A stretch of DNA of 64,000 nucleotides from Mycoplasmatota bacterium (GCA_022774645.1 JALFKQ010000003.1:1854-65853); one strand, 5' to 3'. Positions 1 to 64,000 are shown, counted from the first letter of the stretch. The notes: generated by a model not told the origin, from the letters alone. A program made the numbers and translations.

Positions 1-1141
1 TTTTACCAACTATAGCAACAGTATCTTTTGGTTCAATACTAAAATTAACACCTTTTAAAACTAAATCCTTATTATATTTAAAACTAACATTTTTAAATTC
101 AATCTTACCAGTTAAATTATTAACTCTCTTATTACCATACTTTTCTTTCTTATATTCAGTATGATCTATAACTTCAAATACTCTTTCAGCAGATAAAGCA
201 AATTCTTTTAATTGTCTTTCACTCCAAGCTAAATATAATACTGAAGTAAACAATCTATCTTTATACATAAATACAGCAATTAAAGAAGAAATTTTAATAA
301 TATCAAACTTAACAAAATATATTGATAATATTATTATTACTACAGTAAATATATTCACAATTGTTGATCTTAAAAAAGTATACCAATTATCAGCTTTATA
401 ACTTTTTATAGTGTCATCATATAATTCATCTAAATTACCACTAATTCTTGATTTAAAATGATCAACTATATTTAATAATTTAATATCATGTGAACCTCTA
501 ATTCCTTCATTAATTATTGATGTGTTTCTATCTCTTAACTTATTTCTTCTTTTCTTATATGCATTCCATTTATCCATAGCATATTTTTCAACTAAATAAA
601 CAGTAATAGTACCAAGAACAGTAACAACACCAAGTACAAAATTTATATAAAAAATATATATAAATACAAATACATTAGAAAGTATTCTAGATACATTACC
701 TCTAACAGCATTAAAAGCATTAACAATATTATTAGGATCTTCTGTTATTCTAGTTAAAAATACTCCACTAGAAGTTTTTAAAAGTTCTTTATTATCTATA
801 TCAAAATAAGCTGAAATTACATCTTTCTTTAAATTATTTGTAACAGTTTCTTGTACCTTAATATAAGCTCTCATAAAGAAAATATTATCAAGAAAATCCA
901 TAAATAATGCAATTCCTAAAATAAACACAGAATAACTAATAGCAGCATCTAATCTACCACTAGTCGAATAATCAAGTATTTTAGCTATTAAAGCTGGTGC
1001 AAATGAATTAAATATACTAATTATAATACTAAGTGATATTAATACAATAACAGCTTTCTTTTCCTTAGCAAAATACGGAACACACTTTTTAACATATTTC
1101 CACACACTAGTTTTTTTCTTATTTTTTACATCCTTTTTCAT
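1..1141 (-). CDS. ABC transporter permease/ATP-binding fusion (multidrug/lipid exporter type), 3' end beyond window
   Basis: Manual translation from ATG 1141: MKKDVKNKKK..., several TM segments, then GKIEFKNVSFKYNKDLVLKGVNFSIEPKDTVAIVGK (start of NBD/Walker A) at the window edge. Confidence 0.88.
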   Translation of the reverse strand, partial: MKKDVKNKKKTSVWKYVKKCVPYFAKEKKAVIVLISLSIIISIFNSFAPALIAKILDYSTSGRLDAAISYSVFILGIALFMDFLDNIFFMRAYIKVQETVTNNLKKDVISAYFDIDNKELLKTSSGVFLTRITEDPNNIVNAFNAVRGNVSRILSNVFVFIYIFYINFVLGVVTVLGTITVYLVEKYAMDKWNAYKKRRNKLRDRNTSIINEGIRGSHDIKLLNIVDHFKSRISGNLDELYDDTIKSYKADNWYTFLRSTIVNIFTVVIIILSIYFVKFDIIKISSLIAVFMYKDRLFTSVLYLAWSERQLKEFALSAERVFEVIDHTEYKKEKYGNKRVNNLTGKIEFKNVSFKYNKDLVLKGVNFSIEPKDTVAIVGK

Positions 1142-1171
1142 AATATGATTTTAACACATTTAACATATAAA

Positions 1172-1198
1172 AAACACATATTTTTAAAATATGTGTTT
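1172..1198 (-). terminator. Intrinsic terminator after der
   Basis: Inverted repeat aaacacatattt/aaatatgtgttt with T-tract on the minus strand. Confidence 0.65.
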
Positions 1199-1202
1199 CA
1201 TA

Positions 1203-2519
1203 TTATAATTCCTTTTCACCTTTATTTTTAAATTGTATAACAATAGGAGTACCACTAAAATCAATATTTTCTCTTATCTTATTTTCTAAATATCTATAAT
1301 ATGAGAAATGTACTAAACCTTTAGAGTTAACTTCAATATCAAATCTAGGTGGTTTAGTTCCAGATTGATGAGCAAAATATACTTTTAGTTTCTTTCCTTT
1401 GTATGATGCTGGTGGTGTTTCAATAAATGCATTTCTTATAACATCATTTATTATGCTTGTTTTAACTTCTTTAATAGAGTTTTCATAAGAAGCAAGAACC
1501 TCCGGCATAAGTGTATGGATTCTTTTTTTAGTTTGTGCACTTAAAAACACAACCTTAGCAAAATCCATAAATTGAAAATTATGTTTAATATCCTTTTTCC
1601 ATTCCTTCATAGATTCATCTTTTTCATCTATTGTATCCCATTTATTAACAACTATAACAACAGGTTTACCAGCTTCAAGAGCATATCCAGCTATATGTTT
1701 ATCATGCTCTACAATTCCAGTAGTTGCATCTAAAACAAGTAAACAAACATCGCTTCTATCTATAGCTTTCATACTTCTAAGTAAACTATACTTTTCAACA
1801 GCTTCAAATATTTTACCCTTCTTACGAAGACCAGCTGTATCTATCAATGTATATTCTTCTTTATTATAAGTAAACTTTGTATCAATAGCATCTCTAGTAG
1901 TACCAGCTACATTACTAACAATAACTCTTTCTTCATTAAGTAAAGCATTTACAAGGCTACTCTTACCTACATTAGGTCTTCCAATAACAGATATCTTAAT
2001 ATTTTCATCCTCATCTTCATAACCTGCTTCATAACCATCAGTAACAGTTTTTAATAATTCATTAACTCCACTTCCATGTTCAGCACTGATTGGAATATAT
2101 TCATCAAATCCTAAACTGTAAAATTCATAAATATTATCACTAGATAATTTATTATCCATTTTATTAACAGCTACTACTACTCTTTTATCTTGCTTTTTTA
2201 ACATATCTCTTATTAATAAATCACTAGTAGTAAGTCCATCTTTTCCATCTACAACAAAAATAATAGTATCAGCTTCATTAATACCAACTTCAACTTGTAT
2301 TCTTATTTCTTCATTAAACTCTCCTTCACTTAAATCAATACCACCTGTATCAATTAAATAAAAAGGTATATTTTTATAACTAGCTTGACTATATATTCTA
2401 TCTCTAGTAACACCAGGAATATCTTCGATAATAGCTACCTTTTTACCAACTATTCTATTAAAAAGTGTACTTTTCCCTGTATTAGGTCTACCAACTAAAC
2501 ATATTGTTTGCTTTGCCAT
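1203..2519 (-). CDS. der: Ribosome biogenesis GTPase Der/EngA
   Basis: Two G-domains (GRPNTGKS, GRPNVGKS; DTGG/DTAG; NKMD/NKWD) and a KH-like C-terminus. Confidence 0.98.
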   Translation of the reverse strand: MAKQTICLVGRPNTGKSTLFNRIVGKKVAIIEDIPGVTRDRIYSQASYKNIPFYLIDTGGIDLSEGEFNEEIRIQVEVGINEADTIIFVVDGKDGLTTSDLLIRDMLKKQDKRVVVAVNKMDNKLSSDNIYEFYSLGFDEYIPISAEHGSGVNELLKTVTDGYEAGYEDEDENIKISVIGRPNVGKSSLVNALLNEERVIVSNVAGTTRDAIDTKFTYNKEEYTLIDTAGLRKKGKIFEAVEKYSLLRSMKAIDRSDVCLLVLDATTGIVEHDKHIAGYALEAGKPVVIVVNKWDTIDEKDESMKEWKKDIKHNFQFMDFAKVVFLSAQTKKRIHTLMPEVLASYENSIKEVKTSIINDVIRNAFIETPPASYKGKKLKVYFAHQSGTKPPRFDIEVNSKGLVHFSYYRYLENKIRENIDFSGTPIVIQFKNKGEKEL

Positions 2520-2609
2520 TCCCCTTCACCTCGAATACATTATACTAAAAAAGTTAAAAGATTTCTAGTATAAAGAAAAAAGACTAGGAATTCTAGTCAA
2601 TTATAAATA

Positions 2610-3839
2610 TTAAACTATAACAGTAATTCTCATAGTATCAGGATATTTAGTAATATCTTGTGTAAAATCAGAATTAATTACAGTTGAAGGTACAAAAACA
2701 GTATCTATAGTACGATTTTCAAACATATTATTTAAAATAGAACCATCAGGTATATCAGAAATAAAATACACATATTGAGTAGTACTATTAGCAAACATAT
2801 AACTCATATCAACTATATCATAAAAAGAAAAATTAGTTACATTGATGTCACTTGCAGCAGATCCATAAAACATATAACTCATATCAGTGACATTATGTGT
2901 ATCAAAATATGTAAGATATAATTTATCAGTATATTTTGAATTATAAAACATATATGACATATCTATTACTTTACTTGTATTGAAAACTAGAGAACTAATA
3001 TCAGTAAACGAAGTATTACAAAACATACAATTCATATCAGTAACATTACTTGTATCGAACTCTTTATAACTAATACTAATTGCTTTACTATTAGCAAACA
3101 TAGCTGATGTAGATACTATTGGTTTATCATTAATAGAAGAACATATCTCACTTGTTACAGGAGCAGTACTATCTTTATCTGTTAATATTACTGACCAGCC
3201 ATCATCACTAAATGATTTTAGTTGATAACTATCCTCATCAACATTATAATAATTATACATTTTATAAATATATGTGTATTGACCATAACTATATGTAGCT
3301 CCAGCAACTAAGTTTCCTGTAAATACACAAGCATCAGGAACAACCTCAGTTATTTGCATATATCCACCACTTAGAACAATACTGTTTAAATCATTATAAT
3401 CATAACCACCAAATACTTTGAATGTAAACTTTAAAGCAGCACTGCTGTTATTAGTTATTCTAAGTTTAATTGATTTATTACCATTAGAAGTAATAGAACC
3501 ACTAGGAGTACTATAAGAAGTATCATCATAATAATATATAGAATAATTAGAATTATTATTATCAATTATATAACCTAATTTATATTTAGTAATTATTTCA
3601 TTCTTTGATGATATTAAAAGAGTTATATCACTCGTACCATTAGGAATAGACACAAAATTAGTATTATTACCATTAATATTAATCGTATAACTTAACTCCC
3701 CAACATACATTTCAGCTACTTTGTGATTGTTAGACAAAACAAAAAAGTTAGAATAAGAAAAATTAAGAATAATTCCTATTAAACAAATCAATACTAAAAC
3801 AAACATCTTGTTTTTAAATATATAATCTATTTTATTCAT
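2610..3839 (-). CDS. Surface protein: SipW/TasA-like signal region plus DUF285 (BspA-like) repeats
   Basis: N-terminal hydrophobic helix ending FSYSNF; C-terminal repeats FDTSNVTDMxxMF. Confidence 0.8.
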   Translation of the reverse strand: MNKIDYIFKNKMFVLVLICLIGIILNFSYSNFFVLSNNHKVAEMYVGELSYTININGNNTNFVSIPNGTSDITLLISSKNEIITKYKLGYIIDNNNSNYSIYYYDDTSYSTPSGSITSNGNKSIKLRITNNSSAALKFTFKVFGGYDYNDLNSIVLSGGYMQITEVVPDACVFTGNLVAGATYSYGQYTYIYKMYNYYNVDEDSYQLKSFSDDGWSVILTDKDSTAPVTSEICSSINDKPIVSTSAMFANSKAISISYKEFDTSNVTDMNCMFCNTSFTDISSLVFNTSKVIDMSYMFYNSKYTDKLYLTYFDTHNVTDMSYMFYGSAASDINVTNFSFYDIVDMSYMFANSTTQYVYFISDIPDGSILNNMFENRTIDTVFVPSTVINSDFTQDITKYPDTMRITVIV

Positions 3840-3936
3840 ACATTACATTATATCACAATTTATTTTTTATTCACAAGTTATTAAATCAATTTTTTATTTA
3901 TTTGATATAGAATTAAATTTATTATATAATTAATTA

Positions 3937-4590
3937 GTGATTTATATGAAGAAGTTATTAAAAAAGTTAGAAATCAAACCTATTATTACTACAATATGCT
4001 TAGTAATATTTCAATCTATATTGTATTTCGTATCAAAACTATTACAAGGAGATCTGAATTTAGTTGGTAATGTAATAGATACTAAAATACCATTTCTACC
4101 AGCATTTTTTATACCATATTGTATATGGTATTTAATGATATTCATAATACCATACTATTTATATTGTAAAGATAAAAATAAATTCGTAAAATATACAATT
4201 TCATATATATTATGTTCTATGGTTGGTAATATAGTTTTTATAACATACCCATCAACAGTAACAAGACCAGAAGTAACAGGAACAGATATATTTTCTATGA
4301 TAGCAAAATTAATTTATTGGATAGATACCCCAGTTAATTGTTTTCCATCACTACATTGTGCTATAAGTATGTTATTTATTTTATATGTATGTGAAGGCAA
4401 AAATACTACTACTTTAACTAAAATGTCAGTAATAATAATTTCAATATTAATAATGTTATCTACACTTTTTACTAAACAACATGTAGTATCAGACTTAATA
4501 AGTGGAGATATACTTGCAATAATAATATATTTCATAGTTAAACCTACAAAGAAACTTCCAAACTATATTAAAAATAAATTAAATATATAA
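3937..4590 (+). CDS. PAP2-family membrane phosphatase / phosphoesterase
   Basis: Multi-TM protein with NCFPSLH and KQHxxxD motifs; ATG 3946 is an alternative start. Confidence 0.85.
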   Translation: MIYMKKLLKKLEIKPIITTICLVIFQSILYFVSKLLQGDLNLVGNVIDTKIPFLPAFFIPYCIWYLMIFIIPYYLYCKDKNKFVKYTISYILCSMVGNIVFITYPSTVTRPEVTGTDIFSMIAKLIYWIDTPVNCFPSLHCAISMLFILYVCEGKNTTTLTKMSVIIISILIMLSTLFTKQHVVSDLISGDILAIIIYFIVKPTKKLPNYIKNKLNI

Positions 4591-4596
4591 AAACAG

Positions 4597-4625
4597 TTTA
4601 CAATCAAATGTTTGTATGCTATTAT
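4597..4625 (+). promoter_or_regulatory. sigma-A promoter of lexA with a degenerate SOS box in the spacer
   Basis: TTTACA-17-TATTAT with extended TG; CAATCAAATGTTTG (4601-4614) versus Firmicute consensus CGAACN4GTTYG, 2 mismatches. Confidence 0.55.
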
Positions 4626-4648
4626 TTAGGTATTAAGTGGAGGAATAT

Positions 4649-5266
4649 ATGGAAAAATTAACATCTAAACAAGAAAAGATATTGGATACAATAAAAAGAT
4701 TCATAGCAGAAAAAGGATATGCACCTACAATTCGTGAATTATGTAAATTATGTAATTTAAACAGTACTGCAACTATGTTTGTTCATTTAAAAAATCTTAC
4801 TAAAAAAGGATATATTAGTCAAACTGAAAGTAAGTTTAGAACAATTGAATTAACTGTTCCAAATGAATATATTAAAAACGATGACTCAGTTGTTAATGTT
4901 CCGCTACTTGGAAAAGTAGCTGCTGGTAATCCTATTGAAGCAATTGAAAATCCAAATGAATATTTCTCACTACCAAAAGAACTAATACCAATGAATCATG
5001 ATGTATTCACATTAGAAGTAAGTGGTGACTCAATGATTAACATAGGAATATTTGATGGAGATATAGTTATTGTTAAAAAGGAAAGAACTGCAAATAATGG
5101 TGAAATTGTAGTTGCAATGACAGATGAAAATGAAGTAACACTTAAAAGATTTTATAAAGAAAAAGATCATATAAAACTACAACCTGAAAATGATTATTTG
5201 GAACCAATAATATTAAATAATGTAACTATTCTTGGTAAAGCAATTGGTCTTTATAGAAAGATATAA
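4649..5266 (+). CDS. lexA: SOS repressor LexA
   Basis: wHTH (PTIRELC), VAAG cleavage site, GDSM catalytic Ser, TLKR catalytic Lys; GGAGG RBS before ATG 4649. Confidence 0.97.
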   Translation: MEKLTSKQEKILDTIKRFIAEKGYAPTIRELCKLCNLNSTATMFVHLKNLTKKGYISQTESKFRTIELTVPNEYIKNDDSVVNVPLLGKVAAGNPIEAIENPNEYFSLPKELIPMNHDVFTLEVSGDSMINIGIFDGDIVIVKKERTANNGEIVVAMTDENEVTLKRFYKEKDHIKLQPENDYLEPIILNNVTILGKAIGLYRKI

Positions 5267-5292
5267 AAAAACTGATTTATTAAATCAGTTTT
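5267..5292. terminator. Bidirectional terminator between lexA and the rhomboid gene
   Basis: aaaactgattta/taaatcagtttt inverted repeat between convergent genes. Confidence 0.8.
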
Positions 5293-6424
5293 ATTTTGTC
5301 ATAATCATATATATTAAGAATATAAACATAAGAATTAATACTATGAAACCATTAATTTGATCATTCTTTCTATATTTATCACCTATTCCAAGTCCCATTG
5401 AAACAAGTATTCCACCAAGAAGTCCTCCAATATGAGCAACTAAATCAACAGATGGTAACATAAATCCAATAATTAAATTAATAACAATTACTGGTACAAT
5501 ACTTTCTCTTAGTATACCTTGTAATGTAGCTCGATAATAATAAGTAAAATAACAGATACTACCAAGAAGACCAAAGATAGCCCCACTTGCTCCTATACTT
5601 ATACTACCAGCACTCATAAATACAGAAGAAAATACACTACCTAAAAGACCACTTACTAAATATATAAATATATATTTACTCTTTCCATAATATCTTTCAA
5701 CAACAGGTCCAATAGTATATAAAGCATACATATTAAGAAGTAAATGCATAATACTTCCATGAACGAACATACAAGTAAGTAATCTATAAAATTGACCTTT
5801 TTGAACAAGTTCATAATTATTACCAAATATATTAATTAATTCATCATTACTATGTAACATACCATATAAGAAAACCATTAAATTAAGAACAATTATTATA
5901 TAAGTAACAATTGGCTTTTTAGGACTAAATATCTTAGCCAATTTCTTTTCATTTTTTATAGTCTTTTGATTCATATCTTCTGTTAATTTAAAGAATTCAA
6001 CTGGATCAACTTCATCAGTTAAAGTAGTATCACTAACCTTAGGAAAAAATTCCTTAACAACTTTATTCTTCTTAAAATCTTCAAGATCCCCTACTTTAAT
6101 AGTTTCAATATTTTTATTATCAATTATATTTACATTTTCACCAGTATCTAATAATAAATTTAAAGTAGTCATTTTTAATGATAAAGTATTTCTTTTAATA
6201 CTTTTCATTATTGTTTTAACTTTAAATATATCACTTTTAAATTGCTCTTCATTATGTATATAATTTGTATTTATTCTTATAAGTTTAAGATCATTTTCCA
6301 TATTTTCTAGCCATATTTCATTTTCAAGACCATTTATAATAACAGGTTTATAATCTTCTTCTGTAATAAAGTAATGTAATATTTTTAATATGACATCATC
6401 TTTTTTATTTATTTTAATATTCAT
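5291..6424 (-). CDS. Rhomboid intramembrane serine protease (GluP/YqgP-like)
   Basis: HLLLNM, GASG and AHIGG motifs; soluble N-terminal domain; AAAGGAG RBS before ATG 6424. Confidence 0.93.
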   Translation of the reverse strand: MNIKINKKDDVILKILHYFITEEDYKPVIINGLENEIWLENMENDLKLIRINTNYIHNEEQFKSDIFKVKTIMKSIKRNTLSLKMTTLNLLLDTGENVNIIDNKNIETIKVGDLEDFKKNKVVKEFFPKVSDTTLTDEVDPVEFFKLTEDMNQKTIKNEKKLAKIFSPKKPIVTYIIIVLNLMVFLYGMLHSNDELINIFGNNYELVQKGQFYRLLTCMFVHGSIMHLLLNMYALYTIGPVVERYYGKSKYIFIYLVSGLLGSVFSSVFMSAGSISIGASGAIFGLLGSICYFTYYYRATLQGILRESIVPVIVINLIIGFMLPSVDLVAHIGGLLGGILVSMGLGIGDKYRKNDQINGFIVLILMFIFLIYMIMTK

Positions 6425-6484
6425 TGTAACTCCTTTCAGTTTCAATAATAATATTTTACTATTAAACATAAAATTAGTAAAGAG

Positions 6485-6961
6485 GTGATAAAAATTAAAA
6501 AACATCTAAAAGATATTTTATTATTCATTATAATACTATTTTTATGGCTTTTAAGCGGTTTATTATTTAAATATAATAAAGAATATTATGAACTATTAAA
6601 ACTGCCATCATTTGTCTTAAATGGTAAAGTAATAAGCATCATTTGGTTTATCATTTATATACTAAATACAATAAGTATAATAATATTATCTAAAAAAACA
6701 AATATATTCAAAAATAGAGATTATTTGTATATATTACTTACTAATTACTTAGCAAACGAATTATTTATGTATTTCTTCTTCTATTTAATGAGTCCATTCT
6801 TAGGATTTGCAATTACAACTGTAGTAGCTTTAAGTACAATATTCTTATTTATAGAAACAAAAAAGATTTCTAAAAAATCTTCTTATTTCTTAATACCATA
6901 TATTATTTATAGTATATATGCTTTTATATTAATGAGTAGTGTTTATTTTATGAATTTCTAA
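6485..6961 (+). CDS. TspO/MBR-family membrane protein
   Basis: 5 TM segments, YELLKLPSF...IWFIIY and LIPY motifs. Confidence 0.75.
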   Translation: MIKIKKHLKDILLFIIILFLWLLSGLLFKYNKEYYELLKLPSFVLNGKVISIIWFIIYILNTISIIILSKKTNIFKNRDYLYILLTNYLANELFMYFFFYLMSPFLGFAITTVVALSTIFLFIETKKISKKSSYFLIPYIIYSIYAFILMSSVYFMNF

Positions 6962-7847
6962 ATTGATCTAATATATCATTAAATTCTTTCTCTGGTTCAG
7001 CAGTAAATTCCATAAACTTTCCTGTTATTGGATGATTAAAACCTAAATATTCTGCATGTAACATTTGACCATAATCATTAATTAATTTCTTTTTACCATA
7101 CATAGGATCATTAACAACAGGATGTCCAATATAATCCATATGAACTCTTATTTGATGAGTTCTTCCTGTTTCAAGAACACACTCAACAAGAGTTGCATTA
7201 TTAAATCTTTCAAGAACAGTAAAATTAGTAACTGCATTCTTACTATTAATATCAGTAACTGCCATCTTTTTTCTATCAAGTTTACTTCTACCTATTGGAG
7301 CATTTATTTTACCCTTAGATTCATCTATAATTCCCCATACAAGAGCAATATATTTTCTCTTAATAGTTTTATTCTTAAAATCTTCACTAAGTATTCTATG
7401 TGCTTTATTTGTTTTAGCAATTAATAATATACCAGATGTATCTTTATCAATTCTATGAACTATACCACATCTTTCACTTCCACCTTCATCACTTAGTTCA
7501 TCAGTATGATACATTAAAGCATTAACAAGAGTTTTAGAATAATTTCCATTTCCAGGATGAACTACCATGCCACTTTTCTTATTAACAACAATAATATCAT
7601 CATCTTCATATAAGATATTAATATCAATATCTTCCGCCTTAACAGAAGTATCAACAGTTAAATCTTTTACTTTAATAATATCTCCTTCTTTTAAACTATA
7701 TCCACCTTTAACAACATTATCATTAACAGTTATATTACCATTTTTAATATTCTTCAAAATAAAATTTCTACTCTCATTAAGATTAGATACCAAAAAAACA
7801 TCTAATCTTTTTAATTCATCTTCTTTTGCTACTACTAATTCTTTCAT
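6948..7847 (-). CDS. rluD: RluA/RluD 23S rRNA pseudouridine synthase
   Basis: S4 domain, HRIDKDTSG and GRTHQIRVH motifs; downstream of lspA. Confidence 0.95.
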   Translation of the reverse strand: MKELVVAKEDELKRLDVFLVSNLNESRNFILKNIKNGNITVNDNVVKGGYSLKEGDIIKVKDLTVDTSVKAEDIDINILYEDDDIIVVNKKSGMVVHPGNGNYSKTLVNALMYHTDELSDEGGSERCGIVHRIDKDTSGILLIAKTNKAHRILSEDFKNKTIKRKYIALVWGIIDESKGKINAPIGRSKLDRKKMAVTDINSKNAVTNFTVLERFNNATLVECVLETGRTHQIRVHMDYIGHPVVNDPMYGKKKLINDYGQMLHAEYLGFNHPITGKFMEFTAEPEKEFNDILDQFRNS

Positions 7848-8304
7848 TTTTACCTTCCTTTATAACAATATAAATAAGTAATACAACACCAATAGTTATA
7901 TATGTATCAGCTAAATTAAACACTGACATCTCTCTATTAAATAAAGTAAAAGATATATAATCAACTACATAACCTCTTACTACTCTATCTATTAAATTAC
8001 CAAGTGCTCCACTTAATATTAAACTAAATGATAATAATGATAAATTATTATTAATATTCTTTTTCATTTCATTAACAATATAAAAAATAAGTAACACTGT
8101 AATAAATATAAGAAATATTATATTACCACTTAATATACCAAAAGCTGCTCCAGTATTTCTAATATAAATAAACTTTAAAAAATTATCAATTATTATTTTT
8201 TCTGAACCAATACTAATATTACTAACAACTAAATATTTAATAATTTGATCAATAATAGTAAGTATTAAAATAACAATCAATATAAATAAACTTTTCTTTT
8301 TCAT
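7816..8304 (-). CDS. lspA: Lipoprotein signal peptidase II
   Basis: NTGAAFG, GNLIDR, VVDY and FNLAD motifs. Confidence 0.97.
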   Translation of the reverse strand: MKKKSLFILIVILILTIIDQIIKYLVVSNISIGSEKIIIDNFLKFIYIRNTGAAFGILSGNIIFLIFITVLLIFYIVNEMKKNINNNLSLLSFSLILSGALGNLIDRVVRGYVVDYISFTLFNREMSVFNLADTYITIGVVLLIYIVIKEGKNERISSSKRR

Positions 8305-8325
8305 ATATGAATTATAACATAATTA

Positions 8326-8556
8326 TTAAGATATATCTATTAATATTACATCTTCTCCCATTTTCTTAATTTGACTAAATTTAATAACAATTTCATCAGT
8401 ATTTGAAAATATATTTCTTACAAAATGAGTCTTTTCAATAACAAATTTAATCATATAACCACTTGATTCATCAAAATAAACATCGATGATTTTACCTATC
8501 TTTTTACCATCTTTTATATTAACAATATCCTTTTTTTGAAGTTCTGATAATTTCAT
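8326..8556 (-). CDS. ylmC: YlmC/YmxH PRC-barrel sporulation protein
   Basis: MKLSELQKKDIVNIKDGKKIG...IKKMGEDVILI; follows sigG. Confidence 0.92.
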   Translation of the reverse strand: MKLSELQKKDIVNIKDGKKIGKIIDVYFDESSGYMIKFVIEKTHFVRNIFSNTDEIVIKFSQIKKMGEDVILIDIS

Positions 8557-8567
8557 ATTAAATTATA

Positions 8568-9338
8568 TTACATTATTAATTTTTTAACACTATTTATCGC
8601 ACTATTTTCTATTCTAGAAACCTGAGCTTGACTTATAGAAAGTTCATCAGCAATCTCACTTTGACTCATACCATAATAATATCTTTTCATTATTACTACT
8701 CTTTCTTTATCTTTTATTTTGTTAAGAGCCTCTCTTAATGATAATAATTTATCTAAATCCTTATTAGTTTTGTCTTCTAATTGATCCAGTAAATATATAG
8801 TATCACCACCATCATTATAAATAGGTTCAAATATACTCATAGGTTCACTAAGAGAACTAAGTGCTACATAAAGTTCATAATCATTAATATTAAAATGTTT
8901 ACATATTTCTTCATTAGATGGATAAACAGAATTATTATGCATACACTCTTCCTTATAATTAATAATTTGATAAGCCAAATCTTTAATACTTCTAGATATT
9001 CTAACTTGATTATTATCTCTTATATATCTTTTAATTTCTCCTTCAATCATAAAAACCGCATAAGTACTAAATCTTACATTAAAAGATAAATCAAAATTAT
9101 CAACAGCTTTTATAAGACCTACAACACCTATTTGAAATAAATCATCCAAATTATCACATTTATTCTGATATCTCTTTAAAATACTTAAAACAAGCTTCAA
9201 ATTACCCTCTATAAGTAACTTCTTACTTTCATTATCACCCTTCTTATAACTTTTAAATAATAAAATCATTTCTTCATGAGTAAGACTTCTAAGCATACTA
9301 GTATTAATACCTGTAATTTCAACTTTACTTTTTGCCAT
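8568..9338 (-). CDS. sigG: Late forespore sigma factor sigma-G
   Basis: KVEITGINTS N-terminus, DDLFQIGVVGL, SQAQVSRIE. Confidence 0.95.
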   Translation of the reverse strand: MAKSKVEITGINTSMLRSLTHEEMILLFKSYKKGDNESKKLLIEGNLKLVLSILKRYQNKCDNLDDLFQIGVVGLIKAVDNFDLSFNVRFSTYAVFMIEGEIKRYIRDNNQVRISRSIKDLAYQIINYKEECMHNNSVYPSNEEICKHFNINDYELYVALSSLSEPMSIFEPIYNDGGDTIYLLDQLEDKTNKDLDKLLSLREALNKIKDKERVVIMKRYYYGMSQSEIADELSISQAQVSRIENSAINSVKKLIM

Positions 9339-9342
9339 AAAA

Positions 9343-9386
9343 AATTCCTTTCAACTTATATTGAAAGGAATTATTATTTTTTATTC
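9343..9386 (-). promoter_or_regulatory. sigG promoter (sigma-F/G type) overlapping a 12-bp hairpin that covers the RBS
   Basis: GAATA-N18-CAATATA; perfect inverted repeat aattcctttcaa/ttgaaaggaatt at 9343-9372. Confidence 0.65.
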
Positions 9387-9392
9387 AAAAAC

Positions 9393-9635
9393 TTAATCTA
9401 ATTTAATATTTTTAGCAAGTACTTCCAAGACAGTTTTATCAGTAACCTCTTTTACAAAGAACTTTCCTTCTTTTTCTACTTTCTCTAAAAATGCAAACTC
9501 ATTAGTAAAGTCTTCTCCATCAGGAGTAGTTAAAGCAGCTAAGAAATATGTTACACCTTTATAAGATGCTTGTCTTAAAACAAAATATTGTTTTCCGTTT
9601 TTTAGTGTTAAAATTTGATTAGTTAAATTATTCAT
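9393..9635 (-). CDS. Small hypothetical protein (80 aa)
   Basis: Strong AAGGAGG RBS; typical codon usage. Confidence 0.75.
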   Translation of the reverse strand: MNNLTNQILTLKNGKQYFVLRQASYKGVTYFLAALTTPDGEDFTNEFAFLEKVEKEGKFFVKEVTDKTVLEVLAKNIKLD

Positions 9636-9655
9636 TCTTTTTTCCTCCTTATCAA

Positions 9656-11440
9656 TTACATACTACGATTCAATGTTTGACCATTAGTTTCTTGATTAGT
9701 TTGAGCATTACCAATAACATCATTTGAGAAACTACTCCAGAAATTATCGAAATTATCAGTTCCTACACCAAATGCATTATCAAATGCATCATCGATATTT
9801 TCATTTTCTTGCTCTGACTTACTTGGATCATTCCATCCTTCATAAGTAGGTTCAGTGCTGTTATCAGGAGCAGTAGCTGGATGATCTGGAGTAAAATCTC
9901 CACCAGTTACAATACTAGAACCATCTTTATCTTTATTTAAATCAGAATCTCCTAGTATATTTCCATTTCTATCAAATACTTCACCTTCATTATTGATATT
10001 TTCTCCAGTAGATACTTTTTCAATAACTTCTTTTTCTCCAACTCTACCAACTATAGTTTTATCATCAGTACGAGTATCATCATCTGATGGTTTATGTGTA
10101 TCATCCTCAGATGGTTTTTGTGTATTATCATCTGATGGTGTCTTTGTATCATCACTAGGTGTTGGAGTTGTATCACCAGATGGTTTAGTTGAAGTACCAT
10201 TACCACCAGTTACACCAGTAGGTGTTGTACCTGTAGGCCTTACTCCTCCGCCACCTAAAGTGTCACCATCATCTAAATTATCTTCTTGATTTGGTTCATC
10301 TTCATCAAGATCTAAATCATCTTCTTCTCCCATTTCAGTTAAAGTATCACTCATTCCATTAAGTGTATTTCCAATGTCATGAATATCACTATCAGTATGT
10401 CCAGTATGATAAGCAGTTCCAAGTGTACTAACTGCAGTTATAACAGCTGCTAAATATAAAACAGCTTTCTTTAGAACTTCACCAACTTTTTTCCATAGTG
10501 ATGGTTTTGGATTAGCAACAGCAACAACTTCTTGTTCCTCTTCCTCTTCTTCTTCATCTTGTTCTTCTTCATCACTAGTTGAATCACCTTCACCAGTATC
10601 ACTAGTTCCTGATCCAGTATCATCTCCTGTTCCAACTGGAGCTGGTACAGGTACTGGAATTGGTGTTCCATCTAATTCAGGAGGTAAAGCAGTATCATCA
10701 GTAGGAGTTGGTGTTCCCTCAGGTTCTAAATTTGGAGGAAGTTGAGTAGCATTTTCTGGAGGAAGAACTCCAGCAATTGGTGGTAAACCTAACTCATCAT
10801 CTGATTCAGGTTCACTTGGTGTCTCTAACTCTGGAGGTAACTCTTCAGCTGGTGCCTCTGGTGCTTTAGCAGCTTCAAATTCAGCTTTTTTTGCTTCATC
10901 CTCAGCTACACTTCTAATATAAGCATCTCCACCATATTTAAGATTTCTCATATTTCTAGTTAATTCAGCCATTCTTGCTTTTAATTCTTCTCGCTTAGCA
11001 GTATCTTCTTTTAATTCATTTTCAGAATCATTAATTAACTTCATAAAGCTTTCAGAATTTTCAAGTCCTGGACCTCTTTCAACAGAAATAATTGATTGAT
11101 TCTTATCAATTCTTCTATCTAGTTCTCTGATTTGTCTTCTAATAGAAATTACTTCTCTACCATCTTCAAGATATTGAGCTTCTTTAGCTACTAAAACTCT
11201 ATTTAACTCATTTACCTTTTCATAAGCACTATCAGTAATTCTATCAATTATAGCTTTTTCAGCACTAGATTTTTCAGGATGAGCTTCATCATAATTCCAA
11301 GCTGCATCCTTAATAGAATCATATGCTTCAATATTTTTTCTTAATTCTTCTAAACCTTTTTCACTAGCTTCAACATTTATAGCTTCATCTTGTTCTAATA
11401 AATTATTTAATCTAGTTTCCAATGTATTTAATTCATTCAT
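9656..11440 (-). CDS. Hypothetical single-pass membrane protein (coiled coil plus acidic Pro/Glu linker, TM, acidic disordered tail)
   Basis: ORF translation; heptad-rich N-terminus, hydrophobic AVLYLAAVITAVSTLG, PSDDT repeats. Confidence 0.75.
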   Translation of the reverse strand: MNELNTLETRLNNLLEQDEAINVEASEKGLEELRKNIEAYDSIKDAAWNYDEAHPEKSSAEKAIIDRITDSAYEKVNELNRVLVAKEAQYLEDGREVISIRRQIRELDRRIDKNQSIISVERGPGLENSESFMKLINDSENELKEDTAKREELKARMAELTRNMRNLKYGGDAYIRSVAEDEAKKAEFEAAKAPEAPAEELPPELETPSEPESDDELGLPPIAGVLPPENATQLPPNLEPEGTPTPTDDTALPPELDGTPIPVPVPAPVGTGDDTGSGTSDTGEGDSTSDEEEQDEEEEEEEQEVVAVANPKPSLWKKVGEVLKKAVLYLAAVITAVSTLGTAYHTGHTDSDIHDIGNTLNGMSDTLTEMGEEDDLDLDEDEPNQEDNLDDGDTLGGGGVRPTGTTPTGVTGGNGTSTKPSGDTTPTPSDDTKTPSDDNTQKPSEDDTHKPSDDDTRTDDKTIVGRVGEKEVIEKVSTGENINNEGEVFDRNGNILGDSDLNKDKDGSSIVTGGDFTPDHPATAPDNSTEPTYEGWNDPSKSEQENENIDDAFDNAFGVGTDNFDNFWSSFSNDVIGNAQTNQETNGQTLNRSM

Positions 11441-11443
11441 AGA

Positions 11444-13114
11444 CTAATTAGCCTCCTTTTTATTTCTAATAAACATTTTAACTTTATATTTTAATTCACC
11501 ATTTGCAGAAATATCATCAAGACTTGCAACTTTATAACCTTTATCAGTATAAATTTTAAACATTTCTTCAGCAGTTACATATTCAGTACCAATATCTTCA
11601 AAACTATCTTCATTAGTACCTTGAATTTCTTGTAATTTAACTTTAGTTTTACTTTCTATTTTTCTATAACTAGCTGAACCAGGTTTCTTAGAACTCCAAT
11701 CAGTAAATTCTGTCCATCTTGAATCACTAGTCTTAGTTGCATCTGGATAACCCTTTGGAGCAGTTGAACTATATCCACTTACTCTCTTAGTTCCTTCTTT
11801 ATACCACTTATATGCTGTAGTACCAGTGCTTTCATCTTTTATAGCATCCTTAACAGGAGCTTCAGCATAATATACTTTTTCAAGTTTAGCATCGCTCTTC
11901 ATTGATGGATAATATGTTCTAGTTCCACCAGTAACTTTATACCATTGATAAATTGTTAGTTTAACACAGTTCTTTTCATTAGATGCACAAGCATCATTTT
12001 TAGTTCTACTTATAACACATCTACCATTAACAACTTTACTCTTTCCATTTTTAATATCAGTAGTTGATGGAGAATTTGTTGATACACAAGAATCAAACTC
12101 TTCATTTTTATATGTTGGAAAATCAACTGAATTACCTGTTCCACACTTAGAAGTAGAATACTTAACATATCCAGTATTGTTATAACACATATAATAATGT
12201 GTTGGTAAATAATATCTTTCATAAGTTGAAAGTTCTGAAGCAAAATCTTTATTTGGAAAACCTTTAGGAGCAACAGCACTATAAGCTTTAGCACCATTTG
12301 CCATATAATATTCTTTAGTTCCATTAGTTACTGTATACCATTTATAAGCAGTAGCTTTATCACTATGTAAATTATAATTATTATTTGGAGATACTGGATA
12401 ATACTCTTTTACATCAGCACTATTAGTAACTTCTCCTTTACTAGTGTAATAAATCTTATCAACTAAATTCCAAGTATATTGTAAATCTTTATATCTATAA
12501 TACTTAGTAGTACTTACAGTTTTATATGATTTATATTTAATTTCATCTTGCCATAACTCTTCTACTTTACCTAATTTTTGATCTCCTTTTTTAAGTGCCA
12601 TTGGTAAGTATTTGAACTCAATGTATGACTTATCAGCAACTACATCATTAATAGTACCTTCTTTAGGTTCATTATACTCTGTATCTGATGTTTTATCAGT
12701 ACATACTAACCATGGTACATAATGTAATTTATTATTTTCAAGCATACATACTCTTACAAGAGTAGTTTCATTATTACATCTTACAAATTCATCAGGATTA
12801 ACAAGCCCTCTATCACCTAATGTTTTTAAACTTACAGTTGTACAATCCCCAATTGACTTTGGAAGTTCATCAGTATTATTTTCATAATATTTCTTTCCAG
12901 CATCCAAAAGTGCATTTTCATAAGAGAACACAGCTTGAGTAGTTGTTGGTGTTTGAGTTGGCCTTTGCTTATTTCCACAACTCTTTAATAGAAATATAAC
13001 TAATAGTATAGCAATAACAACTAAAATAATAATAAGAACTCTTTTTCTTGTAGTACTACCATTATCATCATCATAACTATCTTCATAGCCATAATCTTCA
13101 TAATTATTTGACAT
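11444..13114 (-). CDS. Membrane-anchored surface protein with a pilin-like head domain and a Tyr/Lys/Cys-rich stalk
   Basis: N-terminal TM; LLDAGKKYYENN...TVSLKTL resembles the 45512 pilin; repeated AYKWY/YQWY motifs; GGAGG RBS before ATG 13114. Confidence 0.7.
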   Translation of the reverse strand: MSNNYEDYGYEDSYDDDNGSTTRKRVLIIILVVIAILLVIFLLKSCGNKQRPTQTPTTTQAVFSYENALLDAGKKYYENNTDELPKSIGDCTTVSLKTLGDRGLVNPDEFVRCNNETTLVRVCMLENNKLHYVPWLVCTDKTSDTEYNEPKEGTINDVVADKSYIEFKYLPMALKKGDQKLGKVEELWQDEIKYKSYKTVSTTKYYRYKDLQYTWNLVDKIYYTSKGEVTNSADVKEYYPVSPNNNYNLHSDKATAYKWYTVTNGTKEYYMANGAKAYSAVAPKGFPNKDFASELSTYERYYLPTHYYMCYNNTGYVKYSTSKCGTGNSVDFPTYKNEEFDSCVSTNSPSTTDIKNGKSKVVNGRCVISRTKNDACASNEKNCVKLTIYQWYKVTGGTRTYYPSMKSDAKLEKVYYAEAPVKDAIKDESTGTTAYKWYKEGTKRVSGYSSTAPKGYPDATKTSDSRWTEFTDWSSKKPGSASYRKIESKTKVKLQEIQGTNEDSFEDIGTEYVTAEEMFKIYTDKGYKVASLDDISANGELKYKVKMFIRNKKEAN

Positions 13115-13210
13115 ATCTTTTTCCTCCAATTCCTTATGTCTATACTAAAAGTATTTTATCACAATTAATTAGTAAAAAACAAGATAAAATAAAAAATATG
13201 AAATTATTTT

Positions 13211-13891
13211 TCATATTTTCATAAGATTTTTTAATTTTTTAATTACTTTCTTTTCAATTCTAGATATATAAGACTGTGAAATAGATAATTTATCAGCAAG
13301 TTCTTTTTGTGTTAATTCCTTATTTCCACATAAACCATATCTAAGTTCAATTATTTCTCTATCCCTTTCATCAAGATTATTTATTTCCTTTTCTAGTATC
13401 AATTTATCTTCTTGACACTCTATTGACTTGTGCACAATATCTTCATCTGTTCCAAAAACATCTTCTATTTTAAGTTCATTACCCTCACTATCAAAATTAA
13501 TAGAATCCTCAAAGCTCACCTCTTTTGTTCTTTTCTTATTTTTTCTTAAAAACATAAGAATTTCATTATCAATACACCTTGATGCATAAGTAGCCAATTT
13601 AATATTCTTATCAAGTTTATATGTTTTAATTCCTTTAATAAGACCAATAGTTCCTATACTAACTAAATCTTCTAAATCATACATAGTTGTATCATACTTT
13701 TTAGCAAGAAAAACAACTAATCTTAAATTATGCTCAATAAGTTTATTTCTAGCTTCCAAGTCTCCCATATTACATTTTCTAACCAGATCCTCTTCAACAT
13801 CTTTTTTTAATGGTGGTGGTAATATATCAGTACTACCCACAAAAAACACATCATCATTTCTAAAAAACTTATCTAATATCTTCTCTATCAT
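13211..13891 (-). CDS. sigE: Pro-sigma-E, mother-cell sigma factor
   Basis: FVGSTDILPPPL, LEDLVSIGTIGLIK, SQSYISRIEK; immediately downstream of spoIIGA. Confidence 0.95.
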   Translation of the reverse strand: MIEKILDKFFRNDDVFFVGSTDILPPPLKKDVEEDLVRKCNMGDLEARNKLIEHNLRLVVFLAKKYDTTMYDLEDLVSIGTIGLIKGIKTYKLDKNIKLATYASRCIDNEILMFLRKNKKRTKEVSFEDSINFDSEGNELKIEDVFGTDEDIVHKSIECQEDKLILEKEINNLDERDREIIELRYGLCGNKELTQKELADKLSISQSYISRIEKKVIKKLKNLMKI

Positions 13892-13893
13892 AG

Positions 13894-14625
13894 CTATTCC
13901 TCCATTAATCTATAATTTATTAAACAATCATAACCATTAAATTTCTTATGAACAACACCAACCACAACATCATTTCTTTCTCCAATACCCTCAATGTAAA
14001 CCTTATTTGGTTTAAAACACTTAAGTAAACATTCACTATCCACTGTCTTATATGGAATTAAATAATAATTATCATAAACATATCTATTTATAATAATAAC
14101 TTTCTTCTTAGAATATGGATCTATTAATGAATTACCAGTATCAATAAATCCATTCAAAAATAATATTTTTCCATTATTTAAATATATAGTTACTTTCCTA
14201 TGAGTATTAATTATAGTCTTTAAATGATATGCAAAATACTTATAAATATTCAAAATAACAGGTATAAATAAGAAATATATTTCATATTTAACTAAATTCT
14301 CAATCTTAAAATAATAAAGAACGCCTCCCAAAAAGAAAGACAATATATAAAAATAAATACATCTTTTAATAAATTCCTTAAAATTACATTTACCAAATGA
14401 AATAAAAATCATAACACTACATATAGATAATTTAAATAAAATAAGAAATAAATTATTCATATCAAAAAACAAATATAATATAGATATTTCACCAAATAAA
14501 GATGAAAGAAATAACTTATATTTCAAAGTATTTAATTTCAATACATATGATGTAAATAAAAGAAGTAAATAATCAATAATAAAATTAAGTATAATAACCT
14601 CATCAATATAAACCATCTCATTCAC
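13894..14625 (-). CDS. spoIIGA: Sigma-E processing peptidase SpoIIGA
   Basis: VYIDxxxxLNFIIDYLLL N-terminus, 5 TM segments, aspartic motif DTGNxLxDP. Confidence 0.93.
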   Translation of the reverse strand: MNEMVYIDEVIILNFIIDYLLLLFTSYVLKLNTLKYKLFLSSLFGEISILYLFFDMNNLFLILFKLSICSVMIFISFGKCNFKEFIKRCIYFYILSFFLGGVLYYFKIENLVKYEIYFLFIPVILNIYKYFAYHLKTIINTHRKVTIYLNNGKILFLNGFIDTGNSLIDPYSKKKVIIINRYVYDNYYLIPYKTVDSECLLKCFKPNKVYIEGIGERNDVVVGVVHKKFNGYDCLINYRLMEE

Positions 14626-14633
14626 CCAATAAA

Positions 14634-14667
14634 AGTATATAAAAAAAGATAAGTAATTTTTGTCGAA
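14634..14667 (-). promoter_or_regulatory. spoIIG promoter with a Spo0A box
   Basis: Perfect 0A box TGTCGAA (14661-14667) over the -35 region, 21 bp from TATACT; similar to the over-long spacer of B. subtilis PspoIIG. Confidence 0.75.
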
Positions 14668-14671
14668 TTAA

Positions 14672-15499
14672 TTACTTACCTCTAACTTTTTTATATTCTT
14701 TATCAAATTTCTTAAAACCGTTATAGCAAACAGGAGATCTTCTTTGATTACCATAATTCCTTATAAACATACCAAAATCCCTAAGTCTTCTCTTACTAAT
14801 TTGAGGTTTACCATTATTATCTAAAACAACTTTACCTTCTCTATTATATTCTTTTATAAACCTATTGAATAACCTAAGAGCTGCAAAATACATAGTTGAA
14901 CCATCATATCCTTGATATTTTGCTCTATCAATTGTTCTATATAATTCTTCAATCTCTTCACCAATAAAATTATAAAAACAAAATTCATTACACAAGCCTT
15001 TAAAGAAATCAAAATTATCAGTTTCAGCTTGAAACTTTAAATAATCTTTAATAGTATCTCTGTCTAAAAATGTTCTATCAACTTTATATATAACAGGTAT
15101 ATATTTAATACCAATATCTCTTTTATCAGAACTTTTTTCATTTTTATTTTTAGTTTCAAAATAACAAACATTAATATCTGGAAAAAATTCTTCTTTTGTA
15201 CATAATTCACTCTCAAATCTACTAATTAATTCTTCTTCTGTCATAGTAGTAGTAAAGTCATCAACTTCACTTATAGTAGAAGGTCCCATAAGTTTATGAT
15301 AAATATGAATAGTAGCATCTATACTCTTATCCCTATTCCTAAAAAAGCTAACATTACCACATAAATATTTAGAAGTCTTTCTTCTATTACTTAAAACAAT
15401 ATCTTTTATCATATTATCATACTCAGCTTTATTTGCTAAATGTTTAGTTCTGCAACCACAATATTCAACCAAAGTATATCTTTTAGTCTCTTTCTTCAT
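14672..15499 (-). CDS. Hypothetical protein
   Basis: Long ORF; AAGGGGA RBS before ATG 15499; no recognised motif. Confidence 0.7.
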   Translation of the reverse strand: MKKETKRYTLVEYCGCRTKHLANKAEYDNMIKDIVLSNRRKTSKYLCGNVSFFRNRDKSIDATIHIYHKLMGPSTISEVDDFTTTMTEEELISRFESELCTKEEFFPDINVCYFETKNKNEKSSDKRDIGIKYIPVIYKVDRTFLDRDTIKDYLKFQAETDNFDFFKGLCNEFCFYNFIGEEIEELYRTIDRAKYQGYDGSTMYFAALRLFNRFIKEYNREGKVVLDNNGKPQISKRRLRDFGMFIRNYGNQRRSPVCYNGFKKFDKEYKKVRGK

Positions 15500-15622
15500 A
15501 ACTATCCCCTTAATTTTTATGCTTATAATACTAAAAAAATAACAAAAAGTCAATTTTTACTTTACTTAACCATAATTTTATGTTAAATTATATTTGGCTT
15601 AAAAAGAGGAGGCAAGTTAAAA

Positions 15623-15790
15623 ATGGCAAAAAATGTATCAAATAGAAAAAATATGAGTTCACAAAACAGACCTTTTTCATTAAAGGCAACTAAAAAAACT
15701 CAAAAAGTTAATTTACAAACAGTTGTAGTTGATGGTAAAAAAGTTAGAATGTCAACAAAAGAAATTAAATCAATTAAAAAAAGTAAATAA
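15623..15790 (+). CDS. rpmB: 50S ribosomal protein L28 (Cys-free form), absent from the ORF track
   Basis: MAKNVSNRKNMSSQNRPFSLKATKKTQKVNLQTVVVDGKKVRMSTKEIKSIKKSK; GAGGAGG RBS; terminator at 15794-15813. Confidence 0.88.
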   Translation: MAKNVSNRKNMSSQNRPFSLKATKKTQKVNLQTVVVDGKKVRMSTKEIKSIKKSK

Positions 15791-15816
15791 TTTAAGTGAG
15801 AAATCACTTTTTTTAT

Positions 15817-16695
15817 TTACTTTATTATTTCTTGTTCAAGAACTAAATCTATATTATAGTTCTTTTTTATTGTTGCTTTTATTATATTTATAAGTTCTAT
15901 AATATCTTTACTCTTTGCTTTACCAGTATTAATTATAAAGTTAGCATGTTTATAACTAATCATTGCATCATTTATCTTATAACCTTTAAGATTAGATTCG
16001 TCTATTAGTTTACCAGCACTTACTCCTTCTGGATTTCTAAATACACTACCACAAGATGGATATTCAAGTGGCTGAGTTTCTACTCTTTTAAGTGTTCTAG
16101 TTTTGATAAGATCTAATAACTCTTCTTTAGATGACTTTTCAATTTTAAATTTAGCAGACAAAATAATCACATTCTTTAGTTTACTTTTAAATATTGAATC
16201 TCTATAAGAAAATTCAAGATCTTCCCTATTAATATCATATATTTTATCTTTATCAAGTACAGTAACACTAATCAAATTATCACATATTTCACTTCCATAA
16301 CATCCGGCATTATTATAAATACATCCACCTATTGTTCCCGGTATACCACTAGCCCATTCAAGACCTTTATAACCCTTACTTGAAATATCCATTGATAATT
16401 TATTTATCATAACACCAGCATCAGTAGTTAAAACATTATCAAAAATACTATATTCACTAAAATATTTAAGTTTTATGATAATGCCATCATAATAATCAGG
16501 TAATATTATATTAGAACCATTACCAATAATAAACCATTTATTTTTATTATTAACTATATCAATGATGCTTTTAAGTTCAATAATGTTTTTAGGAAACATA
16601 AGTAACCTACATTTAGTATCTAATTTATAAGTATTATATTCTAATAATTCAGCATCCTCAATAGTTTCAAATTTCTCTTTTAGTTCTTCTATCAT
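15817..16695 (-). CDS. murB: UDP-N-acetylmuramate dehydrogenase
   Basis: IGNGSN, GIPGTIGG..NAG, FSYRDS, GSVFRNP and HANFIIN motifs. Confidence 0.96.
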   Translation of the reverse strand: MIEELKEKFETIEDAELLEYNTYKLDTKCRLLMFPKNIIELKSIIDIVNNKNKWFIIGNGSNIILPDYYDGIIIKLKYFSEYSIFDNVLTTDAGVMINKLSMDISSKGYKGLEWASGIPGTIGGCIYNNAGCYGSEICDNLISVTVLDKDKIYDINREDLEFSYRDSIFKSKLKNVIILSAKFKIEKSSKEELLDLIKTRTLKRVETQPLEYPSCGSVFRNPEGVSAGKLIDESNLKGYKINDAMISYKHANFIINTGKAKSKDIIELINIIKATIKKNYNIDLVLEQEIIK

Positions 16696-17225
16696 TTACT
16701 TAAATACTCTTCAATCTTACTACTAGTTTCTATATAATTAACTATTTTACCATTTTTAACTCTTACTAATGTAATTCCATTTATTTTAAGTTCATTTGAT
16801 CTTTTAGCCTTTGGATTACTAGTTTCAGAAGAAAAACTCTTATTCTCAGGTTTACTCATATCAACTTTATAAACTTTTAAATTACTTTTAGATGCAAGAT
16901 AACTTACATAACTATCACTTTTAAGTCCACTAAAATCATCAAATAATACATAGTATTCATTCATATTCCTTGTAAATACAGTCCCAATAGAAATATACTC
17001 ACTACTTATTTCAGTAGCCTCACTTGCAGGCTTAGTATATCCTTCCTCAAAAAGTCCACCTTTTTCCATTAGTAAAATAAGACCATAAACAACCCCTATA
17101 AATACAAGAACACCAATTAAAGTATATAAAACTGACTTAAATTTATCAGAATCACTTAATTCAACACTTTTATTTCTTACTCTTTTTTGTGGTTTAATTT
17201 TTAATTTCATTTTATTTTTTGCCAT
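16692..17225 (-). CDS. Hypothetical single-TM protein
   Basis: Basic N-terminus, one TM; stop overlaps the murB start (ATGA). Confidence 0.75.
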   Translation of the reverse strand: MAKNKMKLKIKPQKRVRNKSVELSDSDKFKSVLYTLIGVLVFIGVVYGLILLMEKGGLFEEGYTKPASEATEISSEYISIGTVFTRNMNEYYVLFDDFSGLKSDSYVSYLASKSNLKVYKVDMSKPENKSFSSETSNPKAKRSNELKINGITLVRVKNGKIVNYIETSSKIEEYLSK

Positions 17226-17329
17226 AATATCATCTCCATACTCAAAATTATAGCATATTTCCTACATTTATATCAATTATTTATTGATTTTTAGGAAAAT
17301 TTATTATATAATTTACTAAGTATTTATTT

Positions 17330-17471
17330 GGCAGTGCCTATATAATTATAATGTGTTTTCAAACTTATTAGAACAAGTAACTTCTGCCAAAGCGAAAGTA
17401 AATGAAAACTCCCTATAATTAGAAAGGTGGCCTTTAATACAAAAATATTTTGTAAAGGAGGAACAAATACT
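17330..17471 (+). promoter_or_regulatory. S4 (rpsD) autoregulatory leader RNA
   Basis: Long 5' UTR with GTTTTCA...GTAACTTCTGCCAAAGCGA...TGAAAAC, matching the Bacilli S4 leader pattern. Confidence 0.65.
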
Positions 17472-18071
17472 ATGTCAAGATATATCGGACCAGTATTTAA
17501 AAAATCTAGAAGATACGGTTTTTCAACTCTTGAAACTGGTAAAGAATTAAGAAAGAAACCTACTGCTCCTGGAATTCATGGAACAAGTAGAAAGAAACTT
17601 AGTGAATACGGTGTTCAATTACATGAAAAACAAAAAGTTAGATTTATGTATGGAATTTCTGAAAAACAATTCGAAAAGACATTTGAAGCAGCTGGTAAGA
17701 TGCAAGGAATCCATGGTTATAACTTATTAATACTTTTAGAAAGTAGATTAGATAACCTAGTTTATAGAATGGGATTTGCTAAAACAAGAAGAGCTGCTAG
17801 ACAACTAGTTAATCACGGTCATATCTTAGTTGATGGTAAAAAAGTAGATATTCCATCATTCAGAGTAAAAGTTGGAAGTGTTATTTCTGTTAAAGAGGCA
17901 TCACTTGATCACCCAGTTATTAATGAATGTATGAATATGGACATTAATATTCCATCATTTGTTACAGTTGACAAAGCTAAGAAATCTGGTACTTATGTAA
18001 GATATCCAGAAAGAGAAGAATTAAATTCAGAAATTAATGAAGCATTAATAGTTGAATACTACAACAGATAA
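17472..18071 (+). CDS. rpsD: 30S ribosomal protein S4
   Basis: [41 protein letters not shown]; AAAGGAGG RBS. Confidence 0.98.
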
Positions 18072-18074
18072 TTT

Positions 18075-18104
18075 AAAAACTCTTGATTTATTCAAGAGTT
18101 TTTT
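18075..18104. terminator. Bidirectional terminator between rpsD and the sortase gene
   Basis: aaaaactcttga/tcaagagttttt. Confidence 0.85.
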
Positions 18105-18109
18105 GTTTG

Positions 18110-18931
18110 CTATAAAATATAATTATTTCTTTTTCTTATTAACATATAAACAATAAATCCAATAAAGATAAAAACATAATATATTAAAGCAGTATTTATT
18201 TCGAGTTTAGGTGTTTCTTCTATAATAGGTAAATTATTATCATTTACTACCCTTTTACCTCTAACAAGTAATCTATGAGTATTAAGTCCATAAGGTGTAC
18301 AAGTTATAAGTGTTATATAATCTTCATCCTTATAAATATCTAAATTTGATAAATCATCTGGCTCAACAACAGCAATACTATCAACAGAATATGTAAGTAC
18401 TTTATCAAGAACATATATATAAAATTTATCACCAACAACTAATTGATCTAAATCAGTAAATAATTTATTAAGAGGAAGTCCTCTGTGTCCTGTTAATATA
18501 CTATGTGTACTTTTCCCACCAATTGGAAGTGAACTTCCTTCAAAATGTCCTATTCCTTTTTCTAATGTTTTAGTATTAGTTCCATGATATATAGGAAGTT
18601 CAATATTTATTTTAGGTATTTTTATATATCCAATAAGACCATCGGAATCAAAATTTAATAGTTTTAAATATTCATCAGATAATTTATCATCTTCTTTATA
18701 AAACGAATCAACAATTTTAACAGAAGATAATGATTTATTATATTGTTCTGCTAAAGACCAAATATATTCTTTTGTTTTATCGTCTCCTTTAGCTACTTTA
18801 TTTGTATAACTAATTATTATGTTTCTATTTTCATTTTTATTAAATAAATTCATAATGTATGGAAAGAACATAATAATTACACCTACAATTATAAGTAGAC
18901 TAAATATAATAATTGGTAATTTCCTTTTCAT
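18110..18931 (-). CDS. srtC: Class C (pilus) sortase
   Basis: GHxEGSSLPIGG, TGHRG, TLITCTPYGLNTHRLLVRG; N- and C-terminal TM. Confidence 0.96.
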   Translation of the reverse strand: MKRKLPIIIFSLLIIVGVIIMFFPYIMNLFNKNENRNIIISYTNKVAKGDDKTKEYIWSLAEQYNKSLSSVKIVDSFYKEDDKLSDEYLKLLNFDSDGLIGYIKIPKINIELPIYHGTNTKTLEKGIGHFEGSSLPIGGKSTHSILTGHRGLPLNKLFTDLDQLVVGDKFYIYVLDKVLTYSVDSIAVVEPDDLSNLDIYKDEDYITLITCTPYGLNTHRLLVRGKRVVNDNNLPIIEETPKLEINTALIYYVFIFIGFIVYMLIRKRNNYIL

Positions 18932-20394
18932 TATGCTAAATTCTTTTTACGATAGTATACCATTAAGCCACCACCGATTACTACAAGTAAACCACCAATT
19001 ATAGTATAAGCAGAAGAACCATTACCACCTGTAAATGGTAATAATCCATTTTTACTATTTGATATTTCAACATCAGTATAACAAGTAGTATTATTAGCAA
19101 CAACATCAACAGAAATAATATCATTTATTTTTTTATGACCTGTTGGAGCAATAGTTTCAACTAAATAATAAGTTCCTGCTTTAAGACCATTAAATGTAGC
19201 AGTACCATTTTCAAGAGTTGTAACTTCACCTATTTTATTACTAAGTTCAACATCACTATATATTTCAATTTTTGCTCCACTAAGTAAAGCTGTTTTATCA
19301 TTTCCAGAATATTTCAATATTTTTATTCCATAAGTATAAACAGTAGTTGTTTTTTCTTCAGTTTCATAAGTACCATCAGAATATGGATCATTTGAATATA
19401 TTAACTTAGCTGTATTTTTATTACCAGTACATAATGCATTTGCATTAAGAGATGCATTATAAGTAACAGTAATAGTTGTACTTGTTAAATTATCAACAAT
19501 AAAATCTATTGTTATTGTATTTCCATTAAGTGATGTAGTCGCAACAACTTTACCATCAGCAGTTTTAATAACACCAGCATCATTAGTAAGTATTGTTTCT
19601 CCATCTTTTACATTAATTGTATTAACACCAGCAAAAGTAATTCCATTATCAAAAGTATCAACTATTTTAAATGTTTTATTAGTAGCATTAGTTGGATATT
19701 GAATAACAGTAGCTGTAATAGTATATGTAAATATTTCATTTATTGTATAATCAGCACTAGTTTTATTATCACCAACAAATTTATTAATTTCTGTTTCACT
19801 TACCTTAGCAACAATAGTTTCATCATTTAAATTCCAATATTTATCATCTTCAGCAGTAAAATCTAAATTACCAACCATAACAGCATAAACTTTAGCAGTA
19901 GATACAGGTAATATTAAATATGAACCAGCTTCTAGTGAAACAGTTGCTGTATTACCACTTACAGTCATAGAAGTTCCACTTACATTATTAGTTTTAATAT
20001 ATGATGCATAACCACTAACTAGTTTATCAAGTGTACTAGAAGTAAGAGTACTTCCACTTGTAATTGAACCACTACTAAGAGAGTAATAATCACTTGATTT
20101 TAAATCTTTATAATCAGTAGTTGTATTTAAATAACTTTGAAAATCACTAGTAAAATCATAAGTAATAGTATTTTCATTTTCATTATAATAAGCATCTAAA
20201 ATCTTATATGCTTTAAAACTATCAGTAGATATTACATTATTAACAGTAAATGCTGCTTTATTAGTAATATAGTAACTTCCAGTATCTGTAATACCTTTCT
20301 TAGTATTATCAACGGTTATAACAGTTTCAGCATATACAACTGTAAATAACATTAAACCAATAAATAGAATAAATTTCTTTAAATAATTTTTCAT
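18931..20394 (-). CDS. Sortase-dependent pilus backbone pilin (SpaH/EbpC-like)
   Basis: Signal peptide, D2 isopeptide domain (YSNDP), E-box YYLVETIAPTGH, LPFTG followed by TM and basic tail. Confidence 0.93.
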   Translation of the reverse strand: MKNYLKKFILFIGLMLFTVVYAETVITVDNTKKGITDTGSYYITNKAAFTVNNVISTDSFKAYKILDAYYNENENTITYDFTSDFQSYLNTTTDYKDLKSSDYYSLSSGSITSGSTLTSSTLDKLVSGYASYIKTNNVSGTSMTVSGNTATVSLEAGSYLILPVSTAKVYAVMVGNLDFTAEDDKYWNLNDETIVAKVSETEINKFVGDNKTSADYTINEIFTYTITATVIQYPTNATNKTFKIVDTFDNGITFAGVNTINVKDGETILTNDAGVIKTADGKVVATTSLNGNTITIDFIVDNLTSTTITVTYNASLNANALCTGNKNTAKLIYSNDPYSDGTYETEEKTTTVYTYGIKILKYSGNDKTALLSGAKIEIYSDVELSNKIGEVTTLENGTATFNGLKAGTYYLVETIAPTGHKKINDIISVDVVANNTTCYTDVEISNSKNGLLPFTGGNGSSAYTIIGGLLVVIGGGLMVYYRKKNLA

Positions 20395-21026
20395 TTTTTA
20401 CTTTCCTTCTTTACTACAAAATATATAACTATTCCAACTACAATTATAAAAGATACTACTCCAATAATTATATAATTAACAATTGAATCAAATGTTTTAG
20501 GTATTTCTTCTTCTTTTATACTTTCAGTTGCTTTTAAAACAGCTAAAACATTATAATTTTCTTCTAACCTAACTTCATCATAAGTCGGAACACTTATTAA
20601 TAATGGTGAACTTGAATAAGTATATTTTTCATCAATAATTTTGTCATCAATCTTCACCAAATAAACTCCAACAACTAAATCATCAAATTTAAATAATCCA
20701 TGACTATCAGTATTTGTAGTTTTAATATAGTCAATATTATTATCAGTAATGTGTTTATTAACTTTATCAACAAGTGCTTTATATTCTGATGCATTTAAAT
20801 TATTTATATTATCAGTAAAAGTATTAAATTCATCTCTATAAGTAAAATTACCATCAGTATCTAAGTCACCTACTTTATAAAGATAAGCAGTCGCATCACT
20901 TATAATCTTATCTCCATAAGTATATTCACCAGTTATCTCACCTTTCTTAGTAATGTCAATTGCATCAACACTAATAAACATAAAACTAATTAAAACAGTA
21001 AATAATAAATAATTAAACTTTTTCAT
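20391..21026 (-). CDS. Minor/ancillary pilin (CnaB-type)
   Basis: Signal peptide, TDSHGLFKFDDLVVGVYLV, IPKTF sorting-like motif, TM and KK tail. Confidence 0.85.
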   Translation of the reverse strand: MKKFNYLLFTVLISFMFISVDAIDITKKGEITGEYTYGDKIISDATAYLYKVGDLDTDGNFTYRDEFNTFTDNINNLNASEYKALVDKVNKHITDNNIDYIKTTNTDSHGLFKFDDLVVGVYLVKIDDKIIDEKYTYSSSPLLISVPTYDEVRLEENYNVLAVLKATESIKEEEIPKTFDSIVNYIIIGVVSFIIVVGIVIYFVVKKESKK

Positions 21027-21031
21027 ATCTA

Positions 21032-21056
21032 CCTCTATTCTCCAATAATAATATCA
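21032..21056 (-). promoter_or_regulatory. Extended -10 plus AGAATAGAGG element (copy 1)
   Basis: TGaTATTAT-tattgg-AGAATAGAGG-tagat-ATG. Confidence 0.65.
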
Positions 21057-21094
21057 AAAACTAAATAAAAAATAAATAACATTTAAAAAGAATT

Positions 21095-21925
21095 TCAATT
21101 TTTGAAATTCTTTTCATCATAATCATCTAAGAAAAAATATTTACTTTCTCTATCATGATAACCTAATATAGTATTTAAATTGACATTAAAAGTAGATTTA
21201 AATACATTATAATCAATATTTGGATTTACTTTCTTTAATTCTTTTATTAAATTCTTTATCTCTTTTCTCTTAGAATTATTTTCATATTCACTTCTTTCAG
21301 TAAACTTACAAGCACAATTTATAAATGTAAGATTATTACCATTAACAAATCTTAATATATCATGTTCTCTAACATAATATAAAGGTCTTATAAGTTCCAT
21401 TCCTTCAAAATTATCACTATGTAACTTAGGCATCATAGTTTTATATTCAGAAGCATAAAACATACTTAAAAGAATAGTTTCAACAGCATCATCAAAATGA
21501 TGACCTAATGCTATCTTATTACAACCTAATTTTTTAGCTTGGTTATATAAAGCACCTCTCCTCATTCTAGCACATAAATAACAAGGAGAAACCTTTTGAT
21601 TTTCAACTACACTAAATATATCAGTAGTAAATATATTTAAATCAATATCCATTAATTTAGCATTAGATTTAATCAATTCTAAATTCTTTTCATTATAGCC
21701 AGGATTCATACAAATAAAGACTAAATCAAAATTAACATCTCCATGTCTTTTTAATTCTTGCATACATTTAGCAAGTAAAAATGAATCCTTACCACCAGAA
21801 ATACATACAGCTACTTTGTCTCCTTCATTAACAAGTTTAAATTCTTTAACAGCTTTAACAAATCTAGCCCATATTTCTTTTCTATAAGTTTTAATTATAC
21901 TTTTTTCTATTTCTTTATTATTCAT
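21095..21925 (-). CDS. ttcA: tRNA 2-thiocytidine biosynthesis TtcA-family protein
   Basis: SGGKDS PP-loop, CYLCARMRRG, GHHFDD and IRPL motifs. Confidence 0.9.
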   Translation of the reverse strand: MNNKEIEKSIIKTYRKEIWARFVKAVKEFKLVNEGDKVAVCISGGKDSFLLAKCMQELKRHGDVNFDLVFICMNPGYNEKNLELIKSNAKLMDIDLNIFTTDIFSVVENQKVSPCYLCARMRRGALYNQAKKLGCNKIALGHHFDDAVETILLSMFYASEYKTMMPKLHSDNFEGMELIRPLYYVREHDILRFVNGNNLTFINCACKFTERSEYENNSKRKEIKNLIKELKKVNPNIDYNVFKSTFNVNLNTILGYHDRESKYFFLDDYDEKNFKN

Positions 21926-22754
21926 TATTCATCACATCAAACATATCTATTATTCCATTTTGTTTTTTATAAGCTTTAAATGTATTCTTTACTAACATAA
22001 CAACTGTCATAGGACCTACTCCACCTGGAACAGGAGTTAAATATGAACATTTCTCCATAACATTAGGATTAACATCTCCACATATCTTCTTATTAACTCT
22101 ATTTATACCAACATCAATAATAACAGCATCCTTTTTAATCATAGATTTACTAATAATATTCTTTTTACCAACAGCTACAATTAATATATCAGCATTCTTA
22201 GTATATTGTTTTAAATTTTCAGTTTTAGAATGACATATAGTAACAGTAGCATTTCTTTTTAAACATTCTCTAACCATAGGTATACCTACTGCTTTACTTC
22301 TTCCAATTACAACAATATTTTTTCCTTCAAGATTAATTTTATAATAATCAAAAATTTCCATAACACCATATGCAACAGGAGGAACAAATGCACTTCCACT
22401 TCTAAAACCGTCAACATCTTTATTAATATCAACAGTATTAACAATTCTATCCTCATTAAATTTTTTAGGTAAAGGTAATTGAACAATTATACCATTAATA
22501 TATTTATCTTTATTAAGTTCTTTAATCTTTTTAATAACCTTTTCTTCATTAACACTTTCATCAAATGATAAATGTAAAAAGCTCATTCCTACATATTCAC
22601 AAGCTTTCTTTTTATTATTAACATATATTTTACTAGCAGGATCATCTCCAATAGTAATAACAGCTAATACCGGTGTTACTTTATATGATTCAACATTACC
22701 TTTGATTTCATCTTTAATCTTGGCACTTAAATTTTTACCATCTAATAAAATCAT
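21918..22754 (-). CDS. folD: Methylenetetrahydrofolate dehydrogenase/cyclohydrolase
   Basis: YVNNK, GIIVQLPLP, KDVDG, DVGINR and TPVPGGVGPMT motifs. Confidence 0.97.
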   Translation of the reverse strand: MILLDGKNLSAKIKDEIKGNVESYKVTPVLAVITIGDDPASKIYVNNKKKACEYVGMSFLHLSFDESVNEEKVIKKIKELNKDKYINGIIVQLPLPKKFNEDRIVNTVDINKDVDGFRSGSAFVPPVAYGVMEIFDYYKINLEGKNIVVIGRSKAVGIPMVRECLKRNATVTICHSKTENLKQYTKNADILIVAVGKKNIISKSMIKKDAVIIDVGINRVNKKICGDVNPNVMEKCSYLTPVPGGVGPMTVVMLVKNTFKAYKKQNGIIDMFDVMNNE

Positions 22755-22756
22755 AA

Positions 22757-23440
22757 TTACCCCTCATAATATTCTACAAATCTAACATTTTTAATAACAA
22801 CATCATTAATAGGTTTATCATTCATATTAGTTTCAACAGAAGCAATCTTATCAAGGACATCATATCCACTAACAAGTTTACCGAAACCAGCATATTTCCC
22901 ATCTAAATAAGTCGCATCATCTTGAACAATATAAAATTGACTAGAAGCAGAATTAAATGTTTCACTAGTTTCAGGATTACTACCTTTTTTTCTTGCCATT
23001 GATAAAACTCCTCTAACATGACTAATATCATTTTTAACACCATTAGCTTCAAATTCACCTTTAATAGTTTTATCACTACCACCAATTCCATTACCTTGTG
23101 GATCTCCAGTTTGAATAACAAAGTTTTTCATTACTCTATGAAATATAAGACCACTATAAAAATTCTTGCTAACTAGATTCTTAAAATTCTCAACAGTAAT
23201 TGGTGCTTTATCAGGATATAACTCAGCAACCATAATTCCATAATCTCTAACATCAATCATAACTAAATTAGTTTCTTTATCACTAGAAACATATTTCTTA
23301 GTTTTAATAGTATAAATAGTTTTACCATCTACTTCACTAGTAGTATAATTAAGATTCTCTTCTTCTTTATTACCACAACTACTTAAAATAAATAATAAAC
23401 TCATACATAAAAATATTTTAATAACCTTTTTCACTTTCAT
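22757..23440 (-). CDS. Cyclophilin-type peptidyl-prolyl isomerase, lipoprotein
   Basis: Lipobox LSSC; APITVENF, FHRV, QTGDP, SMAR, SQFYI and YAGFG motifs. Confidence 0.93.
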   Translation of the reverse strand: MKVKKVIKIFLCMSLLFILSSCGNKEEENLNYTTSEVDGKTIYTIKTKKYVSSDKETNLVMIDVRDYGIMVAELYPDKAPITVENFKNLVSKNFYSGLIFHRVMKNFVIQTGDPQGNGIGGSDKTIKGEFEANGVKNDISHVRGVLSMARKKGSNPETSETFNSASSQFYIVQDDATYLDGKYAGFGKLVSGYDVLDKIASVETNMNDKPINDVVIKNVRFVEYYEG

Positions 23441-23508
23441 CACCAAAATAATTTTATCATAAGCATTATAAAATGTCATCAAAAGAAAATAGATTTCACA
23501 ATTGAAAC

Positions 23509-25254
23509 CTATTTAACAACTACTTTTAAATACTTAGGAATATTAATTACATCACTATTTTCAAATAAATTAACAATATCACTATTCTTAACATAAACAA
23601 TATTCGAATTAGAATCCCAAAACATATTTTCTAAATTAACTTTATCACTAATATCAAATGTAGAAATATCCAAACTTTTCACATGACAATTTCTAAACAT
23701 TTGATCCATATTAGTAACTTTACTTGTATTAAAACTACTTAAATTTATTTCAGTTGCATCACTAACAGCAAACATACCACCCATATCTGTTACATTACTA
23801 GTATCCCATGAACTTAAATCCAATTTAGATACATTTGTTCCCCAAAACATGCTTCCCATCTTTGTTACATTATGTGTATCAAAACTCTCAAGACCTTTTA
23901 TTTCAGTGGCTTCTGTATTCATAAACATTATGCCCATATCTGTTACATTACTTGTATCAAATGAACTGACATCTATTATTTTAGATGTATTAAACATAAA
24001 CATAGCACCCATATCTGTTACATTACTTGTATCAAAATTACTTAAATTTAAATAATCTACTTTAGTACCATAAAACATTGCATTCATGTTAATTACCTTA
24101 CTTGTATTAAAATTCTCAATACCAATTATTTTAGTAGCACTAGACCAAGCTAAAAAACATAAGAAACTTGTAACATTACTTGTATCAAAACTGCTCAAAT
24201 TAAGAGTTAAAGCTTTACTTTCTCTAAACATATGTTCCATATTAGTAACTTTACTTGTATTAAAAAACTCTAAACCATCTATAACTTCTGCTTTACTAGC
24301 CCAAAACATAGCATATAATCTAATAACATTATTAGTAGTAAAATTACTTAAATCTAATTTAGTAGCCTCAGTACTTTTAAACATAAAATCCATATATTTT
24401 ACTTTTTTAGTATTAAAATTAGCTACATCGAGAGTTTTAGCTTTGCTTCCATTAAACATATTTCCCATAGTTGTAACATTATGAGTATCCAATTTTTCTA
24501 AACCAATTATTTCTGTAGCTGCACTTTCATAAAACATAGAATTCATATTAGTAACTTTACTTGAATTAAAATTACTTATATCAATTGAACTAGCCTTACT
24601 ATACCTATACATTGCATTAGTTGACACTACAGGTTTGTCATTTATGAATGCACATATCTCTCCACTAACTGAACTTGTACTTGATTTATCTGTAAGTTGT
24701 ACTCCCCATCCGTCGTTTCTAATGTTTTGCCAATCGATAGTAGTACCATCTTCTAGATTTTTCCCCTCTTGTCTATATCTATATGTGTAAGCACCTTGAA
24801 CAAACTCAGCACCTTGAACTAGTTTACCATCATAAGTACATTTAACAGGTTCTGGAGCATAAGGATTTCCTTCACAATCTCCTTCTTCTATTAATTCATA
24901 AGTTAAACTTTTTATATCATTAATACGACTTCTTATACAATAAGTCCCATCAGAAACTTTAAAATCTTTTATAACACCACTATCATCTAATCTTATATCA
25001 TAAACTAATTTATCTGTATCTATATTTAATTTATTATCCGAAGAATCTATTTTATTGATAACATTTCCCCTCATATTTTCAGTAATATATTTTTTAGATA
25101 CTTCTTTGTATAAATTTTTAGCTTCTGTTAAAAATATTTCTTTCTTCACTCTATTAAACATTTCAAGTACATTTGGAAGAGCTATTATAATAAGTAAAGC
25201 TAAAATTGCTATTACAGCTAGTAATTCCACTAATGTAAATCCTTTTTTATTCAT
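23509..25254 (-). CDS. Type IV prepilin fused to an array of DUF285 (BspA-like) repeats
   Basis: KKG/FTLVELLAVIAIL class III signal; more than 10 repeats of FxTSxVTxMxxMF. Confidence 0.9.
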   Translation of the reverse strand: MNKKGFTLVELLAVIAILALLIIIALPNVLEMFNRVKKEIFLTEAKNLYKEVSKKYITENMRGNVINKIDSSDNKLNIDTDKLVYDIRLDDSGVIKDFKVSDGTYCIRSRINDIKSLTYELIEEGDCEGNPYAPEPVKCTYDGKLVQGAEFVQGAYTYRYRQEGKNLEDGTTIDWQNIRNDGWGVQLTDKSSTSSVSGEICAFINDKPVVSTNAMYRYSKASSIDISNFNSSKVTNMNSMFYESAATEIIGLEKLDTHNVTTMGNMFNGSKAKTLDVANFNTKKVKYMDFMFKSTEATKLDLSNFTTNNVIRLYAMFWASKAEVIDGLEFFNTSKVTNMEHMFRESKALTLNLSSFDTSNVTSFLCFLAWSSATKIIGIENFNTSKVINMNAMFYGTKVDYLNLSNFDTSNVTDMGAMFMFNTSKIIDVSSFDTSNVTDMGIMFMNTEATEIKGLESFDTHNVTKMGSMFWGTNVSKLDLSSWDTSNVTDMGGMFAVSDATEINLSSFNTSKVTNMDQMFRNCHVKSLDISTFDISDKVNLENMFWDSNSNIVYVKNSDIVNLFENSDVINIPKYLKVVVK

Positions 25255-25263
25255 TTAACTTCA

Positions 25264-25289
25264 CCTCTATTCTATTAGATATTTTATCA
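25264..25289 (-). promoter_or_regulatory. Extended -10 plus AGAATAGAGG element (copy 2)
   Basis: TGaTAAAAT-atctaat-AGAATAGAGG-tgaagttaa-ATG. Confidence 0.65.
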
Positions 25290-25291
25290 TT

Positions 25292-25319
25292 AAAAAAGCA
25301 CTATTTCTAGTGCTTTTTT
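25292..25319 (-). terminator. Terminator after trmK
   Basis: aaaaaagcacta/tagtgctttttt with a GAAA loop on the minus strand. Confidence 0.8.
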
Positions 25320-25348
25320 AAAGTAAAATTAAATGACATAATTTTAGC

Positions 25349-25969
25349 TTAATTAAATTTTATATATTTTAGTACTTCATTTATTTTATCATTTCTATCT
25401 TTTGATTGTTCTTTTATACTAAGATACTTATTTTTTAAATAATTCAAATAATCATTATATAAATTATCATCTATATGATTTTTACCAAGTAATATTTCTT
25501 TTCTTGTTAAATCATTATTACCTTCTTTAAATAATATTAAATTATAATATTTATTATTTTCTTTTATTATTAATTCTCTATCAATTTTATAATTTAAGTC
25601 ATTCATTTTAGTTCTTAATATATCATGATAATTATTAGATATTGTTATTACTTTTTTAAATCTTAATTTTGTATTATTAAGTATTTCTAATATTGTATGT
25701 GTACCCATACCCGAAAGTACTACTGTATCTGCTTCTCCTTCTTTAATATTTGAAAGTCCATCAGATACTCTTAAATCTATATAATTACTATATCCTAATT
25801 TATTAATATCTTCTTTTGCTCTTAATATTACATTTATACTTATATCACTAGCAATAGATTTTATATTAGATTTTGCAAGCATAATACCAAGTTTAGCTTG
25901 ATCACACCCTACATCTACTACTTTATCATTTTTATCAATAAATGAATATATACTTTCTATTCTATTCAA
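25349..25969 (-). CDS. trmK: tRNA (adenine22-N1)-methyltransferase
   Basis: DVGCDQA, RVSDGL and SGMG motifs; downstream of sigA. Confidence 0.9.
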
Positions 25970-27053
25970 TTAAGAAATCCTTTAATTTTTTAGCTCTTGA
26001 TGGGTGTCTTAATTTTCTAAGAGCTTTTGCTTCTATTTGTCTAATTCTTTCTCTTGTAACTTTAAATTGTTTACCAACTTCTTCAAGAGTATGACTAGAT
26101 CCATCAAATAAACCAAATCTAAGTTCTAAAACTTCTTTTTCTCTTACTGTTAATGTATCAAGAACTTCTCTTAATTCATCTTTAAGTATTTCATAAGTAG
26201 CAAATTCTTCCGGTGACATAGTTCTTTCATCAGCAAGAAAATCTCCTAAATGTGAATCATCTTCTTCACCTATTGGTGTTTCTAAACTTACTGGATCTTG
26301 ACTAATTTTTCTAATTTCAACTATTTTATCAGCTGAAAGTCCCATCTTTTTAGCAAGTTCTTGATCAGTAGGTTCACGATTAAGTTCAAGAGTCATTTGT
26401 CTTTCTATTCTAGCCATTTTATTAATAGTTTCAACCATATGTACAGGAACTCTTATTGTTCTTGCTTGATCTGCTAGTGCTCTTGTTATAGCTTGTCTTA
26501 TCCACCAAGTAGCATAAGTACTAAATTTATACCCTTTATCATAATCAAACTTTTCAACAGCTTTCATAAGTCCAATATTACCTTCTTGAATTAAATCTAA
26601 GAATAATAGACCTCTTCCTACATATCTTTTAGCAATAGAAACAACAAGTCTAAGGTTAGATTCAGCAAGAATATTTTTAGCTTGTTCATCTCCTTCTGCA
26701 ACTCTCTTAGAAAGTTCTTGTTCTTCTTCAAGAGATAACAAACTTATTTTACCTATTTCTTTTAAGTACATTCTTACATTATCATTAACACTCATATCCT
26801 TACTTTCATCAGGAACATCATCAATAATAATATCATTCTTTAAATCAATATTTCCATTATCTTCTTCATCTTCAGCTCTAACTTCAATATGATTTTCATT
26901 AAGAGCATTATATAACTCATCCAAAGCATTAGCATCTAAATCTAAATCAATAGTTTTTTTAGCTATTTGTTCATAAGTTAAAAATCCTTCTTTTTTACCA
27001 GCTTCAACTAATTCTTGTAATCTTTCTTCAAAAGTTTTAATATTATTTACCAT
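25962..27053 (-). CDS. rpoD: Primary sigma factor SigA/RpoD
   Basis: [38 protein letters not shown]. Confidence 0.99.
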
Positions 27054-28786
27054 TTCAACACTTCCTTATTTATATTTTCTATTTTCTTTGCTATTTCTAT
27101 TTTTTTATTAACATCGAATGTTTCACTCATTTCATTTTTTAGAGTTTCTATTCTTTTGTTAATTGAATACATTTTAATAGTATTAATATAATCATCTAAC
27201 TCTTCAGTTGTATATTCTTCATTATTATGATATTTCATTACTTCTTTAACAGTATTCATAAGTTTATCATTATCAGAAATATAATCTAAAAAATCACTAT
27301 AATTATAATAACCATAATCATTTCTAAACTCAATTATTTTATATGCTAAATTAGCTCTATCATCTTGTATTAAATATCCAAGAGTATTTTCAAAATAAAG
27401 TATTACATCCTCATAATTAAGCATTAAGTAAAGTAATCTAAGTTCACTCTTATCATATTTATTATATCTAGTTATTTTCTTTGGCTCTTCTACTTGCTTA
27501 ACAGCCATTTTTTTATTTAATTTGATTTCATTTCTTATATCAGATTCATTTATACCAAACTCTTCTGCGATATCTTTTATTTTTAAATCAATTAATATTT
27601 GACTATCTAAATCATTTAGTGAAAGAACAGCTTCTCTTATATATTTTGCTTTTTCAACAGCATCTTTCATATTTCTTTTTCTTTTTAAATATTTAAGTTT
27701 AAAATCTATGAAAGAAACTCTATTATCATAAGCAATTTTAAAAGCATCACTTCCTTTATTTTTTATAAAATCATCACTATCTTTATAATCTTCAAATACT
27801 ATAACTTCTGTATCTATATTATTTTTTAGTAATGTTTCTCCTGCTTCGATTGTACCTTTAACACCGGCATCATCTTGATCAAGATTTAGTATTACTTTAC
27901 ACTTCCATTTAATTATTTTTTCTAGATGTTTTTGTGTAAATGCAGTACCCATTATTGCTACTACATTCTTATAACCAACAGATGACATTCTAATGGTATC
28001 CATAAAACCTTCAGTAATAATAATTTCTCTCTTTTTCTTTATTTCTGCAAGTGCATTATTGATATTATAAAATACCTCACTCTTCTTAAATATATCTGTT
28101 TCTTTTGTATTTGAATATTTAGGAAGTGTATTATTATTTAAATCTTCATTAGTATATTTTCTACCACTAAATGCTACTACATTGTTATTCTCATCAATAA
28201 TTGGAAATATAATTCTATCTTGAAATGTATCATAATATCTACCATTTATTTCTTTAATAATATCCAGTTTTACTAAATCATCATAGCTATATTTTTTAAA
28301 TAATATAGTTGATAATTTATTAGTTGTTGAGAGTCCAATATTAAATTCATTAATTATATCCTTTGATATTTTTCTTTCTTCTAAATACTTAGTAGCCTTA
28401 ATTCCTTCAGTCGAAAGTAAATTTGCTTTAAAATATTTATTAACCGTATCATTAATCTCATATAATTTTTCATATTTAGTATTTACTTTTTTAGTAGTAT
28501 TTATATCTACTTTAATATTAGCTCTATCAGCTAACATCTTTAATGCTTCTATAAAAGTTATACCATTATATTTTTGAACAAATGTTATAACATTACCACT
28601 CTCACCACAACTAAAACATTTATAAATTTGCTTATCTGGTTGAACACTAAATGATGGACTATGATCATCATGAAAAGGACATAAAGCTTTATTTTTATCA
28701 TTTAAATTAATATAGCTACCAATGACATCTACTATATCATTTTTAGATTTAATTTCATTAATAACAGACTTATCAATAAATGCCAT
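27047..28786 (-). CDS. dnaG: DNA primase
   Basis: CPFH...CFSC zinc finger, EGFMD and DQDDAG TOPRIM motifs. Confidence 0.97.
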
Positions 28787-28906
28787 CTTTTTGTCCTCCT
28801 AATAGTTATATACGAAATAAAATTCAAAAACACTTCTTTTTTTGTGAATTTTATGAAAAAATCGCTCATATTATATCATATAAGCGAAATTTTGTCCATA
28901 AATTTA

Positions 28907-29401
28907 CTATAATTCAAGTTTTTGTTCCTTTAACTTAGACAATATCGTAATAGCATTTGTATAACCATTAGTTGAATAAAAAATTGTATCACCTATTGTT
29001 CTTAAATATATTCTTCTACCTATAATACTAGAAGTATCAGTAACTATAGTAGCAGAACAATCATTAGAACTATTAGTAGATACTTTAACATCAAATGTAT
29101 GACCATTTATTAAAAGTATAACAGTATCACCTAAACCAACAATATCTTCACTATTTTCTTTTTCAGGATTTATAACTATTCTTTCAAGTCTAGTCACCTT
29201 CTCTTCTAATTCTTCACTAAGACTAGTTCCTTCACTTTTAAGATTTTCTAAAAAAGATTGTTTAGTAAATTCATCAAGACCCATTCTATCACTAACATAT
29301 TCTCTTAATGATTCTACTCTTTCCATATTTTCTTTTACAGCATTAATACTTTTTAAATATTCATTATACCCTTTTTCACTAACATAGATTTCATTTTCCA
29401 T
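28907..29401 (-). CDS. Divergent GreA/GreB-like factor
   Basis: IYVSEKGY coiled-coil N-terminus, VGLGDTV and SIIGRRI...IGD C-terminal domain; lacks the GDLSENAEY tip. Confidence 0.6.
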   Translation of the reverse strand: MENEIYVSEKGYNEYLKSINAVKENMERVESLREYVSDRMGLDEFTKQSFLENLKSEGTSLSEELEEKVTRLERIVINPEKENSEDIVGLGDTVILLINGHTFDVKVSTNSSNDCSATIVTDTSSIIGRRIYLRTIGDTIFYSTNGYTNAITILSKLKEQKLEL

Positions 29402-29486
29402 AAAAAACCCCCATATAAAAATTGTTCATATAATATACCATAAATTTAGAAAAAACACAATAAAAAATAATTAAGCAAGAACTTAA

Positions 29487-30632
29487 TTATTTATTTAATC
29501 TATTAAATTTAGTGAATTCTGGTTCATCACTTACATCAGTATCATCTAAATCTTCTAAAATACCTTTTTGTTTTCTAGTTAGATTTCTTGGTATTATTAG
29601 TTTAAGAACACAATAGAAATCTCCTTTTTTCCAAGAATCTGGATTATTTATACCTTTACCCTTAATTCTTAAAATATCCCCTGGTTGACTTCCTTCTTTT
29701 ATTTTAAGTTCTACTGTACCATCCATTGTTTTAATGTTCTTTTTAGTACCAAGACATAAATCAGTAATAGATACAGGTAAATCTATATAAACATCATTTC
29801 CTTCTCTTCTATAAAGTTCATGAGGCATAACTTTGATTTCAATATATAAGTCTCCATTAGGTCCCCCATTTATTCCTGCTTCACCTTTACCGCTAAGTCT
29901 TAATTGCTCTCCAGTATCAATACCAGCTGGAATATCTATTGTAATTGTTTTATTAACTTTAACTTTTCCAGAACCCTTACAAGTACTACATTTTGACTTA
30001 AATGATTTTCCAGTACCGTTACAATTTGAACAAACTGTTTTTGATTGAATTGTACCTAAAATAGTATTAGTTTGTTTAATAACATAACCTCTACCACCAC
30101 AGTCTTCACAAGTTTCTTGTCCGTGTCCACCTGCTCCATCACAGTCTTCACAAGTTTCATAGTATTCTAAATCTATATCTTTTTTGCAACCATAAGCAGC
30201 TTCCATAAAGTCTATTTTCATTCCATATAAACTATCGCTACCTTTTCTTGCTCTATTAGAACTAGATCTACCACTTCCACCAAATGAACCAAATGAAGAG
30301 CCAAAGCCACCAGAGAATAAGTCATCAAATATATCACTGAAATCAAATCCAGCGGCTCCACCACCAAATGGATTACCAGAGAAACCTCCGCCAGCATTAC
30401 CATAAGGATTTTCAAAAGCAGCATGACCATATTTATCATATTGAGCTCGCTTATCTTTATCAGAAAGACATGCATAAGCTTCTTGAGCTTCCTTAAACTT
30501 TTCAGGAGCATCTGGACTCTTATTTAAATCTGGATGAAATTCTTTAGCTTTTTTTCTAAATGCTGATTTAATTTCAGCATCAGTAGCATCCTTAGATACA
30601 CCAAGAACCTCATAATAATCTCTTTTTGCCAT
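29487..30632 (-). CDS. dnaJ: Chaperone DnaJ
   Basis: J domain HPD, G/F-rich region, four CxxCxGxG. Confidence 0.98.
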
Positions 30633-30643
30633 AACATCTCTCC

Positions 30644-32398
30644 CTATTCATCTATATATTTTTTAAGTAAGTTTAATTTTTCATTAAATATTTCAAATGC
30701 TCTATTCATAACATTAACATCACTAATATCAACAAGAGCATCTTTTAATATATCAAGTGGATACTTACTACCTCCACTCTTTAAGAAATTAAGATATTTT
30801 TCTTTATAATTTTTATCTTTCTTTAAATTATCTACTATTATAATCGCACTTATAAAGCCAGTCGCATATTTATAAACATAAAATGAAGAATAAAAGTGTG
30901 GTATTCTTGACCATTCATATTTAATATCTTCATCAATACAAACAGTATCTCCAAAATATTTTTTATTTAAATCATAATAAATATTACATAAAGTATCTCT
31001 ACTTAAATTCTCATTATTATCTTCCATATCATGAACTATTTTTTCAAATTCAGCAAACATAGTTTGTCTATATACAGTAGATTTAAATTTATTTAAAAAT
31101 TCAACTAAATAATATATTTTTTCATTTTTATCATCTGTATTATTAAATAAATATTCACTTAATAATATCTCATTAACAGTTGATGCGACTTCTGCTAAAA
31201 ATATTGGATAATTAGCATTAACATATTCTTGATTCAAATTAGAATAATAACTATGCATCGCATGTCCCATCTCATGAGCAATAGTTGAAATTGAATTAAT
31301 ATCACCTTCAAAATTTAAACATACATAAGGAGGAACACCATAAGTGGCCCATTCAAAAGCACCACTTCTCTTACCTTTCTTAGGTAACACTGAAACAGAT
31401 TTATTATTTATAACAGTTTTAAAATCTTTTATATATTCACTTCCAAGTATATTAAGTGCTTTATATATAATTTCAAGACTATCACCATAACTATATTTTC
31501 TTTCAGGCATACTAGATATATTTACATAAGTATCATATAAATGATATTTAGAAAGACCAAGTACATTCTTTTTCACTTTATAATAATCATATAAATAACT
31601 CAAATTATCACTAGTACATTTAATTAAATTATTATATAAAGATTTATCAATATTATCACTACTTAAATACATAGATAAACTGTCAGAATACTTTCTAGTA
31701 TTTGATATTAATTTATCACATTTAACATGTCCTAAATATAAACTACTAAATGTATTTATATGATTTTTATAGTACTTATACAACTTATTAAAAGCAGACT
31801 TTCTAACACTTCTATTTTTAGAACTAATAAGTACTCCATAATTAGAATTAGTAAGTGTAATTAAGTTACCTTCTTCATCCTTTAACTTATCAAAAGATAT
31901 ATCAGTATTATCAAGTTCTTCAAAAGCATTCTCAGGTATTCTATATAAAGATGACATATCAGATAATATCTTTTCCTCTTTTTCACTAAGGACATGGTCT
32001 TTATCTTTAAATAATTTTTCAAAATAGAATCTATATTTTTCTAATCTATCATCATTTCTTATTTTATTTAAAATATCTTCATAATCTAATTTCAAGATTT
32101 CTGGAATAACAAAACTTCTTTCACTATTAGCTTTATCATAAATATTAAGAACACTATTTACAAGTTCCTTACTTTCATTATTAGTCATATCTTCATAAAA
32201 CTTTAAAAAGGAATAAATATATATTCTTTCACATAATAAATCTATTTTACTATCTGTTTCTAAAAACCCATACAAATTATCAAATATTTTACCTTTATAT
32301 TTAATAATTTCTTTTAATAAATCATTTATTTTATCTATTGTACTTTTAAGTTCATCATCATTTTTAAATATTCTAGTTAAATCCCAATCGTAATCCAT
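30644..32398 (-). CDS. pepF: Oligoendopeptidase F (M3B)
   Basis: [23 protein letters not shown] and [14 protein letters not shown] motifs. Confidence 0.95.
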
Positions 32399-32423
32399 TA
32401 ATTCTCCTTATATATAAATATAA

Positions 32424-32440
32424 GGGCTCTAAAAGAGCCC
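32424..32440 (-). terminator. Hairpin after dnaK (terminator or mRNA stabiliser)
   Basis: gggctct-aaa-agagccc. Confidence 0.65.
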
Positions 32441-32451
32441 CTATTCATAAA

Positions 32452-34290
<1,839 letters not shown>

Positions 34291-34305
34291 TTATCTCTCC
34301 TTTTC

Positions 34306-34905
34306 TTATTTGTTAACTTTAACCATTGCTGGTCTAATTAACTTATCTTTATATTTATAACCTTTTGTATATACTTCAAGTACAATATTCTCAGGTTTAT
34401 TCTCGTCGTGCTCAGTTAAAACAGCCTCAGATACATGAGGATCAAACTCAAGACCTAAGCATTCAACTTCACGAACTTCATATTTATCAAGTAAAGCAGT
34501 TAAATTACCAAGTATCATCTTAAATCCACTTAGGAATTTACTTACTTCATCACTTAAATCATTATCATCCATAGAAACAGCTCTTTCTAAATTATCTTTA
34601 ATAACAAGTATCTCTTTAATGAAATCTTCTCCTTCATATTGAAGCATTTTACTAATTTCACCTTGAGTTCTCGTTTTAAAATTTAGAAATTCAGCTTGAA
34701 GTCTCATATATTTTTCTTCAAGTTCTTTATTTCTACTTCCTAATATTTGAATCATCATTTCAGGGTCTATGCTTCCGCATCCAGAACATCCTGCACATGA
34801 TCCAGAACAACCACTATCTTCATTAGTTTCACATTCACATGTGCTTTCATTGCTAGTTTGTTCATTAATATTTTGTTCTTCTTCTTTTATATGTTTTTTT
34901 GACAT
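34306..34905 (-). CDS. grpE: Nucleotide exchange factor GrpE with an N-terminal Cys cluster
   Basis: RLQAEFLN, DNLERA, FDPH and KGY...RPAMVKV motifs. Confidence 0.96.
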   Translation of the reverse strand: MSKKHIKEEEQNINEQTSNESTCECETNEDSGCSGSCAGCSGCGSIDPEMMIQILGSRNKELEEKYMRLQAEFLNFKTRTQGEISKMLQYEGEDFIKEILVIKDNLERAVSMDDNDLSDEVSKFLSGFKMILGNLTALLDKYEVREVECLGLEFDPHVSEAVLTEHDENKPENIVLEVYTKGYKYKDKLIRPAMVKVNK

Positions 34906-35906
34906 TATTTCTTCCTCTCTATATGTTCTTTTAAATATTCAAGCATATTTACGACTCTATCGTATTCCATTCTTTTTGGTCCGATTACAGCAATAGTTCC
35001 TTCAGTTCCATTATTAGCTTTATATTTAGTTTTAACTATTGTTACATTGTCATCGATTTCGCTTTCACTACCAATATATACCTTAACCTCATCATTAGTC
35101 TCTTCAATTTTATTCACCATATCTTTGCTTTCAAATTTACTAATAATGTTTTTAACATCATCGACTGTAGTGAATTCTGGTTGTTTTAATATATTAGCCT
35201 TCCCACTGAACTTAACATCCCTTTCACTAGTGAAATTAGATAATGCATTATAAAAAGCATTATACAAAACCTCATAATTTTCAATATAATTTCTTATTAT
35301 AGGTTTAATTTCAAATTCTAGCTTACTAGGTACATCATCAATAGGTGTTCCAACAAGCATCTTATTCAATAACTCAGTAGTTTTAGCAACCTCACTTAAT
35401 GGTATGTTTTCATCAATAGATAAATTCTTGTTTTCAACATGACCTTTATCAGTGATTACAATAGCTACAAGCCCTCTTTCACCAACTGGAATTACTTCTA
35501 CCTTAGACAATTTGTTATCACTTGATTCCTTACCTAAAACAACAGAAGTGTAATTTGTAATATCACTTATTATTTCCAAACTTTTACTAATCACATCATT
35601 AAGTTCTAAATCACGATTATTAAATATAGTTTGAAGTTTAAGCATATCTTCACCACTTAATTTTTTAGGTTCCATCAAATTATCAACATAATATCTATAT
35701 CCCATTTCAGATGGAATTCTACCAGAAGATATATGTGTCTTTTCTAAGTAACCTAAACCTTCAAGATCAGCCATATCATTTCTAATAGTAGCACTTGAAC
35801 ATTTAAATTTCTTACATAAAGATTTACTACCAACAGGTCTTGCAGTCTTTACATATTCTTCTACAATTTCCTTTAGTAATTCTCTTTGTCTTGTACCAAT
35901 CATCAT
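34905..35906 (-). CDS. hrcA: Heat-inducible repressor HrcA
   Basis: PVGSK, SSATIRNDM, HISSGRIPS and IGPKRMEY motifs. Confidence 0.98.
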   Translation of the reverse strand: MMIGTRQRELLKEIVEEYVKTARPVGSKSLCKKFKCSSATIRNDMADLEGLGYLEKTHISSGRIPSEMGYRYYVDNLMEPKKLSGEDMLKLQTIFNNRDLELNDVISKSLEIISDITNYTSVVLGKESSDNKLSKVEVIPVGERGLVAIVITDKGHVENKNLSIDENIPLSEVAKTTELLNKMLVGTPIDDVPSKLEFEIKPIIRNYIENYEVLYNAFYNALSNFTSERDVKFSGKANILKQPEFTTVDDVKNIISKFESKDMVNKIEETNDEVKVYIGSESEIDDNVTIVKTKYKANNGTEGTIAVIGPKRMEYDRVVNMLEYLKEHIERKK

Positions 35907-35915
35907 ATACCTCCC

Positions 35916-35942
35916 TTAGCACTCCTTTCTTTCTAGTGCTAA
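35916..35942. promoter_or_regulatory. CIRCE element 1
   Basis: TTAGCACTC-N9-TAGTGCTAA. Confidence 0.92.
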
Positions 35943-35961
35943 ATTAATTATATCACTATTT

Positions 35962-35988
35962 TTAGCATTGTCAATATGTGAGTGCTAA
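35962..35988. promoter_or_regulatory. CIRCE element 2, overlapping the -35 (TTGACA-16-TATAAT, minus strand)
   Basis: TTAGCATTG-N9-GAGTGCTAA. Confidence 0.88.
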
Positions 35989-36072
35989 TTTTTTTAAAAT
36001 TTTAAAATTTAATACAAAAACACTTGATATTTAATTACTTTATAGCAATTACAATAAAAAAATCTTAAAAGA

Positions 36073-36798
36073 TTATTCAATTTCCTTTAAGAATTTTTTA
36101 CTTTTAACAGTAACACCACTATAATCTTCATAATATTCACTGATTATTCTATCAATCGCATTACTTACTTCACTATCAATATCTAAATTACTTATTTTAG
36201 AAATATCTACATAATTATAAAGTCTTAACAATTTCAATATTTTACCATCTAATATTGGCTCATTATTTCTACAATTAGAACAAATATAACCACCTCTACT
36301 AGTACTTAATGTTACAACTTTAGTACTACCACAATTAACACAAGAATCTAAACATAAACTTATACCAATATAATTTAAATATTGCATTTCTACTATATTA
36401 GTAATAATTTTAGAATCAAAACCATCCTCTATCTTTAAAAGTGCATTTATAAGTATTTCATAAACCTCATTATTGTTAGATTCTTTAAATACATTAGTAG
36501 CAAGTTCACATAAATAAGACATATAACTTATTCTCATAATATCACTTTTAATATTAATAAAATAATTTTTAATGTCAGCTTCTATTAAAGTAGAAAGCCC
36601 ATTTTCTTTATAATAAAAATGAAATGTACCATAAGCAAACTTTTCACTAGGAAGTCTAAGTTTACTCTTTAAACTTTTACATCCTTTAACAATACAACCT
36701 ACTATTCCCATATCTTTTGTTAGAATATTAATAATTCTACTACTCTCTTTAAAAGGAATACTACTCACAACAATTCCATCTGTACTTATAATCTTCAT
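36073..36798 (-). CDS. recO: DNA repair protein RecO
   Basis: OB-fold N-terminus, CVNC...CSNC zinc finger; follows era. Confidence 0.94.
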   Translation of the reverse strand: MKIISTDGIVVSSIPFKESSRIINILTKDMGIVGCIVKGCKSLKSKLRLPSEKFAYGTFHFYYKENGLSTLIEADIKNYFINIKSDIMRISYMSYLCELATNVFKESNNNEVYEILINALLKIEDGFDSKIITNIVEMQYLNYIGISLCLDSCVNCGSTKVVTLSTSRGGYICSNCRNNEPILDGKILKLLRLYNYVDISKISNLDIDSEVSNAIDRIISEYYEDYSGVTVKSKKFLKEIE

Positions 36799-36831
36799 AC
36801 TTACTTTAAAAGCATAAAGATAACTTTATGC

Positions 36832-36912
36832 TTATTTTCCTTTCTTATATTCTAAATAATATTCTATCTTTCCAGTTTCCTTAAATTTATTCCAAGCTTT
36901 CTTTTTATTCAT
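36832..36912 (-). CDS. yqzL: YqzL-family small protein (26 aa), absent from the ORF track
   Basis: MNKKKAWNKFKETGKIEYYLEYKKGK, matching W..F..TG.I..YL.YK; AAGGAG RBS; era-yqzL-recO synteny. Confidence 0.85.
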   Translation of the reverse strand: MNKKKAWNKFKETGKIEYYLEYKKGK

Positions 36913-36966
36913 ATCTCTCTCCTTACAATATTATATTGCAAGAAAAATAAAATATTTATTCAAAAA

Positions 36967-37854
36967 TTAATCATTTTTTATTAAATATCCTAAATCTTTA
37001 ATGAATTTTTCTTTTTCTCTCCACTTTTTAATTGTTTTACAATATAATTCAAGATAAACTTTCATACCAAGTAATTCTTCCATATCAAGTCTAGCTTCAT
37101 GACCAATAGTTTTAATCATACTTCCATTACTACCGATAATAATTTTTCTAAGTGAATCTCTATCAACAATTATATCTATATATATTTTAGCTATATTATT
37201 TTTTTCTTCATAACCAACTAATTTACAAGATATTGAATGAGGTACTTCATCATTAGTATGAATAAATATTTTTTCTCTAACTATTTCTGATAATCTAAAT
37301 TCCATTTCAGCAGTAGTAGTTTCACCATCTATAAAATATTTAACATTATCAGGTAAGTATTCTTTAAGAACTTTAATTAATCTATCAATATTATCATTCT
37401 TTAATGCTGATACTGGAATTATTTCAGCGAATTCATATAGATTTTTATATTCATCAATCTTCTTAAGTATTTCTTCATCACTTAATTTATCAATTTTATT
37501 AAGAATTAAAAATACTGGTTTTTTTACTCCTGATAGTTTATCAATAATAAATTGATCACCTTTTCCATACGGAACACTTGCATCTACTACTAAAAGTAAT
37601 ATATCAACATCATTAATTGAATAATAAGCTTGGCTATTAAGTGCTACTCCAAGTTTATCAACTGGTTTATGAATTCCAGGAGTATCTACAAATATAATTT
37701 GAGTATCTTCTTCATTATAAATACCCTCTACTAAGTTTCTAGTTGTTTGTGGCTTTGGACTAATAATTGCAACCTTTTCTTTTATGATTTGATTTAATAA
37801 TGTACTTTTACCTGTATTAGGTCTACCAATTAAACTTACAAAACCACTTTTCAT
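36967..37854 (-). CDS. era: GTPase Era
   Basis: MKSGFV, GRPNTGKS, PQTTR, DTPG, KH domain. Confidence 0.98.
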   Translation of the reverse strand: MKSGFVSLIGRPNTGKSTLLNQIIKEKVAIISPKPQTTRNLVEGIYNEEDTQIIFVDTPGIHKPVDKLGVALNSQAYYSINDVDILLLVVDASVPYGKGDQFIIDKLSGVKKPVFLILNKIDKLSDEEILKKIDEYKNLYEFAEIIPVSALKNDNIDRLIKVLKEYLPDNVKYFIDGETTTAEMEFRLSEIVREKIFIHTNDEVPHSISCKLVGYEEKNNIAKIYIDIIVDRDSLRKIIIGSNGSMIKTIGHEARLDMEELLGMKVYLELYCKTIKKWREKEKFIKDLGYLIKND

Positions 37855-38231
37855 ACTAAATCCTCCTTAGTAAATGTAGTAGTCATTAGTTTTTCAAAAC
37901 TCATAACTTCCATTTTACCATCATGAGTCATTATATTAAACATAACATCTTTATCAAAAAACTCTAAAAATGTTTGTTTACATATATTACATGGATAACA
38001 AATTTCATCACTACTAGTCATTAAATATAATACTTTAAATTCTCTTTCACCATGACTAACAGCATTGTTAATCGCATTTCTCTCAGCACATATAGTACCA
38101 CCATATGATGCGTTTTCTATATTAACACCTTCATAAAAATTACCATTTTTAGTTTCAACTATACAAGCAAAATGCATATTTGAATAAGGCGCATAACTAT
38201 TCTCTAATAATTTAATTAATCTATCTTTCAT
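37851..38231 (-). CDS. cdd: Cytidine deaminase
   Basis: YAPYS, NIENASY, CAER and PCNIC motifs. Confidence 0.96.
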   Translation of the reverse strand: MKDRLIKLLENSYAPYSNMHFACIVETKNGNFYEGVNIENASYGGTICAERNAINNAVSHGEREFKVLYLMTSSDEICYPCNICKQTFLEFFDKDVMFNIMTHDGKMEVMSFEKLMTTTFTKEDLV

Positions 38232-38239
38232 ATTCCTCC

Positions 38240-38638
38240 TTAAAATAATGCCACTACTTTTGGCCCAAAAATAATTAATCCAACTATGATTGCAATAATA
38301 GCAAATACAAACACAGCTGCTGCAGCTGTATCTTTAGCAACCTTAGCAAGCGGATGATATTCCTCAGTAACCAAATCAACAACTGCTTCAATAGCTGTAT
38401 TAATAAGTTCACAAGATATAACAAGACCCATAGTAAGCATTAATATAGCCCACTCTATACCACTTAATTTAAATATAAATGCTGCAATAGACACTACAAG
38501 AGCCATACCAACATCAAATGCTAAATTTTGCTCATTTCTATAAGCATACTTTAATCCTTTAATTGGATAAGTAAAACTATGAAAGAATTTCTTTATACCC
38601 TTTTGAGCCTTTCTTTCATCTCGTGATATCATATTCAT
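38240..38638 (-). CDS. dgkA: Diacylglycerol/undecaprenol kinase
   Basis: ELINTAIEAVVD and AKDTAAAAV motifs. Confidence 0.95.
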   Translation of the reverse strand: MNMISRDERKAQKGIKKFFHSFTYPIKGLKYAYRNEQNLAFDVGMALVVSIAAFIFKLSGIEWAILMLTMGLVISCELINTAIEAVVDLVTEEYHPLAKVAKDTAAAAVFVFAIIAIIVGLIIFGPKVVALF

Positions 38639-39065
38639 TTAATATTTCCTCCTCTTTTGCTCTCATTACAGCTTTATCCTCAGGAGTCATATGATCATAA
38701 CCAAGTAAATGTAAAAGCCCATGAACTGCTAAATAACAAAATTCCCTCTTAATACTATGCCCATATTCTTTTGCTTGTTCAACACATCTATCATAACAAA
38801 TATAGATTTCACCTAAAAATCTAATATTATCATATTCTAAATCATCTACTTCTTCAAAAGCAAAAGATATTACATCAGTAACTGCATCCTTATCTCTATA
38901 TTCTCTATTTATTTCCTGTATTCTATTTTTATCAACTATAACTATATTAAGCATAGGATTATTAACTTTCAAATGTTTACATGCAAATCTAATAACCTTA
39001 TCTAATTCACTTATATCAATATCTTCATGATTAGTTGTATTAATTATATAATCTTCCATACACAC
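38616..39065 (-). CDS. ybeY: rRNA maturation endonuclease YbeY
   Basis: TDVISF and HGLLHLLGYDH; start may be ATG 39059. Confidence 0.97.
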   Translation of the reverse strand: MCMEDYIINTTNHEDIDISELDKVIRFACKHLKVNNPMLNIVIVDKNRIQEINREYRDKDAVTDVISFAFEEVDDLEYDNIRFLGEIYICYDRCVEQAKEYGHSIKREFCYLAVHGLLHLLGYDHMTPEDKAVMRAKEEEILNEYDITR

Positions 39066-39072
39066 TCCTTAA

Positions 39073-39672
39073 CTACATAATCTTATAGACATATAAACCT
39101 ATAAGAATTAATATTATAACACTAAGTACATTATAAAGCCAATCTCTTCTTAAGAATTTAGGCATATTATTTCTAATTGCATTAAGTGCAGTGTAAAGTA
39201 AGAATCCAACTATACCACCTACTATATTTAAAATTATATCATCTATATCAAAACTTCTACCTATATAGTGTTGTACACTTTCTATTGTTAAACTTGAAAA
39301 TAATGATACGAGAGTAATTGTACCAAGTCCTTTAATATTAGCATAACTAGTAGCAAAATAACCAAGAGGTATAAATAAAACAATATTTCCAACTACTTGT
39401 TTATAAAAACTAGCACTACCTACTGGATATCTCATAATTTCTCTAAAAGGCATTAAATTTGTCCCACCACCAGGAATATCTTGACTAGTAACTAACTGGA
39501 ACAACATAACCAAATATGCAAGAAATAATAAATTAAATATTTCTTCATGAAAAACAAACTTTCTTTTATCACTTTTTAATATATAAGTAACTCTTAAAAT
39601 TACAACAATCGCAACAACTATAATAAGAGTTGGTAATGACATCTTTATAACACTTCTAATTGCTCTCTCCAT
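39073..39672 (-). CDS. VanZ-family membrane protein
   Basis: NLMPF, GNIVLFIPLG and RSFDIDDIILN motifs. Confidence 0.9.
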   Translation of the reverse strand: MERAIRSVIKMSLPTLIIVVAIVVILRVTYILKSDKRKFVFHEEIFNLLFLAYLVMLFQLVTSQDIPGGGTNLMPFREIMRYPVGSASFYKQVVGNIVLFIPLGYFATSYANIKGLGTITLVSLFSSLTIESVQHYIGRSFDIDDIILNIVGGIVGFLLYTALNAIRNNMPKFLRRDWLYNVLSVIILILIGLYVYKIM

Positions 39673-40810
39673 TCTCTTCTCCTATATCTTTTATTTCAGA
39701 AGCAACCCCAATTTTTTCATAAACTTTAAAAAACACTTCTAAGTTTATTTTACTACTATTTACCTCTTTTTTCAAAACTTTTTTTGAAATAATATATTCA
39801 TCACTAGAGAGCTTTTTTTCTATCTCAGAAACACTTCTATTAATTGCTTCATTATAAGCTTCTTCTTCACTTAAAATAATTTCATTATAACTATATTTTT
39901 TCTTTTCTTCTTTATATAATTTAAAAAATAAATATGGTTTATCAATAACAATACTTTTCTTATTTATAGTATCATTACTATCATATTTACCAGTTAAAGT
40001 AAATTCATGTCCAAATATATCTAAATAATAATGATTAATAGTTTTACCTGTATAAACATAATCTACTCTTTTAAATGGAATACTTATATTAACAGTTTTC
40101 CATGTTTCAGCATAAATAACACCATCACTATGTATCTTATCAACAACAGTTTCATTTTTAATAACATTACCTGTTATTAATGTGTCTCCCTTTTTAACAT
40201 AATCTCCTATATCAATAGCTTTACTACCACTATGAACAACAATATGTTTAATAACACCATCTTTATCCGCAACAATATCACTTGGTTCATTTCTATTTAC
40301 ATTATTGTTAGATTTAACTCTTGGTGTAACTTCAATATAATATTTACAACCTTTTTCTCTTATTTCTATCCATTCTAATGTATCCTTATTATCAACAAGA
40401 ATCTTATTTTTAATACTATTTAATTTATAAAAAGATACTTTCCTTTTATATAAAGAAACATCATTATCATTTAAACTATCATTTATAATTTTGATAATGT
40501 CTTCATTATCACTATTAATCTTAATATCAAAAATAGTATTACATAACAAAAAAAGTAACATAAAAGATATAATCAAAGATAAAAATACATATTTATTTCT
40601 ATTAAAAATATCAATAACATTCTCTTTACCATAATACTTAACAATATGACATTTATATCTTCTTCTAATATATAAATAATCATCATAAGATACAATTACT
40701 ACATAATAATCATTATACTTATCAAGTGAATCATAATAAATTCTATTATAGATTAAATAATTTAAAAACTTATTACTACATTCATTAACAATAATTTTAA
40801 CTTTATTCAC
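39656..40810 (-). CDS. yqfD: Sporulation protein YqfD (SpoIV family)
   Basis: TM followed by DIVADKDGVI...GDYVKKGDTLITG and VIYAETW. Confidence 0.88.
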   Translation of the reverse strand: MNKVKIIVNECSNKFLNYLIYNRIYYDSLDKYNDYYVVIVSYDDYLYIRRRYKCHIVKYYGKENVIDIFNRNKYVFLSLIISFMLLFLLCNTIFDIKINSDNEDIIKIINDSLNDNDVSLYKRKVSFYKLNSIKNKILVDNKDTLEWIEIREKGCKYYIEVTPRVKSNNNVNRNEPSDIVADKDGVIKHIVVHSGSKAIDIGDYVKKGDTLITGNVIKNETVVDKIHSDGVIYAETWKTVNISIPFKRVDYVYTGKTINHYYLDIFGHEFTLTGKYDSNDTINKKSIVIDKPYLFFKLYKEEKKKYSYNEIILSEEEAYNEAINRSVSEIEKKLSSDEYIISKKVLKKEVNSSKINLEVFFKVYEKIGVASEIKDIGEENGESN

Positions 40811-41033
40811 AATTAAACTCTATATCCTTATATTCACCTTTAATAGATAAATCATGCTCATCTAATCTATTAATAACCATATTATTTCCTTTAATCTTAA
40901 TAGTTTTATTATTTAATTTGATTTTAATAAATGTTTCACTTATATCAATAATTCTTATGTAATTTTTAATACATATTAAATTATTTTCTAAACAAATATA
41001 ATAACTATTATTTTTAATTATATCTTTTATCAT
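40803..41033 (-). CDS. yqfC: YabP/YqfC-family sporulation protein
   Basis: IKNY..IIDI...IKIKGNNM.I......IKG; upstream of yqfD; sigma-E-like promoter TTCTAAA-N13-CATATTAT. Confidence 0.8.
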   Translation of the reverse strand: MIKDIIKNNSYYICLENNLICIKNYIRIIDISETFIKIKLNNKTIKIKGNNMVINRLDEHDLSIKGEYKDIEFNCE

Positions 41034-41103
41034 ATTAAATAATATGTACTATATAAAAATTTAGAAATTAAAAAACATTTAAATGAATTAAATGTTTTAT
41101 TAA

Positions 41104-42324
41104 TTAACCTATTCTAAATGCTGGACTAACTCCGTAATTATTTGTAGCTAGATTACTACCATTCCATGCTCCAACAGAACTTATAACGAAAAATTGTTGT
41201 GTATCATAACTAAATGCTGTTCTTAACCACCACTTATCAGCAATATTATCTTTCATTTTAGTTGCTCCAGCTGAAGTTGAATTAGTTACACCCTCATTTT
41301 GATAATAATCTAATATTCTTGTTGAATCCTTAGCAGTATCATTAGGATAAAACCAATCTGAATATATTTCTTTAGGTGATAGTAAATATAATTTATCTGT
41401 TGATGTAAAATTGGCTGAATCACTTCTTCCGTAACCAGAAACAACTATTGTATCTGTTATTCCATTTTTTAATTCAGTTGGTAATGAATTATAAATACTA
41501 TTATTTACAAATGTTCTTAAAGTCATTGCTGGCCATCCACCAACATTAGTATCAGTAGTATTCATTTGATAATTTGTAATTATGTCTTCAAATTCAAGTA
41601 CAAATCCGCAAGCAGTTTGTGAGAAACCTGACGCAGAACATTCACTTGGTGTTGATGTATCTGCTATTCTTATAAAATTTTTTCCATATTCTCCCAAATC
41701 TACTTCTTTTGTATCTCCAACATTATAACTAGCTATATTTCCAGATTTTACATTTGCAACAATCTCTTGCCAACTATCTCTATTAAATTGTGTAGTATTT
41801 TCTTCTATGCCAAGCACTCCATTAAACTTTTTACCTTGGTTATAGTTTTGACTTGCATTTGTTTCTTTAAAAGTAAATGTAAAAGTATATTTATGAGTAA
41901 TACCACTTTCTATTGAAATACTCTTACTAATTTTAGTACCATATATAGCTTTTTCTGCTATGTCTCCACAAATTCCTTCAACAGACTTATTTGCATTTAA
42001 TCTTTGACATGTAGCTGATATAAACATCTCATTATTAGTAATCTCGTTTGTTAATTCTTGCCAAATAATATTATATTCTGTATCAAGTGTTCCAGTATTT
42101 TCTACTGTTACTTCTTTTGTTACTGTCCACCCTGGTTTAATATTACTACCAACTATTTGTGGACTATCTGTATAAACAAGTTTTAATGTTCCTGCTTCTA
42201 CTACCATATCTTTAGCATTCTCATTTCCTATTACAGAACTACTAAAATATGCATAAGAAAGTCATACACTCATTAAGAATAATAAAACTATTCCAGTTAC
42301 AAATAATATTCTTTTATCATTCAT
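41104..42324 (-). pseudogene. SipW/TasA-type signal peptide protein with a C-terminal DUF6273 (CLec-fold) domain, interrupted by an in-frame TGA at codon 21
   Basis: MNDKRILFVTGIVLLFLMSV*LSYAYF is in frame with ORF 41104..42207; C-terminal WWLRT...GVSPAFRI. Confidence 0.75.
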
Positions 42325-42331
42325 ATATATC

Positions 42332-42353
42332 CCTCTATTCTGTTAAAATTATA
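42332..42353 (-). promoter_or_regulatory. -10 plus AGAATAGAGG element (copy 3)
   Basis: TATAAT-tttaac-AGAATAGAGG-gatatat-ATG. Confidence 0.65.
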
Positions 42354-42373
42354 CAATAAAAGAGATACTATTT

Positions 42374-43108
42374 CTAGTATCTCTTATCAAAATAAATCCT
42401 ATTTAAATAAAGTCCAACTGGTTCAGCACATATACCAGCAGATATTCTGTTTTCACTTTTAAATATTTTATCTATATCATCAATAGTTTTTTTGCCATTA
42501 TTAATGTCAAGTAAAAGTCCAACTATGTTTCTAATCATATATCTAAAAAAGCCACTTGATTCAAATCTTAAATAAAGTATTCCTTTTGTGATTTTATAAT
42601 CTAATTTCAAAACTCTTTCATATGATTTTTTATCTTTATCAGATGTAAAACTTTTAAAATTATGTTTACCACTTATTTTACTTATAAATTTATCAAGTAA
42701 TTCCCTTGTAATCTTTTTATTATATTGAAATATATAATCTTTATTAATCGGATCATAATCATTCATATTAATTTTATAAATATATTCTTTTTTTATACAA
42801 GAATATCTTGAATGAAACTCTTCACTTACTATTTTTATATTCTTAATATATATAGATTTGTCTATTAAACTATTTATACTGTGTTTAAGTCTATCAACAT
42901 TTATTTTTTTATCACTATCAAAATGACAATATTGATTAATTGCATGTACACCTTTATCAGTTCTTGAAGTACCTATGATATTAACATTTTCATTAAATAT
43001 CTTAGATACTATTTTTTCAAGTTCACCTTCAATAGTTTTTTCATTCTTTTGAATTTGATATCCATAAAACCTACTACCATCATAAGTAATATTCATTAAA
43101 TATCTCAT
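42374..43108 (-). CDS. truA: tRNA pseudouridine38-40 synthase
   Basis: YDGSRFYGYQ, SRTDKGVHA, FFRYMIR and GLYL motifs. Confidence 0.96.
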   Translation of the reverse strand: MRYLMNITYDGSRFYGYQIQKNEKTIEGELEKIVSKIFNENVNIIGTSRTDKGVHAINQYCHFDSDKKINVDRLKHSINSLIDKSIYIKNIKIVSEEFHSRYSCIKKEYIYKINMNDYDPINKDYIFQYNKKITRELLDKFISKISGKHNFKSFTSDKDKKSYERVLKLDYKITKGILYLRFESSGFFRYMIRNIVGLLLDINNGKKTIDDIDKIFKSENRISAGICAEPVGLYLNRIYFDKRY

Positions 43109-43860
43109 ATTACACCTTTATCCTTTAAATAAGCCAAAACTAATAAAATATGAAATGCTGTAAAAAATATATCGTAAAAACCTACTTTATTAGTTCTAAA
43201 ATTAGTCCTATATCTTCTTAAATTAAATAATTTTAACTCTCTTGAAAAAGCTATTTCTCTATTCTTTCTTCTTGTAAGTCTATGTACATTAAGATATAAA
43301 TTACATACAGCATACATTCTACCAAATATATTAGTATGATAATAATCAATTCCTCTTGATGCTTGTGCTTTTAATGTTTTATGTTCAACAGTTAATAATA
43401 ATGGAACATATCTAAGTATTGAATTAATTTTAAATGCAAGACCTGATATTGGTAAAAGCAATATATTAAAATATGATAAAAACTTTTCTATTCCATAAGC
43501 ACTTTCACTAGGAGAAGTTGTATAACTTATTATATTTAAATATTCTACTACAACAACTATTTTAGAAAGAACTACTAAACAACCACTCATATTCATTCTA
43601 AAACTAGCACAAATAAATGCTACTAAAATATATAAGTATCTTAATGACCAAAAAGTATTCATATAAAACTTCAATGGTACAAAACTAAGTAACATCATTA
43701 TAATAACTAAACCTAACATAAATAAATTTATATATAGCGAATTACAAAATATAACTAAAAATATTATTATAAGAAAATCTATTAATTTAATAACAGGATT
43801 TAGTCTATGTACAGAAGAATCAATTGGATAAAAAGAACCAAAAGAATTTCTAGAATACAT
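43105..43860 (-). CDS. ecfT: ECF transporter transmembrane component EcfT
   Basis: SSVHRLNPVIK and LRYVP...AQASRG motifs; ecfA-A'-T-truA synteny. Confidence 0.9.
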   Translation of the reverse strand: MYSRNSFGSFYPIDSSVHRLNPVIKLIDFLIIIFLVIFCNSLYINLFMLGLVIIMMLLSFVPLKFYMNTFWSLRYLYILVAFICASFRMNMSGCLVVLSKIVVVVEYLNIISYTTSPSESAYGIEKFLSYFNILLLPISGLAFKINSILRYVPLLLTVEHKTLKAQASRGIDYYHTNIFGRMYAVCNLYLNVHRLTRRKNREIAFSRELKLFNLRRYRTNFRTNKVGFYDIFFTAFHILLVLAYLKDKGVI

Positions 43861-44692
43861 CTCTATACACCCCCTTAATTAAATCATGAGTACTTGTATA
43901 GTTATATATTTCATGTCCATTTTTATTACATTCATTTATAAATGCCACTATTGGAGGAACTTCAAGATCTAATTCATTTAAGGTATCAACATTATTAAGA
44001 ATATCCTTTTCACCCTCACAAGCAAGTTTAGTCATATGCATTAAATATACATAATCAGCTATTTGATAACAAAATGCCGTATCTTTTGAAAGTAATATTA
44101 TTGTTTTTTTATATTTTGTTTTAAGAATTCTAAGTAACCTTAAAAGTTCAGTTTTATCGTTACTAGAAAGTCCAGCTGTAAATTCATCAAGTATAAGAAT
44201 ACTAGGATTATAAACAAGGGCACAAGCAAGTGCTACTTTTTTAGCATCACAAAATGATAAATCTTGTGGATTCATATCCAAATAACTATCATCTAAATTA
44301 ACAAGTTTAAGAGCTTCACTTGCTCTCATATCTATCTTTTCTAATTTATATTTAAAATATTTCATTCCAAATTCTATTTCTTTTTTAACAGTGTTATTAA
44401 AAAACATATCATAAGGATTTTTATAAACATAACCTGTATCAAATCTAAGTTTATTTATATTTTTAATTCTTTTACCATTATTAACAAATCTACCTACTTT
44501 AACACTACCTTTTGTTGGAATGATTAAAGCATTAATTAAATCCCCAATTGCTGTTTTACCACTGTTAGATGCACCTAAAAAAGCAAATATACCAGGACCT
44601 TTTATACTAAATGAAACATCATTTAATATTGTTTTTTCAAGTGGAGTAAATTCATTAACAGCAAAACTAACATGATCAAACTTTATTTCCAT
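43850..44692 (-). CDS. ecfA2: ECF transporter ATPase EcfA2 (partly degenerate)
   Basis: TPLEK, GASNSGKT, ILILDE; signature reads LSFCD. Confidence 0.85.
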   Translation of the reverse strand: MEIKFDHVSFAVNEFTPLEKTILNDVSFSIKGPGIFAFLGASNSGKTAIGDLINALIIPTKGSVKVGRFVNNGKRIKNINKLRFDTGYVYKNPYDMFFNNTVKKEIEFGMKYFKYKLEKIDMRASEALKLVNLDDSYLDMNPQDLSFCDAKKVALACALVYNPSILILDEFTAGLSSNDKTELLRLLRILKTKYKKTIILLSKDTAFCYQIADYVYLMHMTKLACEGEKDILNNVDTLNELDLEVPPIVAFINECNKNGHEIYNYTSTHDLIKGVYRDVF

Positions 44693-45447
44693 ATTGCACC
44701 TACCAATTTCTTATTTGTAAGATAATATTTATCAATTAATTTATAATCCATTAAATATTTATTAAGTTCAACAATAAATGGAAGTCCAAGACCAAGTCTT
44801 TTTAATATTTTTTCTTCATTTAATACACTTAATGTTTTACCTTCACATACTAACTTTTTATCATAAATAATAATTATTTTTTCACCAAACATAGTTTCCT
44901 CTATATCATTAGTAAAATTAATAACAATACCACCATTTTTAACATATTCTTTTAATATATCAAAAACTAATATTTTATCTTTATAATCTAATAATGAAAT
45001 AATATTATCAATAACAAGTATTTTAGGTTTAATAATTAATGAAGACATAATTTTCATTTTAATTTTATCACTGCATCCCAAACTATTAGGATCTTTATCA
45101 AGTAAAGAAGTTAATTTAAAAGTTTTAGCCATACTTTCTATATTTTCTTTAATATCATTTTTACCCATAGCAAGACTTTCAAGTCCAAATGCTATTTCAT
45201 CCATAACAGTTTCAGCTACAAAAATATCTAAATCTCTATAAAGAACATAATTCATTCTTCTTCTAACTTTACCAAAATTTATTTTATTAAGTTCTATATC
45301 TCCTAGAAATATATTTGCTTTTTTATTTCCATGTAAAAGAGTATGAACAAGTAAATCATTATTATTTCCTATTATAGAAACAAAATCCCCTTCTTTTAAA
45401 CTAAATTCTATATCTTCATCAAATCTATATTTAAAGTAATCATTCAT
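44683..45447 (-). CDS. ecfA1: ECF transporter ATPase EcfA1 (degenerate)
   Basis: FVAETVMDEIAFGLE and GLGLPF; Walker A is missing. Confidence 0.8.
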   Translation of the reverse strand: MNDYFKYRFDEDIEFSLKEGDFVSIIGNNNDLLVHTLLHGNKKANIFLGDIELNKINFGKVRRRMNYVLYRDLDIFVAETVMDEIAFGLESLAMGKNDIKENIESMAKTFKLTSLLDKDPNSLGCSDKIKMKIMSSLIIKPKILVIDNIISLLDYKDKILVFDILKEYVKNGGIVINFTNDIEETMFGEKIIIIYDKKLVCEGKTLSVLNEEKILKRLGLGLPFIVELNKYLMDYKLIDKYYLTNKKLVGAIWK

Positions 45448-45511
45448 AGTCTAATTCTCCTAAAATGATTATACAATATTTTTAAACAAAAAAAAACTAA
45501 CTTTCGTTAGT

Positions 45512-46249
45512 TTATTGAACATCTACTGTTTGATGAGTAATCATTTTAGCAGATAATCTTCTTCCGTCATTATGAATATTATAAAGACCTAAAACTCTCC
45601 ATTCTACTCCATCATATTTTAACCAGTTATTTGGATCAGATCCAGCAATAATACAAGCTTGAACTGGTGAACTAGTATCAACAGCACCTGTTGCATCTAA
45701 TTTATAAATACCAGTTACTCCATTAGAATCTTTTCCACATTTACATTTATCATTATCTTCTGGTCCCCACTTACCTACAAATAAATTTTTATCAAATCCA
45801 TCACAAACTTGTTCAACAAGTGTAGTACCTTCAACAGTCTTAGAACCATCATCTTTTGGATCAAATTCAGCAACAACACCAACTGTTTTCTTTCTAATAA
45901 CAACTTCTTTATTATTCATAGAACTATTATCTCTTGGATCAATGACACAACCATCAGCAGAAGAATTTTTACAATTACTTTCACCTTTGGCAACATCTTG
46001 TTTTAAATAGTCTTTAACTAATAGTTCAGAAACTTTAATTCTTACTTCATCAGTACCATTAAAAATATCAGGATTATTTGTTGCATATAACTCAGCAGCA
46101 GCTACAATCTTATCAACTTTATCACTGTACATTCTCTTATTAATATTCTTATTTATAGTTATAACACTAGGTACAGCAATAACAGTAATAATAGCTACAA
46201 TAGCTATAACAACTAATAATTCAGATAACGAAAAACCTTTTTTATTCAT
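45512..46249 (-). CDS. Type IV prepilin-like protein
   Basis: KKG/FSLSELLVVIAIV class III signal; AAELY...IKVSELL..DYL pilin head; Cys pairs. Confidence 0.9.
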   Translation of the reverse strand: MNKKGFSLSELLVVIAIVAIITVIAVPSVITINKNINKRMYSDKVDKIVAAAELYATNNPDIFNGTDEVRIKVSELLVKDYLKQDVAKGESNCKNSSADGCVIDPRDNSSMNNKEVVIRKKTVGVVAEFDPKDDGSKTVEGTTLVEQVCDGFDKNLFVGKWGPEDNDKCKCGKDSNGVTGIYKLDATGAVDTSSPVQACIIAGSDPNNWLKYDGVEWRVLGLYNIHNDGRRLSAKMITHQTVDVQ

Positions 46250-46257
46250 ATTCTCAA

Positions 46258-46279
46258 CCTCTATTCTATAAACATTATA
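46258..46279 (-). promoter_or_regulatory. -10 plus AGAATAGAGG element (copy 4)
   Basis: TATAAT-gtttat-AGAATAGAGG-ttgagaat-ATG. Confidence 0.65.
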
Positions 46280-46291
46280 ATAGAAAAAAAG

Positions 46292-46891
46292 TTATTTTTC
46301 AATATCTTTTTGAAAATAACTTTCAATAATTTCGTAAACCCTTTCTTTGCCTATTTTAGTAACACTAGAAAAGTTTATAATCTCATCTCCTAGTGCAGGA
46401 TTTAGTGTTTTTTTAATTAACTCATCTTGTTTTTCCCTAAGTGATCTATTAACTTTATCATACTTAGTTGCAACTATTGTTACAGGTAAATTATAATATT
46501 TTAAGAACTTATACATAAGAACATCATCCTCAGTTGGTTTATGCCTATAATCAACCAAAAGAAATACATGTTTTAAATATTGTCTGGTTTTTAAATATTC
46601 TTCTATCATAATACCAAATTTCTCAATTTGTTTTTTATTAGTAGCAGCATATCCATATCCCGGCACATCAACAATATAAAATTCTTTATTAACTTGATAA
46701 AAATTCAATGTAGTAGTCTTTCCAGGCTTAGAACTAGTTCTAGCAATATTCTTTCTATTAACTATAGTATTTATAAAACTACTCTTACCCACATTACTCC
46801 TTCCTAAACATAAAAACTCATTTTTTTTATCTTCAGGATATTGTGAAACTCTGACAGCAATGACAGGTTCTTCAACATTAATAACTTCCAT
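46292..46891 (-). CDS. engB: Ribosome biogenesis GTPase YsxC/EngB
   Basis: GRSNVGKSS, SSKPGKT, DVPGYG and TKYD motifs. Confidence 0.97.
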   Translation of the reverse strand: MEVINVEEPVIAVRVSQYPEDKKNEFLCLGRSNVGKSSFINTIVNRKNIARTSSKPGKTTTLNFYQVNKEFYIVDVPGYGYAATNKKQIEKFGIMIEEYLKTRQYLKHVFLLVDYRHKPTEDDVLMYKFLKYYNLPVTIVATKYDKVNRSLREKQDELIKKTLNPALGDEIINFSSVTKIGKERVYEIIESYFQKDIEK

Positions 46892-46892
46892 A

Positions 46893-47852
46893 TTATTTCT
46901 CCTTTTCACTATATTCTTTACACAGATTCTTTAAATCACTTAATAAATTTTCAATAACTTCATGTGAATCAGTTCTAACACCACTAGCAAATTTATGACC
47001 ACCGCCATTATATTTACTAGCGATTTCATTTATAACTGGACCCCTACTTCTAATATTAACTCTATACATATTATTTTTAGTATCATGAGATACAAATACC
47101 CATACAAGAACTTCATTAATATTATTAAAATCATTAATCATATTCGAAGCAGAACTAATATCAGCTCCAAAAGAATTAATAACATCTTCATCAATCTCAA
47201 TATATGCAAAACCATTTTTATCTACTTTTAAAGATGATGCTATATAACCCATAAGTCTAATTTCACTTAAAGGCTTACTATATACTTGTCTATATAACTT
47301 TTCAGTGTCTAGTTTATATTTATGAATTAAAGTACTTACAAGTGAAAATGTTTTATCACTTATGCTAAACAAAAATCTATTAGTATCACTGACAATTCCA
47401 GTAAATAGATTGCCAGCAATACTTTCATTCATTTTTAATTTAGTATTATTTATAACTTCAAGAACAAGCTCAGAAGCTGAACTTGCAGTATCATCTATAA
47501 GTTCTACTTTACCAAATGTATCAACCTTAGGATGATGATCAATTTTAACAACATTTTTAAAAGATAAGAAATTATCAATATCAACTCTTCTATTATCAGG
47601 AGTATCAACAACAATCAACAATGCATTATCATAATCATATTCATTAACTTTATCTACTTTACCAAAATATTTAAACTTAGATACAGTAGTTCCAACTGCA
47701 AAAACTTCTTTTGATGGAAAAGTTATTTTAATAGATTCTTTTAATGCCATTTGACTACCAAAAGCATCTGGATCTGGACCTATATGCCTTGCTATGTAGA
47801 TCTTCTTATATTTCTTTACCTCATTATATATTGATTTATAAATATCACTCAT
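46893..47852 (-). CDS. nrnA: DHH/DHHA1 nanoRNase / pAp phosphatase
   Basis: HIGPDPDA, IDHH, SDTNRF and GGGHKFASG motifs. Confidence 0.92.
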   Translation of the reverse strand: MSDIYKSIYNEVKKYKKIYIARHIGPDPDAFGSQMALKESIKITFPSKEVFAVGTTVSKFKYFGKVDKVNEYDYDNALLIVVDTPDNRRVDIDNFLSFKNVVKIDHHPKVDTFGKVELIDDTASSASELVLEVINNTKLKMNESIAGNLFTGIVSDTNRFLFSISDKTFSLVSTLIHKYKLDTEKLYRQVYSKPLSEIRLMGYIASSLKVDKNGFAYIEIDEDVINSFGADISSASNMINDFNNINEVLVWVFVSHDTKNNMYRVNIRSRGPVINEIASKYNGGGHKFASGVRTDSHEVIENLLSDLKNLCKEYSEKEK

Positions 47853-47866
47853 TAAATATCTCTTTT

Positions 47867-49060
47867 CTATTTTACTAAATTATAAGTATCTTTAATAATC
47901 ATAATTTCTTCATTAGTTGGAAGAACATATACTGGAACACTTGATTCATCACTAGAAATAATACCTTCATTTTCATTCTTATATCCAGCTATCTTACTAT
48001 TTTTTTCTTCATCAACTTTAATACCTAATGCATTAAGTCTACCTAAAATTTCTTTTCTAGCCTCGATGCCATTTTCACCAACTCCAGCTGTAAATACAAT
48101 AGCATCAACATTACCATCTAATTTAATATAATATTCAGCAATATATTTAGCAATTCTATCATTATACATATCAAGAGCAAGTGTTGCATTCTTATCTCCA
48201 GCTTCTCTTGCAGCTTCTACATCACGGCTATCAGAATATCCTGAAATACCAAGAAGACCACTCTTCTTATTTAAATCATTAGTAATATCTTCTAAGCTTT
48301 CACCTGATTCTTTACTAACATATTCTAATATAGATGGATCGATTGCACCACTTCTTGTACCCATCATAAGTCCATCAAGTGGAGTAATACCCATACTTGT
48401 ATCATAACATTTACCTTCTTTAATAGCACTAATAGAAGCACCACTACCTATATGACAAATTATTAAATTAACATCATCTTTTCCAAGTTTTTCTTTCATT
48501 TTTAATGTAATATATTTATGACTTGTTCCGTGAAAACCATATTTACGAACACCATATTTAGTATACCAATCCATAGGTACCGGATACATATAGTTTACTC
48601 TTGGCATTGTTTGATGAAATGCAGTATCATAAACAGCAACCATTGGAACTCCAGGTAAAGCTTTTTGCATAGCTTCAATACCAGCTAAATTTCCTGGATG
48701 ATGAAGTGGACCTAGTTTAGTTAAATTCTTAATATCTTGAATTACTTCATCAGTAATAATAACTGAATCACTATACTTTTCACCACCATGTAAAACTCTA
48801 TGTCCTACACCTTTAATCTCATCTAAACTTTCAACTGCTTTATGTTTTAATAATTCTTCAATTAAAACCTCAGCTGCTTCTTTATGATTCTTTAAATATC
48901 TTTCGCCTTTAATTTTTTCTCCATTTACCTTAGTTGTCCAAAAACTATCCTTTAGACCAATCTTTTCAATATAACCACTTATTATTAATTTTTCCTCTGG
49001 CATTTCAACTAATTGAAATTTTAAAGAAGAACTACCAGCATTAACACATAATATTTTCAT
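47867..49060 (-). CDS. ackA: Acetate kinase
   Basis: NAGSSSLK, GHRVLHGG, DTAFHQT, FTAGVGEN and PTNEE motifs. Confidence 0.98.
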   Translation of the reverse strand: MKILCVNAGSSSLKFQLVEMPEEKLIISGYIEKIGLKDSFWTTKVNGEKIKGERYLKNHKEAAEVLIEELLKHKAVESLDEIKGVGHRVLHGGEKYSDSVIITDEVIQDIKNLTKLGPLHHPGNLAGIEAMQKALPGVPMVAVYDTAFHQTMPRVNYMYPVPMDWYTKYGVRKYGFHGTSHKYITLKMKEKLGKDDVNLIICHIGSGASISAIKEGKCYDTSMGITPLDGLMMGTRSGAIDPSILEYVSKESGESLEDITNDLNKKSGLLGISGYSDSRDVEAAREAGDKNATLALDMYNDRIAKYIAEYYIKLDGNVDAIVFTAGVGENGIEARKEILGRLNALGIKVDEEKNSKIAGYKNENEGIISSDESSVPVYVLPTNEEIMIIKDTYNLVK

Positions 49061-49271
49061 AACTACTTTTCCCTTCTTTTCGTTAATATTATAACAAATA
49101 TAATTAAAAAGTTAAAGAAAAACATAATTATAAAGAATTATTTTGTAATTATGTTTTAATAATATTTATTTTAATTTTTCTATCATTCCATTTTTTTCCT
49201 AATATTATTATTAAAAATAAAATGATGAAACAATTTTTTTAGAAAGTTTTCATAAAAAAACAGTCAAATGA

Positions 49272-49427
49272 CTATTTGCATTTTTTAGTACAACACTTAT
49301 CATTATATTTTTCTACTCTATCATATTCAAAATTATCGCATTCTTGATATTCTATATTTCTAGTGTTAATACATTTCATTTTATAAAGTAGACTATTTTT
49401 TTTACTAAATCTATTATTCATAAGCAT
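49272..49427 (-). CDS. Small Cys-rich peptide (51 aa), absent from the ORF track
   Basis: MLMNNRFSKKNSLLYKMKCINTRNIEYQECDNFEYDRVEKYNDKCCTKKCK; GGTGA RBS, sigma-G-like promoter, hairpin and T-tract after the stop. Confidence 0.55.
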   Translation of the reverse strand: MLMNNRFSKKNSLLYKMKCINTRNIEYQECDNFEYDRVEKYNDKCCTKKCK

Positions 49428-49484
49428 ATTATTTCACCATTAAATATTATGTATATAAATAATAAAATTATACTAAAAAAGTGA

Positions 49485-50660
49485 TTATAATAAATCACTT
49501 TTAACTTCATTTAAATCAACTATTTCAATAGTATTAACTGCTTCATCTATTAAACTATTAAAATCTAATTTAGCTTCTTCACCATAAATATGTTTTAAAT
49601 TAGGATTTATAACTGGATGTTTAGGAACAAAAACAGTACAACAATCTTCATAAGGAAGAATTGATATTTCATATGTATCTATCTTCTTAGATATTTCAAT
49701 TATATCTAATTTATCAAAAGAACAAAGAGGCCTTAAAATAGGATAATTTGTAACATCATTAACAGCAACCATGCTTGATAATGTTTGACTTGCAACTTGT
49801 CCTACACTTTCACCATTAACAATAGCTAAACAATGATTTTTTTTAGCAACTCTCTCAGCTATTCTATACATCATTCTTCTCATAATTGTAATTAAATATG
49901 TTGTATCCAAATTCTTATATATTGCTTCTTGAATCTTAGTAAAATTAACTACCATTAATTTACCATTAGTATTATATTTTTCAAGCTTTCTAGCAAGATC
50001 TCTCACTTTATTTCTAGCTTCTATACTAGTATGAGGTCTACTCTCAAAATATAAATAATAAAGTTCAACACCTCTTTTAATAGTCATATATCCAGCAACT
50101 GGAGAATCAATACCACCACTAAGCATTAGAAGTCCTCTTCCTAAAGTACCAACTGGATAACCACCTAAACACTTAATACCCTTTGTATAAATATAAAATC
50201 CTTCTTTTCTAATTTCAATGTTAAGAAGAACATCTGGATTATGAACATCAACATTACACTCAATATTTTTAAGTATATATGAGCCAATAATATTATTCAT
50301 ATCCATAGATTTAATTGGAAAACTCTTATCACTTCTCTTAGTTTCTACTTTAAAAGTACAAAAATCTTCTTCTCTCATCACCATTAAAGACACTTTTTTT
50401 ATTTCTTCTTCACTAACATTTTCATCTTTATAACAAACAGCTATTTCATGAATACCAAATATACAAGTAAGTTTATCAATAATACTATCGATATCATCTT
50501 CTTCTACTTCAATAAACATACGATAATAATCATCAGTTACAAGAATATTATAACCATTTAATTTATCAATAATATTATTTTTTAATGTTTTAATAAAGAA
50601 CTTTCTATTATCTTTTTTAGTAGTAAGTTCACCATATTTTATTAATATAACTTTTTTCAT
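49485..50660 (-). CDS. thiI: tRNA 4-thiouridine synthase ThiI
   Basis: KYGELTTK, THUMP domain, SGGIDSPVA, GQVASQT and EDCC motifs. Confidence 0.97.
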   Translation of the reverse strand: MKKVILIKYGELTTKKDNRKFFIKTLKNNIIDKLNGYNILVTDDYYRMFIEVEEDDIDSIIDKLTCIFGIHEIAVCYKDENVSEEEIKKVSLMVMREEDFCTFKVETKRSDKSFPIKSMDMNNIIGSYILKNIECNVDVHNPDVLLNIEIRKEGFYIYTKGIKCLGGYPVGTLGRGLLMLSGGIDSPVAGYMTIKRGVELYYLYFESRPHTSIEARNKVRDLARKLEKYNTNGKLMVVNFTKIQEAIYKNLDTTYLITIMRRMMYRIAERVAKKNHCLAIVNGESVGQVASQTLSSMVAVNDVTNYPILRPLCSFDKLDIIEISKKIDTYEISILPYEDCCTVFVPKHPVINPNLKHIYGEEAKLDFNSLIDEAVNTIEIVDLNEVKSDLL

Positions 50661-51781
50661 TTTAATAATAACTCATTCCATACCTTATCAAATATTTCTA
50701 AAAATTCATGTATTTCAGTCATAGTAGTTAAGTGACTTAAACTAACTCTAATAGATGTAGTAGATACACTCTTATCCCCATTAGCAATAGCTTTTAATAC
50801 CGTACTTTCTTCTAAACTTGAACAAGCAGTTGTAGTAGATACATATACATCATATCTTTCAAGTGCATGTACAAATGTTTCGGATTTAATTTTAAGTAAA
50901 CTAAAATTAACAATTTGAGGTACACATAAATCATTAGAATTTATTTGTATAGGATATTTAGAAAGTCCTTTCAATAATTCACTTTTTAATTTTTCACACT
51001 TTTTAATATTAGATTCTAATTTATCATTAGCAAGTCTCATACCTTTTGCAAAAGACACAATAAGTGGTAAAGCTGGAGTTCCTCCTCTAAAAGGACAATT
51101 CTCAGTAGTACCATATATTAAAGTATCTATTTGTAAATCTCTTTTCTTATATAAAATTCCAACACCTTTTGGTGAATATATCTTATGACTAGAAAAACTA
51201 GCTAAATCTAAATCACTTAAATAGAATTTAGTTTTACCAAGAGCTTGTGTCAAATCACTATGAAATATAACATTAGGATTCTTTTTGTTAATAACTTGTC
51301 TTATAGTCTTAAGAGGTTGTCTAAAACCAGTTTCAGAATTAACAGCACATATACTAACAAGTATAGTATCATCTCTTATAAGCTCACCTAAATGTTTTAA
51401 ATCAATTTGACCATTAGGAAGAATATTAACGAAATCAACTTCATATCCTATATTACTTAAATAACCCATAACTTCAAGAACACTCTTATGTTCAAGTTTA
51501 GAAGTTATTATATGTCTTCCCCTCTTAACATATCTAAATGCTACACCTTTAATCGCAGTAGTATTGCTCTCACTTGCACCACTTGTAAATATTAATTCTT
51601 TCGGATGACAATTAAGTATTTCAGCTATTTGATTAGTAGCTTGTAAAAGTAATTCCTTAGACTTAACACCAAGAGTATGTATAGAATTAGCATTACCTAT
51701 AAATTCTCTTGTAACCTTACAATAAGAATCAAGAACTCTTTCATCCACTGGTGTAGTCGCACTATAATCTAAATATATCAT
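50657..51781 (-). CDS. Cysteine desulfurase (IscS/NifZ type, partner of ThiI)
   Basis: YLDYSATT, FTSGASE, SSHK (PLP Lys) and ACSS motifs. Confidence 0.93.
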   Translation of the reverse strand: MIYLDYSATTPVDERVLDSYCKVTREFIGNANSIHTLGVKSKELLLQATNQIAEILNCHPKELIFTSGASESNTTAIKGVAFRYVKRGRHIITSKLEHKSVLEVMGYLSNIGYEVDFVNILPNGQIDLKHLGELIRDDTILVSICAVNSETGFRQPLKTIRQVINKKNPNVIFHSDLTQALGKTKFYLSDLDLASFSSHKIYSPKGVGILYKKRDLQIDTLIYGTTENCPFRGGTPALPLIVSFAKGMRLANDKLESNIKKCEKLKSELLKGLSKYPIQINSNDLCVPQIVNFSLLKIKSETFVHALERYDVYVSTTTACSSLEESTVLKAIANGDKSVSTTSIRVSLSHLTTMTEIHEFLEIFDKVWNELLLK

Positions 51782-51789
51782 AATACCTC

Positions 51790-53442
51790 CTATATTTCTT
51801 GTATAACAGTTAAAATAACTGGTTTACATTGAGTTTCTTTATATAAATAAGCACCAACCTTTTCCCTAAGATCATTTCTTATTTTTACATAATCAGCATA
51901 TTTATTTGAAAATGTATTTTCTTTGATTACTTCAAGAGCTATTCTTTTAACTTCACCTATGATATCCATATTATCCTTAGCATAAATAAATCCTCTTGTC
52001 ATAACTTCTGGTTCAATAACAATAGTTTTATCCTTCTTACTAAGAGTACTTGAAATAACTACAAGACCATTACTACTTAAAAGTTCTCTATCTTTTAAAA
52101 CAAGTTCACCTACATCTTCAGAAAAATTACCATCGATTAATATATCATCAACAAAAACTCTATCAAAATTATCAACTAATTTTCCATCTACAAATGTAAC
52201 TATATCACCATTTTCTTTAAGTAATATATTTTCTTTTGGAATACCAACTTTATATGCCAAATTACCATTTTCAACCTGATATCTATATTCACCTTTAATA
52301 GGCATATAATATTTAGGATTAAATAACTTTATTAACATCATCAAATCTTCACTAGAAGCATGATGACGAACACTTTTATCTTTTGGAATTGGTACAATAT
52401 TAACACCTTTAATTGCAAGTTCATTCATTATTTTAACAAGTAATTTTTCATAAGCATCATAACTTGGCTCAGCAAAACAAATAGTATCTGTCTTAAGCAA
52501 ATTAATAAACTTATCATGACCATTAATAATTCTATTAATATTAGAATATGGTGTTTCCCTATCATTACTAATTAAAATAACAGTTTTTTCATCCTTTAAA
52601 TTAGTTAAATTACCAATCATATCCTCTTCAATATCTAAATAATTATTTTTAATACAAATAGAAACAATACTATGAAGTTCTTTTCCCATAATAACAACTT
52701 TTCTATTTTTACCCTTTAATGAATTAAATATTTCTTGAATAGTATAAATATGAAGCGGTAAAACAGTAAATATAATTCTGCCTTCAGCTTTATCTACAAC
52801 TTTTTTAAAGAAACCTTCAAGTTTATGATTAGGAGAAGTGTGCCCTTTCTTTTCAGCAAATACACTTTCAGCCATTAAACAAAGAACACCTTGCTTACCA
52901 ATATATGCTAATTTACCTAAATCCATATCATAATTTCCACTCATAGTTGGATCAATAACAAAATCAGCCATATATATAATAGCTCCGTCTTTAGTATTAA
53001 CAGAATATCCAAGTGTTTCTGGACTACTATGCGTCACACTAAATGGAAATACACTAAAATCATCATTAAAATCAATCTTCTTATGTGCTTTAATAGTATG
53101 TAAATTCTTTATTTCAATTTTATCTTCAATACATTCATATTTAATAATTTCACTAGTATAAGCAGATGCATAAACATTAATATCTGGTATTGCCTTAACT
53201 AAATCAGTAAGAGCTCCCATATTCTCTCTATGTGGATGGCTTATAAATACACCAACAATATCATTTTTATGCTCAACTAAATATGTAAAATCTGGTATAA
53301 CATAATCAACACCATACATTTTTTCTGGTGCATATTTCATACCACAATCAAATATTAATATTTTATCATTAACACTAACTAAATATAAATTTTTACCATT
53401 TTCATTAAGTCCACCTAAACTCATTATATTAATCTTACTCAT
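51790..53442 (-). CDS. rnjB: Ribonuclease J (J2-like)
   Basis: LGGLNENGKN, GVDYVIPDF; degenerate metal motif HPHRENMG. Confidence 0.85.
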   Translation of the reverse strand: MSKINIMSLGGLNENGKNLYLVSVNDKILIFDCGMKYAPEKMYGVDYVIPDFTYLVEHKNDIVGVFISHPHRENMGALTDLVKAIPDINVYASAYTSEIIKYECIEDKIEIKNLHTIKAHKKIDFNDDFSVFPFSVTHSSPETLGYSVNTKDGAIIYMADFVIDPTMSGNYDMDLGKLAYIGKQGVLCLMAESVFAEKKGHTSPNHKLEGFFKKVVDKAEGRIIFTVLPLHIYTIQEIFNSLKGKNRKVVIMGKELHSIVSICIKNNYLDIEEDMIGNLTNLKDEKTVILISNDRETPYSNINRIINGHDKFINLLKTDTICFAEPSYDAYEKLLVKIMNELAIKGVNIVPIPKDKSVRHHASSEDLMMLIKLFNPKYYMPIKGEYRYQVENGNLAYKVGIPKENILLKENGDIVTFVDGKLVDNFDRVFVDDILIDGNFSEDVGELVLKDRELLSSNGLVVISSTLSKKDKTIVIEPEVMTRGFIYAKDNMDIIGEVKRIALEVIKENTFSNKYADYVKIRNDLREKVGAYLYKETQCKPVILTVIQEI

Positions 53443-53535
53443 AATATCACGCTCCTCAAATAAAAGTTTAAATGCTATAAAGAATATACCACAAAATAAA
53501 AAAAAATGCTAGTCCTAGCATTTTATTAAAAAGAA

Positions 53536-53745
53536 CTAATTCTCTTTAACAACAATTAATCCTTTATCAATCTCTTCTAAAGCTCTACCTATTTCTTTTT
53601 TAGAAACATATTCACTTTCAGGCATTTGAAAATGTTTATGTTCTTTCATAACCTTTGCTCTATCAGCTACGATATGAACAAGTTTATACTTAGAATCAAT
53701 AATATTTAGTAGTTTATCAATTGAAGGATATATCACTTTTACCAT
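53536..53745 (-). CDS. rpoZ: RNA polymerase omega subunit
   Basis: YPSIDKLL..IDSKYKLV...RA and ALEEI motifs. Confidence 0.93.
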   Translation of the reverse strand: MVKVIYPSIDKLLNIIDSKYKLVHIVADRAKVMKEHKHFQMPESEYVSKKEIGRALEEIDKGLIVVKEN

Positions 53746-53817
53746 CTCCCTATATTAATAATATAACCAATTTATAATAACTAGACAACTAATATAAAAA
53801 AAATTGACATATTTATG

Positions 53818-54771
53818 TCAACTATTTTTATCTTCAATTTTAAGACCTTGAATTTCATAATTATAATCTCTCACAAGTAAATCTAAATGTTTAGCAGAAT
53901 CATCATCAAATATAATACCCAACTTCAATATACTACCATATTTATAATAAAACATATATTTTATTTTCATATTATATTCTTTACTTATATTACCATTACC
54001 CACTTTATATAAATAATTATCATTAGATACAAAATAATCTTTTAATATATACTTAACTTTAAATAAAGAATCAGTATTATCAACTATTAAACTATTATCA
54101 TTCTTAACATATACATTATCATCAAAATGATAAACAATATCATAATATTCTTTATCCACTACTTCTTTATAAATAGCACCATTTATTATAAAATATTCGA
54201 TATTATTGATATCTTCACCAACTAGCAACTCATATATAGAGTTATTAGGATTAATATAAGTTGTTTTAATTTTCTTAAAAGAAACTATTTTTTTATCCGT
54301 CTTAATAATAGAAAAATTATTATTAAGATTTAACATTATACTTTCTACTTCTTCATTTTTTTCATATCTATAATAAGAAAAATAAATTTTATTATCGCTA
54401 GTTAAAAGATATACATAAAATACTTCTTTATTAGTGTAAATATAATAATCAACAATATGTTTTATCTCTACTTCATAACTATTATCTAAATATTTAAATG
54501 AAGCAATACCATCAACAACATCAATATATAAGTTTTTATCATTATCAATATAATTTTCATCATCTTTTGTAAGTATCGTGTACCCTTTATCAAACTCAAT
54601 ATAATCATCTAAATTTACTTCAGTATATCCCCTACTAACAAGTTCATTATAGTTTTTACCTTTATCCTGAACCTCTGTATCACTATCAAAAACGAGTTTA
54701 TTAATAAAAGTACCAATCAATACTAAAACTAAACAAAATATTAAAGTAAAAATTGTTTTCTTATTTTCCAT
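53818..54771 (-). CDS. Hypothetical membrane-anchored extracellular protein
   Basis: N-terminal TM, Tyr/Asn-rich beta-type sequence; GAGGT RBS before ATG 54771. Confidence 0.7.
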   Translation of the reverse strand: MENKKTIFTLIFCLVLVLIGTFINKLVFDSDTEVQDKGKNYNELVSRGYTEVNLDDYIEFDKGYTILTKDDENYIDNDKNLYIDVVDGIASFKYLDNSYEVEIKHIVDYYIYTNKEVFYVYLLTSDNKIYFSYYRYEKNEEVESIMLNLNNNFSIIKTDKKIVSFKKIKTTYINPNNSIYELLVGEDINNIEYFIINGAIYKEVVDKEYYDIVYHFDDNVYVKNDNSLIVDNTDSLFKVKYILKDYFVSNDNYLYKVGNGNISKEYNMKIKYMFYYKYGSILKLGIIFDDDSAKHLDLLVRDYNYEIQGLKIEDKNS

Positions 54772-54772
54772 T

Positions 54773-55102
54773 TTATACCTCACAATTAACCAAGTCAGAA
54801 TTTCTAATTCTATTACCCTTTTCTACCATCGTATTACTTTTAATACACTTTCCAACAACTAAATTCATTAAACAAATATAATCATCAGCAGATTCAAACT
54901 TCTTTACATCTAACATTTCACCAGTAATTATTGTTCCACTTACTATTGTATATTTAGTAACAGGACAACTAATATAACTAGTAGAATCATCAATTTTTTT
55001 ATTATAGGAATTCAAAGATAATATAAAACCTATTATTCCTAAAATTAAAAATAAAACTATTATTATTGACACAAATAAAATCTTATTATCTCTATTATTC
55101 AT
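54773..55102 (-). CDS. TM plus SAF-domain protein (CpaB/FlgA-like N-terminal domain)
   Basis: PVTKYTIVSGTIITGEML...VVGK.....VEKG..I..SDL pattern; ATG 55102 is 6 nt after a -10 box. Confidence 0.6.
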   Translation of the reverse strand: MNNRDNKILFVSIIIVLFLILGIIGFILSLNSYNKKIDDSTSYISCPVTKYTIVSGTIITGEMLDVKKFESADDYICLMNLVVGKCIKSNTMVEKGNRIRNSDLVNCEV

Positions 55103-55142
55103 ATTAAAATTGTAACATATATCAAACCAAAATAAAAGAGAG

Positions 55143-55652
55143 TTAACTCTCTTCAATAAAATTTTTGCTCTTATGTGGTTCATCAAATAACAATCCTGGA
55201 TAACCTTGTTGTCTTAATGCTTCATATGTCATTATTGCAACAGTGTTAGATAAATTTAAAGCTCTAACATTATCAGTCATTGGCATTCTCATACACCTAT
55301 CAATATATGGCTTTAATATTTGAGGTGGTATACCTGTACTTTCTTTTCCAAAAAAGAAATAATAATTTTTAGAACTATCACTATAATCAAAACTAGTATG
55401 AGGTTTATGTCCATATCTAGTTAAAAAATAATATTCTCCCTCATTTTTCTCAAAAAACTCATCTATATTTTCATATACAGTATAAATACACTTATCAATA
55501 TAATTTACACCAGCTCTTTTTATATACTTTTCATCTAAACTAAATCCTAATGGTTTAATCAAATGTAAATGAGAATTAGTTGCTACACAAGTTCTCATAA
55601 TATTACCAGTATTAGCTGGAATCTCAGGTTCAAATAATACAATATTTATCAT
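55143..55652 (-). CDS. trmL: tRNA (cytidine34-2'-O)-methyltransferase
   Basis: EPEIPANTGNI, FGKESTG and RALNLSN motifs. Confidence 0.96.
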   Translation of the reverse strand: MINIVLFEPEIPANTGNIMRTCVATNSHLHLIKPLGFSLDEKYIKRAGVNYIDKCIYTVYENIDEFFEKNEGEYYFLTRYGHKPHTSFDYSDSSKNYYFFFGKESTGIPPQILKPYIDRCMRMPMTDNVRALNLSNTVAIMTYEALRQQGYPGLLFDEPHKSKNFIEES

Positions 55653-55656
55653 AATA

Positions 55657-56820
55657 CTAACCTATACAAGATAAAATCTTTGAGTGAATATATTTATAAC
55701 CATTACTATTATAATGAAGACCATCAGAACTTAAATAATCTTTTACCCATTTATCATTTGATGCTGTAGAGTTAACATCACAATATGTAATATTACTCAC
55801 AGAAGAAATACAACTTTTCATAGAACTATTAAAACTATTAATACTAGCATTAGTTGCATTCCACTTAGTACTATCATTCATCGGATTAACAGAAACAACA
55901 TAAACTTTATGATTACTACCAATTGTATTAGCAAGAGATTTGTAACCTTCACAATACTTATTAACATTTCCCAAATCATTTACACCATAATTTAAAACAA
56001 TATTATAATTTCCTGTTGAATTCTTAAGTTTACTTTTTAAAGTACTCGTATGAGTAACAAAATCATTATAGTTTCCACCATCTTTAGCAATAACATTTTC
56101 ATTTGATCCAAGAGTACTTGCTAAACCATTTGTTCTAGAATCACCTAAATAATATGTTCCAGCCATAGTCTTTGACGAAGTTGTAGTTTTTTGTCCTGAA
56201 CTTCCATTACCAGAACCGTTTCCGTTACCTCCACCAGAATATCTAGTTGTTGTATTATTTCCATAATTTCCACCACCAGAATATCTAGTTGTTGTATTAT
56301 TATATCCACCATTTCCACTACTACCATTAGAACCATTAGATTCATCTATTAGCTTACCAATTTCATCTAACCTATCTTGATATTTTTTTTTTAGATCTTC
56401 ATCAGTAATTTTATTAATAGAACTTTGAGCTCTATCATAATCACTACGACTTAAATTACTTTTAGCTGAATCCATATATCTATTAGCATTTGAAGAATAA
56501 GCAGAATTTATTGTACTTTCATTAATATTAATACAATTTTTATAATCAGTATCTCCACCTGCAACTCTTATAATAAGCTCAACAAGTAAAGGAACAAAGA
56601 ATATTAAAACTGCTGCTATAATCTTATTAATAAGAACTTTTTTAGATTTAGCAAGTAAGTCCTCATTACCAGATTTAATAGTATTCATTAAAGTAATCAT
56701 ACCTGAAACAATTAAAATTATTGGAGCAGCTATTCTAAAAGCCATTATTATAACTTCAACAATTTGCAAAACTTCCAAAACTTCAGGTACATCACATAAA
56801 GATAAAATAAACATAAACAC
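55657..56820 (-). CDS. Two-TM pilin-like (TrbC/VirB2-type) domain fused to an SGNH/GDSL hydrolase
   Basis: RIAAPIILIV...KIIAAVLIFFVP hairpin; GDSRT, GVND and DGLH catalytic blocks; Gly/Asn/Thr linker. Confidence 0.75.
   Translation of the reverse strand: MFMFILSLCDVPEVLEVLQIVEVIIMAFRIAAPIILIVSGMITLMNTIKSGNEDLLAKSKKVLINKIIAAVLIFFVPLLVELIIRVAGGDTDYKNCININESTINSAYSSNANRYMDSAKSNLSRSDYDRAQSSINKITDEDLKKKYQDRLDEIGKLIDESNGSNGSSGNGGYNNTTTRYSGGGNYGNNTTTRYSGGGNGNGSGNGSSGQKTTTSSKTMAGTYYLGDSRTNGLASTLGSNENVIAKDGGNYNDFVTHTSTLKSKLKNSTGNYNIVLNYGVNDLGNVNKYCEGYKSLANTIGSNHKVYVVSVNPMNDSTKWNATNASINSFNSSMKSCISSVSNITYCDVNSTASNDKWVKDYLSSDGLHYNSNGYKYIHSKILSCIG
56231..56310. repeat. 42-bp tandem duplication (NNTTTRYSGGG) in the linker
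   Basis: ccaccagaatatctagttgttgtattatt at 56231 and 56273. Confidence 0.9.
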
Positions 56821-56828
56821 CTCTCCTT

Positions 56829-57686
56829 TTATATCTTTATTATTATAACACCAATTAATATTAAAATTGAAGCAATAATCTTTTGAATTAATTTATTTTT
56901 GTTTTTATTTATAATAAATTCATATATAGTATTTAATATAGCAGTCAAAGTTAATAAAGGAGCTATAACAGTAACATTACCAACTTCATATGCTTTAACA
57001 GAAGAAATCAACATCAAACACCAAGTAAATGCTGATAATAAAAATGTCTTCTTATCATATAAATCAAATTCTTTAACTAAATCTTTAACCTTATACTTTC
57101 CAAAAAGAAAAATCAATATTGATGGTAAAAATACAGTTAATATTGTATAAAAACCTATATTAAAATTATTAGAAATATTAACATTAATTAACATAGCTAC
57201 TGCAAAAAGAAAATTAGATATAAATGACATAATAAAGTATTTATTAATTTTAATCTTTCCTTTATCAAATGCAAGTAACAAGTTAGCAAATATAATAATT
57301 ATTGATCCTACTATCTTTTTTAAAATAATTTTTTCTTTTAAAAATATAAATCCCAATATTATCAAAAATACTGTAGATAATTGTTTTAACATACTAAATA
57401 CAGAAGGATCAAGTCCATATCTAGCTTCTATATTTAATCTATCAGTTACTGCATAAATCATAACAACAACAATCAATATTAAATATATGGTTATATCAGT
57501 AGGAATCGTAAATCTAAAAAATGGAATAAAAAATATAGAGAAAAATGCAGTAAATAATTCCAATAATATTGTTAAAAGACTAGCATCTTTCATATTTCTA
57601 TTAGATTTTTTAAAAGCTTGAGCAAAAATCACAGCTGATATCAAATATAATATAACCCAAAATTTCCAATCACAAAATATTTTCAT
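56829..57686 (-). CDS. EamA/DMT-family transporter
   Basis: About 10 TM segments, FLKEK motif, two-repeat DMT architecture. Confidence 0.85.
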   Translation of the reverse strand: MKIFCDWKFWVILYLISAVIFAQAFKKSNRNMKDASLLTILLELFTAFFSIFFIPFFRFTIPTDITIYLILIVVVMIYAVTDRLNIEARYGLDPSVFSMLKQLSTVFLIILGFIFLKEKIILKKIVGSIIIIFANLLLAFDKGKIKINKYFIMSFISNFLFAVAMLINVNISNNFNIGFYTILTVFLPSILIFLFGKYKVKDLVKEFDLYDKKTFLLSAFTWCLMLISSVKAYEVGNVTVIAPLLTLTAILNTIYEFIINKNKNKLIQKIIASILILIGVIIIKI

Positions 57687-57736
57687 AAAATTATTATAGC
57701 AAAAAAAAGTAAACTTTTAAATAGTTTACTTTCTAT

Positions 57737-59923
57737 TTATTGTGAGCAACAAGAATTACCAGTACAAACATAACCACCAAAACAATTGCTTCCACTAGTA
57801 CAAGTACATTGAGCAGCTAATGACATTGTTCTTGGTGCTACTCTTCTCCTTGATGTTCTTTTAGTTGTTTTTTTAGTTGTCTTTTTAGTCGTTTTCCTTG
57901 TTGTTGATTTTGTCGTTTTCTTTGTTGTTTTCTTTGTTGTTGCTTTTGTCGTTTTCTTTGTTGTAGCTTTTGTCGTAGCCTTTGTTGTTTTCTTTGTTGT
58001 AGTTGTAGCTTTTTTAGTTGTTGTTGTTCCACCGCTACTATAACAAGCACCTTGCCTCCAAATACATCCTGAATTTCTACAATCAGTAGAGTTCTTTATT
58101 GAACCACAACTTGTTGGTTTCTTTGTTGTTGTAGTAGTTTTCTTTGTTGTAGTTGTAGGTTTTTTAGTTGTTGTTGTTACTTTCTTTGTTGTAGTTGTAG
58201 ACTTTTTAGTTGTTGTTGTTACTTTCTTTGTAGTTGTTGTTGATCCACCAACATAACAAGCTCCTTGTCTCCAAATACATCCTGAATTTCTACAATCAGT
58301 AGAGTTCTTTATTGAACCACAACTTGTTGGTTTTTTAGTAGTTGTTGTTGTATGTGGTGTAGTTGATATTAAACCATTAACATAACAAGCTTGTTGCCTC
58401 CAAATACATCCTGGAGTACTCACACAAACACTAGAACTTCTTATTGAAGTACAACTTACTGGTTTTGGTGTTGTTGATTTTGGTGTTGTTGATTTTGGTG
58501 TTGTTGATTTTGGTGGTGTTGGTTTTGGTGGTGTTGGTTTTGGTGTTGTTGATTTTGGTGTTGTTGATTTTGGTGTTGTTGATTTTGGTGGTGTTGGTTT
58601 TGGTGGTGTTGGTTTTGGTGGTGTTGGTTTTGGTGGTGTTGGTTTTGGTGGTGTTGGTTCTGGTGTTACTGGTTTTGGTGTAGTAGTTCTATCAGTAGTA
58701 ACTTTATTACCAGTTGTTATTTCCCTAGTAGTTGTTGTTTGTTGTTTAATTGTTACTACAAACACTGCAGAAGCAGTAGATTCAGAATAATCATCCTCGG
58801 CAGTAACTGTTAATGTATAAGTCCCAATATTTGTTCCAGCTGCAACATATAAAGTATTAGCAGAAATACTAAAATTATCTGCACCAGTACCAGTTATAGT
58901 GTAAGTGTAAACTCCACTACCACCAGTTGCACCTGCTATATTAAAATTAATTTGATTAGAACTATAATATGCTTGAAAATTTTGGTTTGTTAAATTTATT
59001 GATTTTGCTAACCAGTGAGCATATATTGAATGATCATCATAATTAGTAATCTTCGTAGATGTCGTTAACTTAGTACCAGCATCAAGTTCTGTATACCAAC
59101 CATCAAAATCAAATCCATTTCTTATAGGTGTGCAATCTAAATTATAAGCATCTCCCATTTGATAACTATAACTATTAGGATTACATATACTTCCACCATT
59201 AGAATCAAATTCAACATTGAATATCTTAGATGCAAATGTAAATGAACAAGTAATATCTTTTCTTATATTACTGATTATCACATTATTTTCATTCCTTGAA
59301 TAACCAGACATATCACTACAAGTATCACTATCATATCCATATCCTGATTTTGGTTCTAAAGTTATTTTAGCTGAATCACCGGCATAAACAAAATTAGATT
59401 TAGTAGATACATTTCCATAATCAGGAGTAGTATTTTTAACAATAACATTATATTTCGGAATAAAAATCCAAGGATTATTGTAAGTACCATTTCCATAAAC
59501 TTTAGTATCTTCTTTAACTTGTTCAGTTACTTTAAGACCAGAATCACTAGAAATATCTTTATAATTTTCTTTAATATGTGTAATAACATAATTATAATTA
59601 TCCTTTTTAGAAGTTAAAGTCCAATATTCTTGACCTGATAACAAGTAAGAATTATTATTAATAAGAGTATACTTAAACTCAGTTAAACTAAGCATTCCTC
59701 CGTTTTTATATAAATTATTTGTAGATAATGTACCATTCTCATAACTAAATGGAACTATAAAACTTTTATCACTTTTAATAATATATTTACTATTATCATT
59801 AAACTTTTCAATATATTTATTAGCATAATCAGCAGATGAATTATAATTATTATTAATTTTAGCATCTATATTAGAAATTAAAAATAAACAGATTGAACAA
59901 AATAAAATTAATTTCTTTTTCAT
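57737..59923 (-). CDS. Secreted mucin-like protein: N-terminal globular domain, InlB-B/Flg_new repeat, Ig-like domain, Pro/Thr/Lys stalk, three Cys modules and a Cys-rich C-terminus
   Basis: Signal peptide; FDSNGG...PIRNGFDFDGWY...IYAHW; PTPPK/STTPK repeats; SCGSIKNSTDCRNSGCIWRQGACY. Confidence 0.8.
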   Translation of the reverse strand: MKKKLILFCSICLFLISNIDAKINNNYNSSADYANKYIEKFNDNSKYIIKSDKSFIVPFSYENGTLSTNNLYKNGGMLSLTEFKYTLINNNSYLLSGQEYWTLTSKKDNYNYVITHIKENYKDISSDSGLKVTEQVKEDTKVYGNGTYNNPWIFIPKYNVIVKNTTPDYGNVSTKSNFVYAGDSAKITLEPKSGYGYDSDTCSDMSGYSRNENNVIISNIRKDITCSFTFASKIFNVEFDSNGGSICNPNSYSYQMGDAYNLDCTPIRNGFDFDGWYTELDAGTKLTTSTKITNYDDHSIYAHWLAKSINLTNQNFQAYYSSNQINFNIAGATGGSGVYTYTITGTGADNFSISANTLYVAAGTNIGTYTLTVTAEDDYSESTASAVFVVTIKQQTTTTREITTGNKVTTDRTTTPKPVTPEPTPPKPTPPKPTPPKPTPPKPTPPKSTTPKSTTPKSTTPKPTPPKPTPPKSTTPKSTTPKSTTPKPVSCTSIRSSSVCVSTPGCIWRQQACYVNGLISTTPHTTTTTKKPTSCGSIKNSTDCRNSGCIWRQGACYVGGSTTTTKKVTTTTKKSTTTTKKVTTTTKKPTTTTKKTTTTTKKPTSCGSIKNSTDCRNSGCIWRQGACYSSGGTTTTKKATTTTKKTTKATTKATTKKTTKATTKKTTKKTTKSTTRKTTKKTTKKTTKRTSRRRVAPRTMSLAAQCTCTSGSNCFGGYVCTGNSCCSQ
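58040..58456. repeat. Three copies of a Cys-module coding unit (two near-identical, 213 bp apart)
   Basis: ataacaagc...ccaaatacatcctgaatttctacaatcagtagag at 58040 and 58253; diverged copy at 58382. Confidence 0.9.
58461..58685. repeat. 15-bp tandem repeat encoding PTPPK/STTPK (about 15 units)
   Basis: ggttttggtggtgtt and gattttggtgttgtt units. Confidence 0.95.
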
Positions 59924-60378
59924 TACTCCTCACCTCCAGAAATAATAAACTTAAATACTGTACTCTCACCATTATCATCAGTTTTAGAAATTAAAACATA
60001 GTTATCTTTATATTTTAAAAAATATTGACCACCAAACTTAGAAATTTCTGATTCCCCTTCTATATCCAATATTCTATCATCTTTAATAGAATATTGATGA
60101 AACTCACATTCATCACTTTTAATATAGCAAATTCTCATTTCATCTTCATAAAAATCAAATTTATAATTATCAAAATAGAACTCATTCGATTCAGAAGTTT
60201 CAGGATTAACATAAATGTATTTTTCAGATGTCCAAGTATATAGATAATTATCAGGTACTTCATTAGTATCATTACCAGGGTTTTTATTTCCTTTAGGCCA
60301 AAACCAAATAGCTAAAATAACAATTATTACTACAATTCCTATAATTAATATTTTTTTATTTTCATCACTATTATCCAT
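59923..60378 (-). CDS. Hypothetical single-TM protein, translationally coupled to the mucin-like gene
   Basis: N-terminal TM; TAATG overlap. Confidence 0.75.
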   Translation of the reverse strand: MDNSDENKKILIIGIVVIIVILAIWFWPKGNKNPGNDTNEVPDNYLYTWTSEKYIYVNPETSESNEFYFDNYKFDFYEDEMRICYIKSDECEFHQYSIKDDRILDIEGESEISKFGGQYFLKYKDNYVLISKTDDNGESTVFKFIISGGEE

Positions 60379-60483
60379 ACTATCACCTTAAAAAAAGTAT
60401 AACACAATAACAAAATATAATCAATATACTATCATAATAAAAAAATATTGTATATTTATAATTTAATAGATATAATAAAATAG

Positions 60484-63036
60484 ATGATTATGAAAAAGAT
60501 ATTAAAAAATAACAAAGAAACAATTTTAACACTTATAGTAGCATTTATTACAATTAATGTAGTATTTATTATTAATAATATTACACCATATGGTACATTT
60601 ACAACATTACAAATTGATTTTTATCACCAATATGGACCAATGCTCAAAGAGTTATGGTATAGAATATTTAATGGAAAATCACTACTCTATTCATTCAGTA
60701 TGTCAATGGGACTTCCTATATATAGAAACTTTTTTAATTATTTATCAAGTCCATTAAATATATTGATTTTACTATTTTCAGAAAAAACAATATTAGCAGG
60801 CCTTTCATTTATAATAATGATAAGAGTTAGTATAACAGCTGCAATATTTAATTACTTTCTAGAAAAAAAGTTTAACAAAAAGAATAAATTATTTATTTCA
60901 CTAAGTTTATTATATGCATTTAGTAATTACTTTGTAGCATATTACTGGAACATAATGTGGATGGATTGTATGGCATTATTACCATTAATTGTGCTTGGAA
61001 TAGAAAATATTGTTAATAAAAATGAGTACTTATTATATATATTCTCATTATCAATAATGATTATATCTAGTTACTTTATGGGATATATGTGTTGTTTATA
61101 TTCAGTTATTTACTTTATATGTTATTTCATTTATAAGTTAGATTTTAAATCATTAAAGAAAAAGAAATATTTAAAAGAAGTATCTAAAAAAGTTCTAATT
61201 TTCACTATATCATCAATAGCAGTTGGATTGTTAATATCATTCTTTGGAATATCACTTTTAAAAGGTCTATCAACAACAAGTGCAACTAATGATGCATGGC
61301 CTTCAAGTCAATATTATAATTTCACATTTATTGATTATATAGTAGGTCATTTATCAGCTATAAAAACAACAGTTCTAAAAACAGATGTTTCAAATGAGCC
61401 TAATGTGTCATGTGGAATTATTGCAGTAGCACTTCTATTATTATTTATATTCAATAATAAAATTAAATTAAAAACAAAAATAACATATATGATAATATTA
61501 GGAATAATAACAACAGCATTCTTTATACCACAATTAGATTTTATATTTCATGCTTTACATGTACCTAATGACCTACCATATAGATATTCATACTTATACT
61601 CATTTACATTAATGATAATTGCTGCTTATAGTATAGAAAATATAAAACAAATAAAACCAATGATTGTAATTGTTGTATATACCCTAATTATGATATTACT
61701 ATTAACATTTAAAATATATGATTTAGAAGTACTAGATAGTGATACTTTATTAACTAATGTGATTCTAATCACAGTATATTTTATATTATATTTAATATAT
61801 TTCTATGATAGAAAAACAATTAAATATATATACTATGGTTTAATTCTTATAGTGTCTATAGAAATGGGATACAATATAAATTACAATTGGAATTTATTAG
61901 ACAATAAAAATGAATTTTATAGTCATTATGATGAAATTAAAGATACAGTTAACAAACTAGATAAGGAAGAAAAAAATAACTTTTATAGACTCGAAAAAAC
62001 ATTTTCAACAACACTTAATGATGGCTCTTGGTACAACTATAATGGAGTAAGTACATTTAGTTCTATGGAGTATGAAAGAATGGCAATACTACAACATAAT
62101 CTTGGTACTGGTGGTAATTTAATAAACAGTTATGAATATTTTCTTAACACACCTATTTACAACCTAATGTTTGATATAAAATATATCTTAGGATATAACT
62201 ATGATATTGATAACTATACTGAGATATATCAAAATGATAAATTTAATACATATAAATTCAACTATAAAACAAATCTATTATATGGAGTTAATAAAGAAAT
62301 AAAAGATATAGAACTAATTCAAAATAACCCAATGTTAAATCAATATAACTTCATTAAATATACTACTGGAGTTGATGATGTATTTAATACTTCAAAAATA
62401 GTAAACAAAAAAACAATAGATTACATTGATGGTATGTCAGTAATTGAATACACAATTAAAAATAGTAATACAAATAATTATTTTTATGATAATTATGGCT
62501 TAGAGTATTATATAATTAATGACATATTATATTATAGAAATGATTATGTTTTAGATTTAGTTGATACTAATTACTATACTGCTTCAGAAAAACACGATGA
62601 AAATATTCTTGTAAACTTCACAAATGAAAATAATACATATAAAATAATTGTTGGTACATATTATGAAGATAATGATATAGATGTTTTCTATCTAAATAAA
62701 AAGCAATTTGAACAAGCACATGATATTTTATTAAAAGATAAAATTAATATTCAAACAAATAAAGAATCGTATATAAAAGCTAAAGCAGAAATTGATGAAG
62801 ACAAAGTAATATATACATCTATACCTTATGATGATGACTTAAAAGTTTATATAGATGGTAAGAAAGTAGATACATATATGATAAATTCTGCATTACTTGG
62901 ATTTGATATTGAAAAAGGAAATCATACAATAGAAATTAAATATCAAAATAATACAATGATTATTGGCTCAGTAATATCTGCAATTACATTATTATCATTA
63001 CTAATTATTCAACACAAAAAAAGATGTAAGAAATAA
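60484..63036 (+). CDS. yfhO: YfhO-family GT-C membrane glycosyltransferase
   Basis: DFYHQY, NYLSSPLN, NIMWMD, PYRYSY and TSIPYD...YIDG motifs. Confidence 0.92.
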   Translation: MIMKKILKNNKETILTLIVAFITINVVFIINNITPYGTFTTLQIDFYHQYGPMLKELWYRIFNGKSLLYSFSMSMGLPIYRNFFNYLSSPLNILILLFSEKTILAGLSFIIMIRVSITAAIFNYFLEKKFNKKNKLFISLSLLYAFSNYFVAYYWNIMWMDCMALLPLIVLGIENIVNKNEYLLYIFSLSIMIISSYFMGYMCCLYSVIYFICYFIYKLDFKSLKKKKYLKEVSKKVLIFTISSIAVGLLISFFGISLLKGLSTTSATNDAWPSSQYYNFTFIDYIVGHLSAIKTTVLKTDVSNEPNVSCGIIAVALLLLFIFNNKIKLKTKITYMIILGIITTAFFIPQLDFIFHALHVPNDLPYRYSYLYSFTLMIIAAYSIENIKQIKPMIVIVVYTLIMILLLTFKIYDLEVLDSDTLLTNVILITVYFILYLIYFYDRKTIKYIYYGLILIVSIEMGYNINYNWNLLDNKNEFYSHYDEIKDTVNKLDKEEKNNFYRLEKTFSTTLNDGSWYNYNGVSTFSSMEYERMAILQHNLGTGGNLINSYEYFLNTPIYNLMFDIKYILGYNYDIDNYTEIYQNDKFNTYKFNYKTNLLYGVNKEIKDIELIQNNPMLNQYNFIKYTTGVDDVFNTSKIVNKKTIDYIDGMSVIEYTIKNSNTNNYFYDNYGLEYYIINDILYYRNDYVLDLVDTNYYTASEKHDENILVNFTNENNTYKIIVGTYYEDNDIDVFYLNKKQFEQAHDILLKDKINIQTNKESYIKAKAEIDEDKVIYTSIPYDDDLKVYIDGKKVDTYMINSALLGFDIEKGNHTIEIKYQNNTMIIGSVISAITLLSLLIIQHKKRCKK

Positions 63037-63049
63037 CTTACATCTTTTT
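63017..63049. terminator. Bidirectional terminator
   Basis: aaaaagatgtaag/cttacatcttttt. Confidence 0.8.
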
Positions 63050-63331
63050 AATATTACTACTACATTCATTTATAATATATTTTGGTCTATTTTTAACTTC
63101 ATTATACATTTGAGCAATGTATTGACCTATTATTCCTAATACAAGTAAAGTTAATCCGAAACCTAAAAGTACAACACACATTAAAGATGAATATCCAGAT
63201 GTAATATGTGACCCATTAAATAATTAATCACAACATAAAAAATATAAATTATAGAAGTCAAACAAAATATAAATCCAATTACAGATGCTAATTTAAGAGG
63301 AATAGTAGAAAAAGATACAATACCATTTTTT
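63038..63331 (-). pseudogene. 3' remnant of a GT2 polyprenol-phosphate glycosyltransferase (GtrB/CsbB/YkoT-like), frameshifted
   Basis: NGIVSFSTIPLKLAS... then, after a frameshift near 63205, TSGYSSLM...GIIGQYIAQMYNEVKNRPKYII*; catalytic N-terminal domain absent. Confidence 0.8.
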
Positions 63332-64000
63332 ATAATAATACTAATATTCATCTTATTTTTTTTAGTGCTATCAACAGTATCAATTGTTATAAAGAACAAA
63401 AATTTTGATTACTATTTATTATTAGTTTTGTCACTAATATTATCAAATTTTTGGGTTTATAATTGTGAAAATATTCACTATATTTTAATATTATTTTTAT
63501 TAAACTATTTAATATATAAATATAAGTTAAAAGATATAAATTTTAAAAAACTAAATAAAAAAATATCACCGAAAATTATAATACTATTTGGTTTAATTTC
63601 TTTAATTGTAATAAGTTCAATAGGTGTTATTAGATATTTAACATTTAATTCATATAACTTTGATCTTGGAATACCATCACAAATGTTTTATTATATGAAA
63701 AAGACAGGATTACCTCTTACAACATGTGAAAGAGATATTCTACTAAGTCATTTTGCAATACATTTTTCTCCTATATATTATTTGATATTACCATTATATT
63801 TTATATTTTCTAGCCCAATTACATTACAAATTTGTAGTGCAATATTAATAGCTAGTGGAATAATACCTATTTATTTATTATGTAAATCTCACAAACTTTC
63901 AAATTTAGTAACAATAATTATTTGTTTTATATACTCTCTTTATACACCTGCGATATGTTCTACATATTATGATTTTCATGAAATAATGTTCTTACTTCCA
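63332..64000 (+). pseudogene. DUF2079-like GT-C membrane protein, apparently 5'-truncated, runs off the window
   Basis: Open frame ...NFDLGIPSQMFYYMKKTGLPLTTCER...SHFAIHFSPIYY...YDFHE; no ATG or RBS before the conserved region. Confidence 0.65.

Follow-up and report, generated by a model that had tools for sequence, protein, structure and literature searches.

The 10-mer AGAATAGAGG occurs as four exact matches in the 64-kb stretch of DNA analysed here (the window), all on the minus strand, against 0.16 expected, this being the mean of dinucleotide shuffles of the window, among which 0 of 100 held four or more copies. With one mismatch permitted only two extra sites appeared, and the resulting six against 5.74 expected correspond to chance level. 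A sequence-only reading had located the four copies and placed a -10-like hexamer 6–7 nt upstream and an ATG 5–9 nt downstream of each; both the positions and the spacings were borne out when all four leaders were read.

Copy 1 (21032–21041) is the ribosome-binding site (RBS) of the first gene of a sortase-pilus operon (18110–21026, minus strand), in which Pfam recognized a small Cna-B-like subunit (20391–21026), a SpaA/GramPos_pilinBB/LPXTG pilin (18931–20394) and a sortase (18110–18931). It lies 5 nt from the ATG (21026), and the -10-like TATTAT (21048–21053), a consensus match only, stands 6 nt on its 5' side. Copy 2 (25264–25273) is the RBS of a type IV pilin-DUF285 gene (23509–25254; N_methyl and DUF285 in Pfam), 9 nt from the ATG (25254) and 7 nt downstream of TAAAAT (25281–25286), which was read from the sequence. 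A terminator-like hairpin gcACTAGAAATAGTgc with a T run was likewise read at 25281–25319 on the minus strand, as part of a ~60-nt module detected by nhmmer, and TAGAAA (25304–25309) sits in the hairpin loop, 17 nt before TAAAAT.

Copy 3 (42332–42341) is the RBS of a camelysin/TasA-like gene (41104–42324, minus strand; Peptidase_M73 and DUF6273 in Pfam), 7 nt from the ATG (42324) and 6 nt downstream of TATAAT (42348–42353). A module of the same kind precedes it (42348–42383, minus strand; nhmmer E = 4e-15), consisting of the hairpin gagatACTAGAAATAGTatctc, TAGAAA (42371–42376), 17 nt and this TATAAT; a near-identical module was found elsewhere in the genome (C19:117778), ahead of a paralogue bearing AGAGTAGAGG. 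The gene contains an in-frame TGA at codon 21 (42262–42264), where paralogues encode Gly or Ser. Copy 4 (46258–46267) is the RBS of a 245-aa type IV pilin-like gene (45512–46249; N_methyl in Pfam), 8 nt from the ATG (46249). Its sigma-A-type promoter (46274–46302, minus strand) comprises TTGAAA (46297–46302), 17 nt and TATAAT (46274–46279), followed by 6 nt and the motif, and both hexamers are kept in orthologues. On direct reading, none of the four window leaders has a second Shine-Dalgarno (SD) sequence between motif and ATG, and no Rfam match reached the gathering score in the window.

Predicted pairing of the motif with the 16S rRNA tail

The 16S gene of the host genome (G000; 1.4 Mb, 25% GC, 93.85% complete) ends GGATCACCTCCTTTCTA (...CACCTCCTTTCTA), and the identical end was found in 7 of the 41 genus genomes, where that end is assembled. 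AGAATAGAGG complements the tail CCUCCUUUCU as two arms, AGAA with UUCU and GAGG(U) with (A)CCUC, which flank a 2-nt mismatch; the central TA is all that separates it from the tail's perfect complement. The earlier statement that the element departs from the Firmicute SD by TA stands against the host's own tail, but the idea that it is something other than an ordinary SD is not supported, since a 16S 3' end complementary to it in two arms makes the motif a Shine-Dalgarno sequence. It lies on the sense strand before start codons and is the only SD-like sequence at each start in the four leaders.

The two-arm duplex was the RNAduplex optimum, with -9.0 to -11.1 kcal/mol for the motif, compared with -6.7 for GAGGU with an unrelated 5' flank and -18.2 kcal/mol for the perfect complement. 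For 1,263 gene starts taken from a crude ORF caller, which chooses all starts partly by SD score, the median was -9.6 and the quartile -11.5 kcal/mol, placing the motif near the genome median; the seven motif genes among these starts fell between the 1st and 42nd percentile. A B. subtilis study (PMC5732282) gives CCUCCUUUCU as the mapped tail, 15–21 nt as the optimum distance from tail end to start codon, and intermediate SD affinity as preferred. The ten nucleotides of the motif cover exactly CCUCCUUUCU, and the tail end lies 15–19 nt from the start codon, within the optimum given there.

Departures from the motif also fit pairing with the tail, as judged by complementarity: the variant AGAGTAGAGG retains a G.U pair, and distant pilin orthologues without AGAA have the core extended 3'-ward (GAGGTGG, GAGGTG). 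The motif ranks about 11th to 15th among over-represented RBS 10-mers resembling the tail complement, and others of this class, AAGTAGGTGA (11), AAGGAAGTGA (8) and TAGAAAGGAA (10), are complementary to nearly all of the tail, each with a single mismatch. AGAA-N2-GAGG occurred 18 times, versus 7–10 times at other spacings and twice when the arms abut; an AGAA arm is not in general use, and the excess is the motif itself (seven cases).

Considering these features, AGAATAGAGG is probably a split (bipartite) SD, located at or very near the 5' end of sigma-A transcripts that are unusually short. AGAA and GAGG (often GAGGU) would pair with both ends of the single-stranded tail 5'-(A)CCUCCUUUCU-3' while the central UA remains unpaired, and the ribosome would use both arms. 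With the second arm, a GAGG core that is weak by itself may reach the intermediate strength usual in the genome, short of a very tight perfect duplex.

Promoter spacing and the putative transcript start

Exact TATAAT peaks 15–29 nt before gene starts in the host genome, with 275 occurrences in three 5-nt bins versus about 18 per bin further upstream. Genome-wide, the first SD base most often lies 6–7 nt from TATAAT (51 + 33), and at position 7 after TATAAT the G content leaps to 0.31, from 0.12. Throughout the genome a -10 hexamer normally stands 6–7 nt upstream of the SD, and this spacing does not distinguish the motif genes. The motif also lies where a transcript should begin, as had been proposed: RNA contigs from two studies cover the 245-aa pilin gene at 45524–46264 and none extends beyond 46267, a weak hint that the transcript starts at the motif. 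At C4:66483 the motif and the upstream stop codon overlap, and this copy is a promoterless RBS inside an operon, so that the +1 position is not required.

An alternative is an element acting in DNA or in the nascent transcript, either as a repressor operator at +1 or with (T)AGAAT as a -10-like signal for sigma-dependent promoter-proximal pausing, a mechanism derived from lambda PR' work. Seven of the nine RBS copies in the genome stand 6–7 nt past a -10-like hexamer, a T precedes the motif in six of the nine to give TAGAAT (five of six positions as in TATAAT), and among non-SD 5-mers AGAAT is the most frequent at offset 6 downstream of TATAAT (9/329). However, once the motif copies are subtracted, AGAAT after TATAAT amounts to 12 versus about 7.5 expected by a rough base-frequency estimate. 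Moreover, the T is dispensable, sortase leaders having G or A there, and the leaders read share no palindrome or repeat partner. The position relative to the -10 is not fixed either, as pilin orthologues vary from 6 to 10 nt on that side but keep the ATG 7–10 nt away, and the C4:66483 copy has no promoter at all. An operator or pause element is consequently very unlikely.

A further parallel is offered by the STAB-SD (e.g. that of cryIIIA), a 5'-proximal SD-like stabilizer of Gram-positive mRNA that does not serve as the gene's translation start site. The resemblance lies in an SD-type sequence at or near the transcript 5' end, where 30S binding could by analogy protect from 5'-end-dependent decay. 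The difference is that the motif is the sole SD before the ATG in the four leaders.

Gene content and conservation across the genus

The host genome holds 11 copies of AGAATAGAGG, of which nine precede start codons (5–9 nt ahead of ATG or TTG) and two are intragenic, all on the sense strand. The total equals that of the backwards-read control (11 vs 11), and among 12 congeners the count exceeded its control by more than three only in G009 and G010. Surface-filament genes follow five of the nine RBS copies; the other four precede a DUF87/HerA-like ATPase, an McrB-like gene with a DUF2357 gene next downstream, a Na/Ca exchanger (Na_Ca_ex) and a Beta-lactamase-family gene. TatD (2.9e-29) and RrnaAD/KsgA (5.2e-22) are also among the genes that follow it in congeners. 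Its reported absence before housekeeping genes holds inside the window, where only the four copies exist, and fails genome-wide and in congeners, where non-appendage genes carry it too.

The proposed pilus/adhesin regulon is only partly supported and does not stand up well. Five of about 27 pilin-like, TasA-like or sortase-pilus starts carry the motif, versus four of about 1,240 others, and in G010 TasA-like paralogues lie behind 17 of the 20 sites fetched; the surface-gene enrichment in the host genome is real, with paralogy inflating the figures for both genomes. Against a regulon stand the four other genes among the nine, which leave no functionally coherent target set, the TatD and KsgA sites in congeners, and the pilin-like genes themselves, only 3 of 18 of which bear the exact motif and 15 of 18 do not. 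Most TasA-like genes also lack it.

Co-regulation of the leaders by a small RNA with seed CCUCUAUUCU had been suggested, and SD-masking small RNAs are plausible in general. In the intergenic search, however, all 21 CCTCTATT sites and 10 of 12 CTCTATTC sites were antisense to gene-start RBSs, the remaining two CTCTATTC sites (C5:50546 and C35:71768) had neither T run nor hairpin in the following 60 nt, and all 11 full 10-mer copies were accounted for. No free-standing, terminator-flanked CCTCTATT or CTCTATTC seed was found in the intergenic DNA of the 93.85%-complete genome, and the small-RNA explanation, now highly improbable, is largely refuted for the assembled part of it.

Simple inheritance was considered as well, in which a portable terminator-promoter-RBS cassette was copied before surface genes, leaving the 10-mer as yet undiverged, with no selection on the word. 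nhmmer detected 7–8 homologous modules of ~60 nt in the host genome, in the form gatACTAGAAATAGTatc, a T run and TGTATAAT, followed by the motif itself or by a variant (for example AGGATAGGAGA), and they precede pilin-DUF285 and TasA-like paralogues, a second DUF87 gene and queA. Yet flank similarity to the module is missing from the copies ahead of the 245-aa pilin gene, the sortase-pilus operon, the Na/Ca exchanger gene and the HerA-like and McrB-like genes, and the flanks of orthologues have diverged around an intact 10-mer, which speaks for selection rather than recent copying. Inheritance is thus quite unlikely as the main explanation of the identity; under the split-SD interpretation some copies would descend from the duplicated module of the pilin-DUF285 and TasA-like paralogues.

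Conservation in orthologous leaders, another expectation of the sequence-only reading, was confirmed. The exact 10-mer was present at 19 of 20 loci orthologous to the 245-aa pilin (protein identity 48–100%), AGAATAGAGGT was kept in all five orthologous sortase-operon leaders read, from 5 of the 41 genus genomes, and the 10-mer was kept before the HerA-like gene in four genomes and before the McrB-like gene in five. Among orthologues the flanks diverged and the spacer from -10 to motif ranged from 6 to 10 nt, while the full 10-mer, including the unpaired TA, was unchanged. By comparison, the ecfA control leader at the same loci kept only TAGGAG(AA), 6–8 nt, in 10 of the 11 loci holding the gene; the eleventh (42% protein identity) lacked it. 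The conservation therefore extends beyond an SD core, as a regulatory cis-element would. For a split SD, selection on translation initiation, presumably acting on SD strength, would hold the word in each orthologous leader, and a dedicated trans-acting regulator would be unnecessary. A fixed base at position 5 is partly expected, since pairing can be avoided there only with U or C and a genome of 25% GC seldom offers C; the preference for A over U at position 6 is left unexplained by such a split SD.

The conservation of the whole 10-mer and the surface-gene enrichment favour something more specific than an SD. A dedicated RNA-binding protein sitting on the SD could co-regulate the translation or stability of mostly surface-filament mRNAs. 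The ten nucleotides are exact, unpaired TA included, in at least five unrelated orthologous groups whose flanks and -10 spacers vary, a control leader keeps just 6–8 nt, the enrichment at pilin, TasA-like and sortase-pilus genes recurs in G000 and G010, and the excess of AGAA-TA-GAGG is unmatched by other AGAA-NN-GAGG forms. We nevertheless regard this as unlikely, given the mixed gene set described above (HerA-like to KsgA), the pilin-like and TasA-like genes that lack the motif, the want of a candidate binder or an Rfam match in the window, and ribosome pairing that already explains nine of ten positions. In its specific form, AGAAUAGAGG would be the recognition word of a putative RNA-binding regulator in an uncultured gut Bacilli genus, which is quite unlikely; the RBS of type IV pilin-like, sortase-pilus, TasA-like, HerA-like and McrB-like mRNAs could then be occupied and switched together, which would account for all ten bases, two of them non-pairing, staying fixed amid drifting flanks. 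If this is true, a common gut lineage that is still uncultured would control its surface filaments through a hitherto undescribed post-transcriptional switch. CsrA acting on flagellin hag in B. subtilis is an SD-masking regulon of this type, and by analogy a repressor could occupy an SD-overlapping sequence that surface-filament genes have in common. Unlike CsrA sites, AGAATAGAGG lacks the GGA core, its gene set is mixed, and it has no candidate binder.

Probable split pairing and extended Firmicute SDs

Most likely, the motif serves pilus and ordinary genes alike and is a fairly ordinary feature. If the split-SD reading is right, it is an ordinary RBS and chiefly a caution that, where a genome is small and AT-rich and its leaders are very short, one long RBS word recurring before unrelated genes can mimic a regulon. 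The case would also illustrate that splitting the pairing into two arms may tune SD strength, that transcripts of an uncultured gut lineage probably begin at the SD as a rule, starting at the motif here, and that an entire RBS word can stay fixed across a genus.

The closest relatives are the extended SDs of low-GC Firmicutes of the B. subtilis type, for which PMC5732282 gives CCUCCUUU as the favoured core. The same tail 5'-GAUCACCUCCUUUCU-3' is also present in this genome, and the two are alike in the 15–19 nt from tail end to start (optimum 15–21) and in intermediate predicted affinity. In contrast to the extended SDs, the predicted pairing here involves the extreme 3' UUCU and consists of two arms of 4–5 bp with a fixed 2-nt mismatch between them, and one exact 10-mer recurs, conserved across the genus.

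Distribution of the 10-mer and the genes behind it

The 10-mer AGAATAGAGG (also written AGAAUAGAGGU), composed of an AGAA arm, a central TA and a GAGG arm, has four exact matches in the window, all on the minus strand (21032, 25264, 42332 and 46258), with 0.16 expected from shuffled sequences and none of 100 shuffles reaching four; its one-mismatch variants in the window are at chance level. Inspection of the sites agreed with the sequence-only reading, which had described a -10 hexamer (TATTAT, TAAAAT, TATAAT and TATAAT, respectively) followed by 6–7 nt, the motif, 5–9 nt and ATG, and Pfam domains assigned the downstream genes, all on the minus strand, to surface-filament types as it had proposed. 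The copy at 21032 precedes a sortase-pilus operon encoding a small Cna-B-like subunit, an SpaA/LPXTG pilin and a sortase, that at 25264 a pilin-like protein with N_methyl and DUF285 domains, that at 42332 a camelysin/TasA-like DUF6273 protein, and that at 46258 a 245-aa N_methyl pilin-like protein (45512-46249). These genes sit amid co-directional housekeeping genes, which we named from Pfam domains: a PP-loop-family gene (presumably tilS-like), folD, a cyclophilin gene, trmK, sigA, dnaG, truA, ecfT/A/A', engB, nrnA and ackA.

In the whole genome (G000; 1.397 Mb, 36 contigs, 25.5% GC), the motif occurs 11 times, of which nine copies lie on the sense strand 5–9 nt ahead of a start codon and two are intragenic, also on the sense strand. 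Surface-filament genes stand behind five of the nine, namely the four window genes and a second pilin-DUF285 gene on contig 20. The other four copies precede genes for a DUF87/HerA-like ATPase (with a GH31 gene behind it), a McrB-like P-loop protein without Pfam family (with a McrC-like DUF2357 gene behind it), a Na/Ca exchanger and a beta-lactamase-family protein, the last copy overlapping the stop codon of the preceding gene and thus being an internal operon RBS with no promoter ahead. The exact motif is present at only 3 of the 18 pilin-like N-termini of the genome, and among its roughly eight TasA-like genes one, the broken window gene, carries it and another has a single mismatch. The motif is not confined to appendage genes.

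Its supposed absence from housekeeping genes was likewise contradicted in the congeners, where TatD and KsgA genes carry it. Among 20 of the 26 copies in the congener G010 that were fetched, 17 stand ahead of TasA-like paralogues and one ahead of the HerA-like orthologue, while two lack a usable start. A further 40 copies were fetched from G001–G005, G007, G009, G011 and G012, excluding those adjoining pilin and sortase genes; 22 or 23 lie ahead of a gene start and 17 have no start behind them. Besides TatD and KsgA, the genes concerned are McrB-like (four), HerA-like (two), pilin (two), TasA-like (one), PBP-like and MFS-like, together with a Listeria-Bacteroides-repeat protein and several membrane or unknown proteins. 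The TasA-like paralogues of five other congeners use different RBS words.

Within RBS windows of G000, TAGAATAGAG was seen 7 times against 0.23–0.42 expected from Markov models trained on such windows, which ranks it about 11th–15th among over-represented 10-mers; the others are -10 words and additional long RBS words, among them AAGTAGGTGA, AAGGAAGTGA and TAGAAAGGAA, likewise near-complete complements of the 16S tail with one mismatch. TAGAGG is a common Shine-Dalgarno (SD) sequence in this genome (57 genes), and its commonest 4-nt prefix is AGAA, with 7 cases against ~0.9 expected from the 4-mer frequency. AGAA-N2-GAGG as a genome-wide extended-SD habit (18 cases vs 7–10 at other spacings and 2 when the arms abut) was rejected because the excess equals the motif itself. 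Over the whole genome the motif is as frequent as its backwards-read control (11 vs 11), and it exceeded that control by more than three only in G009 and G010 among 12 congeners. The word ATACAAGTAA, with 58 occurrences in G000 (contigs C5, C16, C20, C22 and others), was discarded as a motif, being the coding sequence for the F-D/N-T-S-K/N-V motif of DUF285 repeats. Among the literature matches listed, titles found with the AGAATAGAGG string concern primers or unrelated topics, and those found with CAG-524, Bacilli and pilin hold nothing about this lineage; PMC11680825 concerns a different clade.

Predicted pairing with the 16S tail and conservation in orthologous leaders

The 16S gene, located on contig 19, has the 3' end GGATCACCTCCTTTCTA. 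Set against this tail, the AGAA arm matches the terminal UUCU and GAGG(U) matches (A)CCUC, leaving the central UA opposite U and C. RNAduplex predicted this two-arm duplex as the optimum, giving the bare 10-mer -9.0 kcal/mol and the 10-mer with its usual flanking bases -10.5 to -11.1 kcal/mol, compared with -6.7 kcal/mol for GAGGU alone, -18.2 kcal/mol for a perfect complement and a median of -9.6 kcal/mol over 1,263 crude gene starts. According to PMC5732282, the mature 16S end of B. subtilis determined by RNA-seq has the 10-nt tail CCUCCUUUCU, the optimum distance from tail end to start codon is 15–21 nt, and intermediate SD affinities are preferred. The 10 nt of the motif cover the same span as that tail, and the implied distance at motif genes is 15–19 nt, inside the optimum. 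Considering its tail pairing, distance and intermediate affinity, the motif has every sequence feature of an SD, in split form. Judged by sequence, the element would belong to the SD class, in an unusual split and fixed form. The earlier statement that it differs from the SD by the same two bases holds: the central UA is unpaired, and the two arms are complementary to the genome's own 16S tail.

Regulation by a small RNA pairing with the motif, one of the mechanisms first proposed, is extremely improbable: every one of the 21 intergenic CCTCTATT sites lies antisense to an RBS, as do 10 of the 12 intergenic CTCTATTC sites, and nothing resembling a terminator follows the remaining two. A free-standing complementary seed was not found in the intergenic DNA of G000, and Rfam gave no match within the window.

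The expectation that the motif would be conserved in orthologous 5' leaders was borne out, and this conservation is the strongest evidence for more than a generic SD. An orthologue of the 245-aa pilin was found in 41 of 41 genus genomes searched, and the exact 10-mer lies 7–10 nt before ATG in 19 of 20 fetched loci (48–100% protein identity), the remaining locus having AGAATAAAGGAG. The -35 and -10 are kept in these 20 loci, while the spacer from -10 to motif varies in sequence and length (6–10 nt) and the bases from motif to ATG vary as well; more distant orthologues have AGAGTAGAGG, AGTAGAGGTGG and AGATAAAGAGGTG. For the sortase-operon gene, close orthologues are limited to 5 of the 41 genomes, and each of these keeps AGAATAGAGGT. 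HerA-like orthologues in G007, G010 and G012 and McrB-like orthologues in G001, G002, G005 and G011 also carry the motif. In the control leader of ecfA at the same loci, only TAGGAG(AA) is kept, in 10 of the 11 loci holding the gene; the eleventh (42% protein identity) lacks it. The pilin gene itself is often flanked by engB and ecfA and has a promoter and a terminator of its own (window and loci L011–L030).

Part of this extra conservation follows from the pairing needed at positions 1–4 and 7–10, and position 5 is constrained because U and C alone leave the facing U unpaired, C being scarce at 25% GC. Pairing rules give no account of A over U at position 6. A dedicated protein that binds the motif is unlikely; it is kept in play by the full-length conservation of the motif and by its excess at surface genes. 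The explanation we prefer, and hold to be fairly probable, is that the motif would act as a split SD at the 5' end of very short transcripts, that a duplicated promoter module would have spread part of its copies, and that selection on initiation strength would keep it.

Promoter spacing and the duplicated terminator-promoter module

Promoter spacing in G000 was assessed with crude gene starts and exact TATAAT hexamers. TATAAT piles up 15–29 nt before starts (275 in three 5-nt bins, where bins farther upstream hold ~18 each). Its spacing to the first base of the SD has a sharp peak at 6–7 nt (51 + 33 cases), and G content goes up at base 7 past the -10, from 0.12 to 0.31. Given this generic spacing, a -10 at 6–7 nt typifies most promoters here and marks no special class. 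At four window starts on the minus strand (3839, 8304, 57686 and 1141), the ATG follows TATAAT or TAAAAT after 6–7 nt with no SD between, so that the mRNAs are probably leaderless.

The evidence that AGAAT generally marks start sites was unconvincing: the 17 TATAAT-N5-8-AGAAT promoters fall to 12 without the five motif copies, against ~7.5 by our rough estimate from base frequencies after the -10. A candidate operator palindrome, TCTATT...AATAGA, around the -10 of the 245-aa pilin gene was rejected, as it occurs in many but not all orthologues and is absent at the three other window sites. No palindrome or repeat partner shared among the motif sites was found, and a role of the motif at the DNA level or in pausing is very improbable.

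RNA contigs assembled from three runs, two of them pig-gut metatranscriptomes belonging to one study and the third an oligo-dT run belonging to a second, cover the pilin gene at 45524-46245 and 46114-46264. None extends beyond 46267, whereas a DNA-like run spans 44578-46451, which gives a weak hint that the pilin transcript starts at the motif. Contigs of this kind reveal neither start sites nor expression levels, and uncovered neighbour genes are uninformative.

By nhmmer, G000 contains seven or eight homologous modules in which a terminator and a promoter are fused within ~60 nt: a hairpin NNN-ACTAGAAATAGT-NNN, a T run, TGTATAAT, and after these either the motif or a variant of it, for example AGGATAGGAGA. 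The loop carries TAGAAA or TTGAAA (-35-like) exactly 17 nt before the TATAAT or TGTATAAT of the next gene. Terminator-like hairpins with the core ACTAGAAATAGT lie at 25292-25319 and 42362-42383 in the window and at C19:117778, C20:33606, C4:39627, C22:4576, C29:20628 and C5:80648 (contig:position) in G000, where ACT[AT]GAAATAGT has 12 copies whose outer stem bases co-vary around the fixed core. The modules precede pilin-DUF285 and TasA-like paralogues, a second DUF87 gene and queA. Their homology explains the window copies at 25264 and 42332 and the contig-20 copy by shared ancestry, whereas the unrelated flanks of the 245-aa pilin, sortase, HerA-like, McrB-like and exchanger copies mean that the module does not explain these. 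Pure inheritance as an account of the motif is improbable.

The TasA-like family in the window and in congeners

In correction of the earlier description, codon 21 of the window DUF6273 gene is an in-frame TGA (42262-42264, minus strand), within the signal peptide. An alternative genetic code was rejected, considering that window ORFs tile well under table 11 and that paralogues have Gly or Ser at this position; ORFs of at least 100 codons number 1,643 with TGA as a stop vs 2,250 without. The TGA is read as a putative pseudogene or nonsense change, an assembly error or an off-state, with no recoding.

The congener G010 has at least 17 TasA/camelysin-like paralogues (loci L031–L050, e.g. L031, L037, L042 and L049), whose promoters contain a run of 8–14 G between TTGACA and TATAAT, and these runs look like slipped-strand phase variation of a surface-protein family. 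No such poly-G promoter tract was found in G000, which has a single C7 run, apparently coding to judge by its context. In G007, G031, G032, G035 and G040 the TasA-like/DUF6273 family has expanded greatly, with 16–55 tblastn matches per genome in genomes of about 1.0–1.5 Mb each, and many of the copies in G007 contain internal stops.
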